From the NCBI RefSeq assembly GCF_000722545.1, contig NZ_JNVM01000047.1, positions 12,767 to 52,766 of the forward strand: a stretch of DNA of 40,000 nucleotides. Direction: 5' to 3'. The notes beneath the pieces were generated by a model. The model did no database searches and was not told the DNA's origin. It saw only the letters and a program-made list of their open reading frames with translations. Positions 1 through 40,000 of the stretch are shown in pieces (the first letter of the stretch is position 1; every line of letters starts with the position of its first letter). Source of the DNA: Paenibacillus tyrfis (GTDB taxonomy: Bacteria > Bacillota > Bacilli > Paenibacillales > NBRC-103111). A program made the translations under genes and the position numbers.

Positions 1-2433
1 TATATATTCCGGTAGCAACGTTATGATAGGGAACGGATGTAACTTTTGCTGCAACATTCGTTCGATCGTATGTAATATCAAATCCGTACACGGATGAATA
101 ACGACAGTGGGAACATGTGACCATCGATAAGATGGCGCATCTATATGGTTCGTAAATAACGGTTCTGATCCCAGATGAAATTGCGACAAATTTAATTCGT
201 TCAATAGGGCTTCTTCTGCGCATAGTTGCCGAATACCATGATCAATCAAATAACGCAAAAGCATGGTCCATCTTTCCCTTTTTCGTCCAGCCAGTCGACT
301 AAAGCTTCTTTCCGGCCATGGATCAAAGAACAACACCGCCTTGTCGCTGTTGTCCAATCGCCTGGATAACTGTTCGGTCAGACCCGGTCGCTTCTGCCAT
401 TGAATCAATCGTGATACTGCCATATTTGCATACGGCCCTTGCGCTTGTCGTCTGCAATTAGGACAACCGCCGCAAGAGGTTTGAACGCCGATAGCTTTGC
501 GTCTGTTCACACCCGGACGTTCTGGAATATGGTACACGTCTTTAAAGATGTCAGCGGCGCAACGCTTCCCTTGCAACAGTTCCTTCATCAGCACAAGTGA
601 TGTCTCACTAGCCTTAGAACTGAGTATCCTGAAAGGTTCTACTAAAGCCTTCCATGCGCCCTCCTGAAGATGGTCGTTGTGCAGGATGCGCACAAGCCGA
701 TGGGTGTTACCGTTATATTCTGCTTTTGAATTAGATTGATCCCATTTCTGCCAGTCCATCTCGATTAGTTTGGACCGGGACATCAAGTTCAACGTTCGGA
801 TATTCCAGGCGGCATTGCGAGCCGATCCCCCCATATCAATATCTCTCGAATCAAGGGAAGGAGAGACGTCAATCGGAACGAGATAACAGTCTGGATATCG
901 CGTATCAATTTGCTTTTGCTGGAACATCGCTCTCCAACGCTGACGCCCGCGTTCGATGGTAATAAGCATTTTGCCGCTCATCTCTTCGGCGATTCGGATA
1001 TCGTCGTCCGTGTATACCACAAGCGACATAGCAGCGTTGCCGTCGCGTCCGCCGCGTCCAACTTCCTGATAGTAGCGATCCAAACTTTCGGGTACACAGG
1101 CGTGGATAACTGCTCGTACATCTGGTTGGTCGACGCCAAGGCCAAAGGCTGAAGTCGCGACAACAATGTCGATATCACGATTCCGCCAAGCGGAGACAAT
1201 CACCTCGCGCTTGCGGTTCGGGGTCTTACCAGTAACTACTTCCAAACGGCCATAACCGGCCGCCCTTAAAGTCACCCCCCAATCCTCCGCATCCTGAACT
1301 TCCGATGTGTAAAGAATAAGCGGCCGCGGCAAGTGGAAAACTGCATCAAAAATAAATCGTTCTTTATCTTGCTTGTTGTTGGCCCGCTTGAACCAGTAGG
1401 CCGGTTCAGGTCGCAATTGAACGGCTGAACAATGTTTGAACGGCCCAGGAGCCCCGAACAAATCTTCCATTGCATCCAAGGACACCTCCGTTATGGTCGC
1501 CGACAATAGTACCGTCCGGAGAGTCGGCGCCTCACGCATCAAATGTTTGCGCCATCCAGCCAACTCTTGAAAAGCCGGCCTAAATTCATCGCCCCATAAT
1601 TCGATCATATGTGCTTCGTCAATAAACAGATAACGCAAATATCCCCGGCCAGCAGCTAGTTGCAACGGCACAAATAGCGATTTCATGATCGCCTCCGGAG
1701 AAGTAAAGACAATTCGCTGCGTGCCGTCGCGTATCCGACCGCGGATTCCTTCATTCTCCGCTTCCCGTCCACTAAAATATGCAGTTGAATGCGAAATAAA
1801 GGGGGCCATCGCTCGTTCCTGATCAATAGCCAGAGCCACTGTAGGGACAACGACGATCGACACCCCTTCAATTTCCGATGCTATAATCGAGGGTAGATGG
1901 GCACATAAGCTTTTCCCTGTTCCAGTAGGAAGGTTAACCACCAGCGTTGACCCTTCCGGTGCAGTCAGTATGCTTCGGATCGCATCTGCTTGTCCCTGAC
2001 TCCTGTAAGCGGAAAGTTTCATCTTCGATAAAAACGGATCCCCCTTCACGATATTATGTGTTTGTCGAGGGATTTTGGCAAATAAAGGATTCTCGACATC
2101 AGCAATCGACGAATCAGGTAGCCATTTAGGAATCCACGGGTGAGCCTTAATCAGTAATCGATCATTTTTTTGAACGATGACAGCAATTCCTGATTCTTCC
2201 CACACGTGTGGATCGGGCCATTCCGAATTGCGCGGAACCCACAGGATGGACGATAAGCCACCTTGTTTCTCCGCATTATGTCTCAAAATGCTACGAATCA
2301 GAGACACCTTGTCACGCGGCGAAGTTCTTCGCGAGTGCATACTATTTTTAAACCGCAAATAAAAACAGGTAAAGAAACCTCCTGTCGAATGAGACGTTTC
2401 AATCAACTGCACAAATTCGTCATACTCATTCAT
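1..2433 (-). CDS. RecQ-family SF2 DNA helicase with a long C-terminal extension. The gene is 3'-partial and runs off the left edge of the window.
   Basis: This gene is absent from the ORF track because it has no stop in the window. I translated the minus strand by hand from the ATG at 2433-2431 and found 811 uninterrupted codons down to position 1. Motifs read: NLPTGTGKSL (motif I), LFIDEAHMI (DEAH), VATSAFGLGVDQPDVR, and YYQEVGRGGRDG (RecQ-type motif VI), followed by a CGGCPNC cysteine cluster. Its ATG overlaps the stop of the upstream SNF2 gene by 8 nt. Confidence 0.85.
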   Translation of the reverse strand, partial: MNEYDEFVQLIETSHSTGGFFTCFYLRFKNSMHSRRTSPRDKVSLIRSILRHNAEKQGGLSSILWVPRNSEWPDPHVWEESGIAVIVQKNDRLLIKAHPWIPKWLPDSSIADVENPLFAKIPRQTHNIVKGDPFLSKMKLSAYRSQGQADAIRSILTAPEGSTLVVNLPTGTGKSLCAHLPSIIASEIEGVSIVVVPTVALAIDQERAMAPFISHSTAYFSGREAENEGIRGRIRDGTQRIVFTSPEAIMKSLFVPLQLAAGRGYLRYLFIDEAHMIELWGDEFRPAFQELAGWRKHLMREAPTLRTVLLSATITEVSLDAMEDLFGAPGPFKHCSAVQLRPEPAYWFKRANNKQDKERFIFDAVFHLPRPLILYTSEVQDAEDWGVTLRAAGYGRLEVVTGKTPNRKREVIVSAWRNRDIDIVVATSAFGLGVDQPDVRAVIHACVPESLDRYYQEVGRGGRDGNAAMSLVVYTDDDIRIAEEMSGKMLITIERGRQRWRAMFQQKQIDTRYPDCYLVPIDVSPSLDSRDIDMGGSARNAAWNIRTLNLMSRSKLIEMDWQKWDQSNSKAEYNGNTHRLVRILHNDHLQEGAWKALVEPFRILSSKASETSLVLMKELLQGKRCAADIFKDVYHIPERPGVNRRKAIGVQTSCGGCPNCRRQAQGPYANMAVSRLIQWQKRPGLTEQLSRRLDNSDKAVLFFDPWPERSFSRLAGRKRERWTMLLRYLIDHGIRQLCAEEALLNELNLSQFHLGSEPLFTNHIDAPSYRWSHVPTVVIHPCTDLILHTIERMLQQKLHPFPIITLLPEYI

Positions 2434-5400
2434 CGTAGTCGCCACGAAGTTCACTTCCCGATAATATAATAAATCCAACGGAATCCAAACGAACATGCGG
2501 CCTCTTAAGGCCAGCCTGCATTGCTTGGTGTAGTTCAACTTCAAAAGCCAAATCAATTCGATCGAATTGTCCATGTGTTTGCTGCGTTTTGGCTCTTAAC
2601 TCCAACTGCTGAAGTTGCCGGTTCAACTCCTGTTGCATAGACTGCAGTGCTTCCTCACATGCGGTGACTACAGACGCATCTTGCAGCAAAAACAGTTCCG
2701 AACTTTCACGGGCACAGGAGCATAAGGAAGGCCATTGGTCGGGCGAAATAAATTCATCGATTACATTCAATCGTTCTTTGGTTAAATTCGTATCGTTGCC
2801 GAAATCACTCAATTTCTCAAATGGAGCCTTCAGGGCTTCTATAACATTGGAGTCAGTCACCGGACTGCCACTTGGTGTAACGTTAACGGTATACATAAAG
2901 GGCGGAAAATACCGATCCATTTTACGCTGCAAAGCTTTTCTGTTATACGCCTTACCGTCTATGGAAGAATAGATTGCTGCTGCTGCGGAGACGTCGCCTT
3001 CGACGATATAGTTGAAGCTAAACCCGAACCACTCGAAACCTTTCATCGGGTTCCAACTCTTCACTTTGCGCCAGAAAGCAAAGGTTCGCCCACGATCGTC
3101 CCATTTGATGTCATCATCCAGCATTTGAATAAAAGGATCTCCAATACGATATATTCGACAATTTTCTTGGGAGACGGCCGTCATCCGATCATAACTGCCA
3201 TCCCTGCTGTTTATCTTCGCCATTGCAATTGAAGTAGAGATAGGCAAAAGTGTTTGCCGAGTTGGGAAGTAAGTTAATACCCCCGTGTGTGAAGTGGATG
3301 GTTTACAGGCAAATTTCAATGCATTATGAACCCATCCCTCCATGTTTTTTTGAATACGTGCGTGATCAGATTCATATGCCACCAAATTCTGAACAAGTCC
3401 TTGCACAAAGTCATCGCTCGAATCCATTTCGTCCAATGCATTTTGTTCCTCCACCTGAATCCTTTCCTCTTCTAGGCGATCTGCGAAAGACTCCCTTACA
3501 TATCGAATAAAACTTTGAGCACCCTCAGCATAAAACCTACCATAAATTTCCGGAATGATTCGGTCAATCAGAAATTGCAATGACGAAATGGAGTTTTGAA
3601 ACACCTTAAGTCCTTCATTCAAGAATATATACCAGGCCTCAATCAACGATGGATGATCCGGTCCGGTGAATACATGGGTAGAAAACATCCGCGTACGTCC
3701 TAGACGATCTACACGACCTATTCTTTGCTCCATGCGACCGGGTTGTGTAAGCAAATCGAAATGCACAATCGTATCCGCAAATTGCAAATTGCGTCCTAAC
3801 TCGCCTGAAGGATCGCAGACCAGTACGCAGCACTGCTCATCGTATCTGAAACGCTCAATCTCTTGTTCCACTTGGACATCGCTCAATGTTTTGAGATATT
3901 GGGCAATTACCTGAGTTTTGTATATAGCTCTCAGATGATTAAGGATGAAATTTGCCGCGGCATAGTGTCCCGTAAAAACAACAATTTTAGGTGGCGTCTT
4001 TTTCTTTTTCCGTGCCTGTTCCGTAACGGTATCAATTACCATGACAAGGTGATCCATTCTGTCCTCTTCTTCGACGGAACAATCAACTGTGAGGAGCAAC
4101 GACTCAAGCAACTCTCGTTCACCTGAAAATAGTGGCACTTCGCGCAATAGTTCGACCAATTCCGTATCGTAGAGCTCCGTGAACGAGTCGCTTATCTCCC
4201 CAGACAAGCGTGCCTCTAGTACGTGCCGGAATACCGGTAGTGCAGAATTCGATAACTCCAATAAATGAAGAAACAACCTTTGATACCCAGTTGAGTGGGA
4301 AAATCCACACTCCTGCCATTCTTCCCTTTCTAATGCCCATGCCGTTTCACGCCATTCATCCATTAAATCTTGAACGGAGGCAGTTCGACTATCGAAATCG
4401 TATTCCTCAGCTACCGAGAGTTCACCACGTTCAAGATCACGTCCATACTTAAAAAGTTGTTTTACCGTATCACGACGATTTCGCAACATTCTCCGGTGTA
4501 GTCGGTACGTTTCCGTCAAATGATTCCGAATGATCCGTACCGCTGCTATGCGCTTATCTTCATCATTTTTATCAAGGGCATCTAATAAACGCTCCACACT
4601 GCCGGACAACAAATAATCATCTGACACGAGTTCCAACAACTTTTCAGCGGATCTACGTAAAAGAAGTGGCTTTGCATTCTCACGTAAAGTGAATAATGTT
4701 CGCCCGATGTGTTGTCGAATGGAGATAAGTTTTTGAAATCTTTCCACCTCATCAAGATGATAATGATCCGGATCCAGCAGATGAAGCATCGCTAAGAAAT
4801 CTTGTTCATGATGCAATACTGGCGTTGCAGATAACAATAACAACCCGCGGGCGGGCTTCGTTAACTGTTCGATCAACTGATACTGCTTTCGTTCTTCTTC
4901 TATTAGACTTGATGCCTTCGCTGCGATAATATGCGCTTCATCAATAACGATTAAGTCCCAATCATTCTTTTGCAGCAGGTTATCATTAAAAGACAGCCTT
5001 TCCGTCGCACACCATGTAAGCTGATTGGTGAATTCGTACAAATTGCATTTGTTATGTAATTCTGTTTGCCACTGCACCTGTAAAAATAAAGGAACCACAA
5101 TGAGAACGGAAGAGTTTGGATAATCCAATAAAAACTGACGGATTATAACTCCTGCTTCAACCGTTTTTCCGAGACCTACCTCGTCTGCAAGTAGATATCG
5201 GGGGACTGGATCTTCCGATACTCTCCGAATAACCTCCACTTGATGAGGATACAGTGAAACAGAAGATGAAAGAAGTCCTTCCATCCCACGTCCTACTTTC
5301 CGTTGATTCATCATTTCTTGCACAAAAAGGGTACGCTTACGATTAAAAAAAGCCGTCTCATGTCCCTTATTGATGAGAATCTCCATAGGATCTTCAATCG

Positions 5401-5761
5401 GCAGTGAGCAACGGACGAATAAATTTTCTGAGTCAATGTAATTGGAATAGGAGTCGGGAAAGTCAACCTGGTAATCTGTTGCATCGAATCCTGTAATACG
5501 GCCAATCATCCAGCGTTTCTTCTTCGAATCCCAATAATAGCATCGTGTTTGAATGTCTGGCTTAACAAATTGTATTTCGCTCAATGCGATATTAAAACGT
5601 TTTCTATTTTCTATTGAAATGAAGTACTCTACAACGACCGTTCCATTAAAGTGGTCGATTACTTTACCTATACCCAGATCGTTTCTAGTTCTAACGAACC
5701 TTCCAATTACCTTGTTTTCCATGAGAATAGACCTATCCATTTCAAATTTAGTAAATGCCAA
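2426..5761 (-). CDS. SNF2/RapA-like helicase-ATPase of 1111 aa.
   Basis: The ORF is in the track. Motifs: LLADEVGLGKTVEAG (motif I), WDLIVIDEAHII (DExH), LLLSATPV (motif III) and EQRIGRVDRLGR (motif VI). About 190 aa precede the ATPase core and about 400 aa follow it. The listed start is TTG with no convincing SD sequence, so the true start is uncertain. Confidence 0.85.
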   Translation of the reverse strand: MAFTKFEMDRSILMENKVIGRFVRTRNDLGIGKVIDHFNGTVVVEYFISIENRKRFNIALSEIQFVKPDIQTRCYYWDSKKKRWMIGRITGFDATDYQVDFPDSYSNYIDSENLFVRCSLPIEDPMEILINKGHETAFFNRKRTLFVQEMMNQRKVGRGMEGLLSSSVSLYPHQVEVIRRVSEDPVPRYLLADEVGLGKTVEAGVIIRQFLLDYPNSSVLIVVPLFLQVQWQTELHNKCNLYEFTNQLTWCATERLSFNDNLLQKNDWDLIVIDEAHIIAAKASSLIEEERKQYQLIEQLTKPARGLLLLSATPVLHHEQDFLAMLHLLDPDHYHLDEVERFQKLISIRQHIGRTLFTLRENAKPLLLRRSAEKLLELVSDDYLLSGSVERLLDALDKNDEDKRIAAVRIIRNHLTETYRLHRRMLRNRRDTVKQLFKYGRDLERGELSVAEEYDFDSRTASVQDLMDEWRETAWALEREEWQECGFSHSTGYQRLFLHLLELSNSALPVFRHVLEARLSGEISDSFTELYDTELVELLREVPLFSGERELLESLLLTVDCSVEEEDRMDHLVMVIDTVTEQARKKKKTPPKIVVFTGHYAAANFILNHLRAIYKTQVIAQYLKTLSDVQVEQEIERFRYDEQCCVLVCDPSGELGRNLQFADTIVHFDLLTQPGRMEQRIGRVDRLGRTRMFSTHVFTGPDHPSLIEAWYIFLNEGLKVFQNSISSLQFLIDRIIPEIYGRFYAEGAQSFIRYVRESFADRLEEERIQVEEQNALDEMDSSDDFVQGLVQNLVAYESDHARIQKNMEGWVHNALKFACKPSTSHTGVLTYFPTRQTLLPISTSIAMAKINSRDGSYDRMTAVSQENCRIYRIGDPFIQMLDDDIKWDDRGRTFAFWRKVKSWNPMKGFEWFGFSFNYIVEGDVSAAAAIYSSIDGKAYNRKALQRKMDRYFPPFMYTVNVTPSGSPVTDSNVIEALKAPFEKLSDFGNDTNLTKERLNVIDEFISPDQWPSLCSCARESSELFLLQDASVVTACEEALQSMQQELNRQLQQLELRAKTQQTHGQFDRIDLAFEVELHQAMQAGLKRPHVRLDSVGFIILSGSELRGDYDE

Positions 5762-5908
5762 AAGGAAAAAACCACTTCTTTAGAATCACTCAAGTGGTAA
5801 TCCTTTCTATAAATGTTACCATAAAACCCGAATGGAGTGTTACCCAAAATCAAAATTAGCACATAAATAAAAAGGGCTGTCCAAATAAGTCCCTAATCAA
5901 TTTTGAAA

Positions 5909-5954
5909 CAACAAAAACGAGCATTCCAATATAAAGGAATGCTCGTTTTTGTTG
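5909..5954. terminator. Intrinsic terminator hairpin directly downstream of queE. It separates the modification genes from the helicase genes.
   Basis: The hairpin has a perfect 19-bp stem. The arms are caacaaaaacgagcattcc (5909-5927) and ggaatgctcgtttttgttg (5936-5954), with an 8-nt loop. T-rich sequence follows on both strands. Confidence 0.8.
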
Positions 5955-5956
5955 CT

Positions 5957-6685
5957 TCAAACCCCACGCTTGTTCCCCCACAATAAAGTATGTAACTGAG
6001 GGAGAACTTTAACTTGTTTTAACTCTGAGGAATCCATTACTTGATTTATCAGCCACTCATATCTCTCTAATAACTCGAACACCAATGCTTCCTTATCTGC
6101 AGTGGTTACATCCTTATTGCCGACCTGTAAAACAAGCCTCATTTGAGGATAACGCTTATGAACCTTTACGGCATACTGAAGATCATATTCATCAAAAACG
6201 ACTACTTTGATACATACTTCATTGTTCTCACCATTCAAATTCTGAATGATTCCATCAAGCTTGTCCCAATCAGTTATCATTCCTGAACTTGGTGGTTTAG
6301 GGGAAATCGTCAAATCGTCGATATCCCTCATCCACGTTTGCCATCTGCTTCCTTGTGTTTCTAGCCCAACACGAACTCCATTATCATGAAGCAAATTAAC
6401 CAAATGACCAATATTTTTTATTAGCGCAGGATTCCCACCAGAAATTGTAACATGCTCGAACGTTATTCCACCAATAGACACTAACTCATCCCAAATCGCT
6501 TGAGCAGACAGTTGCTTGATTTCTTCCTTTGCAGAACCATCCCATGTAAAAGACGAATCGCACCATGAACAGGAGTAGTCACAGCCAGCTGTTCGAACAA
6601 ACATCGTTTTCTGACCAATAACAAGTCCTTCTCCTTGAACAGTTGGCCCAAATATTTCAAGGACGGGAATCGTATTACTACTCAT
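5957..6685 (-). CDS. queE: 7-carboxy-7-deazaguanine synthase, a radical SAM enzyme of the Bacillus type (about 240 aa).
   Basis: The radical-SAM motif CDYSCSWC sits in the context VRTAGCDYSCSWCDS. The size is 242 aa. Its ATG overlaps the queD stop as ATGA (6682-6685). Confidence 0.9.
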   Translation of the reverse strand: MSSNTIPVLEIFGPTVQGEGLVIGQKTMFVRTAGCDYSCSWCDSSFTWDGSAKEEIKQLSAQAIWDELVSIGGITFEHVTISGGNPALIKNIGHLVNLLHDNGVRVGLETQGSRWQTWMRDIDDLTISPKPPSSGMITDWDKLDGIIQNLNGENNEVCIKVVVFDEYDLQYAVKVHKRYPQMRLVLQVGNKDVTTADKEALVFELLERYEWLINQVMDSSELKQVKVLPQLHTLLWGNKRGV

Positions 6686-7119
6686 GACCTATCTCCTATC
6701 CGGGGGCGATAGATCACATAGCTAGTAGGAGTTTCTCTCAAAAAAATTTGCAGACATTTGGGTTGGTTAGGAAGCGAATCTAGATAATCTTGTATTATTG
6801 TCCAAGCAGTTCGCGCAACAACTTCAGTGCTAGGAAATATGTTTCCTTGCTCCTCATTAAATAGAGGATCTTCATTGATTAATTTATGGTCAAATCGATC
6901 ATGTATAAGTGCCTTAAGATCAGAGAAATTAACAAGAAACCCCGTATCATCTAAGACATCGCCAACGATACAAACATTCATAAAATAAGTGTGACCATGT
7001 ATTCTACTGCACTTTCCAGCGAGATCACTTGGTATGTAATGCGCGGCTGCAAATTGAAGATCTTTATTCAATTCGTAAACAAACGAATGGTTCACAGAAG
7101 GATATATTTGTTGAAGCAT
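6682..7119 (-). CDS. queD: 6-carboxy-5,6,7,8-tetrahydropterin synthase.
   Basis: The motif CSRIHGHTY (CxxxHGH) is present and the size is about 145 aa. I prefer the ATG at 7119, which is preceded by GGAGGA at a 7-nt spacing. The track ORF starts five codons earlier at a TTG (7134). Confidence 0.9.
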   Translation of the reverse strand: MLQQIYPSVNHSFVYELNKDLQFAAAHYIPSDLAGKCSRIHGHTYFMNVCIVGDVLDDTGFLVNFSDLKALIHDRFDHKLINEDPLFNEEQGNIFPSTEVVARTAWTIIQDYLDSLPNQPKCLQIFLRETPTSYVIYRPRIGDRS

Positions 7120-7149
7120 ACTATCGTCCTCCAATTGAGGTATTTCTTT

Positions 7150-7803
7150 TTACTTACTTAACAGATATTCTTCCAGTCCTCTCTTACGTAAAATGCAAGC
7201 CGGGCATTCTCCACACCCGTCCGCAAGAATACCATTGTAACAAGTCAACGTATTATTACGAATATATTCGAATGCTCCCAGTTCGTCTGCAAGTTTCCAT
7301 GCTTGTGCCTTATTTAGCCACATCAATGGCGTTTCAATTACAAATTGGTAGTCCATTGATAAATTCAAAGTTACATTCAATGACTTAATAAACACATCAC
7401 GACAATCAGGGTAACCACTAAAATCGGTTTCGCACACGCCGGTGATGATATGCTTGGCTCCAATTTGTTTCGCAAGTATTGCTGCGAAAGAGAGAAAGAG
7501 AAGGTTACGCCCGTCTACAAATGTTGTCGGCAGCTTCCCCTCTTCGCTTGCTATATCAATATCTGATCGTGTTAGCGCATTAGGGGCCAATTGGTTCAAC
7601 AAGGACATATCCTGCACATGATGTTTAATGGACAGGTCCTTTGTGATTCGCGCCGCGCACTCAAGTTCAGCAGAATGGCGCTGACCATAGTTGAAAGTCA
7701 CTGCTTCAATTTCGCTAAAATGCTGTTTTGCCCAGAACAAACATGTTGTACTATCTTGTCCGCCACTAAATACCACGACGGCTTTATTATTATTTTTAGT
7801 CAT
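7150..7803 (-). CDS. queC: 7-cyano-7-deazaguanine (preQ0) synthase.
   Basis: The PP-loop [12 protein letters not shown] is present, along with the C-terminal zinc motif CYNG...[10 protein letters not shown]. The start [11 protein letters not shown] at 7803 gives about 217 aa, typical for QueC. The track ORF extends to 7860. Confidence 0.9.
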
Positions 7804-7872
7804 TAGCTTTACCCACTTTCTTACCAGTCTCATTTCTAATGATAACAGATGCCCTATCATATCGAAAGTCGA

Positions 7873-10800
7873 CTATTTATTGTCCCCTACAACTAATCTA
7901 ATCTCTACAACATCAAATAAATTTGGGAACTTTTCTTTAATTTCATCCAGCAGACGTTTCCATTGTACTGGAGGAAGTGTGCTATAACCATTTTCAACCA
8001 GTAATCGGACATGACGTTTTATTGATGGTCTGATTTGTGGACTTTCATTTATCTTTTCTAGTAGGTGATAGATATTTCCAATGTCTTCACAATCAAGGTC
8101 ATTTCTGATTACTTGGAGAAGATGCAATTTTGTTTGCTCATGCTGAAGTTTTCTTTCGGCCCAATCTCTTAGTTGATAGAAATCTATAGATTGCCATTCA
8201 GAAATTAAGGTAACCAATTCAGAACCGATAAGTTTCTTTTTCTTTAGACGATTCGCACAATTTGCTAATCTAAATTGGAGGTTCTTAATATGATCTAAAA
8301 CTTCTAACTTAATTTGAAGGCTCAGCAGATGCTTCACTAAATTCCGCGGAGTGAGAGCAAGGCAGTTGTTTAAACTTGATAGTTCCTGCACAATAGTTGT
8401 TAAGCTTGCTTTATTCGCCTCCAATTCAGACCACACTACTTCATCTTTTTCAGTAATTTCCGCTTCATCTCGTTCATAGTTTGTTTGCATGTTACACTCA
8501 GTAAGAAAGTCTGCAACTTCAAGTGCCATCTCGTCGAATTGTTTGGTTAACTGTTTTATCTCATCGTTTAAAGTAGTAGCCCTCTTATATTGAGCGGCAA
8601 GTTCTTGATTTTCTAATTCTTGTTCCAGCAAAGTGTAAGTAACAAAGTCTTGTTGTGTAACAATCTTCTTCTCGCTAAAAGCTTTAATCCGTCCAGCAAG
8701 TTCTATCAATTTCAAATTGCCCGAACCAATTAAAAATGGAATCATAGATGTTCTTTTCTGAAATGACTGCTTAAAGCTTTCGTGAAGTAGATCAGAGTAT
8801 CTGTGGTAACTTTCTTTCAATTGTGATAGAAATACCCTTAGAGTAGTGTTTCCAATTTGATAGTTTTCTAGGGTGTTCGATGGCGTGAGATTTCTAAACC
8901 AACGATCAAATTCTTCATTCGTCAACATGGCATTGCTTGGCGGCTGAAAAAAATTATCACGTAACAAGTACCAATCTGAATAACAATCCTCAAGCAGGGC
9001 TGTTAATTCTGTTCGGAAGGGAGAATATTGAATTACATTTGAGGCCCATAATGATTCACTGTATACTCGGGCATTTTGAACCCAATTTTTCATCCCGTAC
9101 ACAAAAACAGGAAGTTTCAACCCAAGAGCCTGCTCAAGAGAATTAAGCCATTCCTCATGGATTGACTCTGCTTGGTGTATCCATTTAGCAATTTCATACT
9201 CATTAGAAATTTTTTGAAATGTCTTGACCTTTTCTGAATATTTCATTGTTTGAAAGTTGGCAATTTGAATAGCAATATAACCCCTACTAACGCTTATTGT
9301 AGACTCATCATTGTTATCCTGGAGTGTAATTGGATACCGTGTTCGATTCACAACTTCATTTCGCTGAATGGTTGAGGAGGTTCTCGATGTGAATGAGCGA
9401 GACATATGAACCCCCTTTATAGCATCATGCACCAATGCCGCCACCCCAGATCTAACCGGTAATAATAATTCTTCATTTACTTCTCTTCCTTCCACCCAAT
9501 CTCTAACTACTTCTTTTTCATTGAAACCAGTATTACTATCTCTTGTCGGCTCTTCGAGAAATTGCTGCTCCTCTCTTAAGCTATTTTCAATACTATTTAG
9601 TTTAACAACGATTTGGCTGTCCTTATATCCAAAGTGCTTTAATATAGGTTCAGAAATTGTAATCTTCCCCGCTTCTTCAGATGCATACCATTCTGCGAGA
9701 GTTTTGATTAAAACATCAGTATGCTCGGCGAACATTTCCCTTCTAATAAGAGGAAGAATTCTACTAATATCTTTCTTGCCTCTTAGAAAAAAGCGAATAA
9801 CTTCTTTACTATTCAAAATCATGTAACGTAATTTCCCTTTTCCCATTGGAATTGCATCATACGTTCGCCTTAACATATGACTATTAAATGGAAGCAACTG
9901 CACTTCAATATCGCTCAATTTAGAATCATTATTGCTTGATTCTAGGGTATTACTTGAACATTGGTTGTAGTAAGGACATTCAGGAGAGCATTTAAAGCCT
10001 TGTGTTGCTTTCAACTGTGTAAGGTAATTAGCCATATATGGAATTACTTGTTTACGATCTAGGTTGAAAAAGTCTTTTCCTGACTCGTCAGATAGCCATA
10101 ACTTTTTCACACGGTCATTGATAGTATCAAGATTCTTGATTCTTTGAGTAAGACTAAATCCTTTTTCTGTGTCCTGAACCGCGCCAGGAGTTAGACCAAT
10201 TACTACATCCCAATTACCCTCTTCTAACGTAATAAGTTGATCCAATATATTTGTTGCATAAATGTTAACCGATTGAACAAGATCGTCAATTAGTAGCAAT
10301 GGACGGATACCCTTGCTTTTTATCTGCTGCGACAATTGTTTAAACAGGGTTCCAATGTCCCGTCCCTCAAAAAGAAAATGGTCTAGTTTCCGAGAAAGAG
10401 TTTGTCGAAATGGTGCATACTCCAGGGAGATATTAAGAGTCGTATTAGCAAGTAAAGATTCGAACTGCTCACGATGCAGGACTTCTAGTGGTTTTTTGAT
10501 TTTTCCTCGTTTAATTTGAGAAGTAAATTCAACAATGTTATTCTCAATTATAGGTCTCAACAATAGTGCTGCTGGAACAATTTCCTCATCGGATTCCAGC
10601 GATTCGGCAAGTGCTGTCCAAACCATTTGATTAATAAGCGTAATAGGCTTTTTGAGTAATAGCCCCCACTTATCTTCATCAATGCAAACATCTAAAGACA
10701 AATCTAATGCATCTAAACATTTTTTGATCAGTGTCTGAGGGTTTAACTCCGTTCGTGAAATTCGTATCACCGGTCGTTCAGATACTTCCACTAACCATTT

Positions 10801-11064
10801 ATCTTTTAGCCAACGAAGCAGTTCAGATTTCCCTGATCCCGTTGAACCAAATACTAAATAAACCCTGTTGCCATCAGAATCAACTTCTTTGAGTTCTTCC
10901 AGTAATTCGCCTTCCGTAACCTCGGCGATCAGTTGACTATCATTAAATCTATGCATTACTTGAGGGAAATGGGTTTTCCTAAAATACTCAGGCGATTGGT
11001 CGTAACGCTCGTCTGCAGTCCCTACTAAAAGTTTAAGCGAATTTTTGTTGAGACAAGGCATCAT
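7873..11064 (-). CDS. Large P-loop NTPase of 1063 aa. The family is not recognised.
   Basis: Walker A is VFGSTGSGKSELLRWL and Walker B-like is RPLLLIDDLVQS. A long, probably helical C-terminal region follows. The gene overlaps the upstream 258-aa ORF by 32 nt, which suggests coupling. Confidence 0.7.
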   Translation of the reverse strand: MMPCLNKNSLKLLVGTADERYDQSPEYFRKTHFPQVMHRFNDSQLIAEVTEGELLEELKEVDSDGNRVYLVFGSTGSGKSELLRWLKDKWLVEVSERPVIRISRTELNPQTLIKKCLDALDLSLDVCIDEDKWGLLLKKPITLINQMVWTALAESLESDEEIVPAALLLRPIIENNIVEFTSQIKRGKIKKPLEVLHREQFESLLANTTLNISLEYAPFRQTLSRKLDHFLFEGRDIGTLFKQLSQQIKSKGIRPLLLIDDLVQSVNIYATNILDQLITLEEGNWDVVIGLTPGAVQDTEKGFSLTQRIKNLDTINDRVKKLWLSDESGKDFFNLDRKQVIPYMANYLTQLKATQGFKCSPECPYYNQCSSNTLESSNNDSKLSDIEVQLLPFNSHMLRRTYDAIPMGKGKLRYMILNSKEVIRFFLRGKKDISRILPLIRREMFAEHTDVLIKTLAEWYASEEAGKITISEPILKHFGYKDSQIVVKLNSIENSLREEQQFLEEPTRDSNTGFNEKEVVRDWVEGREVNEELLLPVRSGVAALVHDAIKGVHMSRSFTSRTSSTIQRNEVVNRTRYPITLQDNNDESTISVSRGYIAIQIANFQTMKYSEKVKTFQKISNEYEIAKWIHQAESIHEEWLNSLEQALGLKLPVFVYGMKNWVQNARVYSESLWASNVIQYSPFRTELTALLEDCYSDWYLLRDNFFQPPSNAMLTNEEFDRWFRNLTPSNTLENYQIGNTTLRVFLSQLKESYHRYSDLLHESFKQSFQKRTSMIPFLIGSGNLKLIELAGRIKAFSEKKIVTQQDFVTYTLLEQELENQELAAQYKRATTLNDEIKQLTKQFDEMALEVADFLTECNMQTNYERDEAEITEKDEVVWSELEANKASLTTIVQELSSLNNCLALTPRNLVKHLLSLQIKLEVLDHIKNLQFRLANCANRLKKKKLIGSELVTLISEWQSIDFYQLRDWAERKLQHEQTKLHLLQVIRNDLDCEDIGNIYHLLEKINESPQIRPSIKRHVRLLVENGYSTLPPVQWKRLLDEIKEKFPNLFDVVEIRLVVGDNK

Positions 11065-11809
11065 TTAAATCACATCTCCTCTCCACCTTTATCCAATTGA
11101 AGTCATTTTTAGGTCCATATGATTTATAGGGTAAATCTTGCACGTAACTCAACTCCAACGCCCCTTCTTGATGTAACGCCATTAAAGAAAAGATAACCCC
11201 TCTGTATATATTTCCTTCAGATGTTAAGCACGGTATGACCGGATGAATAATATTTTCACAAAATGGATGCAATCCACCCTCCCATGCCTCATTCCCCTTA
11301 ATGATACTTTTCATTAACGAAAGCTGTGGAAGTGCATAGAAACCTGAGTATATACGTCTACCCAATCCCCAGCACTCCATCATTCGCTTCCAGGCATTAA
11401 CTTTCTCGTGCCCGACTAATGTTTTCATTAATTGGCTATTGATTTGATAGTGAATATTACTCACAAACAATCGATCCGGCTTTACAAATAACTGTTCAAA
11501 CAGGGAAGCAAATATTTTATCAAGCGAATCGCTAGGTAGATCTTCAGACATTGAAAGTTCCCTTAACTTAAAAAAAACCTCTTTGTTGCACCATGGCTTG
11601 TCTTGTAGTACAAAAAATTGAGATTTGTCTTTATATACAAACTGTAGATCCTCTAATACGGTCAAGCCGCATTCAATTAAAGATGTAATGTCCCCGTTAT
11701 CACCATACTGAAATCTTGTTTTTAACATCTTTACATCCAGTCCTGGATTAGTTCTTAAATTTTCATAAATCACTTCAATTTCCGGTCCGTAGCACATTTG
11801 AAACAACAT
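11033..11809 (-). CDS. Hypothetical protein of 258 aa with no recognisable motif.
   Basis: This is a long ORF packed into the operon. It overlaps both neighbouring genes, by 35 nt upstream and 32 nt downstream. An alternative start exists at M5 (11797). Confidence 0.55.
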   Translation of the reverse strand: MLFQMCYGPEIEVIYENLRTNPGLDVKMLKTRFQYGDNGDITSLIECGLTVLEDLQFVYKDKSQFFVLQDKPWCNKEVFFKLRELSMSEDLPSDSLDKIFASLFEQLFVKPDRLFVSNIHYQINSQLMKTLVGHEKVNAWKRMMECWGLGRRIYSGFYALPQLSLMKSIIKGNEAWEGGLHPFCENIIHPVIPCLTSEGNIYRGVIFSLMALHQEGALELSYVQDLPYKSYGPKNDFNWIKVERRCDLNDALSQQKFA

Positions 11810-12707
11810 GCTCGCTCCTCCTCTTCTTATTTTCTAAAATATCGTTAAATGTTCTAAGTAAGTGGTAATAGTTATGGATTGATCTTAACTTCATATATTC
11901 TCTTGGGGATGGGACTAATATTTGTCTTGCATCGTTTTCACATACAGGGCATTCACAATGAAGCGGATTTTCCAATCGCGGACTTGTGGGTTTAGCTCGA
12001 GATTCTGAGAGGAAAAAGGTTCTAAATGGCCTGCTGTAGAACACTTGAAAGAACGCAGCTGCCATCGTTGGTCGTGTTGAATCAAATGAGCTTACACCAA
12101 TATCAACCATTGCACTGAGTTGGGGAATTCCTGTTACTCCAAATACATGCAGGTTTGAAGGCCCTACAACATCTGCTGCCCTTCTGATCATTTCAATTTG
12201 CTGGGTCTGATGTTTAAAAAGTAACGATCCAATTCCAAACTTCGTATACCCCATTTTGATCAGTTCATAAGCTGAAAACTCAATACTAGCTTGGTCATAA
12301 CCTTGAATGACTCCCATTGGTTGAACAGATTTCGGAAGATTACATTTATGAAAAATATTGAAATACTCATACGCATTAAATAGCGTTCTTTCTATCGCCA
12401 TGTAACGTTCAGATAAAGAGAACTTATTTAACAATGGTTCGTCAAAATGAACCATTCGAACAATTGCTTCTTTTTCGCAATCTTCTAAGAGCGAGAGTTG
12501 AATATCAAAAACATCTTTTAGCGGAGGCCTAACTTTTTGTTTAACATAAAACACTGACCCACAGTCTAGTATTAGCTTGCTAGGTTTATTTTTATACCTT
12601 TTTACTCCTCCTCTATTGTCTGGTATTGCACTAATTAAAACTGGACATTGAGGAAAGTAATCACAAAATATTGCATCACTATGTGACCAACCAATATAAA
12701 ATTCCAT
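11775..12707 (-). CDS. TGT-fold transglycosylase, DpdA-like, 310 aa.
   Basis: TGT-type motifs are present in the canonical order: ILDCGSVFY (compare DSGGFQ), MGVIQG, GYTKFGIGSL, HVFGVTG and GVSSFDSTRP (the catalytic Asp region). The zinc motif CECPVC is followed by His in IHNYYH. An AGGAG SD sequence lies 8 nt upstream of the ATG. Confidence 0.8.
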   Translation of the reverse strand: MEFYIGWSHSDAIFCDYFPQCPVLISAIPDNRGGVKRYKNKPSKLILDCGSVFYVKQKVRPPLKDVFDIQLSLLEDCEKEAIVRMVHFDEPLLNKFSLSERYMAIERTLFNAYEYFNIFHKCNLPKSVQPMGVIQGYDQASIEFSAYELIKMGYTKFGIGSLLFKHQTQQIEMIRRAADVVGPSNLHVFGVTGIPQLSAMVDIGVSSFDSTRPTMAAAFFQVFYSRPFRTFFLSESRAKPTSPRLENPLHCECPVCENDARQILVPSPREYMKLRSIHNYYHLLRTFNDILENKKRRSEHVVSNVLRTGN

Positions 12708-12731
12708 ATCCTCATCTCCTAGCTCAAATAA

Positions 12732-12768
12732 TATACGTGATTATACGTGATAATTTGATTGTATCACA
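12732..12768 (-). promoter_or_regulatory. Candidate promoter/operator for the DpdA-like operon segment.
   Basis: A perfect tandem 10-mer, tatacgtgat x2, occupies 12732-12751. On the minus strand its junction forms TATAAT (12740-12745), about 33 nt upstream of the ATG. The -35 candidate TGTGAT (12763-12768) is weak. An imperfect palindrome, GTGATA-N9-TATCAC, overlaps the region. Confidence 0.4.
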
Positions 12769-12796
12769 GTTCACCATCACTCATCTACTCTTTGAA

Positions 12797-12825
12797 TATA
12801 AAAAAAAGAAGCCATCAGGCTTCTT
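12797..12825 (-). terminator. Intrinsic terminator immediately after the 264-aa ORF, inside the gene cluster.
   Basis: The stem pairs aagaagcc (12806-12813) with ggcttctt (12818-12825). The 4-nt loop contains the stop codon. On the minus strand the hairpin is followed by a T-run of 8 or more. Confidence 0.7.
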
Positions 12826-13609
12826 TTATCCATTGTCTCCATATTTCATATATTAAATCGCGTTGTGCATCATTAAATTTAAAACTTCCTTTATTAACAA
12901 GTAGCACTGGGTTGTCTCGGTCAAAAAACTGACCATTCCAATTCTCATAATGAAATTCTTCTGTGAGTAGCGGCCGCGGCTGATTGGTTAGATGAGAATC
13001 CTCAGTCCACTGCTCCATGAAATATCTAATATAGCAATACCAGGCAATGGCTGAGTCAGCAATGGATTTTTTTCGAAATTGTTTCCTCTGTGCTACAGGA
13101 AGATATCCTAGTTCAGGATAATGATTCATTATAGATTCAACATATTTAATTAAATCTTTAGCTAATTGAGGACATAGGCTATGTTCAACTCGATACCTTT
13201 GAAAGTCCTTGAAAATATCATGCAGCGATCTAATGGTCATTAATTTTGTGGAGTTGCTGCTTATTTTCTCCCCCTTCTCAATCAACCGCTCAAAACGCTC
13301 ATATGACATTAATTGATGCATACAGTAGCTAGGAAAGTACTGGGTTTCAGATACAATTAGAACGACGTATTCATCACTGATACTGCCGTTGGGCAATTTA
13401 TAAGTAAACCGGGGGTTCGTCACTTGTAACTTATCGTTTAAAAAACTTACCACAGTATCATAATTTACTAAAATGACGTCTTCGCCAACTACATCAGACT
13501 GAATTATAGAAAAACCCCAGTCTTTAATCACACCTAATGGCAGTACAGCAAGATACACGTCACTATTCTTTCTGGTTAAATTTCTTACGTTTTCAAAAGT
13601 AAAAACCAT
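12815..13609 (-). CDS. Hypothetical protein of 264 aa with no recognisable motif.
   Basis: This is a long ORF in operon context. The SD-like sequence GGGGGA lies upstream of the ATG. I saw no ParB/DGQHR, nuclease or methyltransferase motif. Confidence 0.55.
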   Translation of the reverse strand: MVFTFENVRNLTRKNSDVYLAVLPLGVIKDWGFSIIQSDVVGEDVILVNYDTVVSFLNDKLQVTNPRFTYKLPNGSISDEYVVLIVSETQYFPSYCMHQLMSYERFERLIEKGEKISSNSTKLMTIRSLHDIFKDFQRYRVEHSLCPQLAKDLIKYVESIMNHYPELGYLPVAQRKQFRKKSIADSAIAWYCYIRYFMEQWTEDSHLTNQPRPLLTEEFHYENWNGQFFDRDNPVLLVNKGSFKFNDAQRDLIYEIWRQWIKEA

Positions 13610-13623
13610 GGAATTTCCCCCAA

Positions 13624-13664
13624 CGCAAATATGCCTTAGTGTATCACACTAAGGCATATTTGCG
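13624..13664. repeat. Perfect 19-bp inverted repeat with a 3-nt loop, filling most of the 57-bp intergenic gap.
   Basis: The arms are cgcaaatatgccttagtgt and acactaaggcatatttgcg, checked base by base. No U-tract follows on the coding (minus) strand. The hairpin abuts the RBS of the 264-aa ORF. Confidence 0.9.
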
Positions 13665-13666
13665 CA

Positions 13667-15697
13667 CTAATTATTCCACTGTTTTTTTAATTCTTGAATT
13701 TGACTGTAGTAGACATGAGTATTATGAAACCCTCTTCGTCTGTTTCTATTATTACCTCTAAATACAATCACATCGATTCCAATTTCCTTACATATATTAC
13801 AGCCACATTGTTCCCATGGACGTTCAGACAAAACCTCTCTATAGAGATCCTCATGCACTTCGCGCTTCTCCCCTAGAATTTTATCATATTCCAGTATAGC
13901 TTCAAGTGTGGATGATAATTCCCTTTTCCCAGCACTGAATTCCCTTAAAGCGATTAATGCCTCCTGTTCGAGCCTCTTATATTGATCAAACTCAATCTCA
14001 TCATTATTTTGCATCATTTTTTTTACTCTTCCGGACGTTTCTTTTGCTTCAGGTATTCTAATCGCTGTGTAATGTTTACCACTTAAGGTATGATAGTTAT
14101 GTCCAGTTCCTAACCACGCTCTTCTTAAGGGAGAAGATGAGTCAAACGAAGTCACGCCTAGTTTATGGAAGGATTCCATTGTTTTCATATCTCGTGCAAC
14201 TCCAAACAAGTGCATACGAAACGTAGGACTCGGAATAACAGGTGCTATTTCTTTAAGAATTTCATATATTTTTTCAGATTGTTCTCTGGCTAAACCACCC
14301 AAGGCAATATAGTCATAACCTAGTCCAATAAGATGCTCTACTGCTCTACGGAAAGAAGGTGGGTCCCATCCTTGAACTATACCTATCGGATGAAACTGAT
14401 AATTCCTTGTCTCCTTATTCTCCCTATACATCCGTATAAACTCTTCCGCCATAGTAAGGGTTAGTTCATAACGCTGATTTCTTATATTTTCATCTCTTTG
14501 AAAAGGGCCTACTATTAGATGGTCAATTGACACTCCATAATCAAACCCCAGTTTGTGGTAGTAGTCAATGATCTCTTGAGTAGTATAAGGCGGGACTTCT
14601 TTATCAATATAACTAAAGGCACCGCAATCACCCATAATCGGATATTCTCTAGGAAGTCGATAAAATTCGTGCAATCCCATATCTTGAATCATCTGATTTT
14701 TCAACTTTGTAGCATTATCGATGTTCACTTTAGAAACAAGGAGTCCATCAAATTGAGGTCTTTCAAAAATCTGATGAGCGTACACATCGTTTTCTAATGG
14801 ATTTCTATTCTTCTCAGAGAAATCACTCATAAAATCATAATTTGGATCGACCCTATCATCATTCTCTGGAAGATAAAATTTTGGTTCTTCAATGCAATTT
14901 ATAGCAACTAACTCATCTGGCACAGGAAACATTTCATTATAAAACAGTAATAAGTCTTCATTTCCTGATATGTCACTAAAAAGTTCAAGTTGTTTTTTAG
15001 AGGAAATTGAATTGAAAATATACTCTCTAATTTGATTAGGACTATACATAATTGCGTCCCACTTTAGATCAATGTTATCCGAAATGATGCTCTTTAATAA
15101 ATGTGAAAAAAGATAACCCTTGATTCCTATCAAACCATATTTAAATGTCTTAGCTTCTTTTTCCCCAATAGTTAATACATGATAATCGTCCCAATTTAGA
15201 ATCCTAGAACGACTGGATGCTCCAGCAAAAAAGATCGCTTTTTGATTACTTTGTAGCTTTAATGGCCACTCCACTGCTTGCAAATATTTATCTCCAAGTA
15301 AGAAAAAAATAAGATCATAGTCCGCAACTTTTGTTTGCAAAGCTTGTGTAATTTCAAGTTCGCGCGCCCATTTTTTTATAGTCTGCGAGTCCATTGTATT
15401 GAAAGTCACTTCATAGGGAACAATCTGAGAGTTTTCATTCAAAAGACCATAACCCGCTGAAATAATGCATAGGTCAATTTTTCCACCTTGTTGCCGATAT
15501 TCTTTAATACCACTCATTAGAGCAAGGTGCTGACTCCCTGTGTACATTTCATCAGCACGTTCTTTGAATTCCAACAATTCTGCTTCTCTTTGTTTTAATA
15601 CATCTTTATTCTTGAAATCATCGAATACAAGTTGATTTATCGGTTTATGTAACTTCTCTCCAGTACAAGAAGTGACAACAAGAATACGTTTTGACAA
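13667..15697 (-). CDS. Fusion protein of 676 aa. An N-terminal DUF6884/YaaA-like domain is joined to a C-terminal TGT-fold (DpdA-like) transglycosylase.
   Basis: The C-terminal half carries MGDCGAFSY, IGIVQG, GYDYIALGGL, HLFGVA, GVTSFDSSSP and the zinc motif CGCNIC followed by His (FHNTH). The N-terminal ~200 aa carry ILVVTSCTGEK, then MYTG, then CIISAGYGLL...IVPYEVTF...KKWA. From memory, this pattern matches DUF6884 and resembles the YaaA/DUF328 core. The start is TTG, with AAAGGATGGG upstream. Confidence 0.75.
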   Translation of the reverse strand: MSKRILVVTSCTGEKLHKPINQLVFDDFKNKDVLKQREAELLEFKERADEMYTGSQHLALMSGIKEYRQQGGKIDLCIISAGYGLLNENSQIVPYEVTFNTMDSQTIKKWARELEITQALQTKVADYDLIFFLLGDKYLQAVEWPLKLQSNQKAIFFAGASSRSRILNWDDYHVLTIGEKEAKTFKYGLIGIKGYLFSHLLKSIISDNIDLKWDAIMYSPNQIREYIFNSISSKKQLELFSDISGNEDLLLFYNEMFPVPDELVAINCIEEPKFYLPENDDRVDPNYDFMSDFSEKNRNPLENDVYAHQIFERPQFDGLLVSKVNIDNATKLKNQMIQDMGLHEFYRLPREYPIMGDCGAFSYIDKEVPPYTTQEIIDYYHKLGFDYGVSIDHLIVGPFQRDENIRNQRYELTLTMAEEFIRMYRENKETRNYQFHPIGIVQGWDPPSFRRAVEHLIGLGYDYIALGGLAREQSEKIYEILKEIAPVIPSPTFRMHLFGVARDMKTMESFHKLGVTSFDSSSPLRRAWLGTGHNYHTLSGKHYTAIRIPEAKETSGRVKKMMQNNDEIEFDQYKRLEQEALIALREFSAGKRELSSTLEAILEYDKILGEKREVHEDLYREVLSERPWEQCGCNICKEIGIDVIVFRGNNRNRRRGFHNTHVYYSQIQELKKQWNN

Positions 15698-15728
15698 AAA
15701 AATCCCATCCTTTACTCACACCAATATA

Positions 15729-15752
15729 AAATAGGGCGAGAACGCCCTATTT
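15729..15752 (-). terminator. Terminator-like hairpin overlapping the stop codon of the transporter gene.
   Basis: The stem pairs aaatagggcg with cgccctattt (10 bp) around a 4-nt loop. It is followed by tatatt on the minus strand. The U-tract is weak, so termination may be only partial. Confidence 0.5.
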
Positions 15753-16265
15753 CCAAACAACTTTTGCATGCTTTAAAAAAATTTTTTTCACAATAATTGC
15801 AGCAAATAATTGAACCAATGTCTTAACAATGATTTGACCAACAATCGCCAGAAATACAGCATTCCAGGGAAGAATATTGGCCCCCAATGGTGATAGTCCC
15901 ACAACAACAAAAATAATACTATCTAGTATTCCTCCAACAATACCACTGTATGCTACCCTCATATGAAAAGGTAGTTTAAGGCGTGAATAAATTTCTGTAT
16001 CTGTAGTCTCGGATACCGCAAATGTAATGATTGAAGCAAATACAATCCAAAGTGTATCCCCAAGTAAATATGATGTTAATGCCGATAAAACCATTGCTAT
16101 TAAAATGAGTAAATAGGTCTTCCGCCTACCAACAAAATTTTGCACAAAATCGCGGAATATAAATGTTGCCCCTATTATAAATGTCCCTGCCGGAATAATA
16201 AAGGGTCCAATAAAAAATGGGGGTATTCCTGCTGTTACGACATTTGAAGAAATAATAGCCAGCAA
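15747..16265 (-). CDS. Queuosine-precursor (preQ0/preQ1) transporter of the YhhQ/VUT family. This is a short form.
   Basis: The protein is polytopic and hydrophobic. GATFIFRDFVQNFVGRR resembles the YhhQ core (compare FLxTDxxxExYG), and GGILDSIIFVVVG resembles the C-terminal family motif. The listed start is TTG. An in-frame ATT at 16292 has a better-placed SD sequence (AAGAGG, 16302-16307). An in-frame stop at 16299-16301 caps the N-terminus. Confidence 0.65.
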   Translation of the reverse strand: MLAIISSNVVTAGIPPFFIGPFIIPAGTFIIGATFIFRDFVQNFVGRRKTYLLILIAMVLSALTSYLLGDTLWIVFASIITFAVSETTDTEIYSRLKLPFHMRVAYSGIVGGILDSIIFVVVGLSPLGANILPWNAVFLAIVGQIIVKTLVQLFAAIIVKKIFLKHAKVVWK

Positions 16266-16474
16266 ATAAGCTACAATTGTTAAATATTTAATTTTACATC
16301 ACCTCTTCAATTCAATCCATCATTAATTATAACACCACTTTTTGTTCCGAGCTACCCTTGCCAAGCTAATTAATTTATCCAATCATTGGCTAGCTTGAAG
16401 GTACAGGGCAACATCTTGTTCTACTTGATAATCTATCAAATCGAGTTATTTTAGGAAGGGTATAAATACAATAG

Positions 16475-17045
16475 TTATCTTACTCTCCCATACATCACCC
16501 GCTTATCCCCATCAAACAAATTCCGACAAACCACCTGCCCACGCCTGGAGGATGCATCGACCGCCTAGCCATTCCCTGCATAAATACCTACATGCGTAAT
16601 ATCCATAAAACGACCATTCTGTTCATAACTCCAGAAGACCAAATCACCTGTTGCTAAATCTTCATATTGTATTGCCATCTCATTTTCTAAATATAACGTG
16701 CCTGCTCCGCTGCAGTGCGCGGCAACTGAATATTTAGCTGCTTATAAACCCATTGCACAAGGTAACTACAATCTGTGTAGCGATCCTGCCCCGCCTTCGG
16801 CTGGCTATACGGATCACCCAAGCGAGATCAATGCCAGCTTAACAGCCTCAACGCCTCGCTCCTCCTCTGACAAATCACGATAAACAAGTTCAAGCTGTTC
16901 CTGAGATAATCCTGTGTCGCTGTCCTTGCCCAAAAGTGCAAACATAAGTGGTCTGAACTCCTCTGACAACAGCTCCTCCATAAGTGAATCCTGAAGCTGT
17001 AGGCTGCTGATTGCTCATCTGCTGTTCGGCTGGTAATGGTTTTAT
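16475..17045 (-). pseudogene. Decayed NlpC/P60 cell-wall hydrolase gene of the type found on conjugative elements.
   Basis: The minus-strand translation gives LGDPYSQPKAGQDRYTDCSYLVQWVYKQLNIQLPRTAAEQARY in one frame. It gives ENEMAIQYEDLATGDLVFWSYEQNGRFMDITHVGIYAGNG-stop-AVDAS in another. That is at least two frameshifts plus a premature stop. The 5' limit is approximate. Confidence 0.65.
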
Positions 17046-17155
17046 CGTATCATGGTTAAAAGGAACTACGAAGAATTTCTTTCATTAATATAAAAAAAGA
17101 ACAGCCCAATTTGTCTGACTGTTCACTCTACATCTGTAATCTCTGCTCAATGCGC

Positions 17156-17269
17156 TCATCCCATTGAGGAGAATCCGACCGATATGTTATTGAAAATACT
17201 AATCCCTAGCCGATCAACGATGAGATTACAAATTGTACTTTTTCCGCTGCTATTGTTACCCGCAAAGAC
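17156..17269 (-). pseudogene. Orphan P-loop fragment, a gene remnant.
   Basis: The minus strand reads VFAGNNSSGKSTICNLIVDRLGISIF, which includes a Walker A motif. The fragment is bounded by an in-frame stop upstream and another 38 codons later, and it has no start codon. Confidence 0.35.
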
Positions 17270-17385
17270 TTACATCATTGGAATCGTTTCATGCATACGA
17301 GATATCCGGGTCACCTGTTGATTTCCTTTCCCAAAAACAACCACCCCCATTCCGATTCGTAGAACTGGCTTCCGGGCTCCCCTTG

Positions 17386-17556
17386 TTAAATTCCACCTTG
17401 ATTCCTGAGCCATTCCTCTATTATTTCAATAGAAAAAATAATCCTTCTTCGAATTCTAACATGAGGAATTTGTTTTTCCCGAACCATTGCATAGATACTG
17501 TCGGTTGATACATTTAAATACTGGGCTATCTCAGAAACAGTAAAAATTTTTTTCAA
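17386..17556 (-). CDS. xis: Excisionase-family (MerR/AlpA-type) HTH DNA-binding protein of 56 aa.
   Basis: The ORF is below the track's length cut-off, so I translated it by hand: (TTG)MKKIFTVSEIAQYLNVSTDSIYAMVREKQIPHVRIRRRIIFSIEIIEEWLRNQGGI. It fits the excisionase-family pattern (T..E.A..L.vs...iy..v....iP..rig.r..f....i..Wl). AAAGGAA lies upstream of the start. Confidence 0.7.
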   Translation of the reverse strand: MKKIFTVSEIAQYLNVSTDSIYAMVREKQIPHVRIRRRIIFSIEIIEEWLRNQGGI

Positions 17557-17979
17557 GTTACATCATTCCTTTACTATATTTCTAATCATTTTTTTGTTAA
17601 AATGTACCTGCATCTACCACGCGAGCTCTCCTCATGCTCGTGCCTGTTCTCCACAGGCCAAAACAGCACTCAGCTGTAATCACGCTCCCCCTAGCGGCTA
17701 AAGTTATGCTCTCTTTAAGCATGCCTAATTCGTGATTAAACGCGGAGAACCTGAATTCCAAGCTGTCTTCTCAATTCTCCCGATCTAGCTAATAACTTTT
17801 AAATTGCAAACACTTTGAGAAATTTATCTCAAGGTGTTTTTAATGTGCATATTAATTTTTAATCGAATCGGTTCACTTACAGTGCGCCTGTAAACATATT
17901 AAAAAAGTTTGTTTCCCTTGGAGGTGTTCTGCTCGAACTCATTATTAAAAGTATAGTCATTGCTTTGCTTTTCCTTGAA

Positions 17980-18000
17980 ATCCTTAGTCTGACTAAGGAT
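17980..18000. repeat. 21-bp palindrome atccttagtc-t-gactaaggat.
   Basis: The palindrome has perfect 10-bp arms around one central base. It lies in the 660-bp non-coding stretch upstream of the 284-aa ORF. Confidence 0.85.
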
Positions 18001-18169
18001 GATTTAATCCTACTATTTCACGTTGTATAAAGCTTTTGATGGGGATTAGGTACAAAGTGGTTTCAATTTATGCATATTTACAGATTCAAGTTCCTACGTC
18101 TAATAATTTTTAGTGGAGGTGTACCATATAGTATCAAATCTTTCCTTTTATACGACGGGTTTACGAATA

Positions 18170-18184
18170 CTTAGTCGGACTAAG
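18170..18184. repeat. 15-bp palindrome cttagtc-g-gactaag, with the same core as the palindrome at 17980-18000.
   Basis: The palindrome has perfect 7-bp arms. It lies 33 bp upstream of the listed start of the 284-aa ORF. Confidence 0.8.
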
Positions 18185-18216
18185 AATTTCAATAGCACTC
18201 CTAAAACTGCGATATC

Positions 18217-19071
18217 ATGGTTAGTGGTGATGAACATATGACACTTGATCCAATAATGTATAAGACGAATCGCAGCACAGTACACGAGCACTACAACATA
18301 TACTTAATTGAGACCCAGAAGAAAGAGCCCGTAGATAGTGCAGTTGTTGAAGCAAGAAATAACATTCTAAGCCTTTTCCATTATGAACTGCTTATTTTGC
18401 AAAGTTCCAAAGAGCATTGGGAAAGGCTGATGAACGATCCCAGTCTTAATTTTAGGCGAGAGTTATGTGCTAAACTCTACAGACTCGAACGGGCAGATAT
18501 CATGGTAGAGCTAGATCTATCAAGTGGTGCAGTAAGTAATCTATTTAACGAATCTACCAAGCCAAATTGGCCGCGGCCATTTCAACTTAGCGTTCTTTTT
18601 GAGCACCCGTGGCAGCTTATCAATTATGAGATTCCTGATCCATATTCTTACTCTGAATCGCCGGAGTACTTTGAAGAAAGAGTATCAAAAAAAATACACC
18701 TTAATGATCTGGCGAATGAAAGATCAAAAGTATTGAGCATTAGAGGATACGTGATTGTCAATGCCCCAGAGTTGTTCCAACAGGAATCAACTGCTTTAAC
18801 CGGTCGCTGGGTGACGACATACCCCGAATTTGATTACTTTGAATTTCATCTGAATCACGAGCCTATAATCGATAAGGTGCTTCGGGAATCACTTCTGAAA
18901 CTGTTTCCGATGGCTAACCACATGATTACAACATATCGTCCATTTAAGCCGCTAACCAAACGGGCGTTATGGGTCATTATCCCTAAAAACGAAACATCAC
19001 CTTCATACGAAGGAATTCTTCACGAACTGAAGAAGTATCGGGAGCATACGGAATACCACAGACTGAAATAG
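18217..19071 (+). CDS. Hypothetical protein of 284 aa with a possible HTH segment.
   Basis: The ORF is in the track. The segment RRELCAKLYRLERADIMVELDLSSGAVSNLFN looks XRE/HTH-like. The start could be the ATG at 18238 instead. The family is not recognised. Confidence 0.5.
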   Translation: MVSGDEHMTLDPIMYKTNRSTVHEHYNIYLIETQKKEPVDSAVVEARNNILSLFHYELLILQSSKEHWERLMNDPSLNFRRELCAKLYRLERADIMVELDLSSGAVSNLFNESTKPNWPRPFQLSVLFEHPWQLINYEIPDPYSYSESPEYFEERVSKKIHLNDLANERSKVLSIRGYVIVNAPELFQQESTALTGRWVTTYPEFDYFEFHLNHEPIIDKVLRESLLKLFPMANHMITTYRPFKPLTKRALWVIIPKNETSPSYEGILHELKKYREHTEYHRLK

Positions 19072-19103
19072 TTACCGTCACAAGTTTTCAAGTTAGCCCC
19101 AAT

Positions 19104-19116
19104 TTAGTTGAACTAA
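19104..19116. repeat. 13-bp palindrome ttagtt-g-aactaa, related to the two palindromes upstream.
   Basis: The palindrome has perfect 6-bp arms. It lies between the 284-aa ORF and ritA, about 70 bp upstream of the ritA GTG. Confidence 0.6.
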
Positions 19117-19185
19117 GAAAAATGAACCACCTCCCCATTCGTGTCAACGCTAAGTATCAAAAGGACATGAATGGAGGAAACCTAG

Positions 19186-20727
19186 GTGGACCACTTCGAA
19201 AAAACAAAATCTTCGAACCAAAACCCTCACCAGATCAATGATCTGGAATCTACAAAAAAACAAGAATCTTTTCGGCAGAATGCTTCTTTTGCCGAAAAGA
19301 TTCTTCTCAATGAAGGTATGTTTACTCGCCGTGGTGACGATCATGATATTAGAAAAATAACCCGAGCGAGGATTGAGAACATGCTCTATGCAAACAGCCT
19401 ACAGCAGTTAGAAACACCCGTAAACATTTACCTTGGCCGACAAGGAATCAACCAATGGATATGGGAAAACAAAGTGATCTTAGAGATCCCAACGGAAATA
19501 TTAAAGAAGTATCTCCTTCGCAAAATGACCAAAGATGCCTTTATTTTCTATAAAGAGTATATCATGGTCCACGAACTAGCACAAAAAATTGGCGTCTATT
19601 TGAAAATACCTGCAAGCCAAATTATGGATGAACAACTACTGAGTGATGAAGTTTTGACTTATTTATCAACATCACTTGCAACAACTGGCATGCAACAAAA
19701 ACTGATAGCGTTTGTCGTTCAGCATGCCAATCAGTATCTAAAAACTCCCTTGCACAATACAGAAAAATATAGCCTTCTATTTTCTCCGCTAAAAAATCGT
19801 AAAGGAAAGCCAGTTCACCCGAAAATTGAAATGTATATGAAGCAGTTAACAAAAGAAGGAAAATCCGGACATACCCTAGCAAGAGTCACAACTCACATCA
19901 ATTCTATGCTGTTCTGGTTAGTTAACAATATGAAGGATTTCGCAGCATGTAAAACTCATACAGTTCCAATCTTATCTATTAAAGAGATGCACCTACAGGA
20001 ATTTCGTTCCTACCTTCTAAAGAAACAACGAAAAGGAGAGTACAGCTCAATCACCATCAGTGAATGCATCTATGCGATTAAAAGCTTCTTTCTATTTTTG
20101 CAAAAAACTTATGGGTTTCCAGACCCCGCAAAAAAGATTAAATCAATCAAAGCGTCTCGATATCGTTTCCGAAACCTGCCTACTAAAGAACAGATCACTG
20201 CGTTTTTTAATGTGATTGAAACGTATTCCGAAAATCCACTTTTGGAGCGTATCGCTTTTCAATTTATGCTTACACTTGGCTTGCGCTCTATGGAAGTTTC
20301 GCAAATATCCTTGAATGACATTAATATGGAGATCCGAACGATTTCTATTCACAGCAAAGGCGGAAAACATCACGAACTGCCGCTGGCGGGAAAACTCTAT
20401 CGTGATCTAGAAATGATCAAGAGTATTCCATCAACGTCAAAGTACTTATTTGGCGATGATCCAAAAAAGATGATAAGAGAACTTCAAGAAAACTATAAAT
20501 TATACAGTCAAATCGCTGGCTGGACTTTCCCTGGTGGATTACATTTGTTCCGTCATTGTTTCGTAACGAATCTAGCGGGTCAAAACCCGCCACCACAAGT
20601 GCTTCAGGCACTTTCCCGGGTAATTAAGATGGATACGGTCAGTTTATATACCCATCTTAATCAGAAGTCGAATTGGCTTTCTCAAGAATTGAATAAGCTT
20701 GATTATTCATATCAAGGAGGTAAATGA
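19186..20727 (+). CDS. Tyrosine recombinase, first gene of the trio (513 aa, with a long N-terminal extension).
   Basis: Motifs: LGLRSMEVSQISLNDI (Arg), HLFRHCFVTNLA (HxxR) and VSLYTHL (Tyr). The start is GTG, preceded by GGAGGA at a 7-nt spacing. Confidence 0.85.
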   Translation: MDHFEKTKSSNQNPHQINDLESTKKQESFRQNASFAEKILLNEGMFTRRGDDHDIRKITRARIENMLYANSLQQLETPVNIYLGRQGINQWIWENKVILEIPTEILKKYLLRKMTKDAFIFYKEYIMVHELAQKIGVYLKIPASQIMDEQLLSDEVLTYLSTSLATTGMQQKLIAFVVQHANQYLKTPLHNTEKYSLLFSPLKNRKGKPVHPKIEMYMKQLTKEGKSGHTLARVTTHINSMLFWLVNNMKDFAACKTHTVPILSIKEMHLQEFRSYLLKKQRKGEYSSITISECIYAIKSFFLFLQKTYGFPDPAKKIKSIKASRYRFRNLPTKEQITAFFNVIETYSENPLLERIAFQFMLTLGLRSMEVSQISLNDINMEIRTISIHSKGGKHHELPLAGKLYRDLEMIKSIPSTSKYLFGDDPKKMIRELQENYKLYSQIAGWTFPGGLHLFRHCFVTNLAGQNPPPQVLQALSRVIKMDTVSLYTHLNQKSNWLSQELNKLDYSYQGGK

Positions 20728-21833
20728 GCATGCCTATTTACGATAAGGAATTTGAAATGGACCTCTTACTAGAGGACAAGATTAAAGAAATGGCCGAAGC
20801 ATACGGCCCCCATAAATTTCTGCAAGCGTTAAATCAAATGGATTGGGTTCCAAAAGTCACTAACAACGAAAAACCTTCCGAACATGTGATGCTCCATGAT
20901 GCGGTCGAATTCTATTTTTCGAGTGATTCATTTACAGAACTTGCAAAAGCATCACAAGTAGCTTACCGCTATGAAATGAATTTGTTTATCAAATTCTGTA
21001 ACCAACATTTCGATCAAGACCCGGATTTCAAAACGATTTGCACCTCTCAATTTTTAAGCGATTACTTAGCGCCAGTGAGAAATAAAAATACACGAAGCAA
21101 AAAGGCTGCATTTTTGAGAAGCTTTTTGCGAACCATTCTTGAGCATTTTTATGAACAAAAGATAGATAAACTAAAGCGGGTATTAAAGGTAGAGGTCGAT
21201 AAAAGACGTGTACCGCGTGCATTCACCAAAGAACAAATTGAAGAGTTGATCATGCTAGCAAGATTAGGTCGTGAGTCCCATCGGAACTTTATAATTCTAT
21301 GGACATTCCTCGGGACCGGAATTCGCCTCAGTGAATTATGTTCTCTTCAAATTGGGGACATAAAACCGCAGACGCAAGACATTTACATTCGTTCGAAGGG
21401 CGAAAAAGACTTTAAATCCCCATGCAAAATCACTAACTTTTCGCTTGAATTGCTGTGTAAGTATGTAAATTTCAGATATGGCGCTCTTAAGGACTTGACC
21501 GATTATACTGAACGATATGTGTTCTCCGACGATAAAGGGATATCACCACTGCATGAGAGTACAATCCAAAAAATGTTTACCAGTCTTATTGACGAGGCGT
21601 CAACGATTACTGATGATGACAAACGCGTTTATCAACTATCCGTACACTCCCTTCGTCATTCGTTTGCCCTTTATTTGCTGGAGTCCGGTGTAAATATATA
21701 CACCATTCAGGAGTTGCTTAGGCACAAATGGCTCAGTTCAACATTAGTTTATCTTAAAATGTTTGACAGCATGCTTGTCAAAGTTATTAATCAACATCCG
21801 CTAGGAAATCTAAAAGTCAATGATTTTTTCTAA
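20724..21833 (+). CDS. Tyrosine recombinase, second gene of the trio (369 aa).
   Basis: Motifs: TGIRLSELCSLQIGDI, HSLRHSFALYLL and STLVYLKM. The gene overlaps the first recombinase gene as ATGA. Confidence 0.85.
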   Translation: MSMPIYDKEFEMDLLLEDKIKEMAEAYGPHKFLQALNQMDWVPKVTNNEKPSEHVMLHDAVEFYFSSDSFTELAKASQVAYRYEMNLFIKFCNQHFDQDPDFKTICTSQFLSDYLAPVRNKNTRSKKAAFLRSFLRTILEHFYEQKIDKLKRVLKVEVDKRRVPRAFTKEQIEELIMLARLGRESHRNFIILWTFLGTGIRLSELCSLQIGDIKPQTQDIYIRSKGEKDFKSPCKITNFSLELLCKYVNFRYGALKDLTDYTERYVFSDDKGISPLHESTIQKMFTSLIDEASTITDDDKRVYQLSVHSLRHSFALYLLESGVNIYTIQELLRHKWLSSTLVYLKMFDSMLVKVINQHPLGNLKVNDFF

Positions 21834-21846
21834 GGAGATCCAATAG

Positions 21847-22785
21847 ATGAACAACATTTTGTTCGAATCCAAGTACTATAGATTTTGGTATGAGCATGTA
21901 GATCTTACGGCGAAGGAATATGTTGAACGCGATCTACGAAAATTTGAAAAGTATTTACATTTAAGAGGGTTTGAAGGAGAACTTGATTTCGACAAGTTTC
22001 ATGCCAGCCAAAAGCATCCCGACTCTTTTCGTCCCATTCAACAATACTTTATCGACCAATTTGTAGAATACCTTCGCGTGGATTATCAGGCAACGAAGAA
22101 TGTTATGTACAATGCGATCAGTTCTTTAAAAAATTTCTTTAAATTCCTATATGATATGGAGTTAATTCAACAAAACCCGATGGAGGATTATCCAAATCCA
22201 TATTACGACCGGCCGATCAAAAATACTGCACTTTCAAAAGAGGAATGCCTTGCTCTGCTCGGTGCTGCCTTAAAAAAAGATCCTTTCTTCCGTCAGGAAT
22301 TCGTTTTGATTTGGTTCATGTTGATTACGGGGCTTAGGAATTCAGAAGTTAGATCCGTTTCTCGAACCAGTATTAACCTAGAGAACAGGATGGTAATGAT
22401 TATACAAGGGCAGAAAAATGATGCTCGTTCTACCAGTATCACAACTGCCCTATCAGAAGAGCTTAGACGGTATATCAATCATCCGAACTATATCGCTTGG
22501 GCAGAGAAAGGTAATGACAAGCTGTTTTTTCGGAAAGAAAAACCATTAACCTATAAAGCGTTACAGGTAATCCTAAAGGATTTATGCCTCGACGCTAACT
22601 TATCTAGGATTGTAACCCCTCATGATTTGAGGCGTACTGCTGGCTATCTCATGCAATCAGCCGGAATGAATATGGTCGAAATTCAAAGGCAGCTCGGGCA
22701 TCAGATAATGGCTACAACATTACGCTATATCCCACCGTTGAATGACTTAGCCAAAATCCTGGCCAAGGAGGATGAACAACAGTAA
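21847..22785 (+). CDS. Tyrosine recombinase, third gene of the trio (312 aa).
   Basis: Motifs: TGLRNSEVRSVSRTSI, HDLRRTAGYLM and ATTLRYIP. The sequence AAGGAGATCC lies upstream of the ATG. Confidence 0.85.
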   Translation: MNNILFESKYYRFWYEHVDLTAKEYVERDLRKFEKYLHLRGFEGELDFDKFHASQKHPDSFRPIQQYFIDQFVEYLRVDYQATKNVMYNAISSLKNFFKFLYDMELIQQNPMEDYPNPYYDRPIKNTALSKEECLALLGAALKKDPFFRQEFVLIWFMLITGLRNSEVRSVSRTSINLENRMVMIIQGQKNDARSTSITTALSEELRRYINHPNYIAWAEKGNDKLFFRKEKPLTYKALQVILKDLCLDANLSRIVTPHDLRRTAGYLMQSAGMNMVEIQRQLGHQIMATTLRYIPPLNDLAKILAKEDEQQ

Positions 22786-22870
22786 TAAATGTGTAACCGT
22801 AAGCTTCCCCCATACTTCTTTAATGGCACAAATGAAAAAAACAAATTTTGTAACAAAGGAAAACTGTTAT

Positions 22871-23294
22871 ATGAATAATATAAATATCAAAGAGATAAGC
22901 CTCGCAATAAAATGGGCACATGAAAATGACCAACAAATTTTATCAGTCATGTCTCTAAGCTTGATCGGACTACGTTTAACTGAAATTGTTAATTTGCGTT
23001 GGAATCAGATTGATATCCCCCAAAAAAAATTTCCATTCAAGGAAAACTTAAATGGAGGCAAATTCCTGTACCCGGATCAATGTTAGTATTCTTGCTAAAA
23101 TCTAGGGAAAGCTCGGAACTTGTCGTACCAACAAGTTCTTATGTTCTGAAAAAAAGGTAAGAAGATTAGCTGGTGCAACTGGTCTCTCACAATTTAATTT
23201 AAGGAGTCTACGTAACACCATCAAAATGTACAATCATAGAACAGTGGAACCAAACTTACTATTGGACACAATTCATTACCTTGCTCCACATTAA
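22871..23294 (+). pseudogene. Decayed fragment of a fourth tyrosine recombinase (catalytic domain only).
   Basis: Frame 1 reads LIGLRLTEIVNLRWNQIDI. Frame 3 reads KIPVPGSMLVFLLKSRE...VVPTSSYVLKK. After a poly-A tract the reading continues as KVRRLAGATGLSQFNLRSLRNTIKMY...IHYLAPH. That is at least two frameshifts, and the N-terminal domain is missing. Confidence 0.5.
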
Positions 23295-23347
23295 AAACTA
23301 CTCACTAAATTATTATAAGGAAATGACAATAAGTATATACCAAACTT

Positions 23348-23377
23348 AAGGGTCCCGTTAACGGTGAGGCCCTTTTT
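23348..23377 (+). terminator. Weak terminator-like structure with a T-run, downstream of the recombinase genes.
   Basis: An outer stem aaggg/ccctt encloses the palindrome ccgttaacgg and is followed by ttttt. The stem is imperfect. Confidence 0.35.
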
Positions 23378-23501
23378 CAATACTGTAATTTATGTCATCC
23401 ACGTTTCTTTTGAAACATTAAGGGGAAAAATGTAAATATACTTTGCTGATTTTTCATTCTTTACAGCAGAGCACAACACTCTGGAGTTGGAGAGATTTAG
23501 T

Positions 23502-24677
23502 ATGGCTAACATTCAAAAGCGTGGAGACAATTCGTGGTTCTTGACTGTAAGCCTTGGAAAAGACCACCAAGGTAAGTATATACGACGCACAAAAACCGTT
23601 AACTGCCGTACCAAAAAAGAAGCTGAAAGCGAATATGCAAAGTTCCGTCAGGAAGTTGAGGCTGGTGAATATATCGCACCTCAGAAAATGACATTTGGAG
23701 CATTTGTTGAAGAGTGGCGCGATAAATATGCTGTTAAACATTTGGGTTATAAGACACTGTATACATACGAATCGAATCTAAAAATTCGTATCCTTCCTGC
23801 TTTCCAACACATGCAATTGGAGGATATCAACCCCCTCCATATTGTAAACTTTCTCGATAAACTTGAAAAAGAGGGCAGCCGCGGAGATAAAAAAAACGGT
23901 GGATTAGCCTCTGGAACGATCGAAATTAATCACCGTATCTTAAAAAACATTCTAAAACGTGCAGTTGAATGGAGAATCATCAAACGAAATCCGGTTAGTG
24001 ACGTGCAAAAACCAAAAGTCGATTCAAAGGAGATTATCCCCTATGATGAAGCAGAAGTTGAACAAATGCTTCGAGCCCTGCAACGTGAACCTTACCACTG
24101 GAGGATAATGATTACTTTAGCTCTTACAACCGGGTTACGACGGAGTGAGTTGCTTGGACTTGAATGGAAGCATCTTGATTTTAACACGGGCGTATTAGAT
24201 GTTTCACAGAGCATGATTCATGCTCTGAAGGGTGAAATCATCGTGAAACAGCCTAAGACAAAGAAATCCATTCGTAAAGTTGCATTACCAAGATCCATGC
24301 TTAAAGAGCTAAAAGAATATTACGACTACAGAATGCAAGAACGAAATGACATCGGGGATGCATGGCGCGGCGGCAATTGGTTTTTTATGTTTTCACATAC
24401 AGATGGACAACCTTTCCATCATGAACGGCCCTATCTTTGGTTTCGACAGTTCGTTAAGAAAAACGGGTTTCGATACATTCGATTCCATGATCTTCGGCAT
24501 ACCTCGGCTACAATTCTGATTAATCAAGGTGTTCATGCCAAAATCATTTCAGAACGGTTAGGACACGGAAGCATTACTACAACAATGAATATTTACGGCC
24601 ATGCTCTCCGAACTGCAGATCAAGCCGCTGCTGATAAATTCGAATCATTCTTTACATCTAAAACTGCACAAGGATAA
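23502..24677 (+). CDS. int: Site-specific tyrosine integrase of the phage/ICE type.
   Basis: The N-terminus MANIQKRGDNSWFLTVSLG is typical of this family. Motifs: TGLRRSELLGLEWKHLDF, HDLRHTSATILI and TTTMNIYGH. I prefer the ATG at 23502, preceded by GGAGAG at a 7-nt spacing. The track starts at a TTG at 23487. Confidence 0.9.
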   Translation: MANIQKRGDNSWFLTVSLGKDHQGKYIRRTKTVNCRTKKEAESEYAKFRQEVEAGEYIAPQKMTFGAFVEEWRDKYAVKHLGYKTLYTYESNLKIRILPAFQHMQLEDINPLHIVNFLDKLEKEGSRGDKKNGGLASGTIEINHRILKNILKRAVEWRIIKRNPVSDVQKPKVDSKEIIPYDEAEVEQMLRALQREPYHWRIMITLALTTGLRRSELLGLEWKHLDFNTGVLDVSQSMIHALKGEIIVKQPKTKKSIRKVALPRSMLKELKEYYDYRMQERNDIGDAWRGGNWFFMFSHTDGQPFHHERPYLWFRQFVKKNGFRYIRFHDLRHTSATILINQGVHAKIISERLGHGSITTTMNIYGHALRTADQAAADKFESFFTSKTAQG

Positions 24678-24681
24678 TAAT

Positions 24682-24710
24682 GAAGACGCCAGGTATTTCC
24701 TGGCGTCTTC
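24682..24710 (+). terminator. Intrinsic terminator of int.
   Basis: The hairpin has a perfect 12-bp stem, gaagacgccagg/cctggcgtcttc, with a 5-nt loop. It begins 5 nt after the stop codon. Confidence 0.75.
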
Positions 24711-24738
24711 GGTTCATTTAGGTTTATTTCTGATCGAT

Positions 24739-24760
24739 TTTTACATCAATTTTACATCAA
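24739..24760 (+). repeat. Tandem 11-bp direct repeat ttttacatcaa x2. These are candidate integrase arm-type sites at the island end.
   Basis: The two copies are perfect (24739-24749 and 24750-24760). They lie between the int terminator and the rlmCD stop codon. Confidence 0.6.
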
Positions 24761-24835
24761 GTCTGATTTTCGTCCTCTGTACCACTAATATTTAAACTCT
24801 GTATCACATCGAAAAACCCAGTAAATATAAGGATT

Positions 24836-26362
24836 TTAATAATCTGGACCATTCCTCACCAGCAAAGCCACCGATTCTACGTGCACCGTATGCGGAAACA
24901 TATCCACCGGCTGCACCTCCATCGTGCGGTACCCGCCATCCTCCAGCACGCGCAGGTCGCGCGCCAGCGTCGACGGGTTGCACGAGACGTACACTACGCG
25001 CTCCGGACGCATCGCAAGGATCGTCTCCAGCAGCGCGGCGTCGCAGCCTTTGCGCGGCGGGTCGACGACGATCACGTCAGGCGTGATGCCCTGTCGCTTC
25101 CACTCGGGGATGACGACCTCCGCGCCGCCGACCTCGAACCGCACGTTGCGGATCTCGTTGACCAGCGCGTTGCGCTTCGCGTCCTCGATCGCCTCGGGGA
25201 CGATCTCGACGCCGTACACCTCGCGGGCTTTCTGCGCGAGGAAGAGCGAGATCGTGCCGATGCCGCAATAGGCATCGATCACGGTCTCTTCGCCGCTCAG
25301 ACCGGCGTAGTCCAGCGCCTTCCGGTATAGCACCTCGGTCTGAACCGGATTGACCTGGTAGAATGAGCGCGCCGAGATCGCGAAGCGGATATCTCCGATC
25401 GTATCGTAGATGACCTCGCTGCCCCAGAGCACCCGCGTCTCGTCGCCGAAGATCACGTTCGTCTGCTGCCGGTTGACGTTCTGGCAGATGCTTCGCATGT
25501 CCGGGATCGCCTCGCGGATCAGCCCGACCAGTTCGTCCCTATGCGGGATGTCGCGACCGTTCGTCACGAGCACGACCATGATCTCGCCCGTGTTGAAGCC
25601 GTAGCGGGCGATGACGTGGCGCAGCAGCCCTTTGCCCGTCTCCTCGTTGTACGGCCGGATACCGAGCTCGACGGCGATCCGTTTGACCGCCGCGACGACG
25701 GCATCGTTATTCTCGTGCTGGATCAGGCACGCCTCCATGTCGATAATCCGGTGGCTGCCCTGCGCGTAGAAGCCGCCGATCAGACCGCCCTCTTTGCCCC
25801 CGGCGAGACCGATCGGCACCTGTGCCTTGTTGCGGTACCGCCACGGGGCGCTCATCCCGAGCGTCGGATGCACCACGATGCCCGTATCCCTCGCACCGCC
25901 GCTCCCAGCTCCCACGCCTGCTTCCGCCACAGCCTCCATCTCGGCTACGTCGCTCTCCGCCTTGGCTCCGGCCACTCGCAGCTTCCCGATCCGCTCCAGA
26001 TTGTCGATGACAAGCTGGCGCTTCCAGCGGAGCTGCGCGTCGTAGCTCAGGTGCTGGAGCTGGCAGCCCCCGCACTGCTTGTAGATCGGACAGGGCGCGT
26101 CGATCCGGTCGGGGCTTGCTTCAATAATCTCCAGCAGCTTGGCGTAGCCGTACTGCTTCTTCACCTTGAGCACCTTCGCCCGTACTTTCTCGCCGGGCAG
26201 GGCGCCCTGAATAAAAAGGGTAAAGCCGTTCACACGGCCTACCCCTTCTCCGTCATGCCCTAAGCCGACAACGTCGGCGATATATTCTTCGTTCTTCGCG
26301 ACGGGCAGGCCGCTGAGATCGGCAGCGGGCGCGCCCGGGCGTCGTTTATTCTTCCTGTTCAT
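24836..26362 (-). CDS. rlmCD: 23S rRNA (uracil-C5)-methyltransferase of the RlmCD/RumA family.
   Basis: An N-terminal TRAM-like region is followed by the Fe-S motif [15 protein letters not shown], the SAM motif [11 protein letters not shown] and the catalytic-Cys region [13 protein letters not shown]. Its position next to dagK matches Bacillus subtilis. Confidence 0.9.
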
Positions 26363-27335
26363 GTTCGTCCACTCCGGGTCTCGTTTTCCATGGCAGCTTC
26401 ATCAGGTTGATCGGAGGCGACTTGTACGTCGACTGGCCCGTCTCGTCGATGAAGATGTGCAGATGCTGCGGCAGGTTCGTGAAAATGCACGGCAGCGTGC
26501 CGCCCAGCTCCCCGTCCAGGTTCACCTGCACGTAGTCGGGGGACGTCACTTGAATTTGCTTCGTTTGAAGGTAGATCAGGTTCGGGTCGGACAAATGCTC
26601 GCCGCGCAGTGCCAGCGAGACGACGCGGATAAATTCCGCGAGGTTGCATTTGCGCAGGATCAGCACGTCGAACAGACCGTCGCTGAGCGACGCGTCCGGC
26701 GCTAGACGCTCGAAGCCGCCGACGGAGTTGCTGTTCGAGATGAGGAAGAGCATCACTTCCTCGTGCATCTCCACCTCCGCCGTCTTGATGTACAGCTCGA
26801 TCGGGCGCAGCCGCGGCAGCTTCTCCAGCCCTTTCATATAGTAGGCCATCTGGCCGATCATCGTCTTGAGCTTGCTCGGCACCTCATAGGTCAGCTCGGT
26901 CAGCGATCCGCCGCCGGCGATGTTGATGAAGTAGCGCTGGTTCACCTTCCCGACGTCGATCACGCGCGCGTGCTGGCGCAGAATGACATCCACCGCACCT
27001 TCCCAGTTCCGCGGAATGTTCAGCGCCCGGGCAAAATCGTTCGTCGTCCCGAGCGGCAAAATCCCGAGCGGCGGCCGGTTCGGCTTCTCCGCCAAGCCAT
27101 TGATCACCTCGTACAGCGTGCCGTCGCCTCCGGCCGCGATGACGATATCGAACCCCCGTTCCACCGCCTCCGCCGCCGCGAGCGTCGCGTCGCCTTCCCC
27201 AATCGTCGCATGCGTGCTTGTCTCCAGCCCGCCGCGTTCCAGCCGCTGCAAAATTTCCGGCAGCCGCTTCTTCATTTCCTCCCGGCCGGAGGACGGATTA
27301 TATATGAGCCTTGCCCGTTTGGCTTGCTGTGCCAT
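26346..27335 (-). CDS. dagK: Diacylglycerol kinase (DagK, of the YegS/BmrU lipid kinase family).
   Basis: The start [17 protein letters not shown] is typical of the family. Further motifs are [11 protein letters not shown] and [12 protein letters not shown] take the start at M24 of the track ORF, but 27404 is also possible. Confidence 0.85.
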
Positions 27336-27412
27336 TCTCTCTCTCACCCGTTCACATAAGAAATCGTATGAAAGCATTTTTGACCCTTGGTCGTTTGACC
27401 GCAAAAAAACTG

Positions 27413-28204
27413 CTAAAGCCGCGTTCGCATTCCGTCCTGCATCTTATCGACAAAAGGCTTGATCTGCCGCTCAATCCACCGGGAAATGCCGGGATGCGGC
27501 AGCAGCGCTTCACCGTTGTACCGATACGAATACCCCTGCAACCGCTCCGGGATGACCGCTTCGGTAAAATACCCCTCGCTCAGGAACAGCGGCGCCACAA
27601 TGACCGTATGCCCCGGCTTGCGCTTCCGCCATTGCTCCATCCGGTCTGGAATCTGGTTGGGCAGCAGCATCGCCGAAGCCGCTTCGTCGAAGCCGCCGAG
27701 CCGTTTCAGGCGCTCCGCCAGCCGCTCCAGTCCCCGCCTCCATCGCTGATGGAAGCCGTTCTCGATGCTCCCGTGGCCGACGAGCAGCACCGTTTCGCGT
27801 CCCGGGTCCGTTGACAGCGCTTTGATTTTGGCATAGACGATCTCGGCGATCACCGGGTCGTCGTCGATCGGCGTCGTCAAGTGAATGCGTGCCCGAATAG
27901 CGAACGGCACCATGTCCGTCGGCAGCTGCGGCGCTTTTTTGGCGCCCAGCGCATAAGCGATCTCATCGATATGCGTGCTGCCGGACGAAACGAAGAGCGG
28001 AACGACGACGATATTCGTAACGCCAAGCGACTCTAAGTGCGTGATGCCGTCCTGGATCAGGCTTCCTTCCACAATTTCCAAAAAGGAGGAAAAGACCGGT
28101 ATTTCTGCAGGAAGCCGTACGGCGCCGACCGCCTCGTCCACTAATCGGACCCACGACTCGCTCCGGGACCCGTGACTTATCACTAATATACCGTATTTTA
28201 CCAC
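27413..28204 (-). CDS. CbiX/SirB-family sirohydrochlorin chelatase with two domains.
   Basis: ILVISHGSRS and LLVGHGS mark the two CbiX repeats. I prefer the GTG start at 28204, preceded by GGGAGGGA, which gives about 263 aa. The track ORF extends to 28279. Confidence 0.7.
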   Translation of the reverse strand: MVKYGILVISHGSRSESWVRLVDEAVGAVRLPAEIPVFSSFLEIVEGSLIQDGITHLESLGVTNIVVVPLFVSSGSTHIDEIAYALGAKKAPQLPTDMVPFAIRARIHLTTPIDDDPVIAEIVYAKIKALSTDPGRETVLLVGHGSIENGFHQRWRRGLERLAERLKRLGGFDEAASAMLLPNQIPDRMEQWRKRKPGHTVIVAPLFLSEGYFTEAVIPERLQGYSYRYNGEALLPHPGISRWIERQIKPFVDKMQDGMRTRL

Positions 28205-28358
28205 ACCGTATCCCTCCCGGGGGAAAAAGATCGTGTCCCGCAGCATGGCTTCCAGCCGCACGAACACGAAAAATCCCACTCCACCGACCCGGCGAGAAGG
28301 ATTTGTTCGAGTGCTCCGTTGTAATCGAGTCCGGACGCGGTAAGAGGTAATATTCGTT

Positions 28359-28649
28359 TTACCTTCCCAGGCGCTCCAGCGTCATTTTGTAGCCGTCGTT
28401 GCCGTAGTTCAAGCAGCGCTTGACACGCGAGATCGTAGCCGTGCTGGCGCCGGTCTCCGCTTCAATCTGGTTATAGGTATTGCCCTTGCGCAGCATGCGG
28501 GCAACCTCCAGCCGCTGCGATAGCGACTGAATTTCGTTCACCGTGCACAAGTCGTCAAAAAACACATAACATTCCTCTATATCCTTGAGTGTCAGGATCG
28601 CCTCGAATAATTGGTCGATCGCTTTATCATTTAACTTTTTCAGCTGCAT
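28359..28649 (-). CDS. yerC: YerC/YecD-family TrpR-like protein.
   Basis: At 96 aa, the sequence has the family's characteristic pattern: FFDDLCTVNEIQSLSQRLEVARML...GASTATISRVKRCLNYG. Confidence 0.85.
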   Translation of the reverse strand: MQLKKLNDKAIDQLFEAILTLKDIEECYVFFDDLCTVNEIQSLSQRLEVARMLRKGNTYNQIEAETGASTATISRVKRCLNYGNDGYKMTLERLGR

Positions 28650-28934
28650 TACAAATTTTCAACCCCTTGATGGTCTGCTAAGATCGATGAATTCCCAAGT
28701 CCATAACCTATTTCGACATCTGGGAGTGAATTCCTCCCTTTAAGTTAGCAAAACGTTGCTATTTTTATGCGGTAGCGAACTAAACCGAAACTGGGCAAAA
28801 ATCATAAAAATCGTGACAGGAGTCCAATCCAATCATTCGCCCACCACATACAGTATACTAGGAAACCGCCTATAGAGGAAAGTGCGACAAGGTGAACTTT
28901 GCGACATTACTATGAATAAAAGGGTTGTGAAACG

Positions 28935-29489
28935 ATGAGCTATCCAAGACAAATGATTGGCAACCGAGGCATGGTGCCCTATCCGCGTGCCGTTACGTAC
29001 GCGCACCCGCATGCCGCGCCTCAAGTGTACGCTCCGGGCCAGCAGCAAGTATTTACGAGCAGTCTTACGCCCGCCGCAGGGCTGGGCGCAGGCAATCCTT
29101 ACGGGGATTTCGGAGAATTCGGCGGCGGTAACCCGCTGGCTTTGCAGCCGACGGCCGGGCAGGAGGGAGGCGGTCTTTTTTCCTCTCTGTTCGGAGGCGG
29201 CGGCGCAGCGGGCGCAACGGGCGCGGCTGGGGGCGGTGGAGGCTTTAACGTCGAGCAGGTCAAAGGCGTCATTGACAAGCTCGGCGGTGTGGAAGGCATT
29301 GTAGAAACCTTCAGCAAAATGCAAAAAATGGTGCAGAGCGTTCAGCAATTCGCCCCGATGCTGAAGGTGCTGTTCGGTTCCTTCGGCAAAAAAGATACGG
29401 CCGCCTCTAAGAGCGGGAGCAACAAGTCAGGCAGGAGACGGCGCAGACGCCGGGGAACAACGCAAGGCCGTAGACGGTCGCGCAAATAG
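28935..29489 (+). CDS. Gly/Pro-rich low-complexity protein with an Arg-rich tail, possibly YqfQ/VrrA-like.
   Basis: The ORF is in the track. The C-terminal segment FNVEQVKGVIDKLGG...MQKMVQSVQQFAPMLKVLFG, followed by RRRRRRR, resembles YqfQ-type proteins. The overlapping antisense ORF is judged spurious. Confidence 0.5.
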   Translation: MSYPRQMIGNRGMVPYPRAVTYAHPHAAPQVYAPGQQQVFTSSLTPAAGLGAGNPYGDFGEFGGGNPLALQPTAGQEGGGLFSSLFGGGGAAGATGAAGGGGGFNVEQVKGVIDKLGGVEGIVETFSKMQKMVQSVQQFAPMLKVLFGSFGKKDTAASKSGSNKSGRRRRRRRGTTQGRRRSRK

Positions 29490-29758
29490 CCACCCCAGCC
29501 CTATCGCCCGCTGGCCGCTAGGCTTGAAACAATCTAAACCGGCTGTGCCTGCCGTAGGGATACGGTTTGGGTGCAGCTGGTTTTTGGCTTGTGCCTGCGC
29601 TATGCGCAAGCTTTGCACCCCGCTGCGTACCTTGCTCGAAGCTTGCGTACAAACTTTTGCCATTCCGCCGAATTACTGCTAAACTAAGATAAGTAGTATA
29701 CATCATGTAACCAGCTAACCATAGTATAGATAACAATTGCAAAGGATGTGGAAAACGC

Positions 29759-30766
29759 ATGCTGTTCACTTCTTACCCGCTGCAAAAGCTGACGCTCAAA
29801 AACCGGATTGTCATGTCGCCGATGTGCATGTACTCCTGCTTCGATGAAACCGGCCGCGTCACGGATTGGCACAAAATCCATTATCCGGCCCGCGCCGTGG
29901 GCCAAGTCGGACTCATCATCGTGGAAGCGTCGGCCGTCACCCCTCAGGGGCGCATCTCACCTTACGACCTTGGCATTTGGAGCGACGATCAGGTGCTGGG
30001 CCTGCGCGAGCTGACCGGGCTCGTGCACGGACAAGGCTCCCACATCGGCATCCAGCTTGCCCATGCCGGGCGTAAAGCCGTGCTGGACGGACCGATTCTG
30101 GCGCCGTCGGCGATTCCGTTCGACGACAAGTCGAAAACGCCGGAAGCGATGACCGCGCAGCAGATCGCCGAGACGGTCGAAGCGTTCAAGGCTGCCGCCG
30201 CGCGGGCGAAGGAAGCGGACTTCGACGTCGTCGAGATCCATGCCGCGCACGGCTACCTGATCAATGAGTTCCTGTCGCCGCTGTCGAACCGCCGTGAGGA
30301 CGAATACGGCGGAGACCGCGACGGCCGCTACCGTTTCCTGCGCGAAATTATCGACAGCGTCAAGACCGTGTGGGACGGACCGCTGCTTGTCCGCATCTCT
30401 GCGCACGATTACCATCCGGAAGGCCTCACGCCGGAAGATTACGTCTACTACGCCCGCTTGATGAAAACGCAAGGCGTCGACTTGATCGACGTCAGCTCTG
30501 GCGCCGTCGTCAGTGGTCCACCGAAGGTATATCCGGGTTACCAGGTTCCGTTTGCGGAGCAGATCCGCCGCGGCGCCGACGTACCGACCGGAGCCGTCGG
30601 CTTGATTACGCAGGCCGAGCAGGCGGAGGAGATTTTGCAGAACGGCCGCGCCGACCTGATCTTCCTCGGCCGCGAACTGCTGCGCGATCCGTTCTGGGCC
30701 CGCACCGCCGCCAAGCAATTGCGTGCGGAGCTCGCCCCGCCCAAGCAATATACGCGTAGCTGGTAA
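29759..30766 (+). CDS. namA: NADPH dehydrogenase, an Old Yellow Enzyme of the YqjM/NamA type.
   Basis: Motifs: [14 protein letters not shown] and [19 protein letters not shown]. The length is 335 aa. Confidence 0.9.
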
Positions 30767-30804
30767 GCCTTAGTCCAGCACGCCAAAGCATGAACCCGAA
30801 CCAC

Positions 30805-30864
30805 AAAAAGCCGGCAGGCTCCCGCGACGCTGTAAGCTCGTCGCAGGGCCGGTCCGGCTTTTTT
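30805..30864. terminator. Bidirectional terminator between the convergent namA and SR1P-like/gap genes.
   Basis: An outer stem aaaaagccgg/ccggcttttt encloses an imperfect GC-rich helix. It has an A-run on one side and a T-run on the other. Confidence 0.7.
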
Positions 30865-30908
30865 CTCATGCTGCTAGTTGATCTGGCTGTTTATATCGAA
30901 CAGGCGCG

Positions 30909-31094
30909 TCAAGCTTCGAAGACGGTGTGCGATCCGGTTGAGGCGACAGCGGACCCGTCCGCTGCCAGGGAGCGTCCCCGGCCGTCCAAGCATTGCTCAT
31001 GACTACACTCGCTGTAATAGACCGTAACTTTTCGCGTATCCTGCGTACCGATGACTTGATGGCAATGCTTGCACAGAATCGTCCCGAGGTGCAC
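30909..31094 (-). CDS. SR1P-like small Cys-rich peptide, a GapA-binding peptide homologue with a C-terminal extension (61 aa).
   Basis: The N-terminus (M)HLGTILCKHCHQVIGTQDTRKVTVYYSECSHEQC aligns by eye with B. subtilis SR1P MGTIVCQDCNEAIHYFEDEKVTTLYGTCCGQCQC. The GTG at 31094 is preceded by GGAG at a 6-nt spacing. The ORF begins 11 nt after the gap stop codon. Confidence 0.6.
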   Translation of the reverse strand: MHLGTILCKHCHQVIGTQDTRKVTVYYSECSHEQCLDGRGRSLAADGSAVASTGSHTVFEA

Positions 31095-31105
31095 TTCCTT
31101 CTCCG

Positions 31106-32152
31106 CTACACGAGGGCTTCTTTCCACGCTTCATCGCTCTCCTTTTTCATGGTTTCGGAAACAACTTTCGCCAAATCCATTACCCGGCTCGCATACGCCC
31201 ATTCGTTATCGTACCAAGCCAGCACTTTGATCTGATCCTCAGCCACCATCAGCGACTGGCCGTCAATAACCGCCGATTGATCGCAGCCAATAAAATCCGA
31301 AGAGACGAGCGGCTCGTTGCTGTAGCCCAAATAGCGGGCCATCGGGCCTTCCGCAGCTTGGCGGAACGCCGCCTGCACTTCCTCCAGGCGAACCGGCCGC
31401 TTCACCTGTACGGTGAGGTCGACCAGCGAAACGTCCGGCGTCGGGACGCGGACCGAGATGCCGTTCACGTGCGGCGCAAGATGCGGCAGCACGTCAATCA
31501 GCGCTTTGCCTACGCCCGTGCTCGTCGGAATGATCGACTGCGTGCAGGCGCGCGCGCGGCGCAAATCGGAATGCGGATTGTCCATGTGCTTCTGGTCGTT
31601 CGTGTACGAATGAACGGTGGTCATCCAGCCGTTCTTCACTTGAAACGCCTGATCCAGCACATGCAGCACGGGAGCGACGCAGTTCGTCGTGCAGGACGCG
31701 GCGGACAGCAGCGTGTGCTCCTTGGCGTTGTAGCGGCTGTCGTTAACGCCCATGACGACCGTCAAATCCATGCGCTTGCCCGGCGCCGTAATCAGCACCT
31801 TGCTCGCGCCCGCCGTCAGGTGCCGCGAAGCGCCTTCCCGGTCGTTGAACTTGCCTGTGGCGTCGATGGCCAGATCCACGCCGAGGTCTTTCCACGAAAT
31901 GGCCGCCGGGTCGCGCTCGAACACGATGCGGATGCGCTTGCCGTTAATGATCAGATCGTTTCCTTCCTCACGGATATCGGCCTTCCATGTTCCATGTATG
32001 GTGTCATATTTGAGCAAATGGGCAATCGTGCCCGCTGGGTATAGTGAGTTAATCGCTTGCAGGCCCATCCCGTTGTCATCCGTATCAAAAGCGCGGCGAA
32101 CCAGCAATCTGCCGATTCTTCCCATCCCGCTTACGCCAATCGTTCCTGTCAT
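31106..32152 (-). CDS. gap: Type I glyceraldehyde-3-phosphate dehydrogenase, a stand-alone paralogue outside any glycolytic operon.
   Basis: Motifs: GMGRIGR, SAASCTTNCVAPV (catalytic Cys) and WYDNEWAY. No cggR, pgk or tpi gene lies adjacent. Confidence 0.9.
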   Translation of the reverse strand: MTGTIGVSGMGRIGRLLVRRAFDTDDNGMGLQAINSLYPAGTIAHLLKYDTIHGTWKADIREEGNDLIINGKRIRIVFERDPAAISWKDLGVDLAIDATGKFNDREGASRHLTAGASKVLITAPGKRMDLTVVMGVNDSRYNAKEHTLLSAASCTTNCVAPVLHVLDQAFQVKNGWMTTVHSYTNDQKHMDNPHSDLRRARACTQSIIPTSTGVGKALIDVLPHLAPHVNGISVRVPTPDVSLVDLTVQVKRPVRLEEVQAAFRQAAEGPMARYLGYSNEPLVSSDFIGCDQSAVIDGQSLMVAEDQIKVLAWYDNEWAYASRVMDLAKVVSETMKKESDEAWKEALV

Positions 32153-32313
32153 TCCGGTACCCCTCCCAAGCTTGCTGTTGGTTTTGCAACGTCTATATAT
32201 ATATTGTATAACATATAATCAAATAGTACACAATAAATATTTTCATTACATTTTTGTGACGACATATAATCCGACACGGAAAGCCTAATCCAACCACAAG
32301 CCGACAAAGAAAA

Positions 32314-32330
32314 AAGCTGCCCGCGGCAGC
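32314..32330. repeat. Left copy of the 17-bp direct repeat aagctgcccgcggcagc. It forms a terminator hairpin with a T-run on the minus strand.
   Basis: This sequence is identical to 34418-34434. Here the hairpin aagctgcc-cgc-ggcagctt is followed on the minus strand by tttttt. Confidence 0.8.
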
Positions 32331-32548
32331 TTCGAGAGTGTTGACAAAGCTCTGTTTTTTTTGAGCTCGTTTGGTACTGGAGACGGTACAGATATTTGCC
32401 CGAACATATAGTAAGGCTAAATGCTCCCATGAATCTCACCGTATGACGAGGTCTTAGGTTGATTTATACATAATATTTACCTAAAATGGGGAAATTATAT
32501 AGGAAAAACTTATATAAATTTACATTTCTGAAAGGGGATAAGTATTGC

Positions 32549-33220
32549 ATGGGTATAAAAATAATCAGGTACTGCGTGCTTCTAGCGCTCCTATTTACTA
32601 CATTCTTTTTCGTTCGGACTCCGAAGATACATGCGCAGCCTGAGCGAATTCCAGAAAAGATGGATCCGGGAACAGTAATCCATTATGTGGCGGATAATAA
32701 ATACGAGGTGCTTGCAAAAGGCATATCCCTTAGCGATCCTGAAGCCGTTCGTCCCCCTGAAAAAAAAGATAAATATTTGCCGCGCGGTAAAAAAGGAGTT
32801 ACTGTCGAATACGGCGTAGACGGAAGACCTTCCTACATGAAAGGAGTATCTTTCGGCGGGGAAAGTCCTGGAAGACCAATGCCATATGCTTTAGGAATTG
32901 TACAACCTGCATCGAAAGATGGCGAGGTTATGGAGGGGAACGTTTCGATGTATGGGTTAGGCGGCTATTCTAAAAACGAACGCGGATTTCCCCTTGATAA
33001 TTTTACATGCGCTACAAATCAGGAGATTGATGATCCCCCTTACGGGAGTACTGTTGTCCTGAAAAATCTTGAAAACGGAAAAGTCGCTTACTTAAAAAAG
33101 AAAGACGTTGGACGACTTCATACAGGCGTTGTGTTAGACATTCGCCCTCACGTATTTGAGAATGTGCTCGGAGTGAACAGAGAACAGGGATGGTTAAAAG
33201 GAGCGTATTTCCATGATTAG
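32549..33220 (+). CDS. Secreted protein with an RlpA-like double-psi beta-barrel (DPBB) domain.
   Basis: A signal peptide, MGIKIIRYCVLLALLFTTFFFV...IHA, is present. The C-terminal region GNVSMYGLGG...TCA...PYGSTVVLKNLENGKVAYLKKKDVG...VLDIRPHVFENVLG matches the RlpA/DPBB pattern. The start at 32549 has AAAGGGGA upstream. Confidence 0.6.
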   Translation: MGIKIIRYCVLLALLFTTFFFVRTPKIHAQPERIPEKMDPGTVIHYVADNKYEVLAKGISLSDPEAVRPPEKKDKYLPRGKKGVTVEYGVDGRPSYMKGVSFGGESPGRPMPYALGIVQPASKDGEVMEGNVSMYGLGGYSKNERGFPLDNFTCATNQEIDDPPYGSTVVLKNLENGKVAYLKKKDVGRLHTGVVLDIRPHVFENVLGVNREQGWLKGAYFHD

Positions 33221-34295
33221 TCAAATGGTGAAGAAAAAATACTTCCTTTGGTGTCCTTTAATCGCGGTATTGGCGATGGCGTTTAGTTACCATGCGGTGA
33301 TGGCAGAAGAGCCCCTCCCTTCAGACCAGTTGTTTATTGTGGCTTCAGATATAAAAGAAGCTACTGACAATGTAAACTTTATTCTTTTTAATTACAGAAC
33401 ACAAGAAACAAACTCCCTTCTCCGAAGGAAAAATACGGTGTTTCCAACCGCGGTATTATCCAGAGATGGAAAAAATCTTTACACGAGCAAGATTCATCAG
33501 ACCGGTGACGACTCTCCCGACTATATTGAATTGTTTGGGTACGCGATGCCGATCAATCCACGAAACATGTCGGAACTTTTGACGGAGCCCACAAAAATTT
33601 GGAATGTAGACTACATGCGGAGCAGTGCGGATAATACCCAAGTATTTATGCGCGTTGTGCAGGCAAAGCGTGATAATGCCCAGCTAGCCGTGTACAATGT
33701 CGATTCAAAAAAAATGAACGTTTGGAACGAAAACGATTCTAATAATGAAATTCACTACTTTGATTATTCTCCTGCTTCGCGTACGATTATCGCACTGGAA
33801 CATTCCCTAGATGAAGAAACGGCTCTTCTTCAACATGCAAATCGGAATCAAGTTGCATTGCCGCCTGTTACCTACCGTGTTGTTCTCTATTCTGAAGATG
33901 GCAGGAAACTTCGTGAGATCGCAACCATAAAAAAGCATATTCTCGATATTTCGATTTCCCCCGATGGAAAGCATGCGTTATTCACAGTAACAGATCAGGT
34001 AAATTCCAATTCTTTCAACTTAGTGTTTAAGCTTAATTTGGAGAGTGGTTCCTACGAAGAAGTTTTTCGTGATACCGATACTTTTAGGAGAATCAAGCAT
34101 GCCCAATACGCTTCAGATGGAAACCGCATCTATTTTTCTGCAATTTTGAAAAATGCCCCTGTGTTGAGTGGTGAGGGGCGCAGAAAAGTTCCTGCCCGTA
34201 ACATTGCCATTTACGACCCGAAAACCAATCAAATGACAAAGGTTTGGTCCATGGAGAAGGGAACAGTCAACCAGTTTCAAGTTTTATATCCGTGA
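33213..34295 (+). CDS. Secreted protein with PD40/TolB-like beta-propeller repeats.
   Basis: A signal peptide is present (KKKYFLWCPLIAVLAMAFSYHAVMA). PD40-like strands include ISISPDGKHALFTV and YASDGNRIYFSA. The gene overlaps the upstream gene by 8 nt, and AAAGGAG lies upstream of the start. Confidence 0.55.
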   Translation: MISQMVKKKYFLWCPLIAVLAMAFSYHAVMAEEPLPSDQLFIVASDIKEATDNVNFILFNYRTQETNSLLRRKNTVFPTAVLSRDGKNLYTSKIHQTGDDSPDYIELFGYAMPINPRNMSELLTEPTKIWNVDYMRSSADNTQVFMRVVQAKRDNAQLAVYNVDSKKMNVWNENDSNNEIHYFDYSPASRTIIALEHSLDEETALLQHANRNQVALPPVTYRVVLYSEDGRKLREIATIKKHILDISISPDGKHALFTVTDQVNSNSFNLVFKLNLESGSYEEVFRDTDTFRRIKHAQYASDGNRIYFSAILKNAPVLSGEGRRKVPARNIAIYDPKTNQMTKVWSMEKGTVNQFQVLYP

Positions 34296-34417
34296 TCAAT
34301 GGATTAAAGCTGAGGTGGGGTATCTACAGGAGGAGCGGTAGCGCTCGTCCTTCTCTGTGGATACCCACCCCTTCGTAACCTCTATTACCTCGATTTGACC
34401 ACTTTCTCAACAAGCTC

Positions 34418-34434
34418 AAGCTGCCCGCGGCAGC
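34418..34434. repeat. Right copy of the 17-bp direct repeat aagctgcccgcggcagc.
   Basis: This sequence is identical to 32314-32330. It lies 20 nt downstream of the stop of the minus-strand GNAT gene. Confidence 0.8.
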
Positions 34435-34453
34435 CTGTTCGATTCATATCAAT

Positions 34454-34906
34454 CTATTCATGATTCCTCATCCATACCATCCGGTACTCTTCCGTCGACG
34501 TCTCTTCGTCGATCATTTCCTCTTCGATGCGGAAGCCTTGCTTCTCATAGAAGCGGACGGCGCGCTCGTTCTGGCGGTACACCTGCAGTCGGATCGCGGT
34601 CCGGTCTTGTTTTACATGGTCGAGCAGTTGCTTGCCCAGCCCTTTCTTGTGATGCCTGCTGTCGATAAACAAGGCGGCCAGGTAGTCGTCCACCATGGAT
34701 ACAAACCCTGCGACATGTCCGTCTTCCTCGATCACAACCGTGTCCGCCATCGGCAAATACTTCGTCTTCATCTCTTCCGCATTCGTCCGCCAATATTCCG
34801 CATCGATAAAAGGATGGGCGGTCAAGGATTCTTGCAGCCACAGCTCAACTAATACATCGAGATCTTGGGGACCGCTCGGTCGGATGCTACTCATTGGATA
34901 GTTCAC
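34454..34906 (-). CDS. GNAT-family N-acetyltransferase.
   Basis: The protein is 150 aa. The acetyl-CoA motif region is HHKKGLGKQLLDHV, and YEKQGF is near the C-terminus. Confidence 0.8.
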   Translation of the reverse strand: MNYPMSSIRPSGPQDLDVLVELWLQESLTAHPFIDAEYWRTNAEEMKTKYLPMADTVVIEEDGHVAGFVSMVDDYLAALFIDSRHHKKGLGKQLLDHVKQDRTAIRLQVYRQNERAVRFYEKQGFRIEEEMIDEETSTEEYRMVWMRNHE

Positions 34907-34988
34907 TCCTGCTTGTTCGTTTTTCGAATCATTTCCATAGCGACGATGCGTGCTTGTTTTCCGGGAAAAAGCCTAACGGCTAACGCGG

Positions 34989-36473
34989 CTATCGCTTATT
35001 CCGGTCCATATACCAGCGCGCCAGCTCCCGCGCCTCCTGCTCCGACAAGCCCGCCAAGCGGAAAAATGCGCCGCGTCCGCCCGACGCCACGGCAATCTGC
35101 AAGGTAGACAAGCCGAGCCTGCGCTGAAGCGGCCCGATCTCCACGCTGACGGATTGCACCCGCGACAGCGGAATGACCGCCGTCGTCTTCGCCAACCGGC
35201 GGAAGCGCAAGACGAGCATCCGGCCTTCCCGGCTCCAGCCCGCGCTCCGGTACCTCCACCATTGCCAGACCATGACGAGCGGACACAGCAGCAGCCCGGC
35301 ATAAGCCCACGGGGTAATCAAACCGGCGGCCAGCGCAGCCAGCGCCAGCACGAGCGGAGCAGGCAGCGCATAGCACCACAGCGCCCGCCGCGGCAGCGCA
35401 TGATGCTTCAGCGAAGCCGGAACCTCGAATTGAGGCGTCATCTGCCTCACGAATTCGCCGATCTCGCGGTTGCGAAGCAGCGGGAACAAATGCGCGTTCT
35501 CCCCCTTTTGCGCGCCATAGCTGACGGTTTCCACATAAAGCGCCGAATAGCCGAATAGCTGCCACAGCGGCTCTTCCACAATGCGAATCGCCTGAATCCG
35601 GCGGAGCGGAACGGTCACCTGCCGGCGTTCCAGCAAGCCTCGGGTCAGGAGCAGCTTGTTTTCTTTGCGCGTGATCGTAAAGTTTGCGAACTTCAAGATG
35701 GACGCAATGGCCGAGATCATCCACGCCAGCAGCACAATGCCCAGTGCAAACAAAGGGATCATCGCCGCATCGAGCGCATTCCACAAGTAACGATACACCT
35801 GAAAGTCCGGAAACAGCTCGTCGAGCTTGCCCATGGCCGCCGCCAGCAAAGAAACGGACACCCCGAATCCGCCCGTGGTCAGCGCGGCGACGAACAAGCT
35901 TCCGACCGGAAGCTTGTAGGTCAACCGCAGCTTGGAAGGGTCGCTTCCGGCAGATAAGACCCCGGGCTCGGGCTGCCCTTGACCTTGACCGTGAGACGCT
36001 TTCCCCGGCTCCAGCATGCTTCGCAGCCGCGCGGCGTCCCCGCGGGCAAGCGCCGAGAACACCGCCTCCGGCTTCTGGCCTCCGGCGGTCTGCACCTCGA
36101 CGCGGACCAGCCCGAACAAGCGGTGCAGCACCCCTTCCGTCACATCGACGGACTGGATGCGCTCCAGCGGGATGAACGTCTTTTTTTGCACGAATACGCC
36201 TTGCGTCACCTTAAGCTGTTCTTCCGACACTTCATACCGGAACCGGCGCCAGGACAAAAATCCCCATACGATGGAGCCTACCAGCGCAACCAAGCTCCAG
36301 CCGACCTGAAAATAGAGCGAGGCGCCCGACCCGTAACGCGAATGCTTGGATAGAAAAATCACGATAAGCGGCACGATGAGTCCTTTGACGATCTGCAGCG
36401 AGACCAGGACGGCGGCAAACGGGTGAAGCCTTCCCTCAGAGGTCTTCATGGGACACCTTCGCCAGCTCCGCAA
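34989..36473 (-). CDS. ydbT: YdbT-like membrane protein with three bacterial PH (bPH_2) domains.
   Basis: The protein is 494 aa. A transmembrane-pair plus PH-domain unit recurs three times (for example IPLERIQSVDV, VPLRRIQAIRI and IPLSRVQSVSV). It is paired with ydbS, as in Bacillus. Confidence 0.8.
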   Translation of the reverse strand: MRSWRRCPMKTSEGRLHPFAAVLVSLQIVKGLIVPLIVIFLSKHSRYGSGASLYFQVGWSLVALVGSIVWGFLSWRRFRYEVSEEQLKVTQGVFVQKKTFIPLERIQSVDVTEGVLHRLFGLVRVEVQTAGGQKPEAVFSALARGDAARLRSMLEPGKASHGQGQGQPEPGVLSAGSDPSKLRLTYKLPVGSLFVAALTTGGFGVSVSLLAAAMGKLDELFPDFQVYRYLWNALDAAMIPLFALGIVLLAWMISAIASILKFANFTITRKENKLLLTRGLLERRQVTVPLRRIQAIRIVEEPLWQLFGYSALYVETVSYGAQKGENAHLFPLLRNREIGEFVRQMTPQFEVPASLKHHALPRRALWCYALPAPLVLALAALAAGLITPWAYAGLLLCPLVMVWQWWRYRSAGWSREGRMLVLRFRRLAKTTAVIPLSRVQSVSVEIGPLQRRLGLSTLQIAVASGGRGAFFRLAGLSEQEARELARWYMDRNKR

Positions 36474-36912
36474 TCCGCACGCGCAGCACTTCCGCCGTCT
36501 CGCTCGTCAGCGCGGGGATCTGATGGCTACCTGCCGCCGTGGAGAACGTAATGCCCGCCAGCCCGTAGGCCCGCAGCAGCGGACCTTGATGCGTATCGAC
36601 ATGCTGGATGCGTACCATCGGAATAAGCGTACGCTTGACGAACATGACCCCTTGCTGCAGCATAATTTCGTCTTCCCGCACCTCGTATCGCCACCGTTTC
36701 CAGCGCAGCTCGGGCATGACAAGAACCGTCAGGACGATTTCCGCCAGCACGCCCGCCGCAAGCACAACGGGAATCCACCCGGGCCAATGAAAACGATGCG
36801 CGAGATAAAATACGGCGGCGGCCAGCAGGGCGGAGACCGCCGAGGAGATGAATCCGCTCCATCTCCAGACGACGATGGCTTTGCGGTCGATTTGTTCCTG
36901 CGGCTCGATCAT
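36436..36912 (-). CDS. ydbS: YdbS-like membrane protein with a PH domain.
   Basis: The protein is 158 aa, with two transmembrane helices followed by the motif IPMVRIQHVD. It overlaps the ydbT start. Confidence 0.8.
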   Translation of the reverse strand: MIEPQEQIDRKAIVVWRWSGFISSAVSALLAAAVFYLAHRFHWPGWIPVVLAAGVLAEIVLTVLVMPELRWKRWRYEVREDEIMLQQGVMFVKRTLIPMVRIQHVDTHQGPLLRAYGLAGITFSTAAGSHQIPALTSETAEVLRVRIAELAKVSHEDL

Positions 36913-37010
36913 TCGATTTCACTCCAATACGTGGCAAAAAGCTTTTTCGCTTTATTATCGAACAAAACGGGTCCGCTCTGCAACCGGCCCACCCCAATGT
37001 CATCCTGAAA

Positions 37011-37059
37011 AGACAAAAGCCCGACGCGGTTCATGCTGACGCATGCCGTTTCGGGCTTT
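37011..37059 (-). terminator. Intrinsic terminator downstream of the MmyB-like regulator gene.
   Basis: The outer stem is aaagcccga/tcgggcttt. On the minus strand it is followed by ttttgtctttt. Confidence 0.65.
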
Positions 37060-37120
37060 AGTTCCATGGCTTAGGTGAATGGCGCCGGGGGCATCCCCAG
37101 CCACGGCCACCCTCGGTTGG

Positions 37121-38002
37121 TCATACCGGTTCAGTCGCGCCGGGACGGTCCTTTGCTGCCTCTTCTTGGAGCAGCCCGGCCAGCTTGCGGTCGGTCTCGC
37201 CGTCGGGGAGCGGACGATACAGCGTCAGCTTCAGATCCGGATCGTCGTAAAGTTGGAACGTAATATGCTCCATGATCAGCGTGCCCGCCTTGGGGTGCCG
37301 CATTTCCTTTTTTCCGATCCGCGTGCCGAAGATGTCGTGTCTCGGCCACCATGTGCGGAACTCCGGACTAAGCTCTGTTAATTCTTCGACCAATGCCTTG
37401 AACCACGGTTCACCGACGAACCGGCTGCAGGTCGAGCGGAATTGCGCCAGCAGCCGCTGTGCGTGGTCTTCCCAATCCGCCAGCAGCGCCCGGTATGCAG
37501 GCGAAGCAAAGCAGCGCCAGATCGCGTTCCGCTCCTTATCGTTCATCTGGTTAAAATCGCCGAACACCACGCACGCCGCTTGATTCCAAGCGATGACGTC
37601 CCAGCGATGATCGGTGACGTAAGCCGGGCAGTCGGCAAAATGGTCCATGAAATTTTGCAGCACGGGATGCGCTTTGTCTTTATGCGATATGGCGGCTTGG
37701 GCTGGCGGCAGCTGCTGATGTGCCAGCAGGAACAAGTGATTCCGCTCCTCCACGCTCAAACGAAACACCTGGGCGAGGCTTTCCAATACTTCGGCCGACA
37801 CATGGATGTCTCTCCCCTGCTCCAGCCACGTATACCACGTCAAGCCTACCCCGGCCAGTTGAGCTAGTTCTTCGCGCCGAAGCCCTTTGGCTTTGCGCCG
37901 GGGGCCTGTCGGCAATCCGAAATCTGCGGGCAGTAGCCGGCTTCGGCGGGACTTCAGGAAATCCCCCAGTTCTTTTCTCCGCTCCTGATCTTGACGAATC
38001 AC
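37121..38002 (-). CDS. MmyB-family XRE-type HTH transcriptional regulator.
   Basis: The sequence LGDFLKSRRSRL...GLRREELAQLAGVGLTWYTWLEQGRDIHVSAEVLESLAQVFRLSVEERNHLFLLA is the characteristic MmyB N-terminus. I prefer the GTG start at 38002, preceded by GGAGGAG at an 8-nt spacing. The gene is divergent from the MFS gene. Confidence 0.8.
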   Translation of the reverse strand: MIRQDQERRKELGDFLKSRRSRLLPADFGLPTGPRRKAKGLRREELAQLAGVGLTWYTWLEQGRDIHVSAEVLESLAQVFRLSVEERNHLFLLAHQQLPPAQAAISHKDKAHPVLQNFMDHFADCPAYVTDHRWDVIAWNQAACVVFGDFNQMNDKERNAIWRCFASPAYRALLADWEDHAQRLLAQFRSTCSRFVGEPWFKALVEELTELSPEFRTWWPRHDIFGTRIGKKEMRHPKAGTLIMEHITFQLYDDPDLKLTLYRPLPDGETDRKLAGLLQEEAAKDRPGATEPV

Positions 38003-38128
38003 AGGGCTTTCTCCTCCCAAAACCGTTACTCCGAATACTAGGATAAACAAGAATCTATTTAGATGATTGTAGTTCCTATAACATGACGTTGTAAAGAAAT
38101 CCATCCACCGGACAAGGAGGTGATTCGG

Positions 38129-39355
38129 ATGAAAGCTTCCGTTGCTGAAGCGACGCAACGTTCCCTTTTAACACGCGGCTTGGTGTTTCTTATGGCCGTA
38201 ACCTGTGGTTTTACCGTAGCCAATGTGTATATCAACCAGACGCTATTGGTGAGCATGGCGCATACGTTCCGGACGACCGACGTGCAGATCGGACTGGTGG
38301 CCACGTTGGTTCAGATCGGCTATGCACTCGGTAACCTGTTTCTCGTACCGCTCGGGGACCGGGTGGAGCGGCGGCGGCTGATTATCGCGCTGCTTGGTCT
38401 TGTCAGCCTCGCCTTGGCGTTGGCCGCGCTGGCACCGAGCGCAAGCTGGCTGATTGCCGCCCATCTACTGATCGGCGCGACGACCGTTGTCCCGCAGATC
38501 GTCTTTCCCTGGGCCGCGGAGCTGGCCGATGTCCGGCAGCGCGGCAACGTGCTGGGTAAGGTCGCTATCGGACTCATCTTCGGTATTTTCGGCGCCCGGC
38601 TGCTCAGCGGAATCGTCGACGCCCAGCTCGGCTGGCGGGCGATGTACTGGATTTCGCTCGTCTGCATGCTGCTGCTCATCGGGTGGGTATGCTGGAAGTT
38701 CCCGAGGAGCAAGCCGTCCGGCGCTCTGACGTACGGAGCGCTTTTGCGGTCCTTGGGGCCGTTATTTTTAAAGGAACCCGTCCTGCGGCAAGCTTGCTTG
38801 AGTCAAGGCATGATGTTCGGCGCGTTCAGCGTATTTTGGACCACCCTGGCGTTCCTGCTGAAATCGCCCGAGTACTCGCTAGGAAGCGAATTCGTCGGTA
38901 TCGTGGGTTTGGTCGGTTTCGGAGGCGTGTTTGCCTCGCCCGTCGTCGGACGCATCATTGACCGCAAAGGCGCGTGGTTTGCCAACCTGCTGTGTCTGCT
39001 CGTCGTAGCGGCTTCGTTCCTGCTTCTTGCGGTTTCGAGCAACCGGCTGCCATTCCTGCTGCTCGGCGCATTCCTGCTCACCGTCGGCACGCAAGCGAAC
39101 CAAGTCGCCTGCCAAGCGCGGATCTTCGCGCTGTCTGCCGAAGCTCGCAGCCGGTTGAACGGTTTGTACATGGTTTCGGCCTTTTTGGGCGGCGCGGCAG
39201 GCTCCTATCTCGGAGTACTGGCGTGGAGCCACGGGCAGTGGAGCATGGTGTGCCTCACAGGATCGCTCATGGTTGCCGCGTCGTTCGGCGGGCTGGTCGG
39301 ACGACGCAATCCAGTGCATGGGGCGAGAACCACCGAGGAAAAGTCTGGAATTTAA
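38129..39355 (+). CDS. MFS transporter.
   Basis: The protein has a 12-TM-like hydrophobic profile, and LGDRVERRR is an MFS loop 2-3 motif. The ATG at 38129 is preceded by AAGGAGG at an 8-nt spacing. Confidence 0.8.
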   Translation: MKASVAEATQRSLLTRGLVFLMAVTCGFTVANVYINQTLLVSMAHTFRTTDVQIGLVATLVQIGYALGNLFLVPLGDRVERRRLIIALLGLVSLALALAALAPSASWLIAAHLLIGATTVVPQIVFPWAAELADVRQRGNVLGKVAIGLIFGIFGARLLSGIVDAQLGWRAMYWISLVCMLLLIGWVCWKFPRSKPSGALTYGALLRSLGPLFLKEPVLRQACLSQGMMFGAFSVFWTTLAFLLKSPEYSLGSEFVGIVGLVGFGGVFASPVVGRIIDRKGAWFANLLCLLVVAASFLLLAVSSNRLPFLLLGAFLLTVGTQANQVACQARIFALSAEARSRLNGLYMVSAFLGGAAGSYLGVLAWSHGQWSMVCLTGSLMVAASFGGLVGRRNPVHGARTTEEKSGI

Positions 39356-39381
39356 TAATAAAGGTAAAAGGAGCTTCTATT

Positions 39382-39807
39382 ATGTCATCTTCTCACGAAC
39401 AAACGTACCAAAGGGGCTTAGATATTTTAGCCCAAATCGATAAAGAAAATTATCAGGCTATTGTCGACAGCTTCAAGCACTCCCCCGCTCCCGATCTAGG
39501 GAGGCTCGCCGTCGAATTTAATTACGGACAGCTGTTCTCCCGTCCCGGATTGGATTTGAAATCCCGCTTGCTGGCCTCCGTCGCGGGCTTGACGGCACTG
39601 GGGAACACGCAGCAATTGCGGTTTTATATTAATGGAGCGCTTAACGTCGGCTGGACCGAGGAAGAGATTGTGGAAACGATCCTGCAGATGATCATCTACG
39701 CCGGATTCCCGGTCGCGCTGAACGCGATCTTCACGGTCGCTCGGGAGGTGTTCGAAAGCAGGAGAGCGAACGAAGGCAGTCACGGTGAGAGTCAGGCGGC
39801 GGAATAA
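39382..39807 (+). CDS. Carboxymuconolactone decarboxylase (CMD) family protein.
   Basis: The protein is 141 aa from the ATG at 39382, with AAAGGAG upstream. The segment LDLKSRLLASVAGLTALGNTQQLRFYINGALNVGWTEEEIVETILQMIIYAGFP is typical of CMD proteins. The upstream part of the track ORF overlaps the MFS gene and is discarded. Confidence 0.75.
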   Translation: MSSSHEQTYQRGLDILAQIDKENYQAIVDSFKHSPAPDLGRLAVEFNYGQLFSRPGLDLKSRLLASVAGLTALGNTQQLRFYINGALNVGWTEEEIVETILQMIIYAGFPVALNAIFTVAREVFESRRANEGSHGESQAAE

Positions 39808-39933
39808 CAAAACGGATGCGGATGAGCTAGCGAAGGCAGATAAGAATGAGCCTAAGCGTATGCGAATGAGGAGGAGTGAGCCAAGCGTGGGCTGTTGACG
39901 AGGACGAGCAGGGATAGGCGACGGCAGGCGGGA

Positions 39934-40000
39934 ATGGTTAATTCGGACAATTTACAATTGACGGCCGGCAGGTACGTGCAGGGACCGACAGGGACGCCAC
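39934..40000 (+). CDS. Possible 5' end of a glycerol/alcohol dehydrogenase-like gene, partial at the window edge.
   Basis: MVNSDNLQLTAGRYVQGPTGTP resembles the GldA N-terminus (SPGKYIQG). Only 22 codons are visible and the SD sequence is weak. Confidence 0.25.
   Translation, partial: MVNSDNLQLTAGRYVQGPTGTP

Follow-up and report, generated by a model that had tools for sequence, protein, structure and literature searches.

In this work we analysed 40,000 nucleotides of Paenibacillus tyrfis DNA (the window) and found a Dpd-type island in which a DpdA fused to a DpdC-like domain coexists with three adjacent, overlapping genes for a second TGT-like protein (TGT2), orf258 and a 1063-aa P-loop NTPase, and in which no DpdB was detected. 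This DpdB-less island is a conserved Dpd variant, apparently an undescribed one, and we lean towards a model, built on sequence comparisons, in which it is a restriction-modification system whose trio would supply the ATP-dependent insertion function of DpdB. The novelty is narrower than first claimed in a sequence-only reading of the window: it lies in the conserved TGT2–orf258–NTPase trio, with orf264, in a DpdB-less context.

Layout and origin of the island

The eleven co-oriented, tightly packed minus-strand genes of the sequence-only reading are all present, in the order and at the places first described, and all but two of their products match protein families significantly (Pfam, NCBIfam, PADLOC). 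The features are:

15747–16265, minus strand: yhhQ, 172 aa
13667–15697, minus strand: DUF6884/TGT fusion (DpdC~DpdA), 676 aa
12815–13609, minus strand: orf264, orphan protein
12804–12827, minus strand: terminator-like hairpin, 10-bp stem and T-run at the end of orf264, consensus match only
12740–12767, minus strand: promoter-like site upstream of TGT2, GTGATA-16-TATAAT, 10/12, consensus match only
11775–12707, minus strand: TGT2, TGT-like, 310 aa
11033–11809, minus strand: orf258, predicted triple winged helix
7873–11064, minus strand: NTPase, P-loop, DpdH-like, 1063 aa
7150–7860, minus strand: queC, 7-cyano-7-deazaguanine synthase
6682–7134, minus strand: queD, 6-carboxytetrahydropterin synthase
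5957–6685, minus strand: queE, 7-carboxy-7-deazaguanine synthase, B. subtilis type
2426–5761, minus strand: dpdE (SNF2 helicase), Dpd restriction module
1–2433, minus strand: dpdF (RecQ-like helicase), incomplete, 811 aa lying inside the window
19186–24677, plus strand: mobility genes on the island side, all four with Pfam Phage_integrase matches

Three junctions overlap by 4–35 nt, TGT2 and orf258 sharing 35 nt and orf258 and the NTPase gene 32 nt, and dpdE and dpdF overlap by 8 nt; the remaining intergenic gaps are of 12–107 nt, with the exception of 195 nt before dpdE, and queCDE start only 12 nt downstream of the NTPase gene. The hairpin, the strongest of the region, lies within the 107-nt gap before TGT2, and together with the promoter-like site it parts the trio from dpdC~A–orf264, the total of such terminator- and promoter-like sites in the region being not above shuffle expectation. 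The locus is compositionally foreign, since its GC content is 35–49% compared with 59–64% in the flanking host genes; within it, the cassette is at 35–37% and dpdE/F at 43–49%. A GC step from about 0.39 to 0.60–0.64 is found at about 24.8 kb. Four tyrosine recombinases, three in succession (19186–22785) and a fourth integrase (23487–24677) that adjoins the 3' end of a host rlmCD-like gene (24836–26362, minus strand), stand between the Dpd locus and this host gene. P. algorifonticola has this island too, located at the identical site, but lacks the 19186–24677 mobility segment. The earlier proposal of a mobile island in a Gram-positive host is supported, and the locus was horizontally acquired by P. 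tyrfis.

Dpd components, preQ0 supply and absence of DpdB

The kinship with Dpd proposed earlier is borne out by DpdA, DpdE and DpdF, which all score above curated cut-offs. The 676-aa fusion is composed of a DpdC-like DUF6884 domain (about AA 1–160) and a DpdA domain (about AA 271–676). The latter matches NCBIfam DpdA (NF041059) over AA 273–669 with 455 bits for a cut-off of 200, and the fusion matches the solved DpdA of S. Montevideo (7ui4) with an E-value of 3.8e-90. Residues D357, D392, Q442, D519 and W528 are the equivalents of Asp95, Asp130, His181, Asp256 and Phe265 in that enzyme, and the zinc ligands C631/C633/C636/H658 correspond to its CxCx2Cx22H motif, showing that the fusion carries an intact, bona fide DpdA DNA-guanine transglycosylase domain. 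The N-terminus matches Pfam DUF6884 (49 bits, cut-off 30) and PADLOC DpdC (E 1.5e-11), and is aligned by hhalign with residues 17–138 of the 283 of DpdC at 95.9% probability; the NCBIfam DpdC model matches neither the fusion nor the other proteins of the locus. DpdC is a DUF328/DUF6884 protein that turns dPreQ0 into dADG. There is, as previously noted, no free-standing DpdC, the DpdC-like domain occurring only fused to DpdA, and because the detectable match is confined to the first half of DpdC, formation of dADG is uncertain.

In profile searches the two helicases proved to be canonical Dpd helicases and not different ones. The SNF2 protein is DpdE (NCBIfam 941 bits, cut-off 500, full model length matched from residue 20; PADLOC DpdE 736 bits), and the RecQ-like protein is DpdF (NCBIfam 858 bits, cut-off 550, model positions 20–797 of 813; PADLOC DpdF 658 bits). 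Loci L001 and L002 encode dpdF orthologues of 841–848 aa, followed by DpdG–K. DpdG–K are known here from relatives, and in P. tyrfis such genes would lie past position 1 of the window. The sister locus of P. algorifonticola, collinear with 81–89% nucleotide identity, continues with DpdG (NCBIfam 114 bits versus a cut-off of 80), DpdH (835 versus 450), DpdI (52, below the cut-off of 150), DpdJ (1819 versus 800) and the PLD nuclease DpdK (198 versus 100). The suggestion that the locus may continue beyond the window is thus supported by the sister locus, where DpdK provides the nuclease that is not visible in the window, and the restriction half looks ordinary. DpdD is not among the eleven window proteins; in the Dethiobacter, Desulfotomaculum and metagenome relatives it follows DpdK, so that the window ends short of its expected position and absence of DpdD cannot be claimed.

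The first of the eleven genes encodes a YhhQ that matches Pfam Vut_1 with 58.6 bits (cut-off 27.2) and TIGR00697 with 42 bits, under the cut-off of 50.95; its homologues are part of this cassette in L001, L006, L007, L011 and four metagenome loci. It is a transporter of the type that imports preQ0 and queuosine precursors. The dedicated transporter of the sequence-only reading is therefore present but not distinctive, as yhhQ and preQ0 genes within dpd clusters are already documented (PMC5699537). QueC (TIGR00364 275 bits, cut-off 150; Pfam QueC 284 bits), QueD (Pfam PTPS 100.6 bits, cut-off 22.4; TIGR03367 84.6 bits, slightly under the cut-off of 89.25) and QueE (TIGR03365 377 bits, cut-off 206) can together make preQ0, whereas FolE, which the locus does not encode, has to be supplied by the host.

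DpdB is a ParB/DndB-like DGQ(Q/H)R ATPase that is indispensable for DpdA in Salmonella. That a ParB-like DpdB is missing had been claimed for the window, where neither NCBIfam nor PADLOC gives a DpdB match among the eleven proteins, and searches of relatives extend this result. The DndB-type Pfam domain is absent from the called genes of L001, L005, L006, L008, L009 and L011; tblastn with Enterobacter DpdB, a single query that is weak for a very divergent DpdB, found nothing in about 90 loci; phmmer --max on 69 unassigned ORFs gave a best E-value of 0.27, and the DGQ[QH]R motif was not found. A DpdB gene might lie outside the sequence covered. Across the surveyed loci, it is consistently the presence of the TGT2–orf258–NTPase trio that goes with a lack of DpdB.

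The TGT2–orf258–NTPase trio and orf264

A survey of gene neighbourhoods covered 29 loci with a length of 9 kb or more, from Bacilli, Dethiobacter, Desulfotomaculum and metagenomes, and 25 of them have the three genes side by side. The DpdC~DpdA fusion is present in 17 of these 25 loci, and at least one DpdD–K gene in 19. Homologues of TGT2 and of the NTPase are found on contigs of equal size in more than 15 named genomes, and are therefore probably on the same contig. The dN/dS ratios of the trio are 0.11–0.20. Gene overlaps, adjacency, dN/dS and the conservation of catalytic and Walker residues together suggest that the three genes are conserved as one functional unit. Its neighbours vary: DpdD–K, a GajB-like UvrD helicase with a partner of about 950 aa, or no Dpd gene. 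The trio is directly upstream of dpdE in Bacillus loci, with no intervening gene, TGT2 adjoins DpdD in non-Bacillales loci, and other neighbours are found in P. polymyxa (L006). In two defence islands (L058 and L040) the trio lies beside a SIR2-STAND protein, and neither Dpd genes nor que/preQ0 genes were found within 10 kb.

The presence of two TGT paralogues, reported earlier, is upheld; both the DpdA domain of the fusion and TGT2 have all catalytic and zinc residues. TGT2 matches Pfam TGT with 55 bits (cut-off 26), NCBIfam DpdA with 75 bits, under the cut-off of 200, and the generic TGT superfamily model with 41.7 bits, near the cut-off of 47.6; its best solved relative is DpdA 7ui4 (E 1.4e-6). 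Residues D48, D89, Q135, D209, C251/C253/C256 and H278 are invariant in a 27-sequence alignment, and the catalytic and zinc residues are kept in at least 97% of 82 sequences, with the exception of Q135 (at least 80%). TGT2 is devoid of the large insertion Ins8, which represents about 30% of the DpdA protein, and only about 40 residues separate the nucleophile Asp from the zinc motif, the interval that contains Ins8 in DpdA. No phage relative was found in PHROGs, INPHARED phages or IMG/VR. These properties make TGT2 a minimal TGT-fold enzyme and a candidate new cellular DpdA-like subfamily. It shares about 25% of its residues with DpdA and its family comprises 91 clusters; it is an old, separately conserved family rather than a recent duplicate. 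In Desulfotomaculum L009, which has DpdH–K, DpdD and the trio, TGT2 is the sole visible TGT, no fusion being found within 10 kb beyond the NTPase. TGT2 homologues are annotated at NCBI as queuine tRNA-ribosyltransferase.

The NTPase has a Walker A motif at G73–S80 (K79) and a Walker B motif LLIDD (D260/D261), both kept in 116 homologues. It aligns with DpdH by hhalign over AA 26–482 (97.8% probability) and has a Cys cluster and an L-PF(N/T) motif in common with it; the NCBIfam DpdH model (NF041065) gives 30 bits versus a cut-off of 450, over AA 24–118 only, and the C-terminal 600 or so amino acids are variable. The protein is a distant DpdH/BrxC-type paralogue, homologous to DpdH in its N-terminal half. 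It had been presented as a different large NTPase, and it is indeed not the canonical DpdH; nevertheless it is an extra paralogue and not a substitute, because canonical DpdH is also present in sister loci, as in L002 and L003, where the two stand in the same locus.

orf264 and orf258, already singled out as orphans, are real genes, since their lengths are unchanged in P. algorifonticola, their dN/dS ratios are 0.18 and 0.17 respectively, and they have homologues elsewhere. orf264 has no match in Pfam, NCBIfam or PADLOC, nothing below E 0.97 in a profile search of PDB sequences, and a marginal match in PHROGs (phrog_5732, E 0.0056); single-sequence AlphaFold2 gave no usable model (pLDDT 34). 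Its orthologues (L001, L005, L006, L015) are always directly upstream of TGT2, and this orphan protein is specific to the cassette as it occurs in Bacillales. For orf258, AlphaFold2 with 42 sequences (pLDDT 92.1, pTM 0.87) predicts three tandem winged-helix domains; the best PDB fold matches are tandem winged-helix proteins (SelB WH2-4), with an E-value of 8e-3 that is not significant. Only 50 representative clusters of this family were found among 1.84 billion proteins.

Role of the trio and relationship to known systems

In our preferred model, the locus would belong to a Dpd-type 7-deazaguanine restriction-modification system, of which the window spans the modification genes and the first restriction genes. 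In host DNA, DpdA would put preQ0 in the place of guanine, the DpdC-like domain tethered to it would hydrate the nitrile to yield dADG, and unmarked DNA would be restricted by DpdE–K. The place of DpdB would be taken by the translationally coupled trio, in which TGT2 would be a second, minimal transglycosylase, predicted to be catalytically intact, and orf258 a triple winged-helix adaptor, probably DNA-binding; with this adaptor, the DpdH/BrxC-like P-loop ATPase would load the transglycosylase(s) onto DNA, or set their position there, and contribute the step that depends on ATP. Base insertion by TGT2 would take place either at sites of its own or jointly with DpdA, and orf264 would be a Bacillales-specific accessory. 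Replacement of DpdB by the ATPase alone would not explain why a second intact TGT is needed. The occurrence of the trio without Dpd or preQ0 genes within 10 kb (L058, L040) and its separation by the terminator- and promoter-like pair also speak against this model, as both fit an independent module. A bolder proposal, which we make tentatively and hold somewhat less probable than not, is that the trio is an unrecognised, portable, ATP-driven DNA-guanine transglycosylase machine, maybe doubling as a self/non-self sensor like PglX–BrxC. If this is true, the portable trio would count as the sixth DpdA-like subfamily, a cellular one equipped with a loader of its own, and would replace DpdB in Bacillota.

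The trio might instead act on the restriction side, as a specificity or sensing unit in which TGT2 probes target guanines and, with the ATPase and the winged-helix protein, licenses or blocks DpdE–K, while DpdC~DpdA modifies DNA unaided or with host factors. BREX offers an analogy, in that its modifying enzyme PglX acts together with the BrxC ATPase and at the same time sets the restricted motif. This reading is further suggested by the paralogy of the NTPase with DpdH, which belongs to the restriction module and has been called BrxC-like (bioRxiv 2025.09.15.676423), and by the proximity of the trio to dpdE in Bacillus and of TGT2 to DpdD outside Bacillales. We consider it unlikely, as the full catalytic apparatus of TGT2, including the nucleophile Asp, would be needless in a pure reader, canonical Dpd restricts without such a trio, and the trio occurs with other neighbours (L006) or with no nearby Dpd restriction genes (L058, L040). 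The same two loci, where the trio is alone beside a SIR2-STAND protein, raise the idea of a separate defence system, formed by the trio alone or together with orf264 and merely co-located with Dpd. It could, for instance, use ATP to drive a base-exchange or glycosylase-like reaction by which 7-deazaguanine marks on phage DNA are attacked or erased. Its own promoter- and terminator-like signals and the lower GC content of the cassette compared with dpdE/F go in this direction, and glycosylases against 7-deazaguanine phages are known, albeit with a different fold (bioRxiv 2025.10.29.685425). However, the association with the fusion and with Dpd restriction genes across distant Bacillota classes is far above usual island clustering, DpdB is missing where the trio is present, and queCDE follow the NTPase gene closely, which makes a chance neighbour rather improbable.

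Still less probable is an ordinary Dpd island, in which orf264 and/or orf258 would be unrecognisably diverged DpdB or DpdD and TGT2 a redundant duplicate. Dpd proteins do diverge fast, the DpdD of Enterobacter and Dethiobacter matching only with E 0.007, and DpdI of the sister locus falls under its NCBIfam cut-off. Nevertheless, the orf258 model shows winged helices and no ParB/DndB fold, orf258 and orf264 reach at most 5% probability by hhalign with DpdD, G, I and H profiles, the DGQ[QH]R motif was not found, a genuine DpdD accompanies the trio in L008, L009 and L011, and the divergence of TGT2 is that of an old separate family. The eleven proteins did not match the DpdA–K models one to one. 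Finally, we give very little credit to the view that the TGT paralogues act on tRNA, or that the que genes serve the synthesis of a deazapurine secondary metabolite, DNA being unmodified. The NCBI label of TGT2 homologues and the generic TGT score would favour action on tRNA, but the fusion reaches the equivalog level of DpdA and has a DNA enzyme as its nearest solved structure, TGT2 is nearer to DpdA than to any tRNA TGT, and both sit in a DpdE–K context. Tailoring enzymes for nucleoside antibiotics were not found with Pfam or NCBIfam.

Several known systems share part of this organisation. BRC (BREX-related capture) combines a TGT with BrxC-like/STAND P-loop NTPases without DpdB or DpdC, the NTPase being proposed as a DpdB substitute, and is defined by HerA/FtsK, PglZ, DUF6079 and DUF4007, often with GNAT (PMC12839542). 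The P. tyrfis locus similarly has a TGT and a P-loop NTPase without DpdB, but it has DpdE–K (G–K from relatives) and the DpdA/DpdC fusion, and none of these BRC families, GNAT included, is found among its eleven proteins (Pfam, E ≤0.01; NCBIfam; PADLOC). The phage and viral subfamilies DpdA1–DpdA4 modify DNA without DpdB (PMC6884629, PMC10516641); TGT2 resembles them as a small, stand-alone, DpdB-less TGT fold with catalytic Asp and zinc site kept, and differs in its cellular occurrence and in its constant coupling to orf258 and an ATPase. The NTPase aligns with the BrxC-like ATPase DpdH over its N-terminal 450 or so amino acids, with Walker A/B and the Cys cluster in common, whereas its C-terminal part is unrelated. 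Two TGT paralogues encoded together recall eukaryotic QTRT1/QTRT2 and raise the possibility of a hetero-oligomer. QTRT2 is the non-catalytic subunit of the eukaryotic TGT heterodimer, whereas the fusion and TGT2 both keep the nucleophile and general-acid Asp, and their presumed substrate is DNA. With canonical Dpd, for which the reference is dpdA–K of Salmonella enterica serovar Montevideo and the cluster read was that of Enterobacter cloacae pPOL9A (L091), the locus shares a DpdA catalytic domain that follows the same active-site logic and has the CxCx2Cx22H zinc site, a domain of the DUF6884/DpdC type, the helicases DpdE and DpdF (window), DpdG–K (sister locus), the preQ0 genes and yhhQ found in some dpd islands, and a mobile-island location. 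It differs by the lack of DpdB, by a DpdC present only as the N-terminal domain of DpdA and recognisable in its first half, and by four extra conserved genes, orf264, TGT2, orf258 and the DpdH-like NTPase. The canonical layout is dpdE–K,D and then divergent dpdB–A–C, whereas in P. tyrfis and its relatives DpdD–K stand beside TGT2, followed by orf258–NTPase–(YhhQ)–DpdC~A.

Canonical Dpd components of the locus

Window 1-16265 holds eleven co-oriented minus-strand genes, in the order and place that the sequence-only reading had given them, and the locus is almost certainly a Dpd system (7-deazaguanine DNA modification and restriction, dpdA-K). Its SNF2 helicase is DpdE (941 bits against a cut-off of 500, over the full model length from residue 20) and its RecQ-like helicase, whose gene (dpdF) starts at 2433 on the minus strand and is cut by the window edge after 811 codons, is DpdF (858 bits against 550, model positions 20-797 of 813). 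A crystallographic study (PMC10164549) has identified the key DpdA residues. In the 676-aa fusion of a DpdC-like domain with DpdA (DpdC~DpdA, 13667-15697, minus strand), residues 273-669 score 455 bits on the DpdA model (cut-off 200) and match the solved S. Montevideo DpdA (7ui4) with an E of 3.8e-90, and the two proteins correspond as follows.

Key positions in S. Montevideo DpdA and in the fusion
General acid/base: Asp95, fusion D357
Base recognition: Asp130, fusion D392
Base recognition: His181, fusion Q442
Nucleophile: Asp256, fusion D519
Base-flipping aromatic: Phe265, fusion W528
Zinc site: CxCx2Cx22H, fusion C631/C633/C636/H658

Bacterial TGTs have a glutamine at the position equivalent to His181 of DpdA. 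The N-terminal ~160 residues of the fusion match Pfam DUF6884 (49 bits, cut-off 30), named as the DpdC domain in the GATOR-GC paper, and the PADLOC DpdC models (E 1.5e-11); with the Enterobacter DpdC profile the probability is 95.9%, only DpdC residues 17-138 of 283 being aligned. QueC and QueE are above their equivalog cut-offs, QueD above that of Pfam PTPS and YhhQ above that of Pfam Vut_1; yhhQ and preQ0 genes were already known within dpd islands (PMC5699537). By this gene content the locus can make or import preQ0; it carries an intact DpdA with a tethered DpdC-like domain, and a canonical restriction module begins in it.

We used P. algorifonticola as a stand-in for the DNA beyond position 1. 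Window 4-16369 aligns collinearly with the locus of that species, with a nucleotide identity of 81-89%, compared with just 69-75% for the flanking rlmCD and dagK genes. After dpdF, P. algorifonticola has genes for DpdG, DpdH, a DpdI-like protein, DpdJ and DpdK, a PLD nuclease; DpdG, H, J and K are all over cut-off. The restriction half thus appears ordinary, as inferred from this sister genome. The sequence-only reading had seen no nuclease and had allowed that the locus may continue; the nuclease probably lies just past position 1, since DpdK is there in the sister genome. The same reading overstated the difference on the helicase and nuclease side but was right to see a non-canonical modification module. 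Four genes fall outside dpdA-K: TGT2 (a 310-aa second TGT-like protein), orf258, the NTPase (a 1063-aa P-loop ATPase) and orf264. In P. algorifonticola two extra genes (325 and 54 aa; no Pfam match) lie between queE and dpdE (L001 15356-16497, minus strand), where the window has a gap of 195 nt.

Composition and genomic setting

Genes overlap at TGT2/orf258 (35 nt), orf258/NTPase (32 nt), queD/queE (4 nt) and dpdE/dpdF (8 nt), and the remaining gaps are of 12-107 nt, except for the 195 nt ahead of dpdE. The locus has a GC content of 35-49%, against 59-64% in the flanking host genes, which climbs steadily along the operon, from 35-37% in yhhQ through the NTPase to 38-42% in queCDE, 43% in dpdE and 49% in dpdF. 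This gradient suggests that the restriction module and the modification cassette differ in history. Two signals divide yhhQ-dpdC~A-orf264 from TGT2-orf258-NTPase-queCDE:

12827-12804, minus strand: strong terminator-like hairpin, between orf264 and TGT2
12767-12740, minus strand: promoter-like site, ahead of TGT2

Together with the rise in GC from the cassette to dpdE and dpdF, they fit a modular, mosaic build. Paenibacillus tyrfis belongs to the Bacillota, and the NTPase is 100% identical to a hypothetical protein of this species. There are no tRNA genes in the window and no Rfam families at gathering thresholds, including the preQ1 riboswitch, and a plasmid megablast with both window halves as queries gave no useful match. 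Four tyrosine recombinases separate the locus from a host methyltransferase gene:

19186-22785, plus strand: three consecutive tyrosine recombinases (513, 369 and 312 aa), adjacent or overlapping
22772-23086: small ORF beside the recombinases
23487-24677, plus strand: fourth integrase, with an N-terminal SAM-like domain, adjoining the rlmCD-like 3' end
24836-26362, minus strand: host TRAM/uracil-5-methyltransferase gene (rlmCD-like)

The island seems to have inserted at the 3' end of rlmCD, because an integrase adjoins that end and because in P. algorifonticola, too, this island lies immediately downstream of the rlmCD-like gene. Segment 16370-24850 is missing from the P. algorifonticola island, which is otherwise collinear. 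The layout of the three recombinases is reminiscent of a recombinase-in-trio element. Between yhhQ and the recombinases, at 16565-16821 and 17386-17556 (both minus strand), two short out-of-frame ORFs resemble, by eye, decayed NlpC/P60-type peptidase fragments, and a 56-aa ORF (MKKIFTVSEIAQYLNVS...) resembles, also by eye, an excisionase-type HTH protein; these would be island debris. A 284-aa ORF without Pfam match (18217-19071, plus strand) has the Dpd locus on one side and the recombinases on the other. Further away, a two-gene islet (32486-34295, plus strand; 244 and 360 aa, no Pfam match for either) of 42-43% GC in host DNA of 59-63% GC may be a second small foreign insertion.

The TGT2-orf258-NTPase trio and the apparent absence of DpdB

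TGT2 scores 75 bits on the DpdA model, below the cut-off of 200 that defines DpdA, and is nearer to DpdA than to any tRNA TGT. The two TGT paralogues noticed at first sight are both real, and TGT2, despite failing the cut-off, is a clear homologue of DpdA. An alignment of 27 sequences shows no variation at D48 (general acid), D89, VIQG, D209 (nucleophile, in S-x-DS-x-RP) or the CxCxxC...H zinc site; among 82 family members these are kept in at least 97%, apart from Q135, which is kept in at least 80%. TGT2 is without the large DpdA insertion Ins8, and no relative was found in PHROGs, 50,697 phage genomes or IMG/VR. DpdA is divided into bDpdA and the viral subfamilies DpdA1-4 (PMC10516641), and TGT2 is outside every one that could be compared. 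Its family comprises 91 clusters, in Bacillota only.

The NTPase is likewise, in profile comparison, a clear homologue of DpdH that fails the model cut-off (30 bits against 450) and so falls outside DpdH proper. Its residues 26-482 are homologous to DpdH (hhalign 97.8%), BLASTP detects the P-loop region (E 8e-7), and a Cys cluster and an L-PF(N/T) motif are common to both. Walker A (GSTGSGKS, K79) and Walker B (LLIDD) are conserved across 116 homologues, the C-terminal ~600 residues are variable, and no relative was found among PDB sequences. This family (209 clusters) is also restricted to Bacillota, and two related loci (L002 and L003) have a canonical DpdH as well as the NTPase. The orf258 family is small, with 50 representative clusters among 1.84 billion proteins, all of ~250 aa. 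Its AlphaFold2 model from 42 sequences (pLDDT 92, pTM 0.87) consists of three helix-helix-helix-hairpin units, and its closest PDB folds, SelB WH2-4 among them, belong to tandem winged-helix proteins, without any significant match (best E 8e-3). For orf264, no relatives were detected outside Bacillales cassettes, and the single-sequence AlphaFold2 model is unusable (pLDDT 34). Alignment profiles of orf258 and orf264 gave nothing below E 0.8 against PDB sequences. All five cassette genes (fusion, orf264, TGT2, orf258, NTPase) have a dN/dS of 0.08-0.20 between two Paenibacillus species, indicating purifying selection.

The sequence-only reading had recognised no ParB-like DpdB, and targeted searches agree. 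NCBIfam and PADLOC DpdB models match no protein of the locus, and the called genes of six related loci contain no DndB-type Pfam domain. DpdB from an Enterobacter cloacae plasmid cluster of canonical layout (dpdE-K and dpdD, with dpdB-dpdA-dpdC divergent after them) gave nothing in tblastn against all related loci, a single proteobacterial query having limited sensitivity. Among 69 unassigned neighbouring ORFs, phmmer without filters gave a best E of 0.27 to DpdB and no DGQ(Q/H)R motif was present; for 55 such ORFs searched with PADLOC, the best 25 matches were filled with GajB models. The apparent absence of DpdB is well supported within the extent of the loci sequenced, if not absolute.

Among the Bacilli, the TGT2 and NTPase families occur in Paenibacillus, Brevibacillus, Bacillus, Neobacillus, Priestia, Peribacillus, Halobacillus, Tumebacillus, Laceyella and Thermoactinomyces, with more distant NTPase homologues in Dethiobacter, Desulfotomaculum and Desulfocucumis. 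Both families are found in over 15 named genomes on equally long contigs, so probably on the same contig. A metagenome scan yielded 77 loci with TGT2 relatives. Neighbourhoods were counted in 29 distinct loci that are 9 kb or longer: TGT2, orf258 and the NTPase are adjacent in 25 of them, and none of the 29 has any DpdB match. The five-gene cassette is found in Paenibacillus and Bacillus. In Bacillus the trio directly adjoins dpdE; upstream of that cassette, an EVE-HNH protein, a MazG-like protein and an SLFN-type helicase/STAND protein (L005 2541-5591) may form a modification-dependent restriction system beside the modification system. In P. polymyxa SC2 (CP002213; L006 15017-20124) the cassette is followed not by dpdE but by a 955-aa protein and a GajB-like UvrD helicase, which may be an alternative effector module; GajB-like helicases are also seen beside the trio in L028 and L080. 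The Dethiobacter locus runs from DpdH-I-J-K-D through a divergent TGT2 to orf256-NTPase-HTH-DpdC~DpdA-YhhQ-QueC. Finally, in a metagenome locus (L080 7774-10897) the TGT2-like gene, which has a DDE transposase beside it, adjoins separate genes for DpdA (390 aa) and for a DUF6884 protein (248 aa), and there is no NTPase; the arrangement is either unfused and possibly ancestral or else degraded.

Possible role of the trio and comparison with known systems

DpdA swaps guanine for preQ0 in DNA only while the ParB-like DpdB hydrolyses ATP, DpdC independently turns dPreQ0 into dADG, and DpdD-K restrict unmodified DNA (PMC10164549). The same chemistry would operate in this locus, with the translationally coupled trio standing in for DpdB in its ATP-dependent role: DNA would be engaged by the winged-helix protein together with the DpdH-like ATPase, and TGT2 would be a second transglycosylase, in some lineages the sole visible one. 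Taken as a whole, a Dpd system with the trio in place of DpdB is the proposal towards which we lean, with some reserve.

The trio could instead be the sensing or specificity unit of restriction, as PglX-BrxC is in BREX, which we consider rather unlikely. An independent defence system that merely neighbours Dpd, perhaps aimed at deazaguanine-modified phage DNA, is improbable: of the 25 trio loci, 17 also have the DpdC~DpdA fusion and 19 have at least one DpdD-K gene. In L058 (6651-10888) and L040, on the other hand, the trio stands alone in defence islands with no dpd or que gene within 10 kb, next to a SIR2-STAND-FGE-sulfatase protein, an integrase and a DUF6094 methyltransferase-helicase.

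Little recommends the reading of orf264 or orf258 as a DpdB or DpdD that can no longer be recognised: the predicted fold of orf258 speaks against it, and so does the presence of a real DpdD alongside the trio. In Desulfotomaculum, for instance, the trio comes after DpdD, with no fusion within 10 kb beyond the NTPase, and hhalign of orf258 and orf264 with the small DpdD, G, H and I profiles gave no relationship. A role of these genes on tRNA or a metabolite is barely plausible. The TGT2 family is currently labelled as a tRNA enzyme, a label that misleads genome annotation if it acts on DNA.

Replacement of DpdB by the trio would bear on two puzzles, the need of a base-exchange enzyme for an ATPase (DpdB) and the means by which a large restriction complex distinguishes modified from unmodified DNA. 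Both could be approached directly, by genetics and biochemistry, in a natural, widespread variant that has dropped DpdB and gained a DpdH paralogue, a predicted DNA-binding adaptor and another transglycosylase that is intact. The widest survey of dpd islands consulted took dpdA plus dpdB as anchors and found only 11 islands in Bacillota (PMC12235509); it excluded the DpdB-less form by design, and the count and spread of Gram-positive 7-deazaguanine systems are thus probably underestimated. No account of the trio turned up in the literature open to search, beyond which the core Dpd papers may mention it.

BREX-related BRC systems, which combine a TGT with P-loop NTPases without DpdB or DpdC, and for which an NTPase is proposed to replace DpdB (PMC12839542), are a precedent for such a DpdB-less arrangement. 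Compared with canonical dpdA-K, one defining feature, DpdB, was not detected here, and the place of another, the free DpdC, may be taken by the fused DUF6884 domain, which aligns with DpdC residues 17-138 of 283. A one-to-one match to DpdA-K, which would have made this an ordinary island, was not seen, as TGT2, orf258, the NTPase and orf264 have no place in it. The locus probably works like Dpd, and would probably be called 'dpd' by tools counting DpdA and DpdE-K. Most of it is ordinary Dpd, and its novelty is the conserved DpdB-less trio, a testable lead.

What the first reader, a model, noticed from the sequence alone, without database searches (positions are those of the whole stretch)
7873..13609. 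An orphan trio (orf264, orf258 and a 1063-aa P-loop NTPase) occupies the place of DpdB and DpdC
Seen in sequence: I found no ParB/sulfiredoxin-type or DGQHR-type motif in any ORF of the locus. Instead, orf258 overlaps both the DpdA-like gene and a large NTPase (Walker A GSTGSGKS, Walker B LLLIDD). orf264 sits between the two TGT genes.

Established knowledge: preQ0 insertion by DpdA in the Salmonella system requires the ATPase activity of the ParB-like DpdB.

Inference: the 1063-aa NTPase, possibly together with orf258, may be a non-homologous replacement that supplies the ATP-dependent step. Alternatively it may belong to the restriction arm, like the large ATPases of BREX or Dnd-type systems. 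Either way, three proteins have no function assignable by eye.
Basis: partly seen in the sequence, partly recalled or inferred. Interest (0 to 1): 0.7.

Follow-up and report, generated by a model that had tools for sequence, protein, structure and literature searches.

The report
DpdB-less Dpd island with second transglycosylase module
The three "orphan" genes are diverged relatives of known Dpd proteins. The unit conserved across genomes is a second small DNA-base-swapping enzyme, a DNA-binding partner and a large ATPase, and it appears where the usual helper ATPase DpdB is missing.

Summary
The "orphan" label and the claim that DpdB and DpdC are absent do not hold.

- **DpdC is present.** It is fused to the N-terminus of the 676-aa DpdA.
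- **orf264 is a narrow-range DndB/DpdB-like remnant.** Its relatives match only the C-terminal half of Pfam DndB, and it lacks the DGQHR NTPase motif.
- **orf258 is a remote paralogue of DpdG.** hhalign gives 98% probability. Its model shows three tandem winged helices.
- **The 1063-aa NTPase is a remote paralogue of DpdH,** the BrxC-like ATPase. hhalign gives 99.5% probability over about 500 columns.
- **Neither is the island's own DpdG or DpdH.** Close relatives carry true DpdG and DpdH downstream of DpdE-DpdF.

The conserved trio is the short 310-aa TGT + orf258 + NTPase. It is present at every one of about 30 related loci where the flanks allow a check. These span Bacillota, Chloroflexota and a Deinococcus plasmid. 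No full DpdB occurs at any of them, and the trio persists where DpdE-K are absent.

The short TGT keeps all catalytic and zinc residues but lacks DpdA's DNA-binding insertions.

My best reading (confidence about 0.45) is an ATP-driven, BREX-style transglycosylase complex that has displaced DpdB's ATPase. The main rival (0.3) is a sensing or effector branch of the restriction arm. This is a new variant of a known system.

The parts
15747..16265 (-). YhhQ/VUT-family queuosine-precursor (preQ0) transporter
   Evidence: Pfam Vut_1 E 1.2e-15; NCBIfam TIGR00697 E 6e-11, 42.4 bits, below its 50.95-bit cut-off
13667..15697 (-). DpdC-DpdA fusion (676 aa). The N-terminal DUF6884/DpdC-like domain covers about aa 1-160. 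The DpdA transglycosylase domain covers aa 273-669 and has intact D357, D392, Q442, G467-G468, D519 and Zn site C631/C633/C636.
   Evidence: NCBIfam DpdA 455 bits (cut-off 200); Pfam DUF6884 49.3 bits; PADLOC DpdC E 1.5e-11; hhalign against Enterobacter DpdC 95.4%; catalytic columns conserved in 21 fusions
12815..13609 (-). orf264: DndB/DpdB-related protein without the DGQHR NTPase motif. Lineage-restricted accessory gene or remnant at the dpdB position.
   Evidence: BLASTP E 2.8e-23 to the Bacillus sp. X1 protein. That protein hits Pfam DndB positions 173-317 of 338 at 32.7 bits, above the 29.1 cut-off. Alignment A4 shows a shared NSTK(L)MT motif and no DGQHR. Only 7 clusters exist.
12804..12827 (-). 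Terminator-like hairpin (10-bp stem plus T-run) at the end of orf264
   Evidence: consensus scan only
12740..12767 (-). Promoter-like site (GTGATA-16-TATAAT) upstream of the short TGT
   Evidence: consensus scan only; the number of sites is not above shuffles
11775..12707 (-). sTGT: 310-aa minimal TGT-fold enzyme. Catalytic D48, D89, Q135, G160-S161 and D209 and Zn site C251/C253/C256/H278 are intact. It lacks DpdA's Ins1/Ins2 region and the roughly 70-aa four-helix bundle of Ins8.
   Evidence: Pfam TGT E 7e-15; NCBIfam DpdA only 75 bits against a cut-off of 200; alignment to PDB 7UI4; residues invariant in 22 members; Asp-to-CxCxxC spacing 41-51 aa against 112-124 aa
11033..11809 (-). orf258: remote paralogue of DpdG with three tandem winged-helix domains
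   Evidence: hhalign against DpdG 95.4%, rising to 98.0% (E 1.7e-13, 243 columns) with the extended family; controls below 3%; AF2 pLDDT 90.2; weak tandem-WH fold hits
7873..11064 (-). 1063-aa P-loop NTPase: remote paralogue of DpdH (BrxC-like). ORC/Cdc6/STAND-type ATPase in the N-terminal half, helical or coiled-coil C-terminal half.
   Evidence: NCBIfam DpdH E 1.9e-7, N-terminal part only; 28 of 35 homologues hit DpdH; hhalign 99.5%, E 5.5e-23, 499 columns; AF2 pLDDT 82.8; Foldseek hits to RdrA, TrwB, Cdc6/ORC
7150..7860 (-). QueC (preQ0 synthase)
   Evidence: By eye: N-terminal [13 protein letters not shown]-pyrophosphatase motif. Position-equivalent genes in L007-L009 carry Pfam QueC. This ORF was not itself scanned against a family library.
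6682..7134 (-). QueD (6-carboxytetrahydropterin synthase)
   Evidence: position-equivalent genes in L007-L009 carry Pfam PTPS
5957..6685 (-). QueE (7-carboxy-7-deazaguanine synthase, radical SAM)
   Evidence: position-equivalent genes in L007-L009 carry Pfam Radical_SAM
2426..5761 (-). DpdE (SNF2/BrxHII-like helicase), first gene of the restriction arm
   Evidence: NCBIfam DpdE 941 bits (cut-off 500); PADLOC DpdE E 3e-221
1..2440 (-). DpdF, truncated by the window's left edge
   Evidence: blastx 45% identity over 762 aa to Nostoc DpdF; phmmer E 5e-196

Best explanation
The window holds the modification half and the start of the restriction half of a DpdB-less variant of the Dpd 7-deazaguanine restriction-modification island. 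It sits on a low-GC mobile element in Paenibacillus tyrfis.

Part assignments:
- DpdC is fused to DpdA.
- orf264 is a DndB/DpdB-like remnant that has lost the ParB-type DGQHR NTPase motif.
- The conserved functional unit is sTGT + orf258 + the 1063-aa NTPase.

Proposed mechanism (inferred): the three form one translationally coupled complex. The DpdH/BrxC-type ATPase uses ATP to load onto or move along DNA and open target sites. The three-winged-helix DpdG paralogue binds DNA or bridges the partners. The minimal TGT lacks DpdA's own DNA-gripping insertions. It performs guanine-for-preQ0 base exchange on DNA presented by its partners. The complex would thus supply the ATP-dependent insertion step that DpdB supplies to DpdA in Salmonella. 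The DpdC-DpdA fusion would add or convert the mark to dADG. The logic resembles BREX, where the modification enzyme works only within a BrxC-centred ATPase complex.

Shown here: the homologies, intact catalytic and Walker residues, gene coupling, conservation of the trio, absence of full DpdB, and persistence without DpdE-K.

Inferred: complex formation, the DNA substrate, ATP dependence, and which 7-deazaguanine base is inserted.
For: 1. The trio is present and adjacent at every related locus with enough flank. It is also on a Deinococcus plasmid.
2. The genes overlap by 35 and 32 nt and have good ribosome-binding sites.
3. sTGT keeps the residues shown to be essential in Salmonella DpdA (Asp95, Asp256) plus Asp130, the Gly loop and the Zn site. 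All are invariant in 22 members.
4. sTGT lacks the DNA-contacting Ins8 helical bundle and the Ins1/Ins2 region, so it needs DNA-binding partners.
5. orf258 is a confident three-winged-helix model.
6. The NTPase has invariant Walker A and B residues and an ORC/Cdc6/STAND-like fold.
7. No trio locus contains a full DGQHR/DpdB.
8. orf264 occupies the dpdB slot but matches only the C-terminal half of DndB. It is absent altogether in Tumebacillus, Laceyella, Chloroflexota and Deinococcus.
9. Of four cyanobacterial DpdC-DpdA fusions, two have a full DGQHR and no second TGT. The other two have a short TGT flanked by helicases and no DGQHR.
10. The trio persists with the fusion where no DpdE-K lies within 10 kb: L012, L016, L023, L027.
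11. In the window the trio shares 36-37% GC with the fusion and YhhQ, against 43-49% for DpdE and DpdF. A promoter-like site precedes sTGT. The trio is followed closely by queC-queD-queE, while a gap of about 195 nt precedes dpdE.
12. Literature: DpdA needs DpdB's ATPase in vitro (PMC10164549). DpdB is absent from about 8% of dpdA genomes (PMC5699537). A P-loop NTPase substituting for DpdB was proposed for an unrelated TGT-containing BREX-related system (PMC12839542).
Against: - orf258 and the NTPase descend from DpdG and DpdH, which belong to the restriction operon in Salmonella.
- Members of the same G'/H' lineage sit in restriction-type operons with a DpdI-sized protein, YprA-type helicases and PLD nuclease, not next to a TGT. 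Examples are haloarchaeal locus L039 and metagenome locus L038.
- In several bacterial loci the trio abuts DpdJ-K-D: L017, L019, L022, L033, L042, L048.
- If only an ATPase had to be replaced, it is unclear why a second catalytically intact TGT is needed, or what the DpdA domain of the fusion then does.
- Phage DpdA enzymes work without DpdB, so the fusion may simply be DpdB-independent.
- No relatives of the trio were found in phages. Phages are where pure modification modules are common.
- The exclusivity sample outside the trio loci is only four plasmids.
- No experimental data exist for any member.
Confidence: 0.45

Rival explanations
1. The trio is a sensing or effector branch of the restriction arm. 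The TGT-fold protein probes target guanines by flipping them into its pocket. On unmodified foreign DNA it either signals through the DpdG'/DpdH' ATPase scaffold to DpdJ/K/D-type helicase-nucleases, or it damages the DNA by base excision or covalent trapping. 7-Deazaguanine at host sites is not a leaving group and therefore protects self DNA.
For: - orf258 and the NTPase are paralogues of the restriction-operon proteins DpdG and DpdH.
- Relatives of this lineage sit in G'-H'-I-like-helicase-PLD operons.
- The trio is adjacent to DpdJ-K-D in L017, L019, L022, L033, L042 and L048.
- Cyanobacterial plasmids with fusion + helicase-short TGT-helicase have no other obvious restriction component.
- A TGT pocket is well suited to telling G from 7-deazaguanine.
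- The trio is absent from phages.
Against: - TGT enzymes exchange bases. With cellular guanine or preQ0 available, the covalent intermediate would resolve without damage, or would modify the invader.
- Stand-alone trios in Anaerolineae (L024, L025) have no DpdA fusion within 5-10 kb. They would attack self DNA unless a modifier is encoded elsewhere.
- This reading does not explain the systematic absence of DpdB or the DGQHR-less remnant at the dpdB position.
- The trio persists with the fusion where DpdE-K are absent.
Confidence: 0.3
2. sTGT with its two partners is an independent second writer. It installs a different 7-deazaguanine derivative or marks a different sequence motif. It works in parallel with a DpdB-independent DpdC-DpdA fusion and does not replace DpdB for that fusion.
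For: - Both TGT paralogues keep catalytic residues.
- The substituent-binding loop differs: G-S in sTGT against G-G in DpdA.
- sTGT forms its own clade, separate from DpdA and the fusions.
- Stand-alone trios exist.
- Phage DpdA enzymes show that DpdB is not universally needed (PMC6884629 as cited in the field; own knowledge).
Against: - This reading does not by itself explain the mutual exclusivity with a full DGQHR protein.
- No extra base-tailoring enzyme that would make a second derivative is encoded next to the trio.
Confidence: 0.15
3. The NTPase and orf258 are simply this island's diverged DpdH and DpdG. The island would then be an ordinary Dpd system with shuffled gene order.
For: - Weak NCBIfam and PADLOC DpdH hits.
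- Similar length: 1063 aa against a model of 1014.
- The G-H style adjacency with overlapping genes.
Against: - Close relatives with 71-86% identical NTPase proteins (L011, L013, L014), and more distant ones (L018, L020, L021, L033/L035, Deinococcus L006), carry bona fide DpdG and DpdH after DpdE-DpdF. DpdH E-values run from 1e-30 to 1e-184. These are present in addition to the trio.
- The NTPase scores 29.9 bits against a DpdH cut-off of 450.
Confidence: 0.03
4. The trio is an unrelated neighbouring defence system that merely co-localises with Dpd genes in defence islands.
For: - Stand-alone trios sit in Anaerolineae defence islands beside SIR2-STAND, Dnd genes and an integrase.
- Defence systems cluster in general.
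Against: - All three components are homologues of Dpd proteins (TGT, DpdG, DpdH).
- The DpdC-DpdA fusion lies within 10 kb at most loci with adequate flank, across three phyla.
- The trio is interleaved between dpdA and queCDE in the window.
Confidence: 0.07

Closest known systems
Canonical Dpd system (Salmonella Montevideo dpdA-K; here compared with Enterobacter cloacae pPOL9A, L034)
   Same: DpdA-type transglycosylase, DpdC domain, preQ0 genes (QueC/D/E, YhhQ), DpdE and DpdF. In close relatives, DpdG and DpdH too. The overall logic is 7-deazaguanine restriction-modification.
   Different: No DGQHR/ParB-like DpdB. DpdC is fused to DpdA. There is an extra minimal TGT and an extra, very divergent DpdG/DpdH pair. 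orf264 is a DGQHR-less DndB-like protein.
DpdG-DpdH(-DpdI) of Dpd, equated with BrxC of BREX (10.1101/2025.09.15.676423)
   Same: orf258 and the NTPase are homologous to DpdG and DpdH by profile-profile comparison. They share the same adjacent, overlapping gene order. The ATPase has an ORC/Cdc6/STAND-type fold.
   Different: They fail the NCBIfam equivalog cut-offs by a wide margin (29.9 against 450 bits; no DpdG hit). They are coupled to a TGT rather than to DpdF/DpdI. They coexist with true DpdG and DpdH. No DpdI-like partner was detected.
BRIGADE systems of haloarchaea (10.1101/2025.09.15.676423); example Natronorubrum aibiense plasmid, L039
   Same: Two TGT paralogues (long DpdA plus short TGT), a DpdC-like protein, a P-loop ATPase downstream of the short TGT, and a G'/H' pair of the same lineage as orf258 and the NTPase.
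   Different: There the short TGT is followed by an unrelated 299-aa protein and a BrxD-like 383-aa ATPase. The G'/H' pair sits in the divergent helicase-PLD operon. DpdC is a separate gene. The hosts are archaea.
BREX-Related Capture (BRC) systems with TGT (PMC12839542)
   Same: A TGT homologue combined with BrxC-like and STAND ATPases, without DpdB or DpdC. The authors likewise propose that a P-loop NTPase substitutes for DpdB.
   Different: BRC is built around HerA/FtsK, PglZ, DUF4007 and GNAT. None of these is present here. Here DpdC, DpdA and the DpdE-H arm are present.
DpdB / DndB (ParB-like DGQHR proteins)
   Same: Relatives of orf264 match the C-terminal half of Pfam DndB. orf264 shares the NSTK(L)MT motif and lies next to dpdA.
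   Different: orf264 lacks the N-terminal ParB-like domain with DGQHR/DGQQR that carries DpdB's ATPase. It gives no Pfam, NCBIfam or PADLOC hit itself.

Membership tests
DpdB (DGQHR domain-containing protein, ParB-like ATPase) | N-terminal ParB-like NTPase domain with DGQHR/DGQQR motif | tested here: not met
   No DGQ[HQ]R motif in any frame of the island. The orf264 family lacks the motif region in alignment A4. Its relatives match only DndB profile positions of about 160-317.
DpdB (DGQHR domain-containing protein, ParB-like ATPase) | Match to Pfam DndB (PF14072) or NCBIfam DpdB above the cut-off | tested here: not met
   orf264 itself has no hit. Its homologue in Bacillus sp. X1 scores 32.7 bits against a cut-off of 29.1, on the C-terminal half only. 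orf264 matches that protein by BLASTP at E 2.8e-23.
DpdB (DGQHR domain-containing protein, ParB-like ATPase) | ATPase activity required for DpdA-dependent preQ0 insertion | not testable with these tools
   Biochemical property (PMC10164549).
DpdC (DUF6884) | DUF6884 / DpdC profile match | tested here: met
   aa 44-159 of the 676-aa protein: Pfam DUF6884 49.3 bits (cut-off 30). PADLOC DpdC E 1.5e-11. hhalign against Enterobacter DpdC 95.4%. The match covers only about the first half of DpdC profiles.
DpdC (DUF6884) | Converts dPreQ0 in DNA to dADG | not testable with these tools
   Needs LC-MS of DNA.
DpdA (NCBIfam NF041059) | Equivalog score of at least 200 bits | tested here: met
   676-aa protein: 455 bits over aa 273-669. 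The 310-aa sTGT scores only 75.4 bits, which does not meet the cut-off.
DpdA (NCBIfam NF041059) | Catalytic Asp95/Asp130/Asp256 equivalents and CxCx2Cx22H Zn site | tested here: met
   Fusion: D357, D392, D519, C631/C633/C636. sTGT: D48, D89, D209, C251/C253/C256/H278, invariant in 22 members.
DpdA (NCBIfam NF041059) | DpdA-specific insertions Ins1, Ins2 and the 70-residue four-helix bundle in Ins8 that contact DNA | tested here: not met
   For sTGT, 42 residues separate the nucleophile Asp from the first Zn Cys, against 112 in DpdA. There are also 47 fewer residues before the first catalytic Asp. The fusion's DpdA domain has DpdA-like spacing.
DpdH (NCBIfam NF041065) | Equivalog score of at least 450 bits over the full length | tested here: not met
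   29.9 bits, aa 24-118 only. The best family member scores 54 bits.
DpdH (NCBIfam NF041065) | Homology beyond the P-loop | tested here: met
   hhalign 99.5%, E 5.5e-23, NTPase columns 60-587 against DpdH 22-653. The Deinococcus member hits the DpdH HMM in three collinear segments.
DpdH (NCBIfam NF041065) | Being the island's single DpdH within an E-F-G-H-I operon | tested here: not met
   True DpdG and DpdH follow DpdE-DpdF in L011, L013, L014, L018, L020, L021, L035 and L006. This cannot be seen for P. tyrfis itself because the window ends inside DpdF.
DpdG (NCBIfam NF041064) | Equivalog score of at least 80 bits | tested here: not met
   No hit for orf258. Distant family members reach 11.6 and 14.1 bits.
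DpdG (NCBIfam NF041064) | Full-length profile-profile homology | tested here: met
   hhalign 98.0%, E 1.7e-13, 243 columns. Controls against DpdI, DpdK and orf264 are below 3%.
BrxC/BrxD BREX ATPase (PF10923) | Pfam match above the gathering score | tested here: not met
   E 0.0063, 15.9 bits against a cut-off of 22.2. The link to BrxC rests on the literature equating DpdHI with BrxC and on an ORC/Cdc6/STAND-like fold.

The most novel reading that the evidence does not exclude
A minimal TGT-fold enzyme, a three-winged-helix DpdG paralogue and a DpdH/BrxC-type ATPase form a self-contained, ATP-driven DNA transglycosylase machine. This would be a BREX-style scaffolded writer for 7-deazaguanine. 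It has displaced the ParB-like DpdB in a whole branch of Dpd systems. In Chloroflexota it can exist as a stand-alone three-gene module. More generally, stripped-down TGT cores are recurrently paired with defence-type motors: H'/BrxC-like, BrxD-like or DpdF/HamB-like helicases.
Probability: 0.35. Interest if true: 0.75.

Novelty: new variant of a known kind. Interest (0 to 1): 0.6.

Why it matters
How DpdA reaches and opens its target sites, and why it needs an ATPase, is still unresolved for Dpd systems. The roles of DpdG and DpdH are unknown.

This variant offers a natural experiment. The ParB-type ATPase is gone or reduced to a DGQHR-less remnant. A DpdG/DpdH-type pair is instead hard-wired to a second, stripped-down transglycosylase. 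Testing it would address three questions:
- Can BrxC-like ATPases drive DNA base exchange?
- What do DpdG and DpdH do?
- Are two TGT paralogues needed to write or to read the mark?

It also matters for annotation. Current models (NCBIfam, PADLOC, Pfam) leave all three proteins unnamed. Surveys that require dpdA+dpdB, such as GATOR-GC (PMC12235509), would not retrieve this branch, because its loci lack a full DpdB.

Tried and rejected
- **rRNA in window 1-2400.** I suspected rRNA there because no ORFs were listed and GC is 47-52%. Rfam and ARAGORN found nothing. blastx showed it is DpdF running off the window.
- **Contig beyond the window.** I could not fetch the P. tyrfis contig. Exact look-ups of DpdE and of P0001 were not on record. 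I used close relatives instead.
- **NTPase as the island's DpdH.** Rejected, because relatives carry true DpdH as well.
- **orf258 against other families.** hhalign against DpdI, DpdK and orf264, and NTPase against DpdG and DpdI, gave probabilities below 3%. These served as controls.
- **NCBIfam DpdG on distant orf258-family members.** Only marginal: E 0.023 and 0.13.
- **PDB sequence search with the NTPase profile.** Only coiled-coil noise.
- **Phage relatives.** None found by pattern scan or tblastn.
- **Haloarchaeal proteins.** The 299-aa protein and the BrxD-like ATPase next to the short TGT could not be linked to orf258 or the NTPase. hhalign gave 19% for the 299-aa protein against DpdG (0.2% against the orf258 family) and 13.5% for the ATPase against the NTPase family.

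Full report
**Setting**

The window matches Paenibacillus tyrfis: the 1063-aa protein is 100% identical to an NCBI entry from that species. A low-GC block runs from about 1 to 24.8 kb. Most genes in it are 35-43% GC, against about 60% in the flanks.

The block carries one long minus-strand gene array. On its right side are three tandem tyrosine-recombinase genes and a fourth integrase. It therefore looks like a mobile island.

Reading along the minus strand, the genes are:

| Coordinates | Product |
|---|---|
| 16265-15747 | YhhQ/VUT transporter |
| 15697-13667 | 676-aa TGT-family protein |
| 13609-12815 | orf264 |
| 12707-11775 | 310-aa TGT-family protein (sTGT) |
| 11809-11033 | orf258 |
| 11064-7873 | 1063-aa NTPase |
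| 7860-5957 | QueC, QueD, QueE |
| 5761-2426 | DpdE (NCBIfam 941 bits) |
| about 2440 to beyond position 1 | DpdF, cut by the window edge |

**Checking the observation**

The coordinates, the 35-nt and 32-nt overlaps, and the Walker A (aa 73-80) and Walker B (aa 256-261) motifs are all correct. So is the absence of any DGQHR/DGQQR motif. The starts have good ribosome-binding sites.

All three ORFs have conserved homologues. The NTPase has at least 209, orf258 has 80 clusters, and orf264 has 7 clusters.

The statement that DpdC is missing is wrong. The first 160 residues or so of the 676-aa protein match three DpdC-type profiles:
- Pfam DUF6884, above its cut-off. This is the domain of DpdC (PMC12235509).
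- PADLOC DpdC models.
- An Enterobacter DpdC, by hhalign at 95% probability.

Residues 273-669 are a full DpdA (455 bits). This protein is therefore a DpdC-DpdA fusion.

**What the three "orphans" are**

*orf264.* It has no direct family hit. It does match the position-equivalent 266-aa protein of Bacillus sp. X1 (26% identity, E 2.8e-23). That protein scores above the gathering cut-off on Pfam DndB, the family of DpdB. The match covers only profile positions 173-317 of 338. Canonical DpdB matches positions 2-159, which carry DGQHR. Alignment A4 shows that the orf264 family shares the NSTK(L)MT motif with DpdB/DndB but has nothing at the DGQHR site. orf264 is therefore a DndB-like protein without the ParB-type NTPase motif. 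It occurs only in Paenibacillus, Brevibacillus and Bacillus loci.

*The NTPase.* It weakly hits NCBIfam and PADLOC DpdH at its N-terminus (E about 2e-7). So do 28 of 35 family members. I built family alignments from annotated plasmid dpd clusters (Enterobacter, Nostoc, Agrobacterium, Deinococcus) and from the fetched loci. With these, hhalign gives 99.5% probability, E 5.5e-23, over 499 columns: NTPase 60-587 against DpdH 22-653. The AF2 model (pLDDT 82.8) has an N-terminal ATPase resembling RdrA, TrwB, Cdc6/ORC and NLR STAND modules. Its C-terminal half is helical. This fits the published view that DpdH and DpdI together correspond to BrxC (10.1101/2025.09.15.676423).

*orf258.* It aligns to DpdG over nearly its full length at 95.4% probability. 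After adding distant members found in a 1.84-billion-protein search, the figure rises to 98.0% (E 1.7e-13). Controls against DpdI, DpdK and orf264 stay below 3%. The Deinococcus homologue hits both the orf258 and DpdG HMMs. The AF2 model (pLDDT 90.2) shows three tandem winged-helix domains. Only weak PDB matches exist, to other tandem-WH proteins.

**They are paralogues, not the island's own DpdG and DpdH**

In several relatives, DpdE-DpdF is followed by bona fide DpdG and DpdH, with DpdH E-values down to 1e-184. These are P. glucanolyticus, P. amylolyticus, Paenibacillus sp. 1P03SA and LS1, and two Bacillus strains. On plasmid pART37 the same position holds DpdG- and DpdH-sized genes annotated as hypothetical, and the DpdH-sized one matches DpdH at E 7e-35. 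The Deinococcus taeanensis plasmid likewise carries an annotated DpdH alongside an NTPase homologue. I call the extra pair DpdG' and DpdH'.

**The conserved unit**

I examined these related loci:
- 22 genome loci.
- 7 metagenome loci.
- Look-ups of individual homologues.
- Two plasmids.

sTGT, orf258 and the NTPase are adjacent at every locus with enough flank. The loci span Bacillota, Chloroflexota and Deinococcus.

Further patterns:
- A DpdC-DpdA fusion lies within 10 kb at most loci. The exceptions are Desulfocucumis L004 and two Anaerolineae loci, L024 and L025. In the Anaerolineae the trio stands alone among other defence genes.
- No trio locus contains a full DGQHR protein.
- At four loci (L012, L016, L023, L027) the fusion and trio occur with no DpdE-K within 10 kb. 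In L012 and L016 the downstream genes are an unknown 965-aa protein and a UvrD/GajB-like helicase. L016 also has an MBL-fold protein.

**The second TGT**

sTGT aligns to the Salmonella DpdA crystal sequence, PDB 7UI4. It keeps these equivalents:

| Salmonella DpdA | sTGT |
|---|---|
| Asp95 | D48 |
| Asp130 | D89 |
| His181 | Q135 (Gln, as in the fusion's DpdA domain) |
| Gly206-Gly207 | G160-S161 |
| Asp256 (nucleophile) | D209 |
| Zn site | C251, C253, C256, H278 |

All are invariant in 22 family members. Asp95 and Asp256 are experimentally essential in DpdA (PMC10164549).

sTGT is about 100 residues shorter than DpdA. Only 42 residues separate the nucleophile from the zinc cysteines, against 112 in DpdA. 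It therefore lacks the 70-residue four-helix bundle of Ins8 that contacts DNA. It also lacks about 47 N-terminal residues that include the DpdA-specific Ins1 and Ins2.

The fusion's DpdA domain keeps all catalytic residues and DpdA-like spacing. A rough neighbour-joining tree places the trio-associated sTGTs in their own clade.

**Comparison with other fusion-bearing loci**

Four cyanobacterial plasmids carry DpdC-DpdA fusions:
- Allocoleopsis and Scytonema pair the fusion with a full DndB/DGQHR protein and have no second TGT.
- Nostoc NIES-3756 and Picosynechococcus have no DGQHR protein. They carry a different short TGT flanked by two DpdF/HamB-like helicases.

A haloarchaeal plasmid, of the kind described as BRIGADE, encodes on one strand DpdA, DpdC, a short TGT, a 299-aa protein and a BrxD-like ATPase. 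On the other strand it encodes a G'/H' pair of the orf258/NTPase lineage, followed by a 247-aa protein, two helicases and a PLD nuclease. A metagenomic member of the lineage (L038) also sits in a G'-H'-270 aa-helicase-PLD operon with no TGT nearby.

**Interpretation**

Shown:
- The island is a Dpd variant with a DpdC-DpdA fusion and no functional-looking DpdB.
- It carries a DGQHR-less DndB-like remnant.
- It carries an additional module made of a catalytically intact minimal TGT, a DpdG paralogue and a DpdH/BrxC-type ATPase.

Inferred:
- The three proteins act as one ATP-dependent complex that presents DNA to sTGT for base exchange.
- This takes over the ATP-dependent step that DpdB provides in Salmonella (PMC10164549).

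Support for this reading:
- The absence or decay of DpdB.
- The exclusivity pattern in the cyanobacterial plasmids.
- The missing DNA-binding insertions of sTGT.
- Translational coupling of the three genes.
- Persistence of the trio without DpdE-K.
- In this window, shared base composition with the fusion and YhhQ, a promoter-like site before sTGT, a terminator-like hairpin after orf264, and tight linkage to queCDE.

Against this reading:
- DpdG and DpdH belong to the restriction operon in Salmonella.
- Lineage members occur in helicase-PLD operons.
- The trio abuts DpdJ-K-D in several loci.
- The need for a second active TGT is unexplained.

The chief rival is that sTGT-G'-H' is a modification-sensing or effector branch of restriction. 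I give it 0.3 and the modification-complex reading 0.45. An independent second writer, an unrelated neighbouring system and a plain DpdH orthologue take the rest.

**Novelty**

The papers I could search describe:
- DpdA, DpdB and DpdC biochemistry (PMC10164549).
- dpd island diversity surveyed by requiring dpdAB (PMC12235509).
- DpdHI equated with BrxC, and the BRIGADE systems (10.1101/2025.09.15.676423).
- TGT-containing BREX-related capture systems in which a STAND NTPase is proposed to replace DpdB (PMC12839542).

None describes this bacterial sTGT-DpdG'-DpdH' module or the DGQHR-less DndB remnant. NCBI annotation of these loci calls orf258 and orf264 hypothetical proteins and the NTPase either hypothetical or "P-loop NTPase fold protein". 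I rate it a new variant of a known kind, of moderate-to-good interest.

Noticed in passing
window 1-2440 (minus strand): DpdF runs off the left edge of the window and was invisible to the ORF lister. The restriction arm therefore continues outside the window. In close relatives DpdG and DpdH follow.
   Followed up: yes
window 19186-22785 and 23487-24677: Three consecutive tyrosine-recombinase genes (513, 369 and 312 aa) plus a fourth integrase (396 aa) sit at the right end of the low-GC block. This looks like a recombinase-trio type mobile element carrying the whole Dpd island. In P. vortex and P. glucanolyticus the same island sits beside trpR/cbiX/yegS/rlmD-like genes instead.
   Followed up: partly
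window 16266-18216: About 1.95 kb upstream of yhhQ has no convincing ORF, no Rfam or tRNA hit, and no blastx match to related loci. GC is 39%. Its nature is unknown: it could be a regulatory region or a decayed gene.
   Followed up: partly
window 18217-19071: orf284 (284 aa, plus strand), between the island and the recombinases, has no Pfam, NCBIfam or PADLOC hit.
   Followed up: no
window 1-16265: There is a GC gradient within the island. YhhQ through the NTPase are 35-37% GC, QueCDE 38-42%, DpdE 43% and DpdF 49%, against 60% in the host flanks. This suggests the modification half, including the trio, and the restriction half have different histories.
   Followed up: partly
L037 12789-18450 (Nostoc sp. 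NIES-3756 plasmid); L040 3832-9403 (Picosynechococcus plasmid): A different short TGT of about 310 aa, without the CxCxxC zinc motif, is sandwiched between two DpdF/HamB/BrxHI-like DEAD helicases. It lies next to a DpdC-DpdA fusion, with no DGQHR protein and no obvious nuclease. This may be another undescribed compact Dpd-like module.
   Followed up: partly
L039 5392-11459 (Natronorubrum aibiense plasmid): The haloarchaeal locus encodes DpdA, a separate DpdC-like protein, a short TGT, an unknown 299-aa protein and a BrxD-like ATPase. A divergent G'-H'-helicase-PLD operon sits opposite. The architecture parallels the bacterial one.
   Followed up: partly
L012 15284-20471; L016 13337-19649: Directly after the fusion + trio (+QueCDE in L012) come a conserved 965-aa protein with no family hit and a UvrD/GajB-like helicase. 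L016 also has an MBL-fold (LmuA/RTasMBL-like) protein. This may be an alternative effector module replacing DpdE-K, or a separate defence system.
   Followed up: partly
window 7873-11064, aa 359-369 and 697-702: In the NTPase family C359, C363 and C369 are invariant, suggesting a small metal-binding knuckle. D697 and R702 are also invariant, with W698 and L701 nearly so, within a DWYLLR segment of the helical C-terminal half. No function is assigned.
   Followed up: no
L024 12502-15714; L025 11571-16615: Stand-alone trios in Anaerolineae lie in defence islands. One is next to a SIR2-STAND-FGE-sulfatase fusion protein. The other is next to Dnd-like genes: PAPS reductase, an SMC-like ATPase and a cysteine desulfurase.
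   Followed up: partly

What the first reader, a model, noticed from the sequence alone, without database searches (positions are those of the whole stretch)
11775..15697. Two divergent TGT/DpdA paralogues in one locus
Seen in sequence: the 310-aa and 676-aa proteins both keep the catalytic Asp regions and the CxCxxC...H zinc site. Outside these motifs they are clearly diverged, for example ILDCGSVFY versus MGDCGAFSY and GYTKFGIGSL versus GYDYIALGGL. An intrinsic terminator and a candidate promoter separate them, so they may be expressed independently.

Established knowledge: the canonical dpd island has a single dpdA.

Inference, with several possibilities:
- a heteromeric transglycosylase
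- two enzymes with different sequence contexts or different bases
- one paralogue repurposed as a reader or sensor of modification status for the restriction arm
Basis: partly seen in the sequence, partly recalled or inferred. Interest (0 to 1): 0.75.

Follow-up and report, generated by a model that had tools for sequence, protein, structure and literature searches.

The report
Second, minimal transglycosylase in DpdB-less Dpd island
A Paenibacillus DNA-modification and restriction island encodes two intact guanine-exchange enzymes: the known DpdA fused to DpdC, and a stripped-down relative that always travels with a winged-helix protein and an ATPase in islands lacking the usual helper DpdB, which points to an undescribed way of writing 7-deazaguanine into DNA.

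Summary
Window 11775-12707 (310 aa, "sTGT") and 13667-15697 (676 aa) both encode TGT-fold proteins. Both keep the catalytic aspartates and the CxCxxC...H zinc site.

The 676-aa protein is a DpdC-like domain (DUF6884) fused to a full DpdA. It scores 455 bits on the NCBIfam DpdA model.

The 310-aa protein is not a decaying copy:
- dN/dS is about 0.1.
- The catalytic residues are invariant down to 35% identity.
- It founds a small separate clade that lacks two DpdA-specific DNA-binding insertions, Ins1 and the four-helix bundle of Ins8.

Across 37 genomic loci it sits beside a tandem winged-helix protein (window 11033-11809) and a DpdH-like P-loop ATPase (7873-11064) in 35. The 74 metagenomic loci, mostly short contigs, agree where flanks allow. 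These loci span Bacillota, Chloroflexota and Deinococcota. None of the 111 contains a detectable DpdB.

Five clostridial loci carry sTGT but no DpdA, at the position where dpdCAB normally lies.

The best reading is that sTGT, the winged-helix protein and the ATPase form a DpdB-independent 7-deazaguanine insertion module. Here it coexists with DpdC-DpdA. An obligate heterodimer or a restriction-arm sensor is less likely but not excluded. This is a new variant of a known system. All functional statements are inferred.

The parts
1..2433 (-). DpdF helicase. Its 3' part runs off the start of the window. The start codon overlaps the end of dpdE.
   Evidence: NCBIfam DpdF equivalog, 858 bits against a cut-off of 550.
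2426..5761 (-). DpdE, the SNF2-type helicase of the Dpd restriction arm.
   Evidence: NCBIfam DpdE, 941 bits against a cut-off of 500. PADLOC DpdE, 736 bits.
5957..6685 (-). QueE, 7-carboxy-7-deazaguanine synthase.
   Evidence: TIGR03365, 377 bits against a cut-off of 206.
6682..7134 (-). QueD-like 6-carboxytetrahydropterin synthase.
   Evidence: Pfam PTPS, 100.6 bits. TIGR03367 QueD scores 84.6 bits, just under its cut-off of 89.25.
7150..7860 (-). QueC, preQ0 synthase.
   Evidence: TIGR00364, 275 bits against a cut-off of 150.
7873..11064 (-). H', a 1063-aa P-loop ATPase. Its N-terminal 25-350 residues are distantly related to DpdH/BrxC-type ATPases. It has a conserved three-Cys cluster and a long helical C-terminal part. 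Its start overlaps the end of the winged-helix gene by 32 nt.
   Evidence: - Family hits: Pfam AAA_22 and a weak BrxC_BrxD hit; NCBIfam DpdH at 30 bits over the N-terminus only.
- Link to DpdH: jackhmmer reaches canonical DpdH at E 6e-30; hhalign probability 78% over residues 13-114.
- Structure: AF2 pLDDT 83; Foldseek finds RdrA, TrwB and Cdc6/ORC ATPases and no nuclease.
- Conserved residues: Walker A G73-S80, Walker B D260/D261 and C359/C363/C369 are invariant.
- The protein is 100% identical to a Paenibacillus tyrfis protein.
11033..11809 (-). wH, a 258-aa tandem winged-helix protein that belongs to no described family. Its start overlaps the end of sTGT by 35 nt.
   Evidence: - No hit in Pfam, NCBIfam, PADLOC or PHROGs.
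- AF2 pLDDT 89. The best, weak fold matches are multi-winged-helix proteins such as SelB WH2-4, RPC34/62 and Nse1/3.
- Not detectably related to DpdG (hhalign probability 0.2%).
- Next to sTGT in 35 of 37 loci.
11775..12707 (-). sTGT, a 310-aa minimal TGT-fold transglycosylase with all catalytic and zinc residues. It lacks the DpdA insertions Ins1 and the Ins8 four-helix bundle.
12740..12767 (-). Sigma-70-like promoter candidate upstream of sTGT (GTGATA, 16-nt spacer, TATAAT; 10 of 12 positions match).
   Evidence: This is a pattern match only, and the count in the region is not above that in shuffled sequence.
12804..12827 (-). Intrinsic terminator directly after the 264-aa ORF: a 10-bp stem, a 4-nt loop and a T-run.
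   Evidence: A hairpin plus T-run is present at the same place in 16 of 16 related loci, with different stem sequences.
12815..13609 (-). U264, a conserved 264-aa protein of unknown function between the two TGT genes. It is found only in the Bacilli versions of the locus.
   Evidence: No family hit. There are 17 orthologues in related loci. dN/dS is 0.09-0.17.
13691..14887 (-). DpdA domain (residues 271-669) of the 676-aa fusion protein. It is a complete DNA-guanine transglycosylase with Ins1, the Ins8 helical bundle and the zinc site.
   Evidence: NCBIfam DpdA, 455 bits against a cut-off of 200. Match to 7UI4 at E 4e-90 over residues 271-668. Motifs GDCGAF, SIDH, GIVQGW, SFDSS and CGCNIC are present.
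15218..15697 (-). DpdC-like N-terminal domain (DUF6884, related to YaaA) of the 676-aa fusion protein. The whole gene spans 13667-15697.
   Evidence: Pfam DUF6884, 49 bits against a cut-off of 30. PADLOC DpdC at E 1.5e-11. DpdC is assigned to DUF6884 by bioRxiv 10.1101/2025.02.24.639861 and to DUF328/PF03883 by bioRxiv 10.1101/2025.10.09.681413.
15747..16265 (-). YhhQ/Vut-family transporter for queuosine precursors. It is the first gene of the modification block.
   Evidence: Pfam Vut_1, 58.6 bits. TIGR00697 scores 42 bits, below its cut-off of 51.
19186..24677 (+). Mobile-element end of the island: three consecutive tyrosine recombinases (19186-22785) and a phage-type integrase (23487-24677). 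GC content jumps from 38% to 65% at about 24.7 kb.

Best explanation
The window carries a Paenibacillus tyrfis genomic island. The island encodes a DpdB-less variant of the Dpd system, which modifies DNA with 7-deazaguanine and restricts unmodified DNA.

Proposed roles of the parts:
- QueC, QueD and QueE, with host FolE and the YhhQ-type importer, supply preQ0.
- Two catalytically competent TGT-fold enzymes use it.
- One is the classical DNA-guanine transglycosylase DpdA, here fused to a DpdC-like domain. In the characterised system DpdC converts DNA-bound preQ0 to ADG.
- The other, sTGT, belongs to a small and ancient sister clade. It consists of only the TIM-barrel core and the zinc site, and lacks the DpdA insertions proposed to bind double-stranded DNA.

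I propose that sTGT works as a complex with the two proteins whose genes overlap its own:
- The tandem winged-helix protein supplies DNA binding.
- The DpdH-like P-loop ATPase supplies the ATP-dependent step that DpdB provides in Salmonella.

Together they would form a DpdB-independent module that exchanges guanine in DNA for preQ0. In this island that module coexists with DpdC-DpdA, which probably uses the same ATPase. The host DNA would then be marked by two enzymes with different site preferences or different tasks, for example insertion and conversion to ADG. DpdE, DpdF and the genes beyond the window edge would restrict unmarked DNA.

What is shown: the family assignments, the conservation of residues, purifying selection, gene overlaps, the terminator, co-occurrence and the absence of a detectable DpdB.

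What is inferred: the complex, the DNA substrate, the base inserted, and the role of the ATPase.
For: 1. sTGT looks like an active enzyme.
- D48, D89, Q135, D209, the zinc ligands and other core residues are invariant across 24 members down to 35% identity.
- dN/dS is 0.09-0.11.
- The nearest solved relative is the DNA enzyme DpdA (7UI4, E 5e-16). arcTGT (2e-8) and bacterial TGT (about 1e-6) are more distant.

2. sTGT is linked to its two neighbours.
- The three genes overlap by 35 and 32 nt in the window.
- They are together in 35 of 37 genomic loci from Bacillota, Chloroflexota and Deinococcota.
- They are together in 6 of 7 metagenomic loci with at least 9 kb of flank on both sides.

3. DpdB is absent.
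- No DGQHR/DpdB homologue was found in 37 genomic plus 74 metagenomic sTGT loci, nor in the window by NCBIfam, Pfam or PADLOC.
- Canonical dpdA loci on plasmids do carry dpdB.
- A cyanobacterial DpdC-DpdA fusion has a DndB/DGQHR protein and no sTGT.
- Published biochemistry shows that DpdA needs the ATPase DpdB.

4. sTGT can be the only TGT.
- Loci L021, L023, L039, L041 and L042 have the order DpdH-I-J-K-D | sTGT | wH-H'-HTH-(QueC-QueD). No DpdA lies within the sequenced flanks. In canonical islands dpdCAB occupies this position.

5. The block belongs to the modification side of the system.
- Between the window and L002, the genes from YhhQ to H' are 86-96% identical, but DpdE is only 38% identical (88% in L006).
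- In Clostridia and Chloroflexota, wH, H' and DpdC-DpdA form one co-directional array.
- In L024 the four genes stand alone between a transposase and an integrase.

6. sTGT lacks Ins1 and the Ins8 helical bundle. The DpdA paper assigns the dsDNA-binding surface to these insertions. This fits a need for a separate DNA-binding partner.
Against: - No experiment exists for any member of the sTGT, wH or H' families. The substrate (DNA, tRNA or protein-linked base) is untested.
- H' is a paralogue of DpdH, which belongs to the restriction arm of canonical Dpd. That could point to a sensing role rather than a writing role.
- Three loci (L027, L030, L044) have sTGT plus a DpdA-type protein but no wH or H' nearby. 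The triad is therefore not obligatory, and the two TGTs may be the true functional pair.
- In the five 'sTGT-only' loci a DpdA gene could lie beyond the 10 kb examined or elsewhere in the genome.
- DpdB absence was tested with two phmmer queries plus library HMMs. A very divergent ParB-like protein could be missed.
- The NJ tree separates sTGT from DpdA with only weak bootstrap support, 34-37% and 56%.
Confidence: 0.45

Rival explanations
1. Obligate heteromeric transglycosylase. sTGT pairs with the DpdA domain in the way QTRT2 pairs with QTRT1, or as the two subunits of the bacterial TGT homodimer do. This pairing, rather than an ATPase, replaces DpdB. wH and H' would then be accessory.
For: - DpdA and sTGT co-occur in 27 of 32 genomic loci with adequate flanks, and in 6 of 7 well-flanked metagenomic loci.
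- L027, L030 and L044 have the two TGT-type genes next to each other without wH or H' and without DpdB.
- Dimers are usual in the TGT family. The QTRT1/QTRT2 heterodimer and the Cap10 homodimer are described.
Against: - Five loci have sTGT, wH and H' but no DpdA.
- sTGT keeps its own nucleophile and general acid, unlike the non-catalytic partner QTRT2. That QTRT2 has lost these residues is established knowledge and was not tested here.
- S. Montevideo DpdA is a monomer in the crystal and in solution.
- In Bacilli the two genes are separated by a conserved terminator.
Confidence: 0.22
2. Sensor for the restriction arm. sTGT, wH and H' form a paralogue of the DpdG/DpdH-type unit. It flips out guanines and tests whether the site carries 7-deazaguanine, then licenses or blocks DpdE/F/J/K. 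DpdC-DpdA would be the only writer.
For: - The H' ATPase domain is homologous to DpdH. DpdH belongs to the dpdD-K restriction set and is BrxC-like.
- The gene order, a small protein followed by a large ATPase, mirrors dpdG-dpdH.
- In clostridial loci the triad abuts DpdD, DpdK and DpdJ.
Against: - The clostridial loci would then have restriction genes and preQ0 synthesis genes but no writer.
- The block is co-inherited with DpdC-DpdA and not with DpdE.
- The four-gene unit occurs without any DpdD-K homologue within 10 kb.
- Strict conservation of the nucleophile Asp suggests chemistry rather than mere binding.
- wH shows no detectable homology to DpdG.
- Loci such as L001 and L032 carry canonical DpdG/DpdH in addition.
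Confidence: 0.15
3. Cap10-like chemistry. sTGT binds a 7-deazaguanine that is covalently linked to a partner protein, and transfers or tethers it to nucleic acid, as proposed for the TGT homologue Cap10 of type IV CBASS.
For: Cap10 shows that a TGT-fold defence protein with intact catalytic Asp can act on a protein-linked deazaguanine while lacking tRNA-binding surfaces. sTGT is likewise stripped of nucleic-acid-binding insertions and is tightly coupled to partner proteins.
Against: - sTGT hits no PADLOC model other than DpdA at E <= 0.01. Whether that library holds a Cap10 model was not checked.
- The only QueC in the island is a standard QueC equivalog, so there is no Cap9-like conjugating enzyme.
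- No partner has the glycine-rich N-terminus that is modified in CBASS. wH begins MLFQMCYGPE and H' begins MMPCLNK.
Confidence: 0.05
4. Decaying duplicate of dpdA, or an ordinary tRNA enzyme that happens to lie in the island.
For: The gene is annotated by pipelines as 'queuine tRNA-ribosyltransferase'. It falls below the DpdA model cut-off.
Against: - dN/dS is about 0.1.
- Catalytic residues are invariant across phyla.
- In the NJ tree the sTGT of these loci group only with other short proteins, and the DpdA domains group apart. This argues against a recent duplicate, although support is weak.
- In all 37 genomic loci it lies next to dpd or preQ0-pathway genes.
- It scores far below the Tgt and arcTGT equivalog cut-offs, at 27 against 307 bits and 23 against 350 bits.
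Confidence: 0.03

Closest known systems
Canonical Dpd system of Salmonella Montevideo (DpdA + DpdB + DpdC writers, DpdD-K restriction)
   Same: - The island has a bona fide DpdA domain, a DpdC-type domain, DpdE, DpdF and preQ0 synthesis genes.
- Related loci also carry DpdD, DpdJ, DpdK and DpdH.
- The overall logic is the same: mark self DNA with 7-deazaguanine and restrict unmarked DNA.
   Different: - There is no DpdB.
- DpdC and DpdA are fused.
- An extra three-gene unit is present (sTGT, winged-helix protein, DpdH-like ATPase), plus a 264-aa unknown protein.
- In some relatives DpdA itself is missing and only sTGT remains.
bDpdA / phage DpdA1-4 families of DNA transglycosylases
   Same: TGT TIM-barrel fold, three active-site Asp, and a CxCxxC...H zinc site. 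DpdA (7UI4) is the best-scoring solved relative.
   Different: - sTGT lacks Ins1 and the 70-residue helical bundle of Ins8, which the DpdA paper reports as conserved in the family.
- It scores 75 bits against a cut-off of 200 on the DpdA model.
- tblastn finds no match in 50,697 phage records, and there is no PHROG hit.
- The phage 9g DpdA1 is not detected by the sTGT profile.
- DpdA2, DpdA3 and DpdA4 sequences were not compared directly.
Eukaryotic QTRT1/QTRT2 heterodimer
   Same: Two divergent TGT paralogues are encoded for one pathway. The DpdA paper itself drew this parallel for the DpdA/DpdB requirement.
   Different: Both paralogues here keep catalytic residues. They act in a DNA-defence context. 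One can occur without the other.
Cap10 of type IV CBASS and the TGT of BREX-related 'BRC' systems
   Same: These are TGT-fold proteins recruited into defence systems. In BRC the TGT sits with a BrxC-like ATPase and without DpdB or DpdC. Cap10 has remodelled nucleic-acid-binding surfaces and works in a protein complex.
   Different: - There is no CD-NTase or Cap9, and no PglZ, HerA or GNAT here.
- sTGT matches only DpdA models in PADLOC.
- The relationship of sTGT to the BRC TGT was not tested.

Membership tests
TGT superfamily (PF01702) | Pfam TGT domain above the gathering score. | tested here: met
   sTGT scores 55.3 bits and the 676-aa protein 53.7 bits, against a cut-off of 26.3.
TGT superfamily (PF01702) | General acid/base Asp, base-binding Asp and nucleophile Asp, plus the Cys3His zinc site. 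| tested here: met
   sTGT has D48, D89, D209 and C251/C253/C256/H278. The DpdA domain has GDCGAF, SIDH, SFDSS and CGCNIC...H.
bacterial DpdA (NF041059 equivalog): 676-aa protein | Full-length match above the curated cut-off of 200 bits. | tested here: met
   455 bits over profile positions 2-405 of 406. Match to 7UI4 at E 4e-90.
bacterial DpdA (NF041059 equivalog): 310-aa sTGT | Full-length match above the curated cut-off of 200 bits. | tested here: not met
   75 bits, covering only profile positions 85-263.
bacterial DpdA: 310-aa sTGT | DpdA-specific insertion Ins1 and the four-helix bundle in Ins8, reported as conserved in the family and forming the dsDNA surface. | tested here: not met
   Alignment A5 shows that sTGT has no counterpart of the N-terminal Ins1 segment or of the roughly 70-residue segment between the nucleophile motif and the zinc motif. 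The family definition comes from PMC10164549. No 3D model of sTGT was made.
bacterial DpdA: both proteins | Exchange of guanine in DNA for preQ0, dependent on an ATPase partner. | not testable with these tools
   This needs biochemistry or nucleoside mass spectrometry.
Canonical Dpd modification module (DpdA-DpdB-DpdC) | Presence of DpdB, the DGQHR/ParB-like ATPase. | tested here: not met
   No DpdB or DGQHR hit in the window. None in 37 genomic plus 74 metagenomic sTGT loci.
Canonical Dpd modification module (DpdA-DpdB-DpdC) | Presence of DpdC (DUF6884 / DUF328-type). | tested here: inconclusive
   The N-terminal domain passes the Pfam DUF6884 cut-off (49 against 30 bits) and hits PADLOC DpdC models over about the first 110-150 of roughly 300-320 positions. 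No NCBIfam hit was found for this domain, and no DpdC model appeared among the hits. Catalytic competence is unknown.
Dpd restriction arm | DpdE and DpdF equivalogs. | tested here: met
   DpdE 941 bits against a cut-off of 500. DpdF 858 bits against 550. DpdG-K and DpdD would lie beyond the window edge and could not be seen.
DpdH (NF041065): H' ATPase | Full-length match above 450 bits. | tested here: not met
   30 bits, N-terminus only. Homology is limited to the ATPase domain. Some loci carry a true DpdH as well.
DpdG (NF041064): wH protein | Sequence or profile similarity to DpdG. | tested here: not met
   No hit for the window protein. hhalign probability 0.2%. The only signal is a marginal hit, E 2e-4, for the Deinococcus orthologue.
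Phage DpdA1-4 | Similarity to phage DpdA proteins. | tested here: not met
   No tblastn match in the phage collection. No PHROG hit. The 9g DpdA1 is not found by the sTGT HMM. DpdA2-4 were not individually compared.

The most novel reading that the evidence does not exclude
sTGT defines a previously unrecognised family of DNA 7-deazaguanine transglycosylases. It works with a dedicated winged-helix adaptor and a DpdH/BrxC-like ATPase in place of DpdB. In islands such as this one, two mechanistically different writers, DpdC-DpdA and the sTGT complex, mark the same genome. That would yield two site classes or two chemical marks (dPreQ0 and dADG), which the restriction arm could read in combination.
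Probability: 0.4. Interest if true: 0.75.

Novelty: new variant of a known kind. Interest (0 to 1): 0.62.

Why it matters
Dpd is the most complex restriction-modification system known, and the way DpdA gains access to a base in duplex DNA is unresolved. Published work shows only that it needs the ParB-like ATPase DpdB.

A natural lineage appears to have discarded DpdB. It spans at least three phyla and always carries a stripped-down TGT paralogue, usually with a winged-helix protein and a DpdH-like ATPase. This offers an independent solution to the same problem and a direct experimental handle.

It also bears on annotation and genome mining:
- Pipelines label sTGT as 'queuine tRNA-ribosyltransferase'.
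- Searches that require dpdA plus dpdB, as in the GATOR-GC study, will miss these islands.
- Some Dpd-like loci seem to have sTGT as their only transglycosylase.

If the two enzymes mark different sites or bases, the system would be a two-mark epigenetic self-label.

Tried and rejected
- Phage origin of sTGT. tblastn against 50,697 phage records and a PHROGs scan found nothing. tblastn with the window's DpdA domain finds only one phage record. A full tree with DpdA1-4 could therefore not be built. Only the 9g DpdA1 and E. coli Tgt were added.
- First NJ tree. It was invalid because saturated distances gave NaN values. The repeat with capped distances has weak support at deep nodes.
- wH as a DpdG homologue. 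This was rejected after hhalign gave a probability of 0.2%, despite a marginal NCBIfam hit for one orthologue.
- Nuclease or other effector domain in H' or wH. None was found by Pfam, by PDB sequence search or by Foldseek.
- Riboswitch or tRNA at the island. There are no Rfam matches at gathering score and no tRNA genes in the window.
- Older literature. The 2016 PNAS paper, the 2018 Mol Microbiol paper and the 2013 Aravind-lab paper are not held. I therefore cannot rule out that one of them mentions a second TGT in some dpd clusters. The held papers on Dpd do not.
- U264.

Full report
**What is in the window**

The finding lies in a low-GC island (36-40% GC, about 1-24.7 kb) set in roughly 60% GC chromosome. 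The 1063-aa protein of the island is 100% identical to a Paenibacillus tyrfis protein.

All island genes up to 16.3 kb are on the minus strand. In order of transcription they are:

- a YhhQ/Vut-type transporter (15747-16265);
- a 676-aa protein (13667-15697);
- a 264-aa unknown protein (12815-13609);
- the 310-aa TGT-like protein (11775-12707);
- a 258-aa unknown protein (11033-11809);
- a 1063-aa P-loop protein (7873-11064);
- QueC, QueD and QueE;
- DpdE (2426-5761);
- DpdF (1-2433, cut by the window edge).

The other end of the island holds three consecutive tyrosine recombinases and an integrase.

**Check of the observation**

I mapped them onto the solved DNA-guanine transglycosylase DpdA of S. 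Montevideo (7UI4) and the residues its authors showed or proposed to be catalytic: Asp95, Asp130, His181, Asp256 and the zinc ligands Cys368/370/373/His395. Both proteins keep every one.

The two share only 25-28% identity over about 170-220 residues.

A terminator-like hairpin (12827-12804) and a promoter-like site (12767-12740) do separate the genes. The scan as a whole finds no more sites than in shuffled sequence. However, a hairpin plus T-run sits directly after the 264-aa gene in 16 of 16 related Bacilli loci, with different self-complementary stems. I take this as a genuine terminator.

A conserved gene lies between the two TGT genes. The 676-aa protein has an N-terminal DUF6884/DpdC-like domain. 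The island has no DpdB.

**The long protein**

Residues 271-669 match the NCBIfam DpdA equivalog at 455 bits against a cut-off of 200, and 7UI4 at E 4e-90. Residues 1-160 match DUF6884 and PADLOC DpdC models. Because dpdC directly precedes dpdA in canonical islands, this is a DpdC-DpdA fusion.

Such fusions are common in the loci examined. Cyanobacterial plasmids also carry them, and one of those has a DndB/DGQHR (DpdB-type) protein and no second TGT.

**The short protein (sTGT)**

sTGT falls below the DpdA cut-off at 75 bits. It also falls far below the Tgt and arcTGT cut-offs.

- A search of 5.8 billion proteins found 91 relatives, all about 300 aa, mostly from Bacillales.
- An exhaustive profile search of 1.84 billion cluster representatives found only 41 at E <= 1e-30. 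Beyond the sTGT family come mainly DpdA-type proteins of 400-870 aa, mixed with other short TGT-like proteins.
- Against solved structures the profile ranks DpdA first (E 5e-16), then arcTGT (2e-8), then bacterial TGT.
- It has no detectable relative in 50,697 phage records or in PHROGs.
- In an NJ tree all sTGT from the loci group only with other short proteins. All DpdA domains group separately. Support is weak, at 34-37% and 56%.
- Catalytic and zinc residues are invariant in 24 members down to 35% identity.
- dN/dS against four orthologues is 0.09-0.11.

The hypothesis of a decaying duplicate is therefore rejected.

In alignment with DpdA, sTGT lacks the N-terminal Ins1 segment and the roughly 70-residue four-helix bundle of Ins8. 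The DpdA paper describes these insertions as conserved in the family and as forming the positively charged dsDNA-binding crescent. sTGT is thus a minimal catalytic core and fails two defining features of the DpdA family.

**Conserved company**

I fetched 29 genome loci with the sTGT profile, 2 plasmid loci, 5 loci by exact protein look-up and 77 metagenome loci.

Among 37 genomic loci:

- The 258-aa protein and the 1063-aa ATPase accompany sTGT in 35.
- A full DpdA, usually the DpdC fusion, is present in 27.
- Three DpdA-less loci are on truncated contigs.
- Five (L021, L023, L039, L041, L042) have adequate flanks and no DpdA.

The taxa are Bacilli, Clostridia, Chloroflexota and a Deinococcus plasmid.

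In the window the three genes overlap by 35 and 32 nt. In other loci they overlap by 1-4 nt.

In Clostridia and Chloroflexota, sTGT is transcribed divergently from a co-directional array of wH, H' and DpdC-DpdA.

No DpdB/DGQHR homologue was found in any of the 37 genomic or 74 metagenomic loci. Canonical plasmid dpd loci carry dpdB next to dpdA.

Among metagenome loci with at least 9 kb of flank on both sides, 6 of 7 have DpdA, wH and H'.

**The partners**

The 258-aa protein matches no library. Its AF2 model (pLDDT 89) is a string of winged-helix domains, with only weak matches to multi-winged-helix proteins. It is not detectably related to DpdG.

The 1063-aa protein has invariant Walker A and B motifs and a three-Cys cluster. 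Its first roughly 350 residues are homologous to DpdH. Its model (pLDDT 83) resembles the RdrA, TrwB and Cdc6/ORC ATPases, followed by a long helical region, and no nuclease domain was found. It is not the orthologue of DpdH, because the Deinococcus plasmid encodes an annotated DpdH in addition to its own copy of this ATPase.

**Which arm does the unit belong to?**

Three observations place it with modification.

1. Between the window and P. glucanolyticus (L002), the block from YhhQ to H' is 86-96% identical while DpdE is 38% identical. L006 has the same block with an 88% identical DpdE. The block therefore recombines as a unit, independently of the restriction genes.

2. In a Ktedonobacteraceae contig (L024), the four genes sTGT, wH, H' and DpdC-DpdA stand alone between a Tn3 transposase and pentapeptide-repeat protein on one side and an integrase on the other. 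No DpdD-K homologue lies within 10 kb.

3. In the five DpdA-less loci the order is DpdH-I-J-K-D | sTGT | wH-H'-HTH, with QueC and QueD following in L023 and L041. One of these loci ends with ordinary genes and another with a recombinase trio. This is where dpdCAB sits in canonical islands. A restriction system with preQ0 genes needs a writer, and sTGT is the only candidate seen there.

**Most likely mechanism**

sTGT is a catalytically active guanine/7-deazaguanine transglycosylase acting on DNA. It lacks DpdA's own DNA-binding insertions, so it relies on the winged-helix protein for DNA binding. It relies on the DpdH-like ATPase for the ATP-dependent step that DpdB performs for DpdA in Salmonella.

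In this island the module coexists with DpdC-DpdA. DpdC-DpdA has no DpdB either and is co-transcribed with wH and H' in other phyla, so it probably shares the ATPase.

Two writers could mark different sequence contexts or divide the labour. One might insert preQ0 while the other inserts and then converts it to ADG through the DpdC domain.

My confidence in this account is 0.45. Every functional step is inferred.

**Rivals**

- Obligate sTGT-DpdA heteromer (0.22). It is supported by the high co-occurrence and by three loci with both TGT genes but no wH or H' (L027, L030, L044). It is weakened by the DpdA-less loci, by the intact catalytic site of sTGT and by monomeric DpdA.
- Sensor role in restriction (0.15). 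It is suggested by the DpdH homology. It is weakened by the inheritance pattern, by the stand-alone units and by the writer-less loci it would imply.
- Cap10-like transfer of a protein-linked base (0.05). It is conceivable given the type IV CBASS precedent, but nothing in the island supports it.
- Decay or a tRNA role (0.03). This is contradicted by selection and context.

**Comparison with known systems and novelty**

The island is a Dpd system by its DpdA domain, DpdE, DpdF and preQ0 genes. It departs from the described modification module in lacking DpdB and in carrying the sTGT/wH/H' unit.

The Dpd and 7-deazaguanine papers I could read were the NAR 2023 biochemistry paper, the phage DpdA1-4 paper, the RNA Biology review, GATOR-GC, the YprA/BRIGADE preprint, the BREX/BRC paper and the Cap10 preprint. 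None mentions a second TGT paralogue or this triad. The review notes only that DpdB is found in 92% of dpdA genomes.

The 2016 and 2018 primary papers were not available, so earlier mention cannot be excluded.

I class this as a new variant of a known kind, with a probable new TGT subfamily. Interest is 0.62. A specialist would find a conserved DpdB-less solution with a second intact transglycosylase surprising, and it is directly testable. It remains an elaboration of a known system, and it rests on comparative evidence only.

Noticed in passing
window 12815-13609 (-): A 264-aa ORF lies between the two TGT genes and matches no family in Pfam, NCBIfam or PADLOC; PHROGs gives only one marginal hit (E 0.006). 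It is conserved (dN/dS 0.09-0.17) but found only in the Bacilli versions of the locus, always directly after DpdC-DpdA and followed by the terminator.
   Followed up: partly
window 19186-22785 (+) and 23487-24677 (+); L042 14380-17969: Three tyrosine recombinase genes in a row, plus a separate integrase, mark the island end, and GC content jumps from 38% to 65% at about 24.7 kb. A clostridial sTGT island (L042) also ends with three consecutive tyrosine recombinases. This suggests the Dpd variant rides on a recombinase-trio mobile element.
   Followed up: no
window 16265-18217: A 2-kb stretch has no long ORF. It contains fragments of an NlpC/P60-like gene in two frames (16565-16821) and a small excisionase-like HTH ORF (17386-17556). 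These look like debris of the mobile element. No Rfam family (for example a preQ1 riboswitch) and no tRNA was found.
   Followed up: partly
window 15747-16265 (-): The YhhQ/Vut transporter is only 172 aa with a TTG start. It matches the family model only from about position 61 (Pfam, of 152) or 99 (TIGR00697, of 201) onward, and it is below the TIGR00697 cut-off. Orthologues in related loci are similarly short, at 119-186 aa in my ORF calls. The true start may be miscalled, or the protein may be a shortened form.
   Followed up: no
window 5957-7860 versus L002-L006: The block is mosaic. Between the window and its closest relatives, QueE is 84-87% identical, QueC only 67%, QueD 28-32%, and DpdE 38% in L002-L005 against 88% in L006. 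Cassettes within the island have been exchanged.
   Followed up: partly
L034 (Nostoc sp. NIES-3756 plasmid pNOS3756_2) 12789-18450: Next to a DpdC-DpdA fusion, with no DpdB annotated nearby, lies a different 315-aa TGT-like gene sandwiched between two Hel308-like helicase genes. It is only 24% identical to sTGT and closer to the generic and archaeal TGT models. In the alignment it has no CxCxxC zinc motif. This may be another independent case of a second TGT in a dpd-type locus.
   Followed up: partly
L023 3881-5046; L041 13639-14803: In the DpdA-less clostridial loci, an HTH regulator lies directly after the ATPase (L023, L039, L041, L042) and an HhH-GPD base-excision glycosylase gene follows it in L023 and L041. 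A DNA glycosylase next to a base-exchange enzyme may be functionally linked.
   Followed up: no
L044 (metagenome-assembled, Deinococcus-like contig) 6478-11686: A distant 316-aa short TGT lies convergent with a DUF6884-TGT fusion, followed by QueC, a radical-SAM QueE-like gene, QueD and QueF. No winged-helix/ATPase pair and no restriction genes are on the 11.8-kb contig. QueF suggests preQ1 rather than preQ0 as the base.
   Followed up: no
window 11775-11809: The C-terminal tail of sTGT (…SNVLRTGN) is conserved in many but not all orthologues. It is encoded in the 35-nt overlap with the start of the winged-helix gene, whose N-terminus (Y7-G8-P9-E10) is invariant. The tail conservation may simply reflect constraint from the overlapping frame.
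   Followed up: no
window 18217-19071 (+): A 284-aa ORF upstream of the recombinase trio has no match in Pfam, NCBIfam, PADLOC or PHROGs.
   Followed up: no

Follow-up and report, generated by a model that had tools for sequence, protein, structure and literature searches.

Among known restriction-modification systems, Dpd has been called the largest and the most complex, and its biochemistry rests on one Salmonella example with three separate modification proteins. The locus analyzed here raises the question of what is done by a single polypeptide in which a DpdC-like (DUF6884) domain precedes a DpdA-type DNA-guanine transglycosylase. The gene lies in a 40-kb stretch of Paenibacillus tyrfis DNA (the window), which presents a widespread alternative layout: the predicted finishing enzyme is fused to the insertase, a second transglycosylase paralog accompanies it, and DpdB, an ATPase thought to be essential, is absent in the lineage to which the window belongs.

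The N-terminal domain of the fusion resembles DpdC

The fusion gene (Table 1) starts with a TTG codon, upstream of which lies a Shine-Dalgarno-like AAGGA; going 5' from the TTG, six sense codons are met before a stop codon. The AlphaFold model of the full-length protein has a pLDDT of 90 and a pTM of 0.83, with pLDDT below 50 at residues 235-244. The preliminary description of this DNA had quoted a series of N-terminal motifs, all of which were found at the positions claimed (SCTGEK at residues 10-15, MYTG at 51-54, SAGYG at 80-84, PY at 94-95, and KKWA at 108-111). The N-terminal extension that carries them had been put at about 300 residues; it is present, at a length of about 270 residues, made up of a domain (residues 1-235) and a linker (residues 236-270).

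In Pfam, the DUF6884 model (PF21818) matched the full protein with 49.3 bits (E = 7e-13) and the domain alone with 51.3 bits, against a gathering cutoff of 30, and the YaaA/DUF328 model (PF03883) gave 22.8 and 24.9 bits, respectively, under the Pfam cutoff of 29.6. The model of the N-domain (pLDDT 89) had E. coli YaaA (5CAJ) as its top match among solved structures (Foldseek E = 8e-5, probability 1.00), at a TM score of only 0.38/0.41 and 15% identity; a profile search of PDB sequences with the N-domain did not retrieve 5CAJ. YaaA is thus a relative at the superfamily level only. The motifs CxxxK and LSAxxG define DUF6884, a distant relative of YaaA, and dpdC genes match DUF6884 in Pfam. The family background given in the preliminary description (DpdC classed as DUF328, and DUF6884 resembling YaaA) is correct.

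As the canonical DpdC we used the neighbor of a DpdA with 92% identity to the crystallized DpdA; its RefSeq label is “hypothetical protein,” with an annotated start that is too short. By hhalign, residues 4-192 of the N-domain aligned with residues 3-221 of this DpdC (97.1%, E = 5.8e-11, 180 columns), and BLASTP gave E = 5e-8 over the core. The PADLOC DpdC models matched the N-domain with E values of 3e-12 to 5e-5 (including 2e-8 and 1e-7), the matches spanning just profile positions 3-116 to 3-167 of about 300-320. A search of NCBIfam gave no DpdC match, and that library apparently holds no DpdC model. The similarity that the preliminary description had proposed for the N-terminal region thus stands, with DUF6884 above the Pfam cutoff, DpdC detected by hhalign and PADLOC, and YaaA as the best fold. 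Identity to canonical DpdC is about 20%, and canonical DpdCs run about 80 residues past the region common to fused and stand-alone forms, a C-terminal tail that the N-domain is missing. In a rough neighbor-joining tree, the one canonical DpdC included fell on a long branch outside all DUF6884 sequences, whether fused or stand-alone. Phage genomes yielded no homologue of the N-domain.

An alignment of fusions from four phyla, the haloarchaeal version, stand-alone forms, and two canonical DpdCs contained 12 invariant positions, including Cys11, Lys15, Ser80, Ala81, Gly82, Gly84, and Tyr95. Pro94 is conserved in at least 90% of sequences and is Ser in one canonical DpdC. The invariant DpdC motifs, i.e. 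Cys-x3-Lys, SAGxG, and Tyr95/Thr98 (in P-Y-x-x-T), are also those of the N-domain, in which the LSAxxG motif reads I79-S-A-G-Y-G84. Bacillus subtilis YfjM (PF21818) is a further relative: the fusion domain shares CxxxK and (L)SAxxG with it and scores above the gathering threshold of the family, but YfjM is a stand-alone protein with a proposed role in DNA repair, whereas the fusion domain is tied to a DNA transglycosylase in a 7-deazaguanine island. Judged by sequence and model, the N-domain is a folded, strongly conserved DUF6884 domain homologous to canonical DpdC, with Cys11 and Lys15 as a putative catalytic pair.

The C-terminal domain has the residues of a DNA-guanine transglycosylase

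The NCBIfam DpdA equivalog model (NF041059; cutoff 200) matched residues 273-669 of the fusion with 455.2 bits, and the match spans positions 2-405 of the 406 in the model; the Pfam TGT model (PF01702) matched with E = 2e-14. By sequence, residues 271-668 matched S. Montevideo DpdA (PDB 7UI4) with E = 4e-90, and Foldseek of the model against the same structure gave E = 1.6e-37, a TM score of 0.89 (target-length normalized), an rmsd of 2.1 Å, and 36% identity. The domain also has the catalytic Asp trio and zinc site of this DpdA. Asp357, Asp392, Asp519, Cys631, Cys633, Cys636, and His658 are invariant in 52 fusions, and in the 7UI4 alignment they correspond to DpdA Asp95, Asp130, Asp256, and the CxCxxC..H motif. 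The matching residues are essential in S. Montevideo DpdA, in which Asp95 is the general acid/base, Phe99 the gate, and Asp256 the nucleophile (PMC10164549). The C-terminal motifs quoted previously are likewise in place (DCGAFS at residues 357-362, IGIVQG at 438-443, ALGGL at 465-469, SFDSSSP at 517-523, CGCNIC at 631-636, and His658). One DpdA residue, His181, is not kept: the fusion has Gln442 instead (GIVQGW versus GVAHGW), which is invariant in the fused class and is the residue seen at this position in tRNA TGTs. With this fold and all catalytic and zinc ligands in place, the C-terminal domain is a DNA-guanine transglycosylase of the DpdA type and is complete.

Table 1. Features of the window. 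Positions are those of the window; loci are the best 80 of at least 579 DpdA homologues.
Feature	Position	Strand	Evidence or comment
DpdF, RecQ-like helicase, 3' end beyond window edge	1-2433	minus	NF041063 equivalog, 858 bits vs cutoff 550
DpdE, SNF2 helicase	2426-5761	minus	NF041062 equivalog, 941 bits vs cutoff 500
queE	5957-6685	minus	preQ0 synthesis
queD	6682-7134	minus	preQ0 synthesis
queC	7150-7860	minus	preQ0 synthesis
1063-aa P-loop ATPase, weakly DpdH-like	7873-11064	minus	AAA_22; PADLOC DpdH E = 4e-7
Conserved 258-aa protein, overlaps both neighboring genes	11033-11809	minus	in 19/80 best loci
TGT2, short second TGT paralog, 310 aa	11775-12707	minus	PF01702, 55 bits
Conserved 264-aa protein	12815-13609	minus	syntenic in 14/80 best loci
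DpdC-like (DUF6884)-DpdA fusion gene	13667-15697	minus	uninterrupted single ORF, 676 aa
DpdA (DNA-guanine transglycosylase) domain, residues 271-676 and stop codon	13667-14887	minus	NF041059, 7UI4
His658, last zinc ligand	13724-13726	minus	invariant
Zinc motif CGCNIC (Cys631, Cys633, Cys636)	13790-13807	minus	all invariant
SFDSSSP	14129-14149	minus	Asp519 = DpdA Asp256 nucleophile (7UI4 alignment)
MGDCGAFS	14612-14635	minus	Asp357 = DpdA Asp95; Phe361 = Phe99 gate (7UI4 alignment)
Interdomain linker, residues 236-270	14888-14992	minus	low pLDDT; DpdA homology from 271
N-terminal DUF6884/DpdC-like domain, residues 1-235	14993-15697	minus	Pfam PF21818, PADLOC DpdC, hhalign
PY, residues 94-95, opening IVPYEVTF motif	15413-15418	minus	Tyr95 invariant
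SAGYG, residues 80-84 (LSAxxG motif)	15446-15460	minus	Ser80, Ala81, Gly82, Gly84 invariant
SCTGEK, residues 10-15 (CxxxK motif)	15653-15670	minus	invariant, including canonical DpdC
YhhQ/Vut_1-type queuosine-precursor (preQ0) transporter, directly upstream of fusion	15747-16265	minus	PF02592, 58.6 bits

The fusion gene lies in a Dpd island with a second TGT paralog

The fusion gene sits in a low-GC, mobile, and probably horizontally acquired Dpd island, in which queCDE, yhhQ, dpdE, and dpdF form one operon-like array with it. For comparison, we used the best 80 of at least 579 DpdA homologues; these 80 loci come from about eight phyla, and in them TGT and DUF6884 domains were counted with domain-trimmed HMMs. 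YhhQ, which adjoins the fusion in 18 of the best 80 loci, scored 42 bits with TIGR00697 (cutoff 51). A gene for the DpdH-like ATPase occurs in 32/80, and the ATPase of the window scored 29.9 bits with the DpdH model NF041065 (cutoff 450). The conserved 264- and 258-residue proteins had no match in Pfam, NCBIfam, or PADLOC; as candidates for a divergent DpdB, DpdD, DpdG, DpdH, DpdI, or DpdK, they were rejected at hhalign probabilities below 9%. Rfam and tRNA scans of the window gave no match.

The preliminary description had also stated that a separate dpdC is absent, and no other DUF6884 or dpdC-like ORF was found in the 40-kb window. The island resembles that of S. Montevideo in that it also has dpdE, dpdF, and preQ0 genes. 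However, whereas DpdA, DpdB, and DpdC are separate in S. Montevideo, the DpdC-like part and DpdA are here one polypeptide, DpdB is not detectable in the window, the N-domain is without the DpdC tail, and Gln442 stands for His181; further, the island adds TGT2 and two conserved proteins without a family and has no recognizable dpdD, dpdG, dpdI, dpdJ, or dpdK within the window.

TGT2 scored just 75 bits with the DpdA model (cutoff 200), and its catalytic and zinc motifs are intact (DCG, FDE, QGY, FDS, and CxCxxC..H). It is present in 27 of the best 80 fusion loci. Two-paralog TGT arrangements exist elsewhere, namely the eukaryotic QTRT1/QTRT2 heterodimer and archaeal ArcTGT with ArcS, and in these the paralogs either form a dimer with one catalytic and one non-catalytic member or divide base insertion and base modification between them. 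Here, too, two TGT-fold proteins occur side by side, but neither paralog has lost the nucleophile, the acid/base Asp, or the zinc ligands, and the predicted target is DNA. The presence of TGT2, which appears from its residues to be active, makes it harder to say which of the two enzymes inserts which base.

Canonical DpdA requires the ATPase DpdB. Neither PF14072 nor a combined DpdB/DndB HMM found a DpdB (DGQHR/DndB-family) among window ORFs of at least 70 residues, and such an ORF was likewise missing from every Bacillota-type locus. An initial DpdB HMM, for which four proteobacterial sequences were used, gave 0/80 and missed the cyanobacterial DndB-family proteins; once the HMM included these, a DndB/DpdB-like gene was found in 15 of the best 80 fusion loci, all cyanobacterial, and the notion that DpdB is absent from all fusion loci was rejected. 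Among the best 80 of at least 579 homologues, the 27 loci with TGT2 and the 15 with a DndB-like gene never overlap. It is conceivable, if somewhat unlikely, that fused DpdC-DpdA enzymes represent a separate Dpd branch in which DNA is modified without the DpdB ATPase. In such a branch, the Bacillota-type fusion would partner TGT2, either as a heterodimer or as a pair writing two marks or sequence contexts; a DndB-like protein would replace TGT2 in the cyanobacterial subtype; and the tethered DUF6884 domain would take the flipped base straight from where it is inserted to where it is finished.

Proposed function of the fusion

The fusion is probably a bifunctional DNA-modifying enzyme, which would insert preQ0 into DNA and convert it in cis to the 7-amido form, and we likewise consider it the likely modification enzyme of a Dpd restriction-modification island, with a DpdC-type domain joined end-to-end to DpdA. 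The preQ0 would be supplied by synthesis through the adjacent QueC, QueD, and QueE or by import through YhhQ. The DpdA domain would swap guanine in host DNA for preQ0 via a covalent Asp519-DNA intermediate, with Asp357 as the acid/base, and the N-domain would turn the inserted preQ0 into the 7-amido form in cis, a conversion that may proceed via a Cys11 thioimidate with the help of Lys15, as we propose from the similar thioimide step in QueF. In the last step, DNA without the mark would be restricted by DpdE, DpdF, and the DpdH-like ATPase. In S. Montevideo, DpdC was shown experimentally to act on preQ0-DNA and yield dADG with no need for DpdA or DpdB. Further, dpdC lies directly upstream of dpdA in canonical clusters, as in S. 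Montevideo, and this gene order is the domain order of the fusion. As Rosetta-stone evidence, the fusion independently points to the DpdA product as the substrate of DUF6884 domains, and the invariant Cys-x3-Lys offers a handle on the active site of DUF6884 and DpdC. If the proposed function is true, the fusion would be a simpler, one-protein route for writing 7-amido-7-deazaguanine into DNA. In weighing the bifunctional model, we counted against it the low identity to DpdC, the long branch, and the missing tail, as well as TGT2, the absence of DpdB from the window, and the stand-alone contexts described below.

Alternatively, DUF6884 may be an accessory domain that leaves the base unaltered, binds DNA, and flips or presents the nucleotide to DpdA, thereby partly replacing DpdB, in which case the mark would be dPreQ0. 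Consistent with such a role, the closest solved fold belongs to YaaA, which has been described to bind DNA, and for YfjM, another DUF6884 protein, flipping of a nucleotide into the pocket has been predicted; dPreQ0 is the sole product of some validated dpd islands, and neither the window nor the Bacillota-type loci contain a DndB/DpdB-family ORF. In addition, five of the nine distinct stand-alone contexts sampled (L002, L093, L095, L096, and L097) are without a TGT or preQ0 gene at distances of up to 6-10 kb. Such relatives away from TGT genes imply that the domain is not necessarily dedicated to preQ0 and that the active site common to these proteins may be used for a DNA-directed reaction of a more general kind. 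However, the invariant Cys and Lys and the SAGxG motif, which are common to the catalytically proven DpdC, suit an enzyme better than a binder. Further, the fused domain coexists with a DndB/DpdB-like gene in the 15 cyanobacterial loci, which indicates that the N-domain is no general DpdB replacement. An accessory role is, in our view, unlikely.

A catalytic N-domain may also yield a different product, either by making a non-amide (e.g. a carboxylate or another adduct) or by acting on a base inserted by TGT2, such that the mark would be new to bacterial Dpd systems. At least eight 7-deazaguanine derivatives are known from phage systems, and the divergence of the N-domain from canonical DpdC (long branch, about 20% identity, tail missing), the invariant Gln442 at the position of DpdA His181, as in tRNA TGTs, and the presence of TGT2 with intact catalytic residues would all fit such an activity. 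Nevertheless, the conserved motif set equals that of DpdC, and the island encodes QueC, QueD, and QueE only, with no QueF, amidotransferase, methylase, or formylase, and we regard a different product as quite improbable.

The fusion is widespread

It is extremely improbable that the fusion results from dpdC-like and dpdA genes merged by sequencing or assembly error, or that it is a decaying pseudogene: although the cyanobacterial loci L001, L092, and L068 encode the two parts in neighboring genes that are separate or overlap at their ends, the reading frame here is uninterrupted, orthologues at 87-92% identity share the length of the fusion, the same architecture with the same domain boundaries (670-730 residues) recurs in more than 120 protein clusters and in all of the best 80 genome loci, the invariant residues are kept in both domains, and the full-length model is confident. 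The frameshift-split pair of genes that the preliminary description had considered is thus ruled out by conservation. Other carriers include Paenibacillus glucanolyticus NBRC 15330 (L012), whose protein is 92% identical, and P. polymyxa CP002213 (L006). The same description was aware of no DpdA described with this fusion; the architecture is common, and public databases already annotate “DpdA” together with PF21818. A literature search found no description of the fusion, and an earlier one may exist. Because the fusion is real and occurs across many bacteria, we take it to be an uncharacterized variant of a known DNA-marking defense system rather than a new kind of system, and it overturns no current view.

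The stand-alone DUF6884 copies beside a DpdA gene (L001 and L092) nest within the fused cyanobacterial clade. In haloarchaea, the two domains occur in the reverse order, TGT followed by DUF6884, in one protein of 968 residues, which implies an independent fusion event.

A single gene encodes a complete DpdA with an N-terminal extension

The fusion gene is one ORF of 676 codons with a TTG start, which is preceded by an AAGGA ribosome-binding site and separated from an upstream in-frame stop by only six sense codons. All motifs quoted in the preliminary description were found in the protein at the residues it gave. That description had allowed that the ORF might be two genes split by a sequencing frameshift; the gene is single, and its architecture is shared by more than 120 protein clusters and by the best 80 of 579 relatives. 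The clusters, retrieved by a protein search, contain proteins of 660-740 aa with both PF21818 and PF01702 that are 45-87% identical to the fusion and come from Paenibacillus, Fontibacillus, Brevibacillus, Bacillus, Tumebacillus, Laceyella and Desulfosporosinus as well as from many metagenomes; their NCBI name is 'tRNA-guanine transglycosylase DpdA'. The 579 relatives were found by scanning one genome per species, and the best 80 all align to residues ~4-670 of the fusion, with both domains placed at the same positions in each of the 80 loci by domain-trimmed HMMs. These 80 represent Bacillota, Cyanobacteriota, Chloroflexota, Deinococcota, Planctomycetota, Verrucomicrobiota, Acidobacteriota and Pseudomonadota. 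The full-length AlphaFold model (pLDDT 90, pTM 0.83) shows disorder only at residues 235-244.

The TGT Pfam family matches residues 334-529 (E 2e-14), the NCBIfam DpdA equivalog scores 455 bits against a cutoff of 200 over residues 273-669, and the solved Salmonella Montevideo DpdA (7UI4) aligns to residues 271-668 (E 4e-90). Because of this equivalog score and the span of the 7UI4 alignment, we conclude that the protein is a complete DpdA with ~270 additional residues in front. The fusion model superposes on 7UI4 with a TM of 0.89 and an rmsd of 2.1 A. The Salmonella residues with a demonstrated or proposed catalytic role, Asp95 (acid/base), Asp130, Asp256 (nucleophile) and Phe99 (PMC10164549), correspond to Asp357, Asp392, Asp519 and Phe361, which, together with the zinc ligands Cys631, Cys633, Cys636 and His658, are invariant in an alignment of 52 fusions. 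The single systematic difference is His181 of Salmonella DpdA, in place of which the fusions have an invariant Gln442. Thus, as judged from sequence and modeled structure, the C-terminal domain is DpdA by every testable criterion.

The N-terminal domain is a DUF6884 domain related to DpdC

The extension had been described as containing a DUF6884/YaaA-like domain. DUF6884 matches residues 44-159 with 49.3 bits (gathering score 30), whereas the YaaA family PF03883 reaches 22.8 bits, under its cutoff of 29.6. According to the Pfam curators, DUF6884 is distant kin of YaaA with CxxxK and LSAxxG motifs, and both are present (C11-TGE-K15 and I79-SAGYG-84). We conclude that the N-terminal domain is a DUF6884 domain. 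YaaA (5CAJ) is the top solved-structure match to its AlphaFold model (pLDDT 89; Foldseek E 8e-5, prob 1.00), but, with a TM of 0.38-0.41 and 15% identity, the modeled resemblance is superfamily-level only, and 5CAJ was not recovered by sequence using the N-domain profile.

The tie to DpdC is stronger. PADLOC DpdC models match residues 4-153 (E 3e-12 to 1e-7); no NCBIfam model matched a DpdC, and that library seems to contain none. As a canonical reference we used Enterobacter cloacae plasmid pPOL9A (NZ_CP086409.1), in which dpdB follows a dpdA 92% identical to the crystallized enzyme, and the ORF before that dpdA is the canonical dpdC (L010:12965-13921; 'hypothetical protein' in RefSeq). Read from its true GTG start at 12965, it encodes 318 aa with the N terminus MSNINLITTCTNGK; the RefSeq start at 13070 cuts off the N-terminal strand with the conserved TTCTNGK (CxxxK), which the GTG restores. 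The N-domain profile aligned to this DpdC over 180 columns (hhalign probability 97.1%, E 5.8e-11). In an alignment of fusions from four phyla, a haloarchaeal version, two stand-alone proteins and two canonical DpdCs, 12 positions are invariant: Cys11, Lys15, Ala48, Tyr52, Gly54, Ser80, Ala81, Gly82, Gly84, Tyr95, Thr98 and Tyr138. Independently, a 2025 genome-mining study assigns dpdC to the Pfam domain DUF6884; an older classification placed DpdC in DUF328. Canonical DpdC nevertheless differs from the fusion domain: identity is ~20%, canonical DpdCs own an additional ~80-residue C-terminal tail, and the one canonical sequence included in a rough NJ tree forms a long outgroup branch.

The fusion gene lies in a horizontally acquired island

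The fusion gene belongs to a co-directional array, the core of which (yhhQ, fusion, 263-aa protein, TGT2, 256-aa protein, ATPase) is repeated in Fontibacillus and Paenibacillus polymyxa. The absence of a separate dpdC, asserted previously, is borne out, as no further DUF6884 ORF is detectable in the 40-kb window; nor is a DndB/DpdB-family ORF. Searches of Pfam, NCBIfam and PADLOC gave no match for the 264- and 258-aa proteins that flank TGT2, the second, short TGT paralog, and neither protein resembles DpdB, D, G, H, I or K in hhalign comparisons; synteny of the two is seen in 14 and 19 of 80 loci, respectively.

Features of the island and its surroundings (window positions)
Feature	Position	Strand	Remark
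yhhQ-type preQ0 transporter	15747-16265	-	in co-directional array
DpdC-like/DpdA fusion gene	13667..15697	-	directly after yhhQ
264-aa protein	12815-13609	-	conserved; family not recognized
TGT2, ~310 aa	11775-12707	-	two genes downstream of fusion
258-aa protein	11033-11809	-	conserved; family not recognized
1063-aa ATPase		-	weakly DpdH-like; after 258-aa gene
queC, queD, queE		-	after ATPase gene
dpdE		-	equivalog, 941 bits
dpdF		-	equivalog, 858 bits; extends past window edge
GC-rich hairpin, then T-run	~15725-15745		between yhhQ and fusion gene
Interval from yhhQ to next sizeable gene	16266-18216		~2 kb; no ORF >91 aa, Rfam match or tRNA
284-aa ORF	18217-19071		ahead of recombinases; no family match
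Four consecutive tyrosine recombinases (513, 369, 312, 396 aa)	19186-24677	+	island edge; 1-3 laid out like a recombinase trio
Low-GC patch (42-43%)	~32-34.3 kb		two ORFs inside

The G+C content of the array is 36-40% (35.7% for the fusion gene) and breaks sharply between positions 1-24700 and 24800-40000, where housekeeping genes of ~59% (TrmA-like methyltransferase, DAG kinase, CbiX, OYE reductase and GAPDH) begin. This succession of low-GC array, tyrosine recombinases and housekeeping genes indicates a horizontally acquired island, of which the four recombinases are probably the mobility module.

TGT2 and DndB-like genes do not overlap in a raw count of 80 fusion loci

Up to 10 kb away from the 80 fusion loci (the best 80 of 579 relatives), SNF2/DEAD helicases are found in 48, queD in 36, the big ATPase in 32, and queC and queE in 29 each. 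A TGT2-like paralog is present in 27/80 and also in haloarchaeal plasmids, and a DndB/DpdB-like gene in 15/80, every one cyanobacterial. The two sets have zero overlap, in a raw, phylogenetically uncorrected count that includes many short flanks; it suggests, as a lead and not a result, that fused-DpdA systems come in two subtypes. Against the DpdA model, TGT2 scores just 75 bits. It looks catalytically competent, with the aspartates that act as acid/base and as nucleophile, the Gln and the CxCxxC..H zinc motif all in place, and it may serve as one half of a heterodimer, as a second insertase or as an ArcS-like modifier. Further paralogs of this type occur in L004, L006, L008 (15167-16114) and L009 (17840-18874).

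The fusion probably inserts and converts preQ0

Experiments have established that DpdA and DpdB with ATP put preQ0 into DNA and that DpdC, acting independently of both, turns preQ0-DNA into dADG-DNA. On the reading with the best support, the fusion probably performs both steps. The adjacent QueC, QueD, QueE and YhhQ would be the source of preQ0, the C-terminal domain would insert it into DNA, and the tethered N-terminal domain would hydrate the nitrile of the inserted base, presumably to the product of DpdC, by putative Cys11/Lys15 thioimidate chemistry; restriction would fall to DpdE, DpdF and the ATPase. We grade this reading no higher because canonical DpdC is distant, no DpdB is detectable here, stand-alone relatives occur away from TGT genes and the subfamily is large. 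On the same grounds, an accessory, DNA-presenting N-terminal domain is conceivable but unlikely, and one that yields a different product is less likely still; the pocket shared across the subfamily may, for these reasons, serve a broader DNA-directed reaction.

The N-domain subfamily has 1976 representatives at E <= 1e-3, and most of the top 150 are ~230-250 aa. In five of nine distinct stand-alone contexts sampled (L002, L093, L095, L096 and L097), TGT and preQ0 genes are missing from the vicinity. L002 is a defense island with GIY-YIG, ADP-ribosylglycohydrolase and McrBC, and in L093 and L095 the genes adjoin secDF. In each of these last two genomes, a tandem pair of divergent DUF6884 genes lies between secDF and a sigma-54 activator (L093:7141-7983 and 8001-8693; L095:7218-7982 and 8001-8693), which, with no TGT or preQ0 gene near, suggests a Dpd-independent role for the domain subfamily.

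Reversed domain order implies more than one fusion event

In canonical clusters, dpdC lies directly upstream of dpdA, the order of the domains in the fusion, and a simple read-through fusion would therefore yield the arrangement found here. Haloarchaeal plasmids encode the opposite order (a 968-aa protein with TGT at residues 191-346 and DUF6884 at 777-875), which implies at least two independent fusion events. Recurrence of the fusion in either orientation is, classically, evidence for the two activities sharing one substrate. In a few cyanobacterial loci (L001 and L092), the two parts are neighboring separate genes, and these copies nest within the fused cyanobacterial clade of the rough NJ tree.

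The preliminary description knew of no DpdA with this fusion. We likewise found no mention of it in the papers on Dpd, DpdC, DUF328 and DUF6884 that were consulted, the founding 2016 paper not among them; the architecture is, however, common, and database annotations already show it, the components and pathway are already known, and NCBI's DpdA equivalog recognizes the fusion. The DpdC-DpdA fusion is an uncharacterized, widespread class, represented in this lineage by a system that has no detectable DpdB but an additional TGT paralog. Another fusion partner of the DUF6884 domain may be an AAA family ATPase: on Azospirillum argentinense plasmid NZ_CP032326.1 (255286-255921; H8), a DUF6884-like stretch of 31% identity lies within a gene labeled 'AAA family ATPase'.
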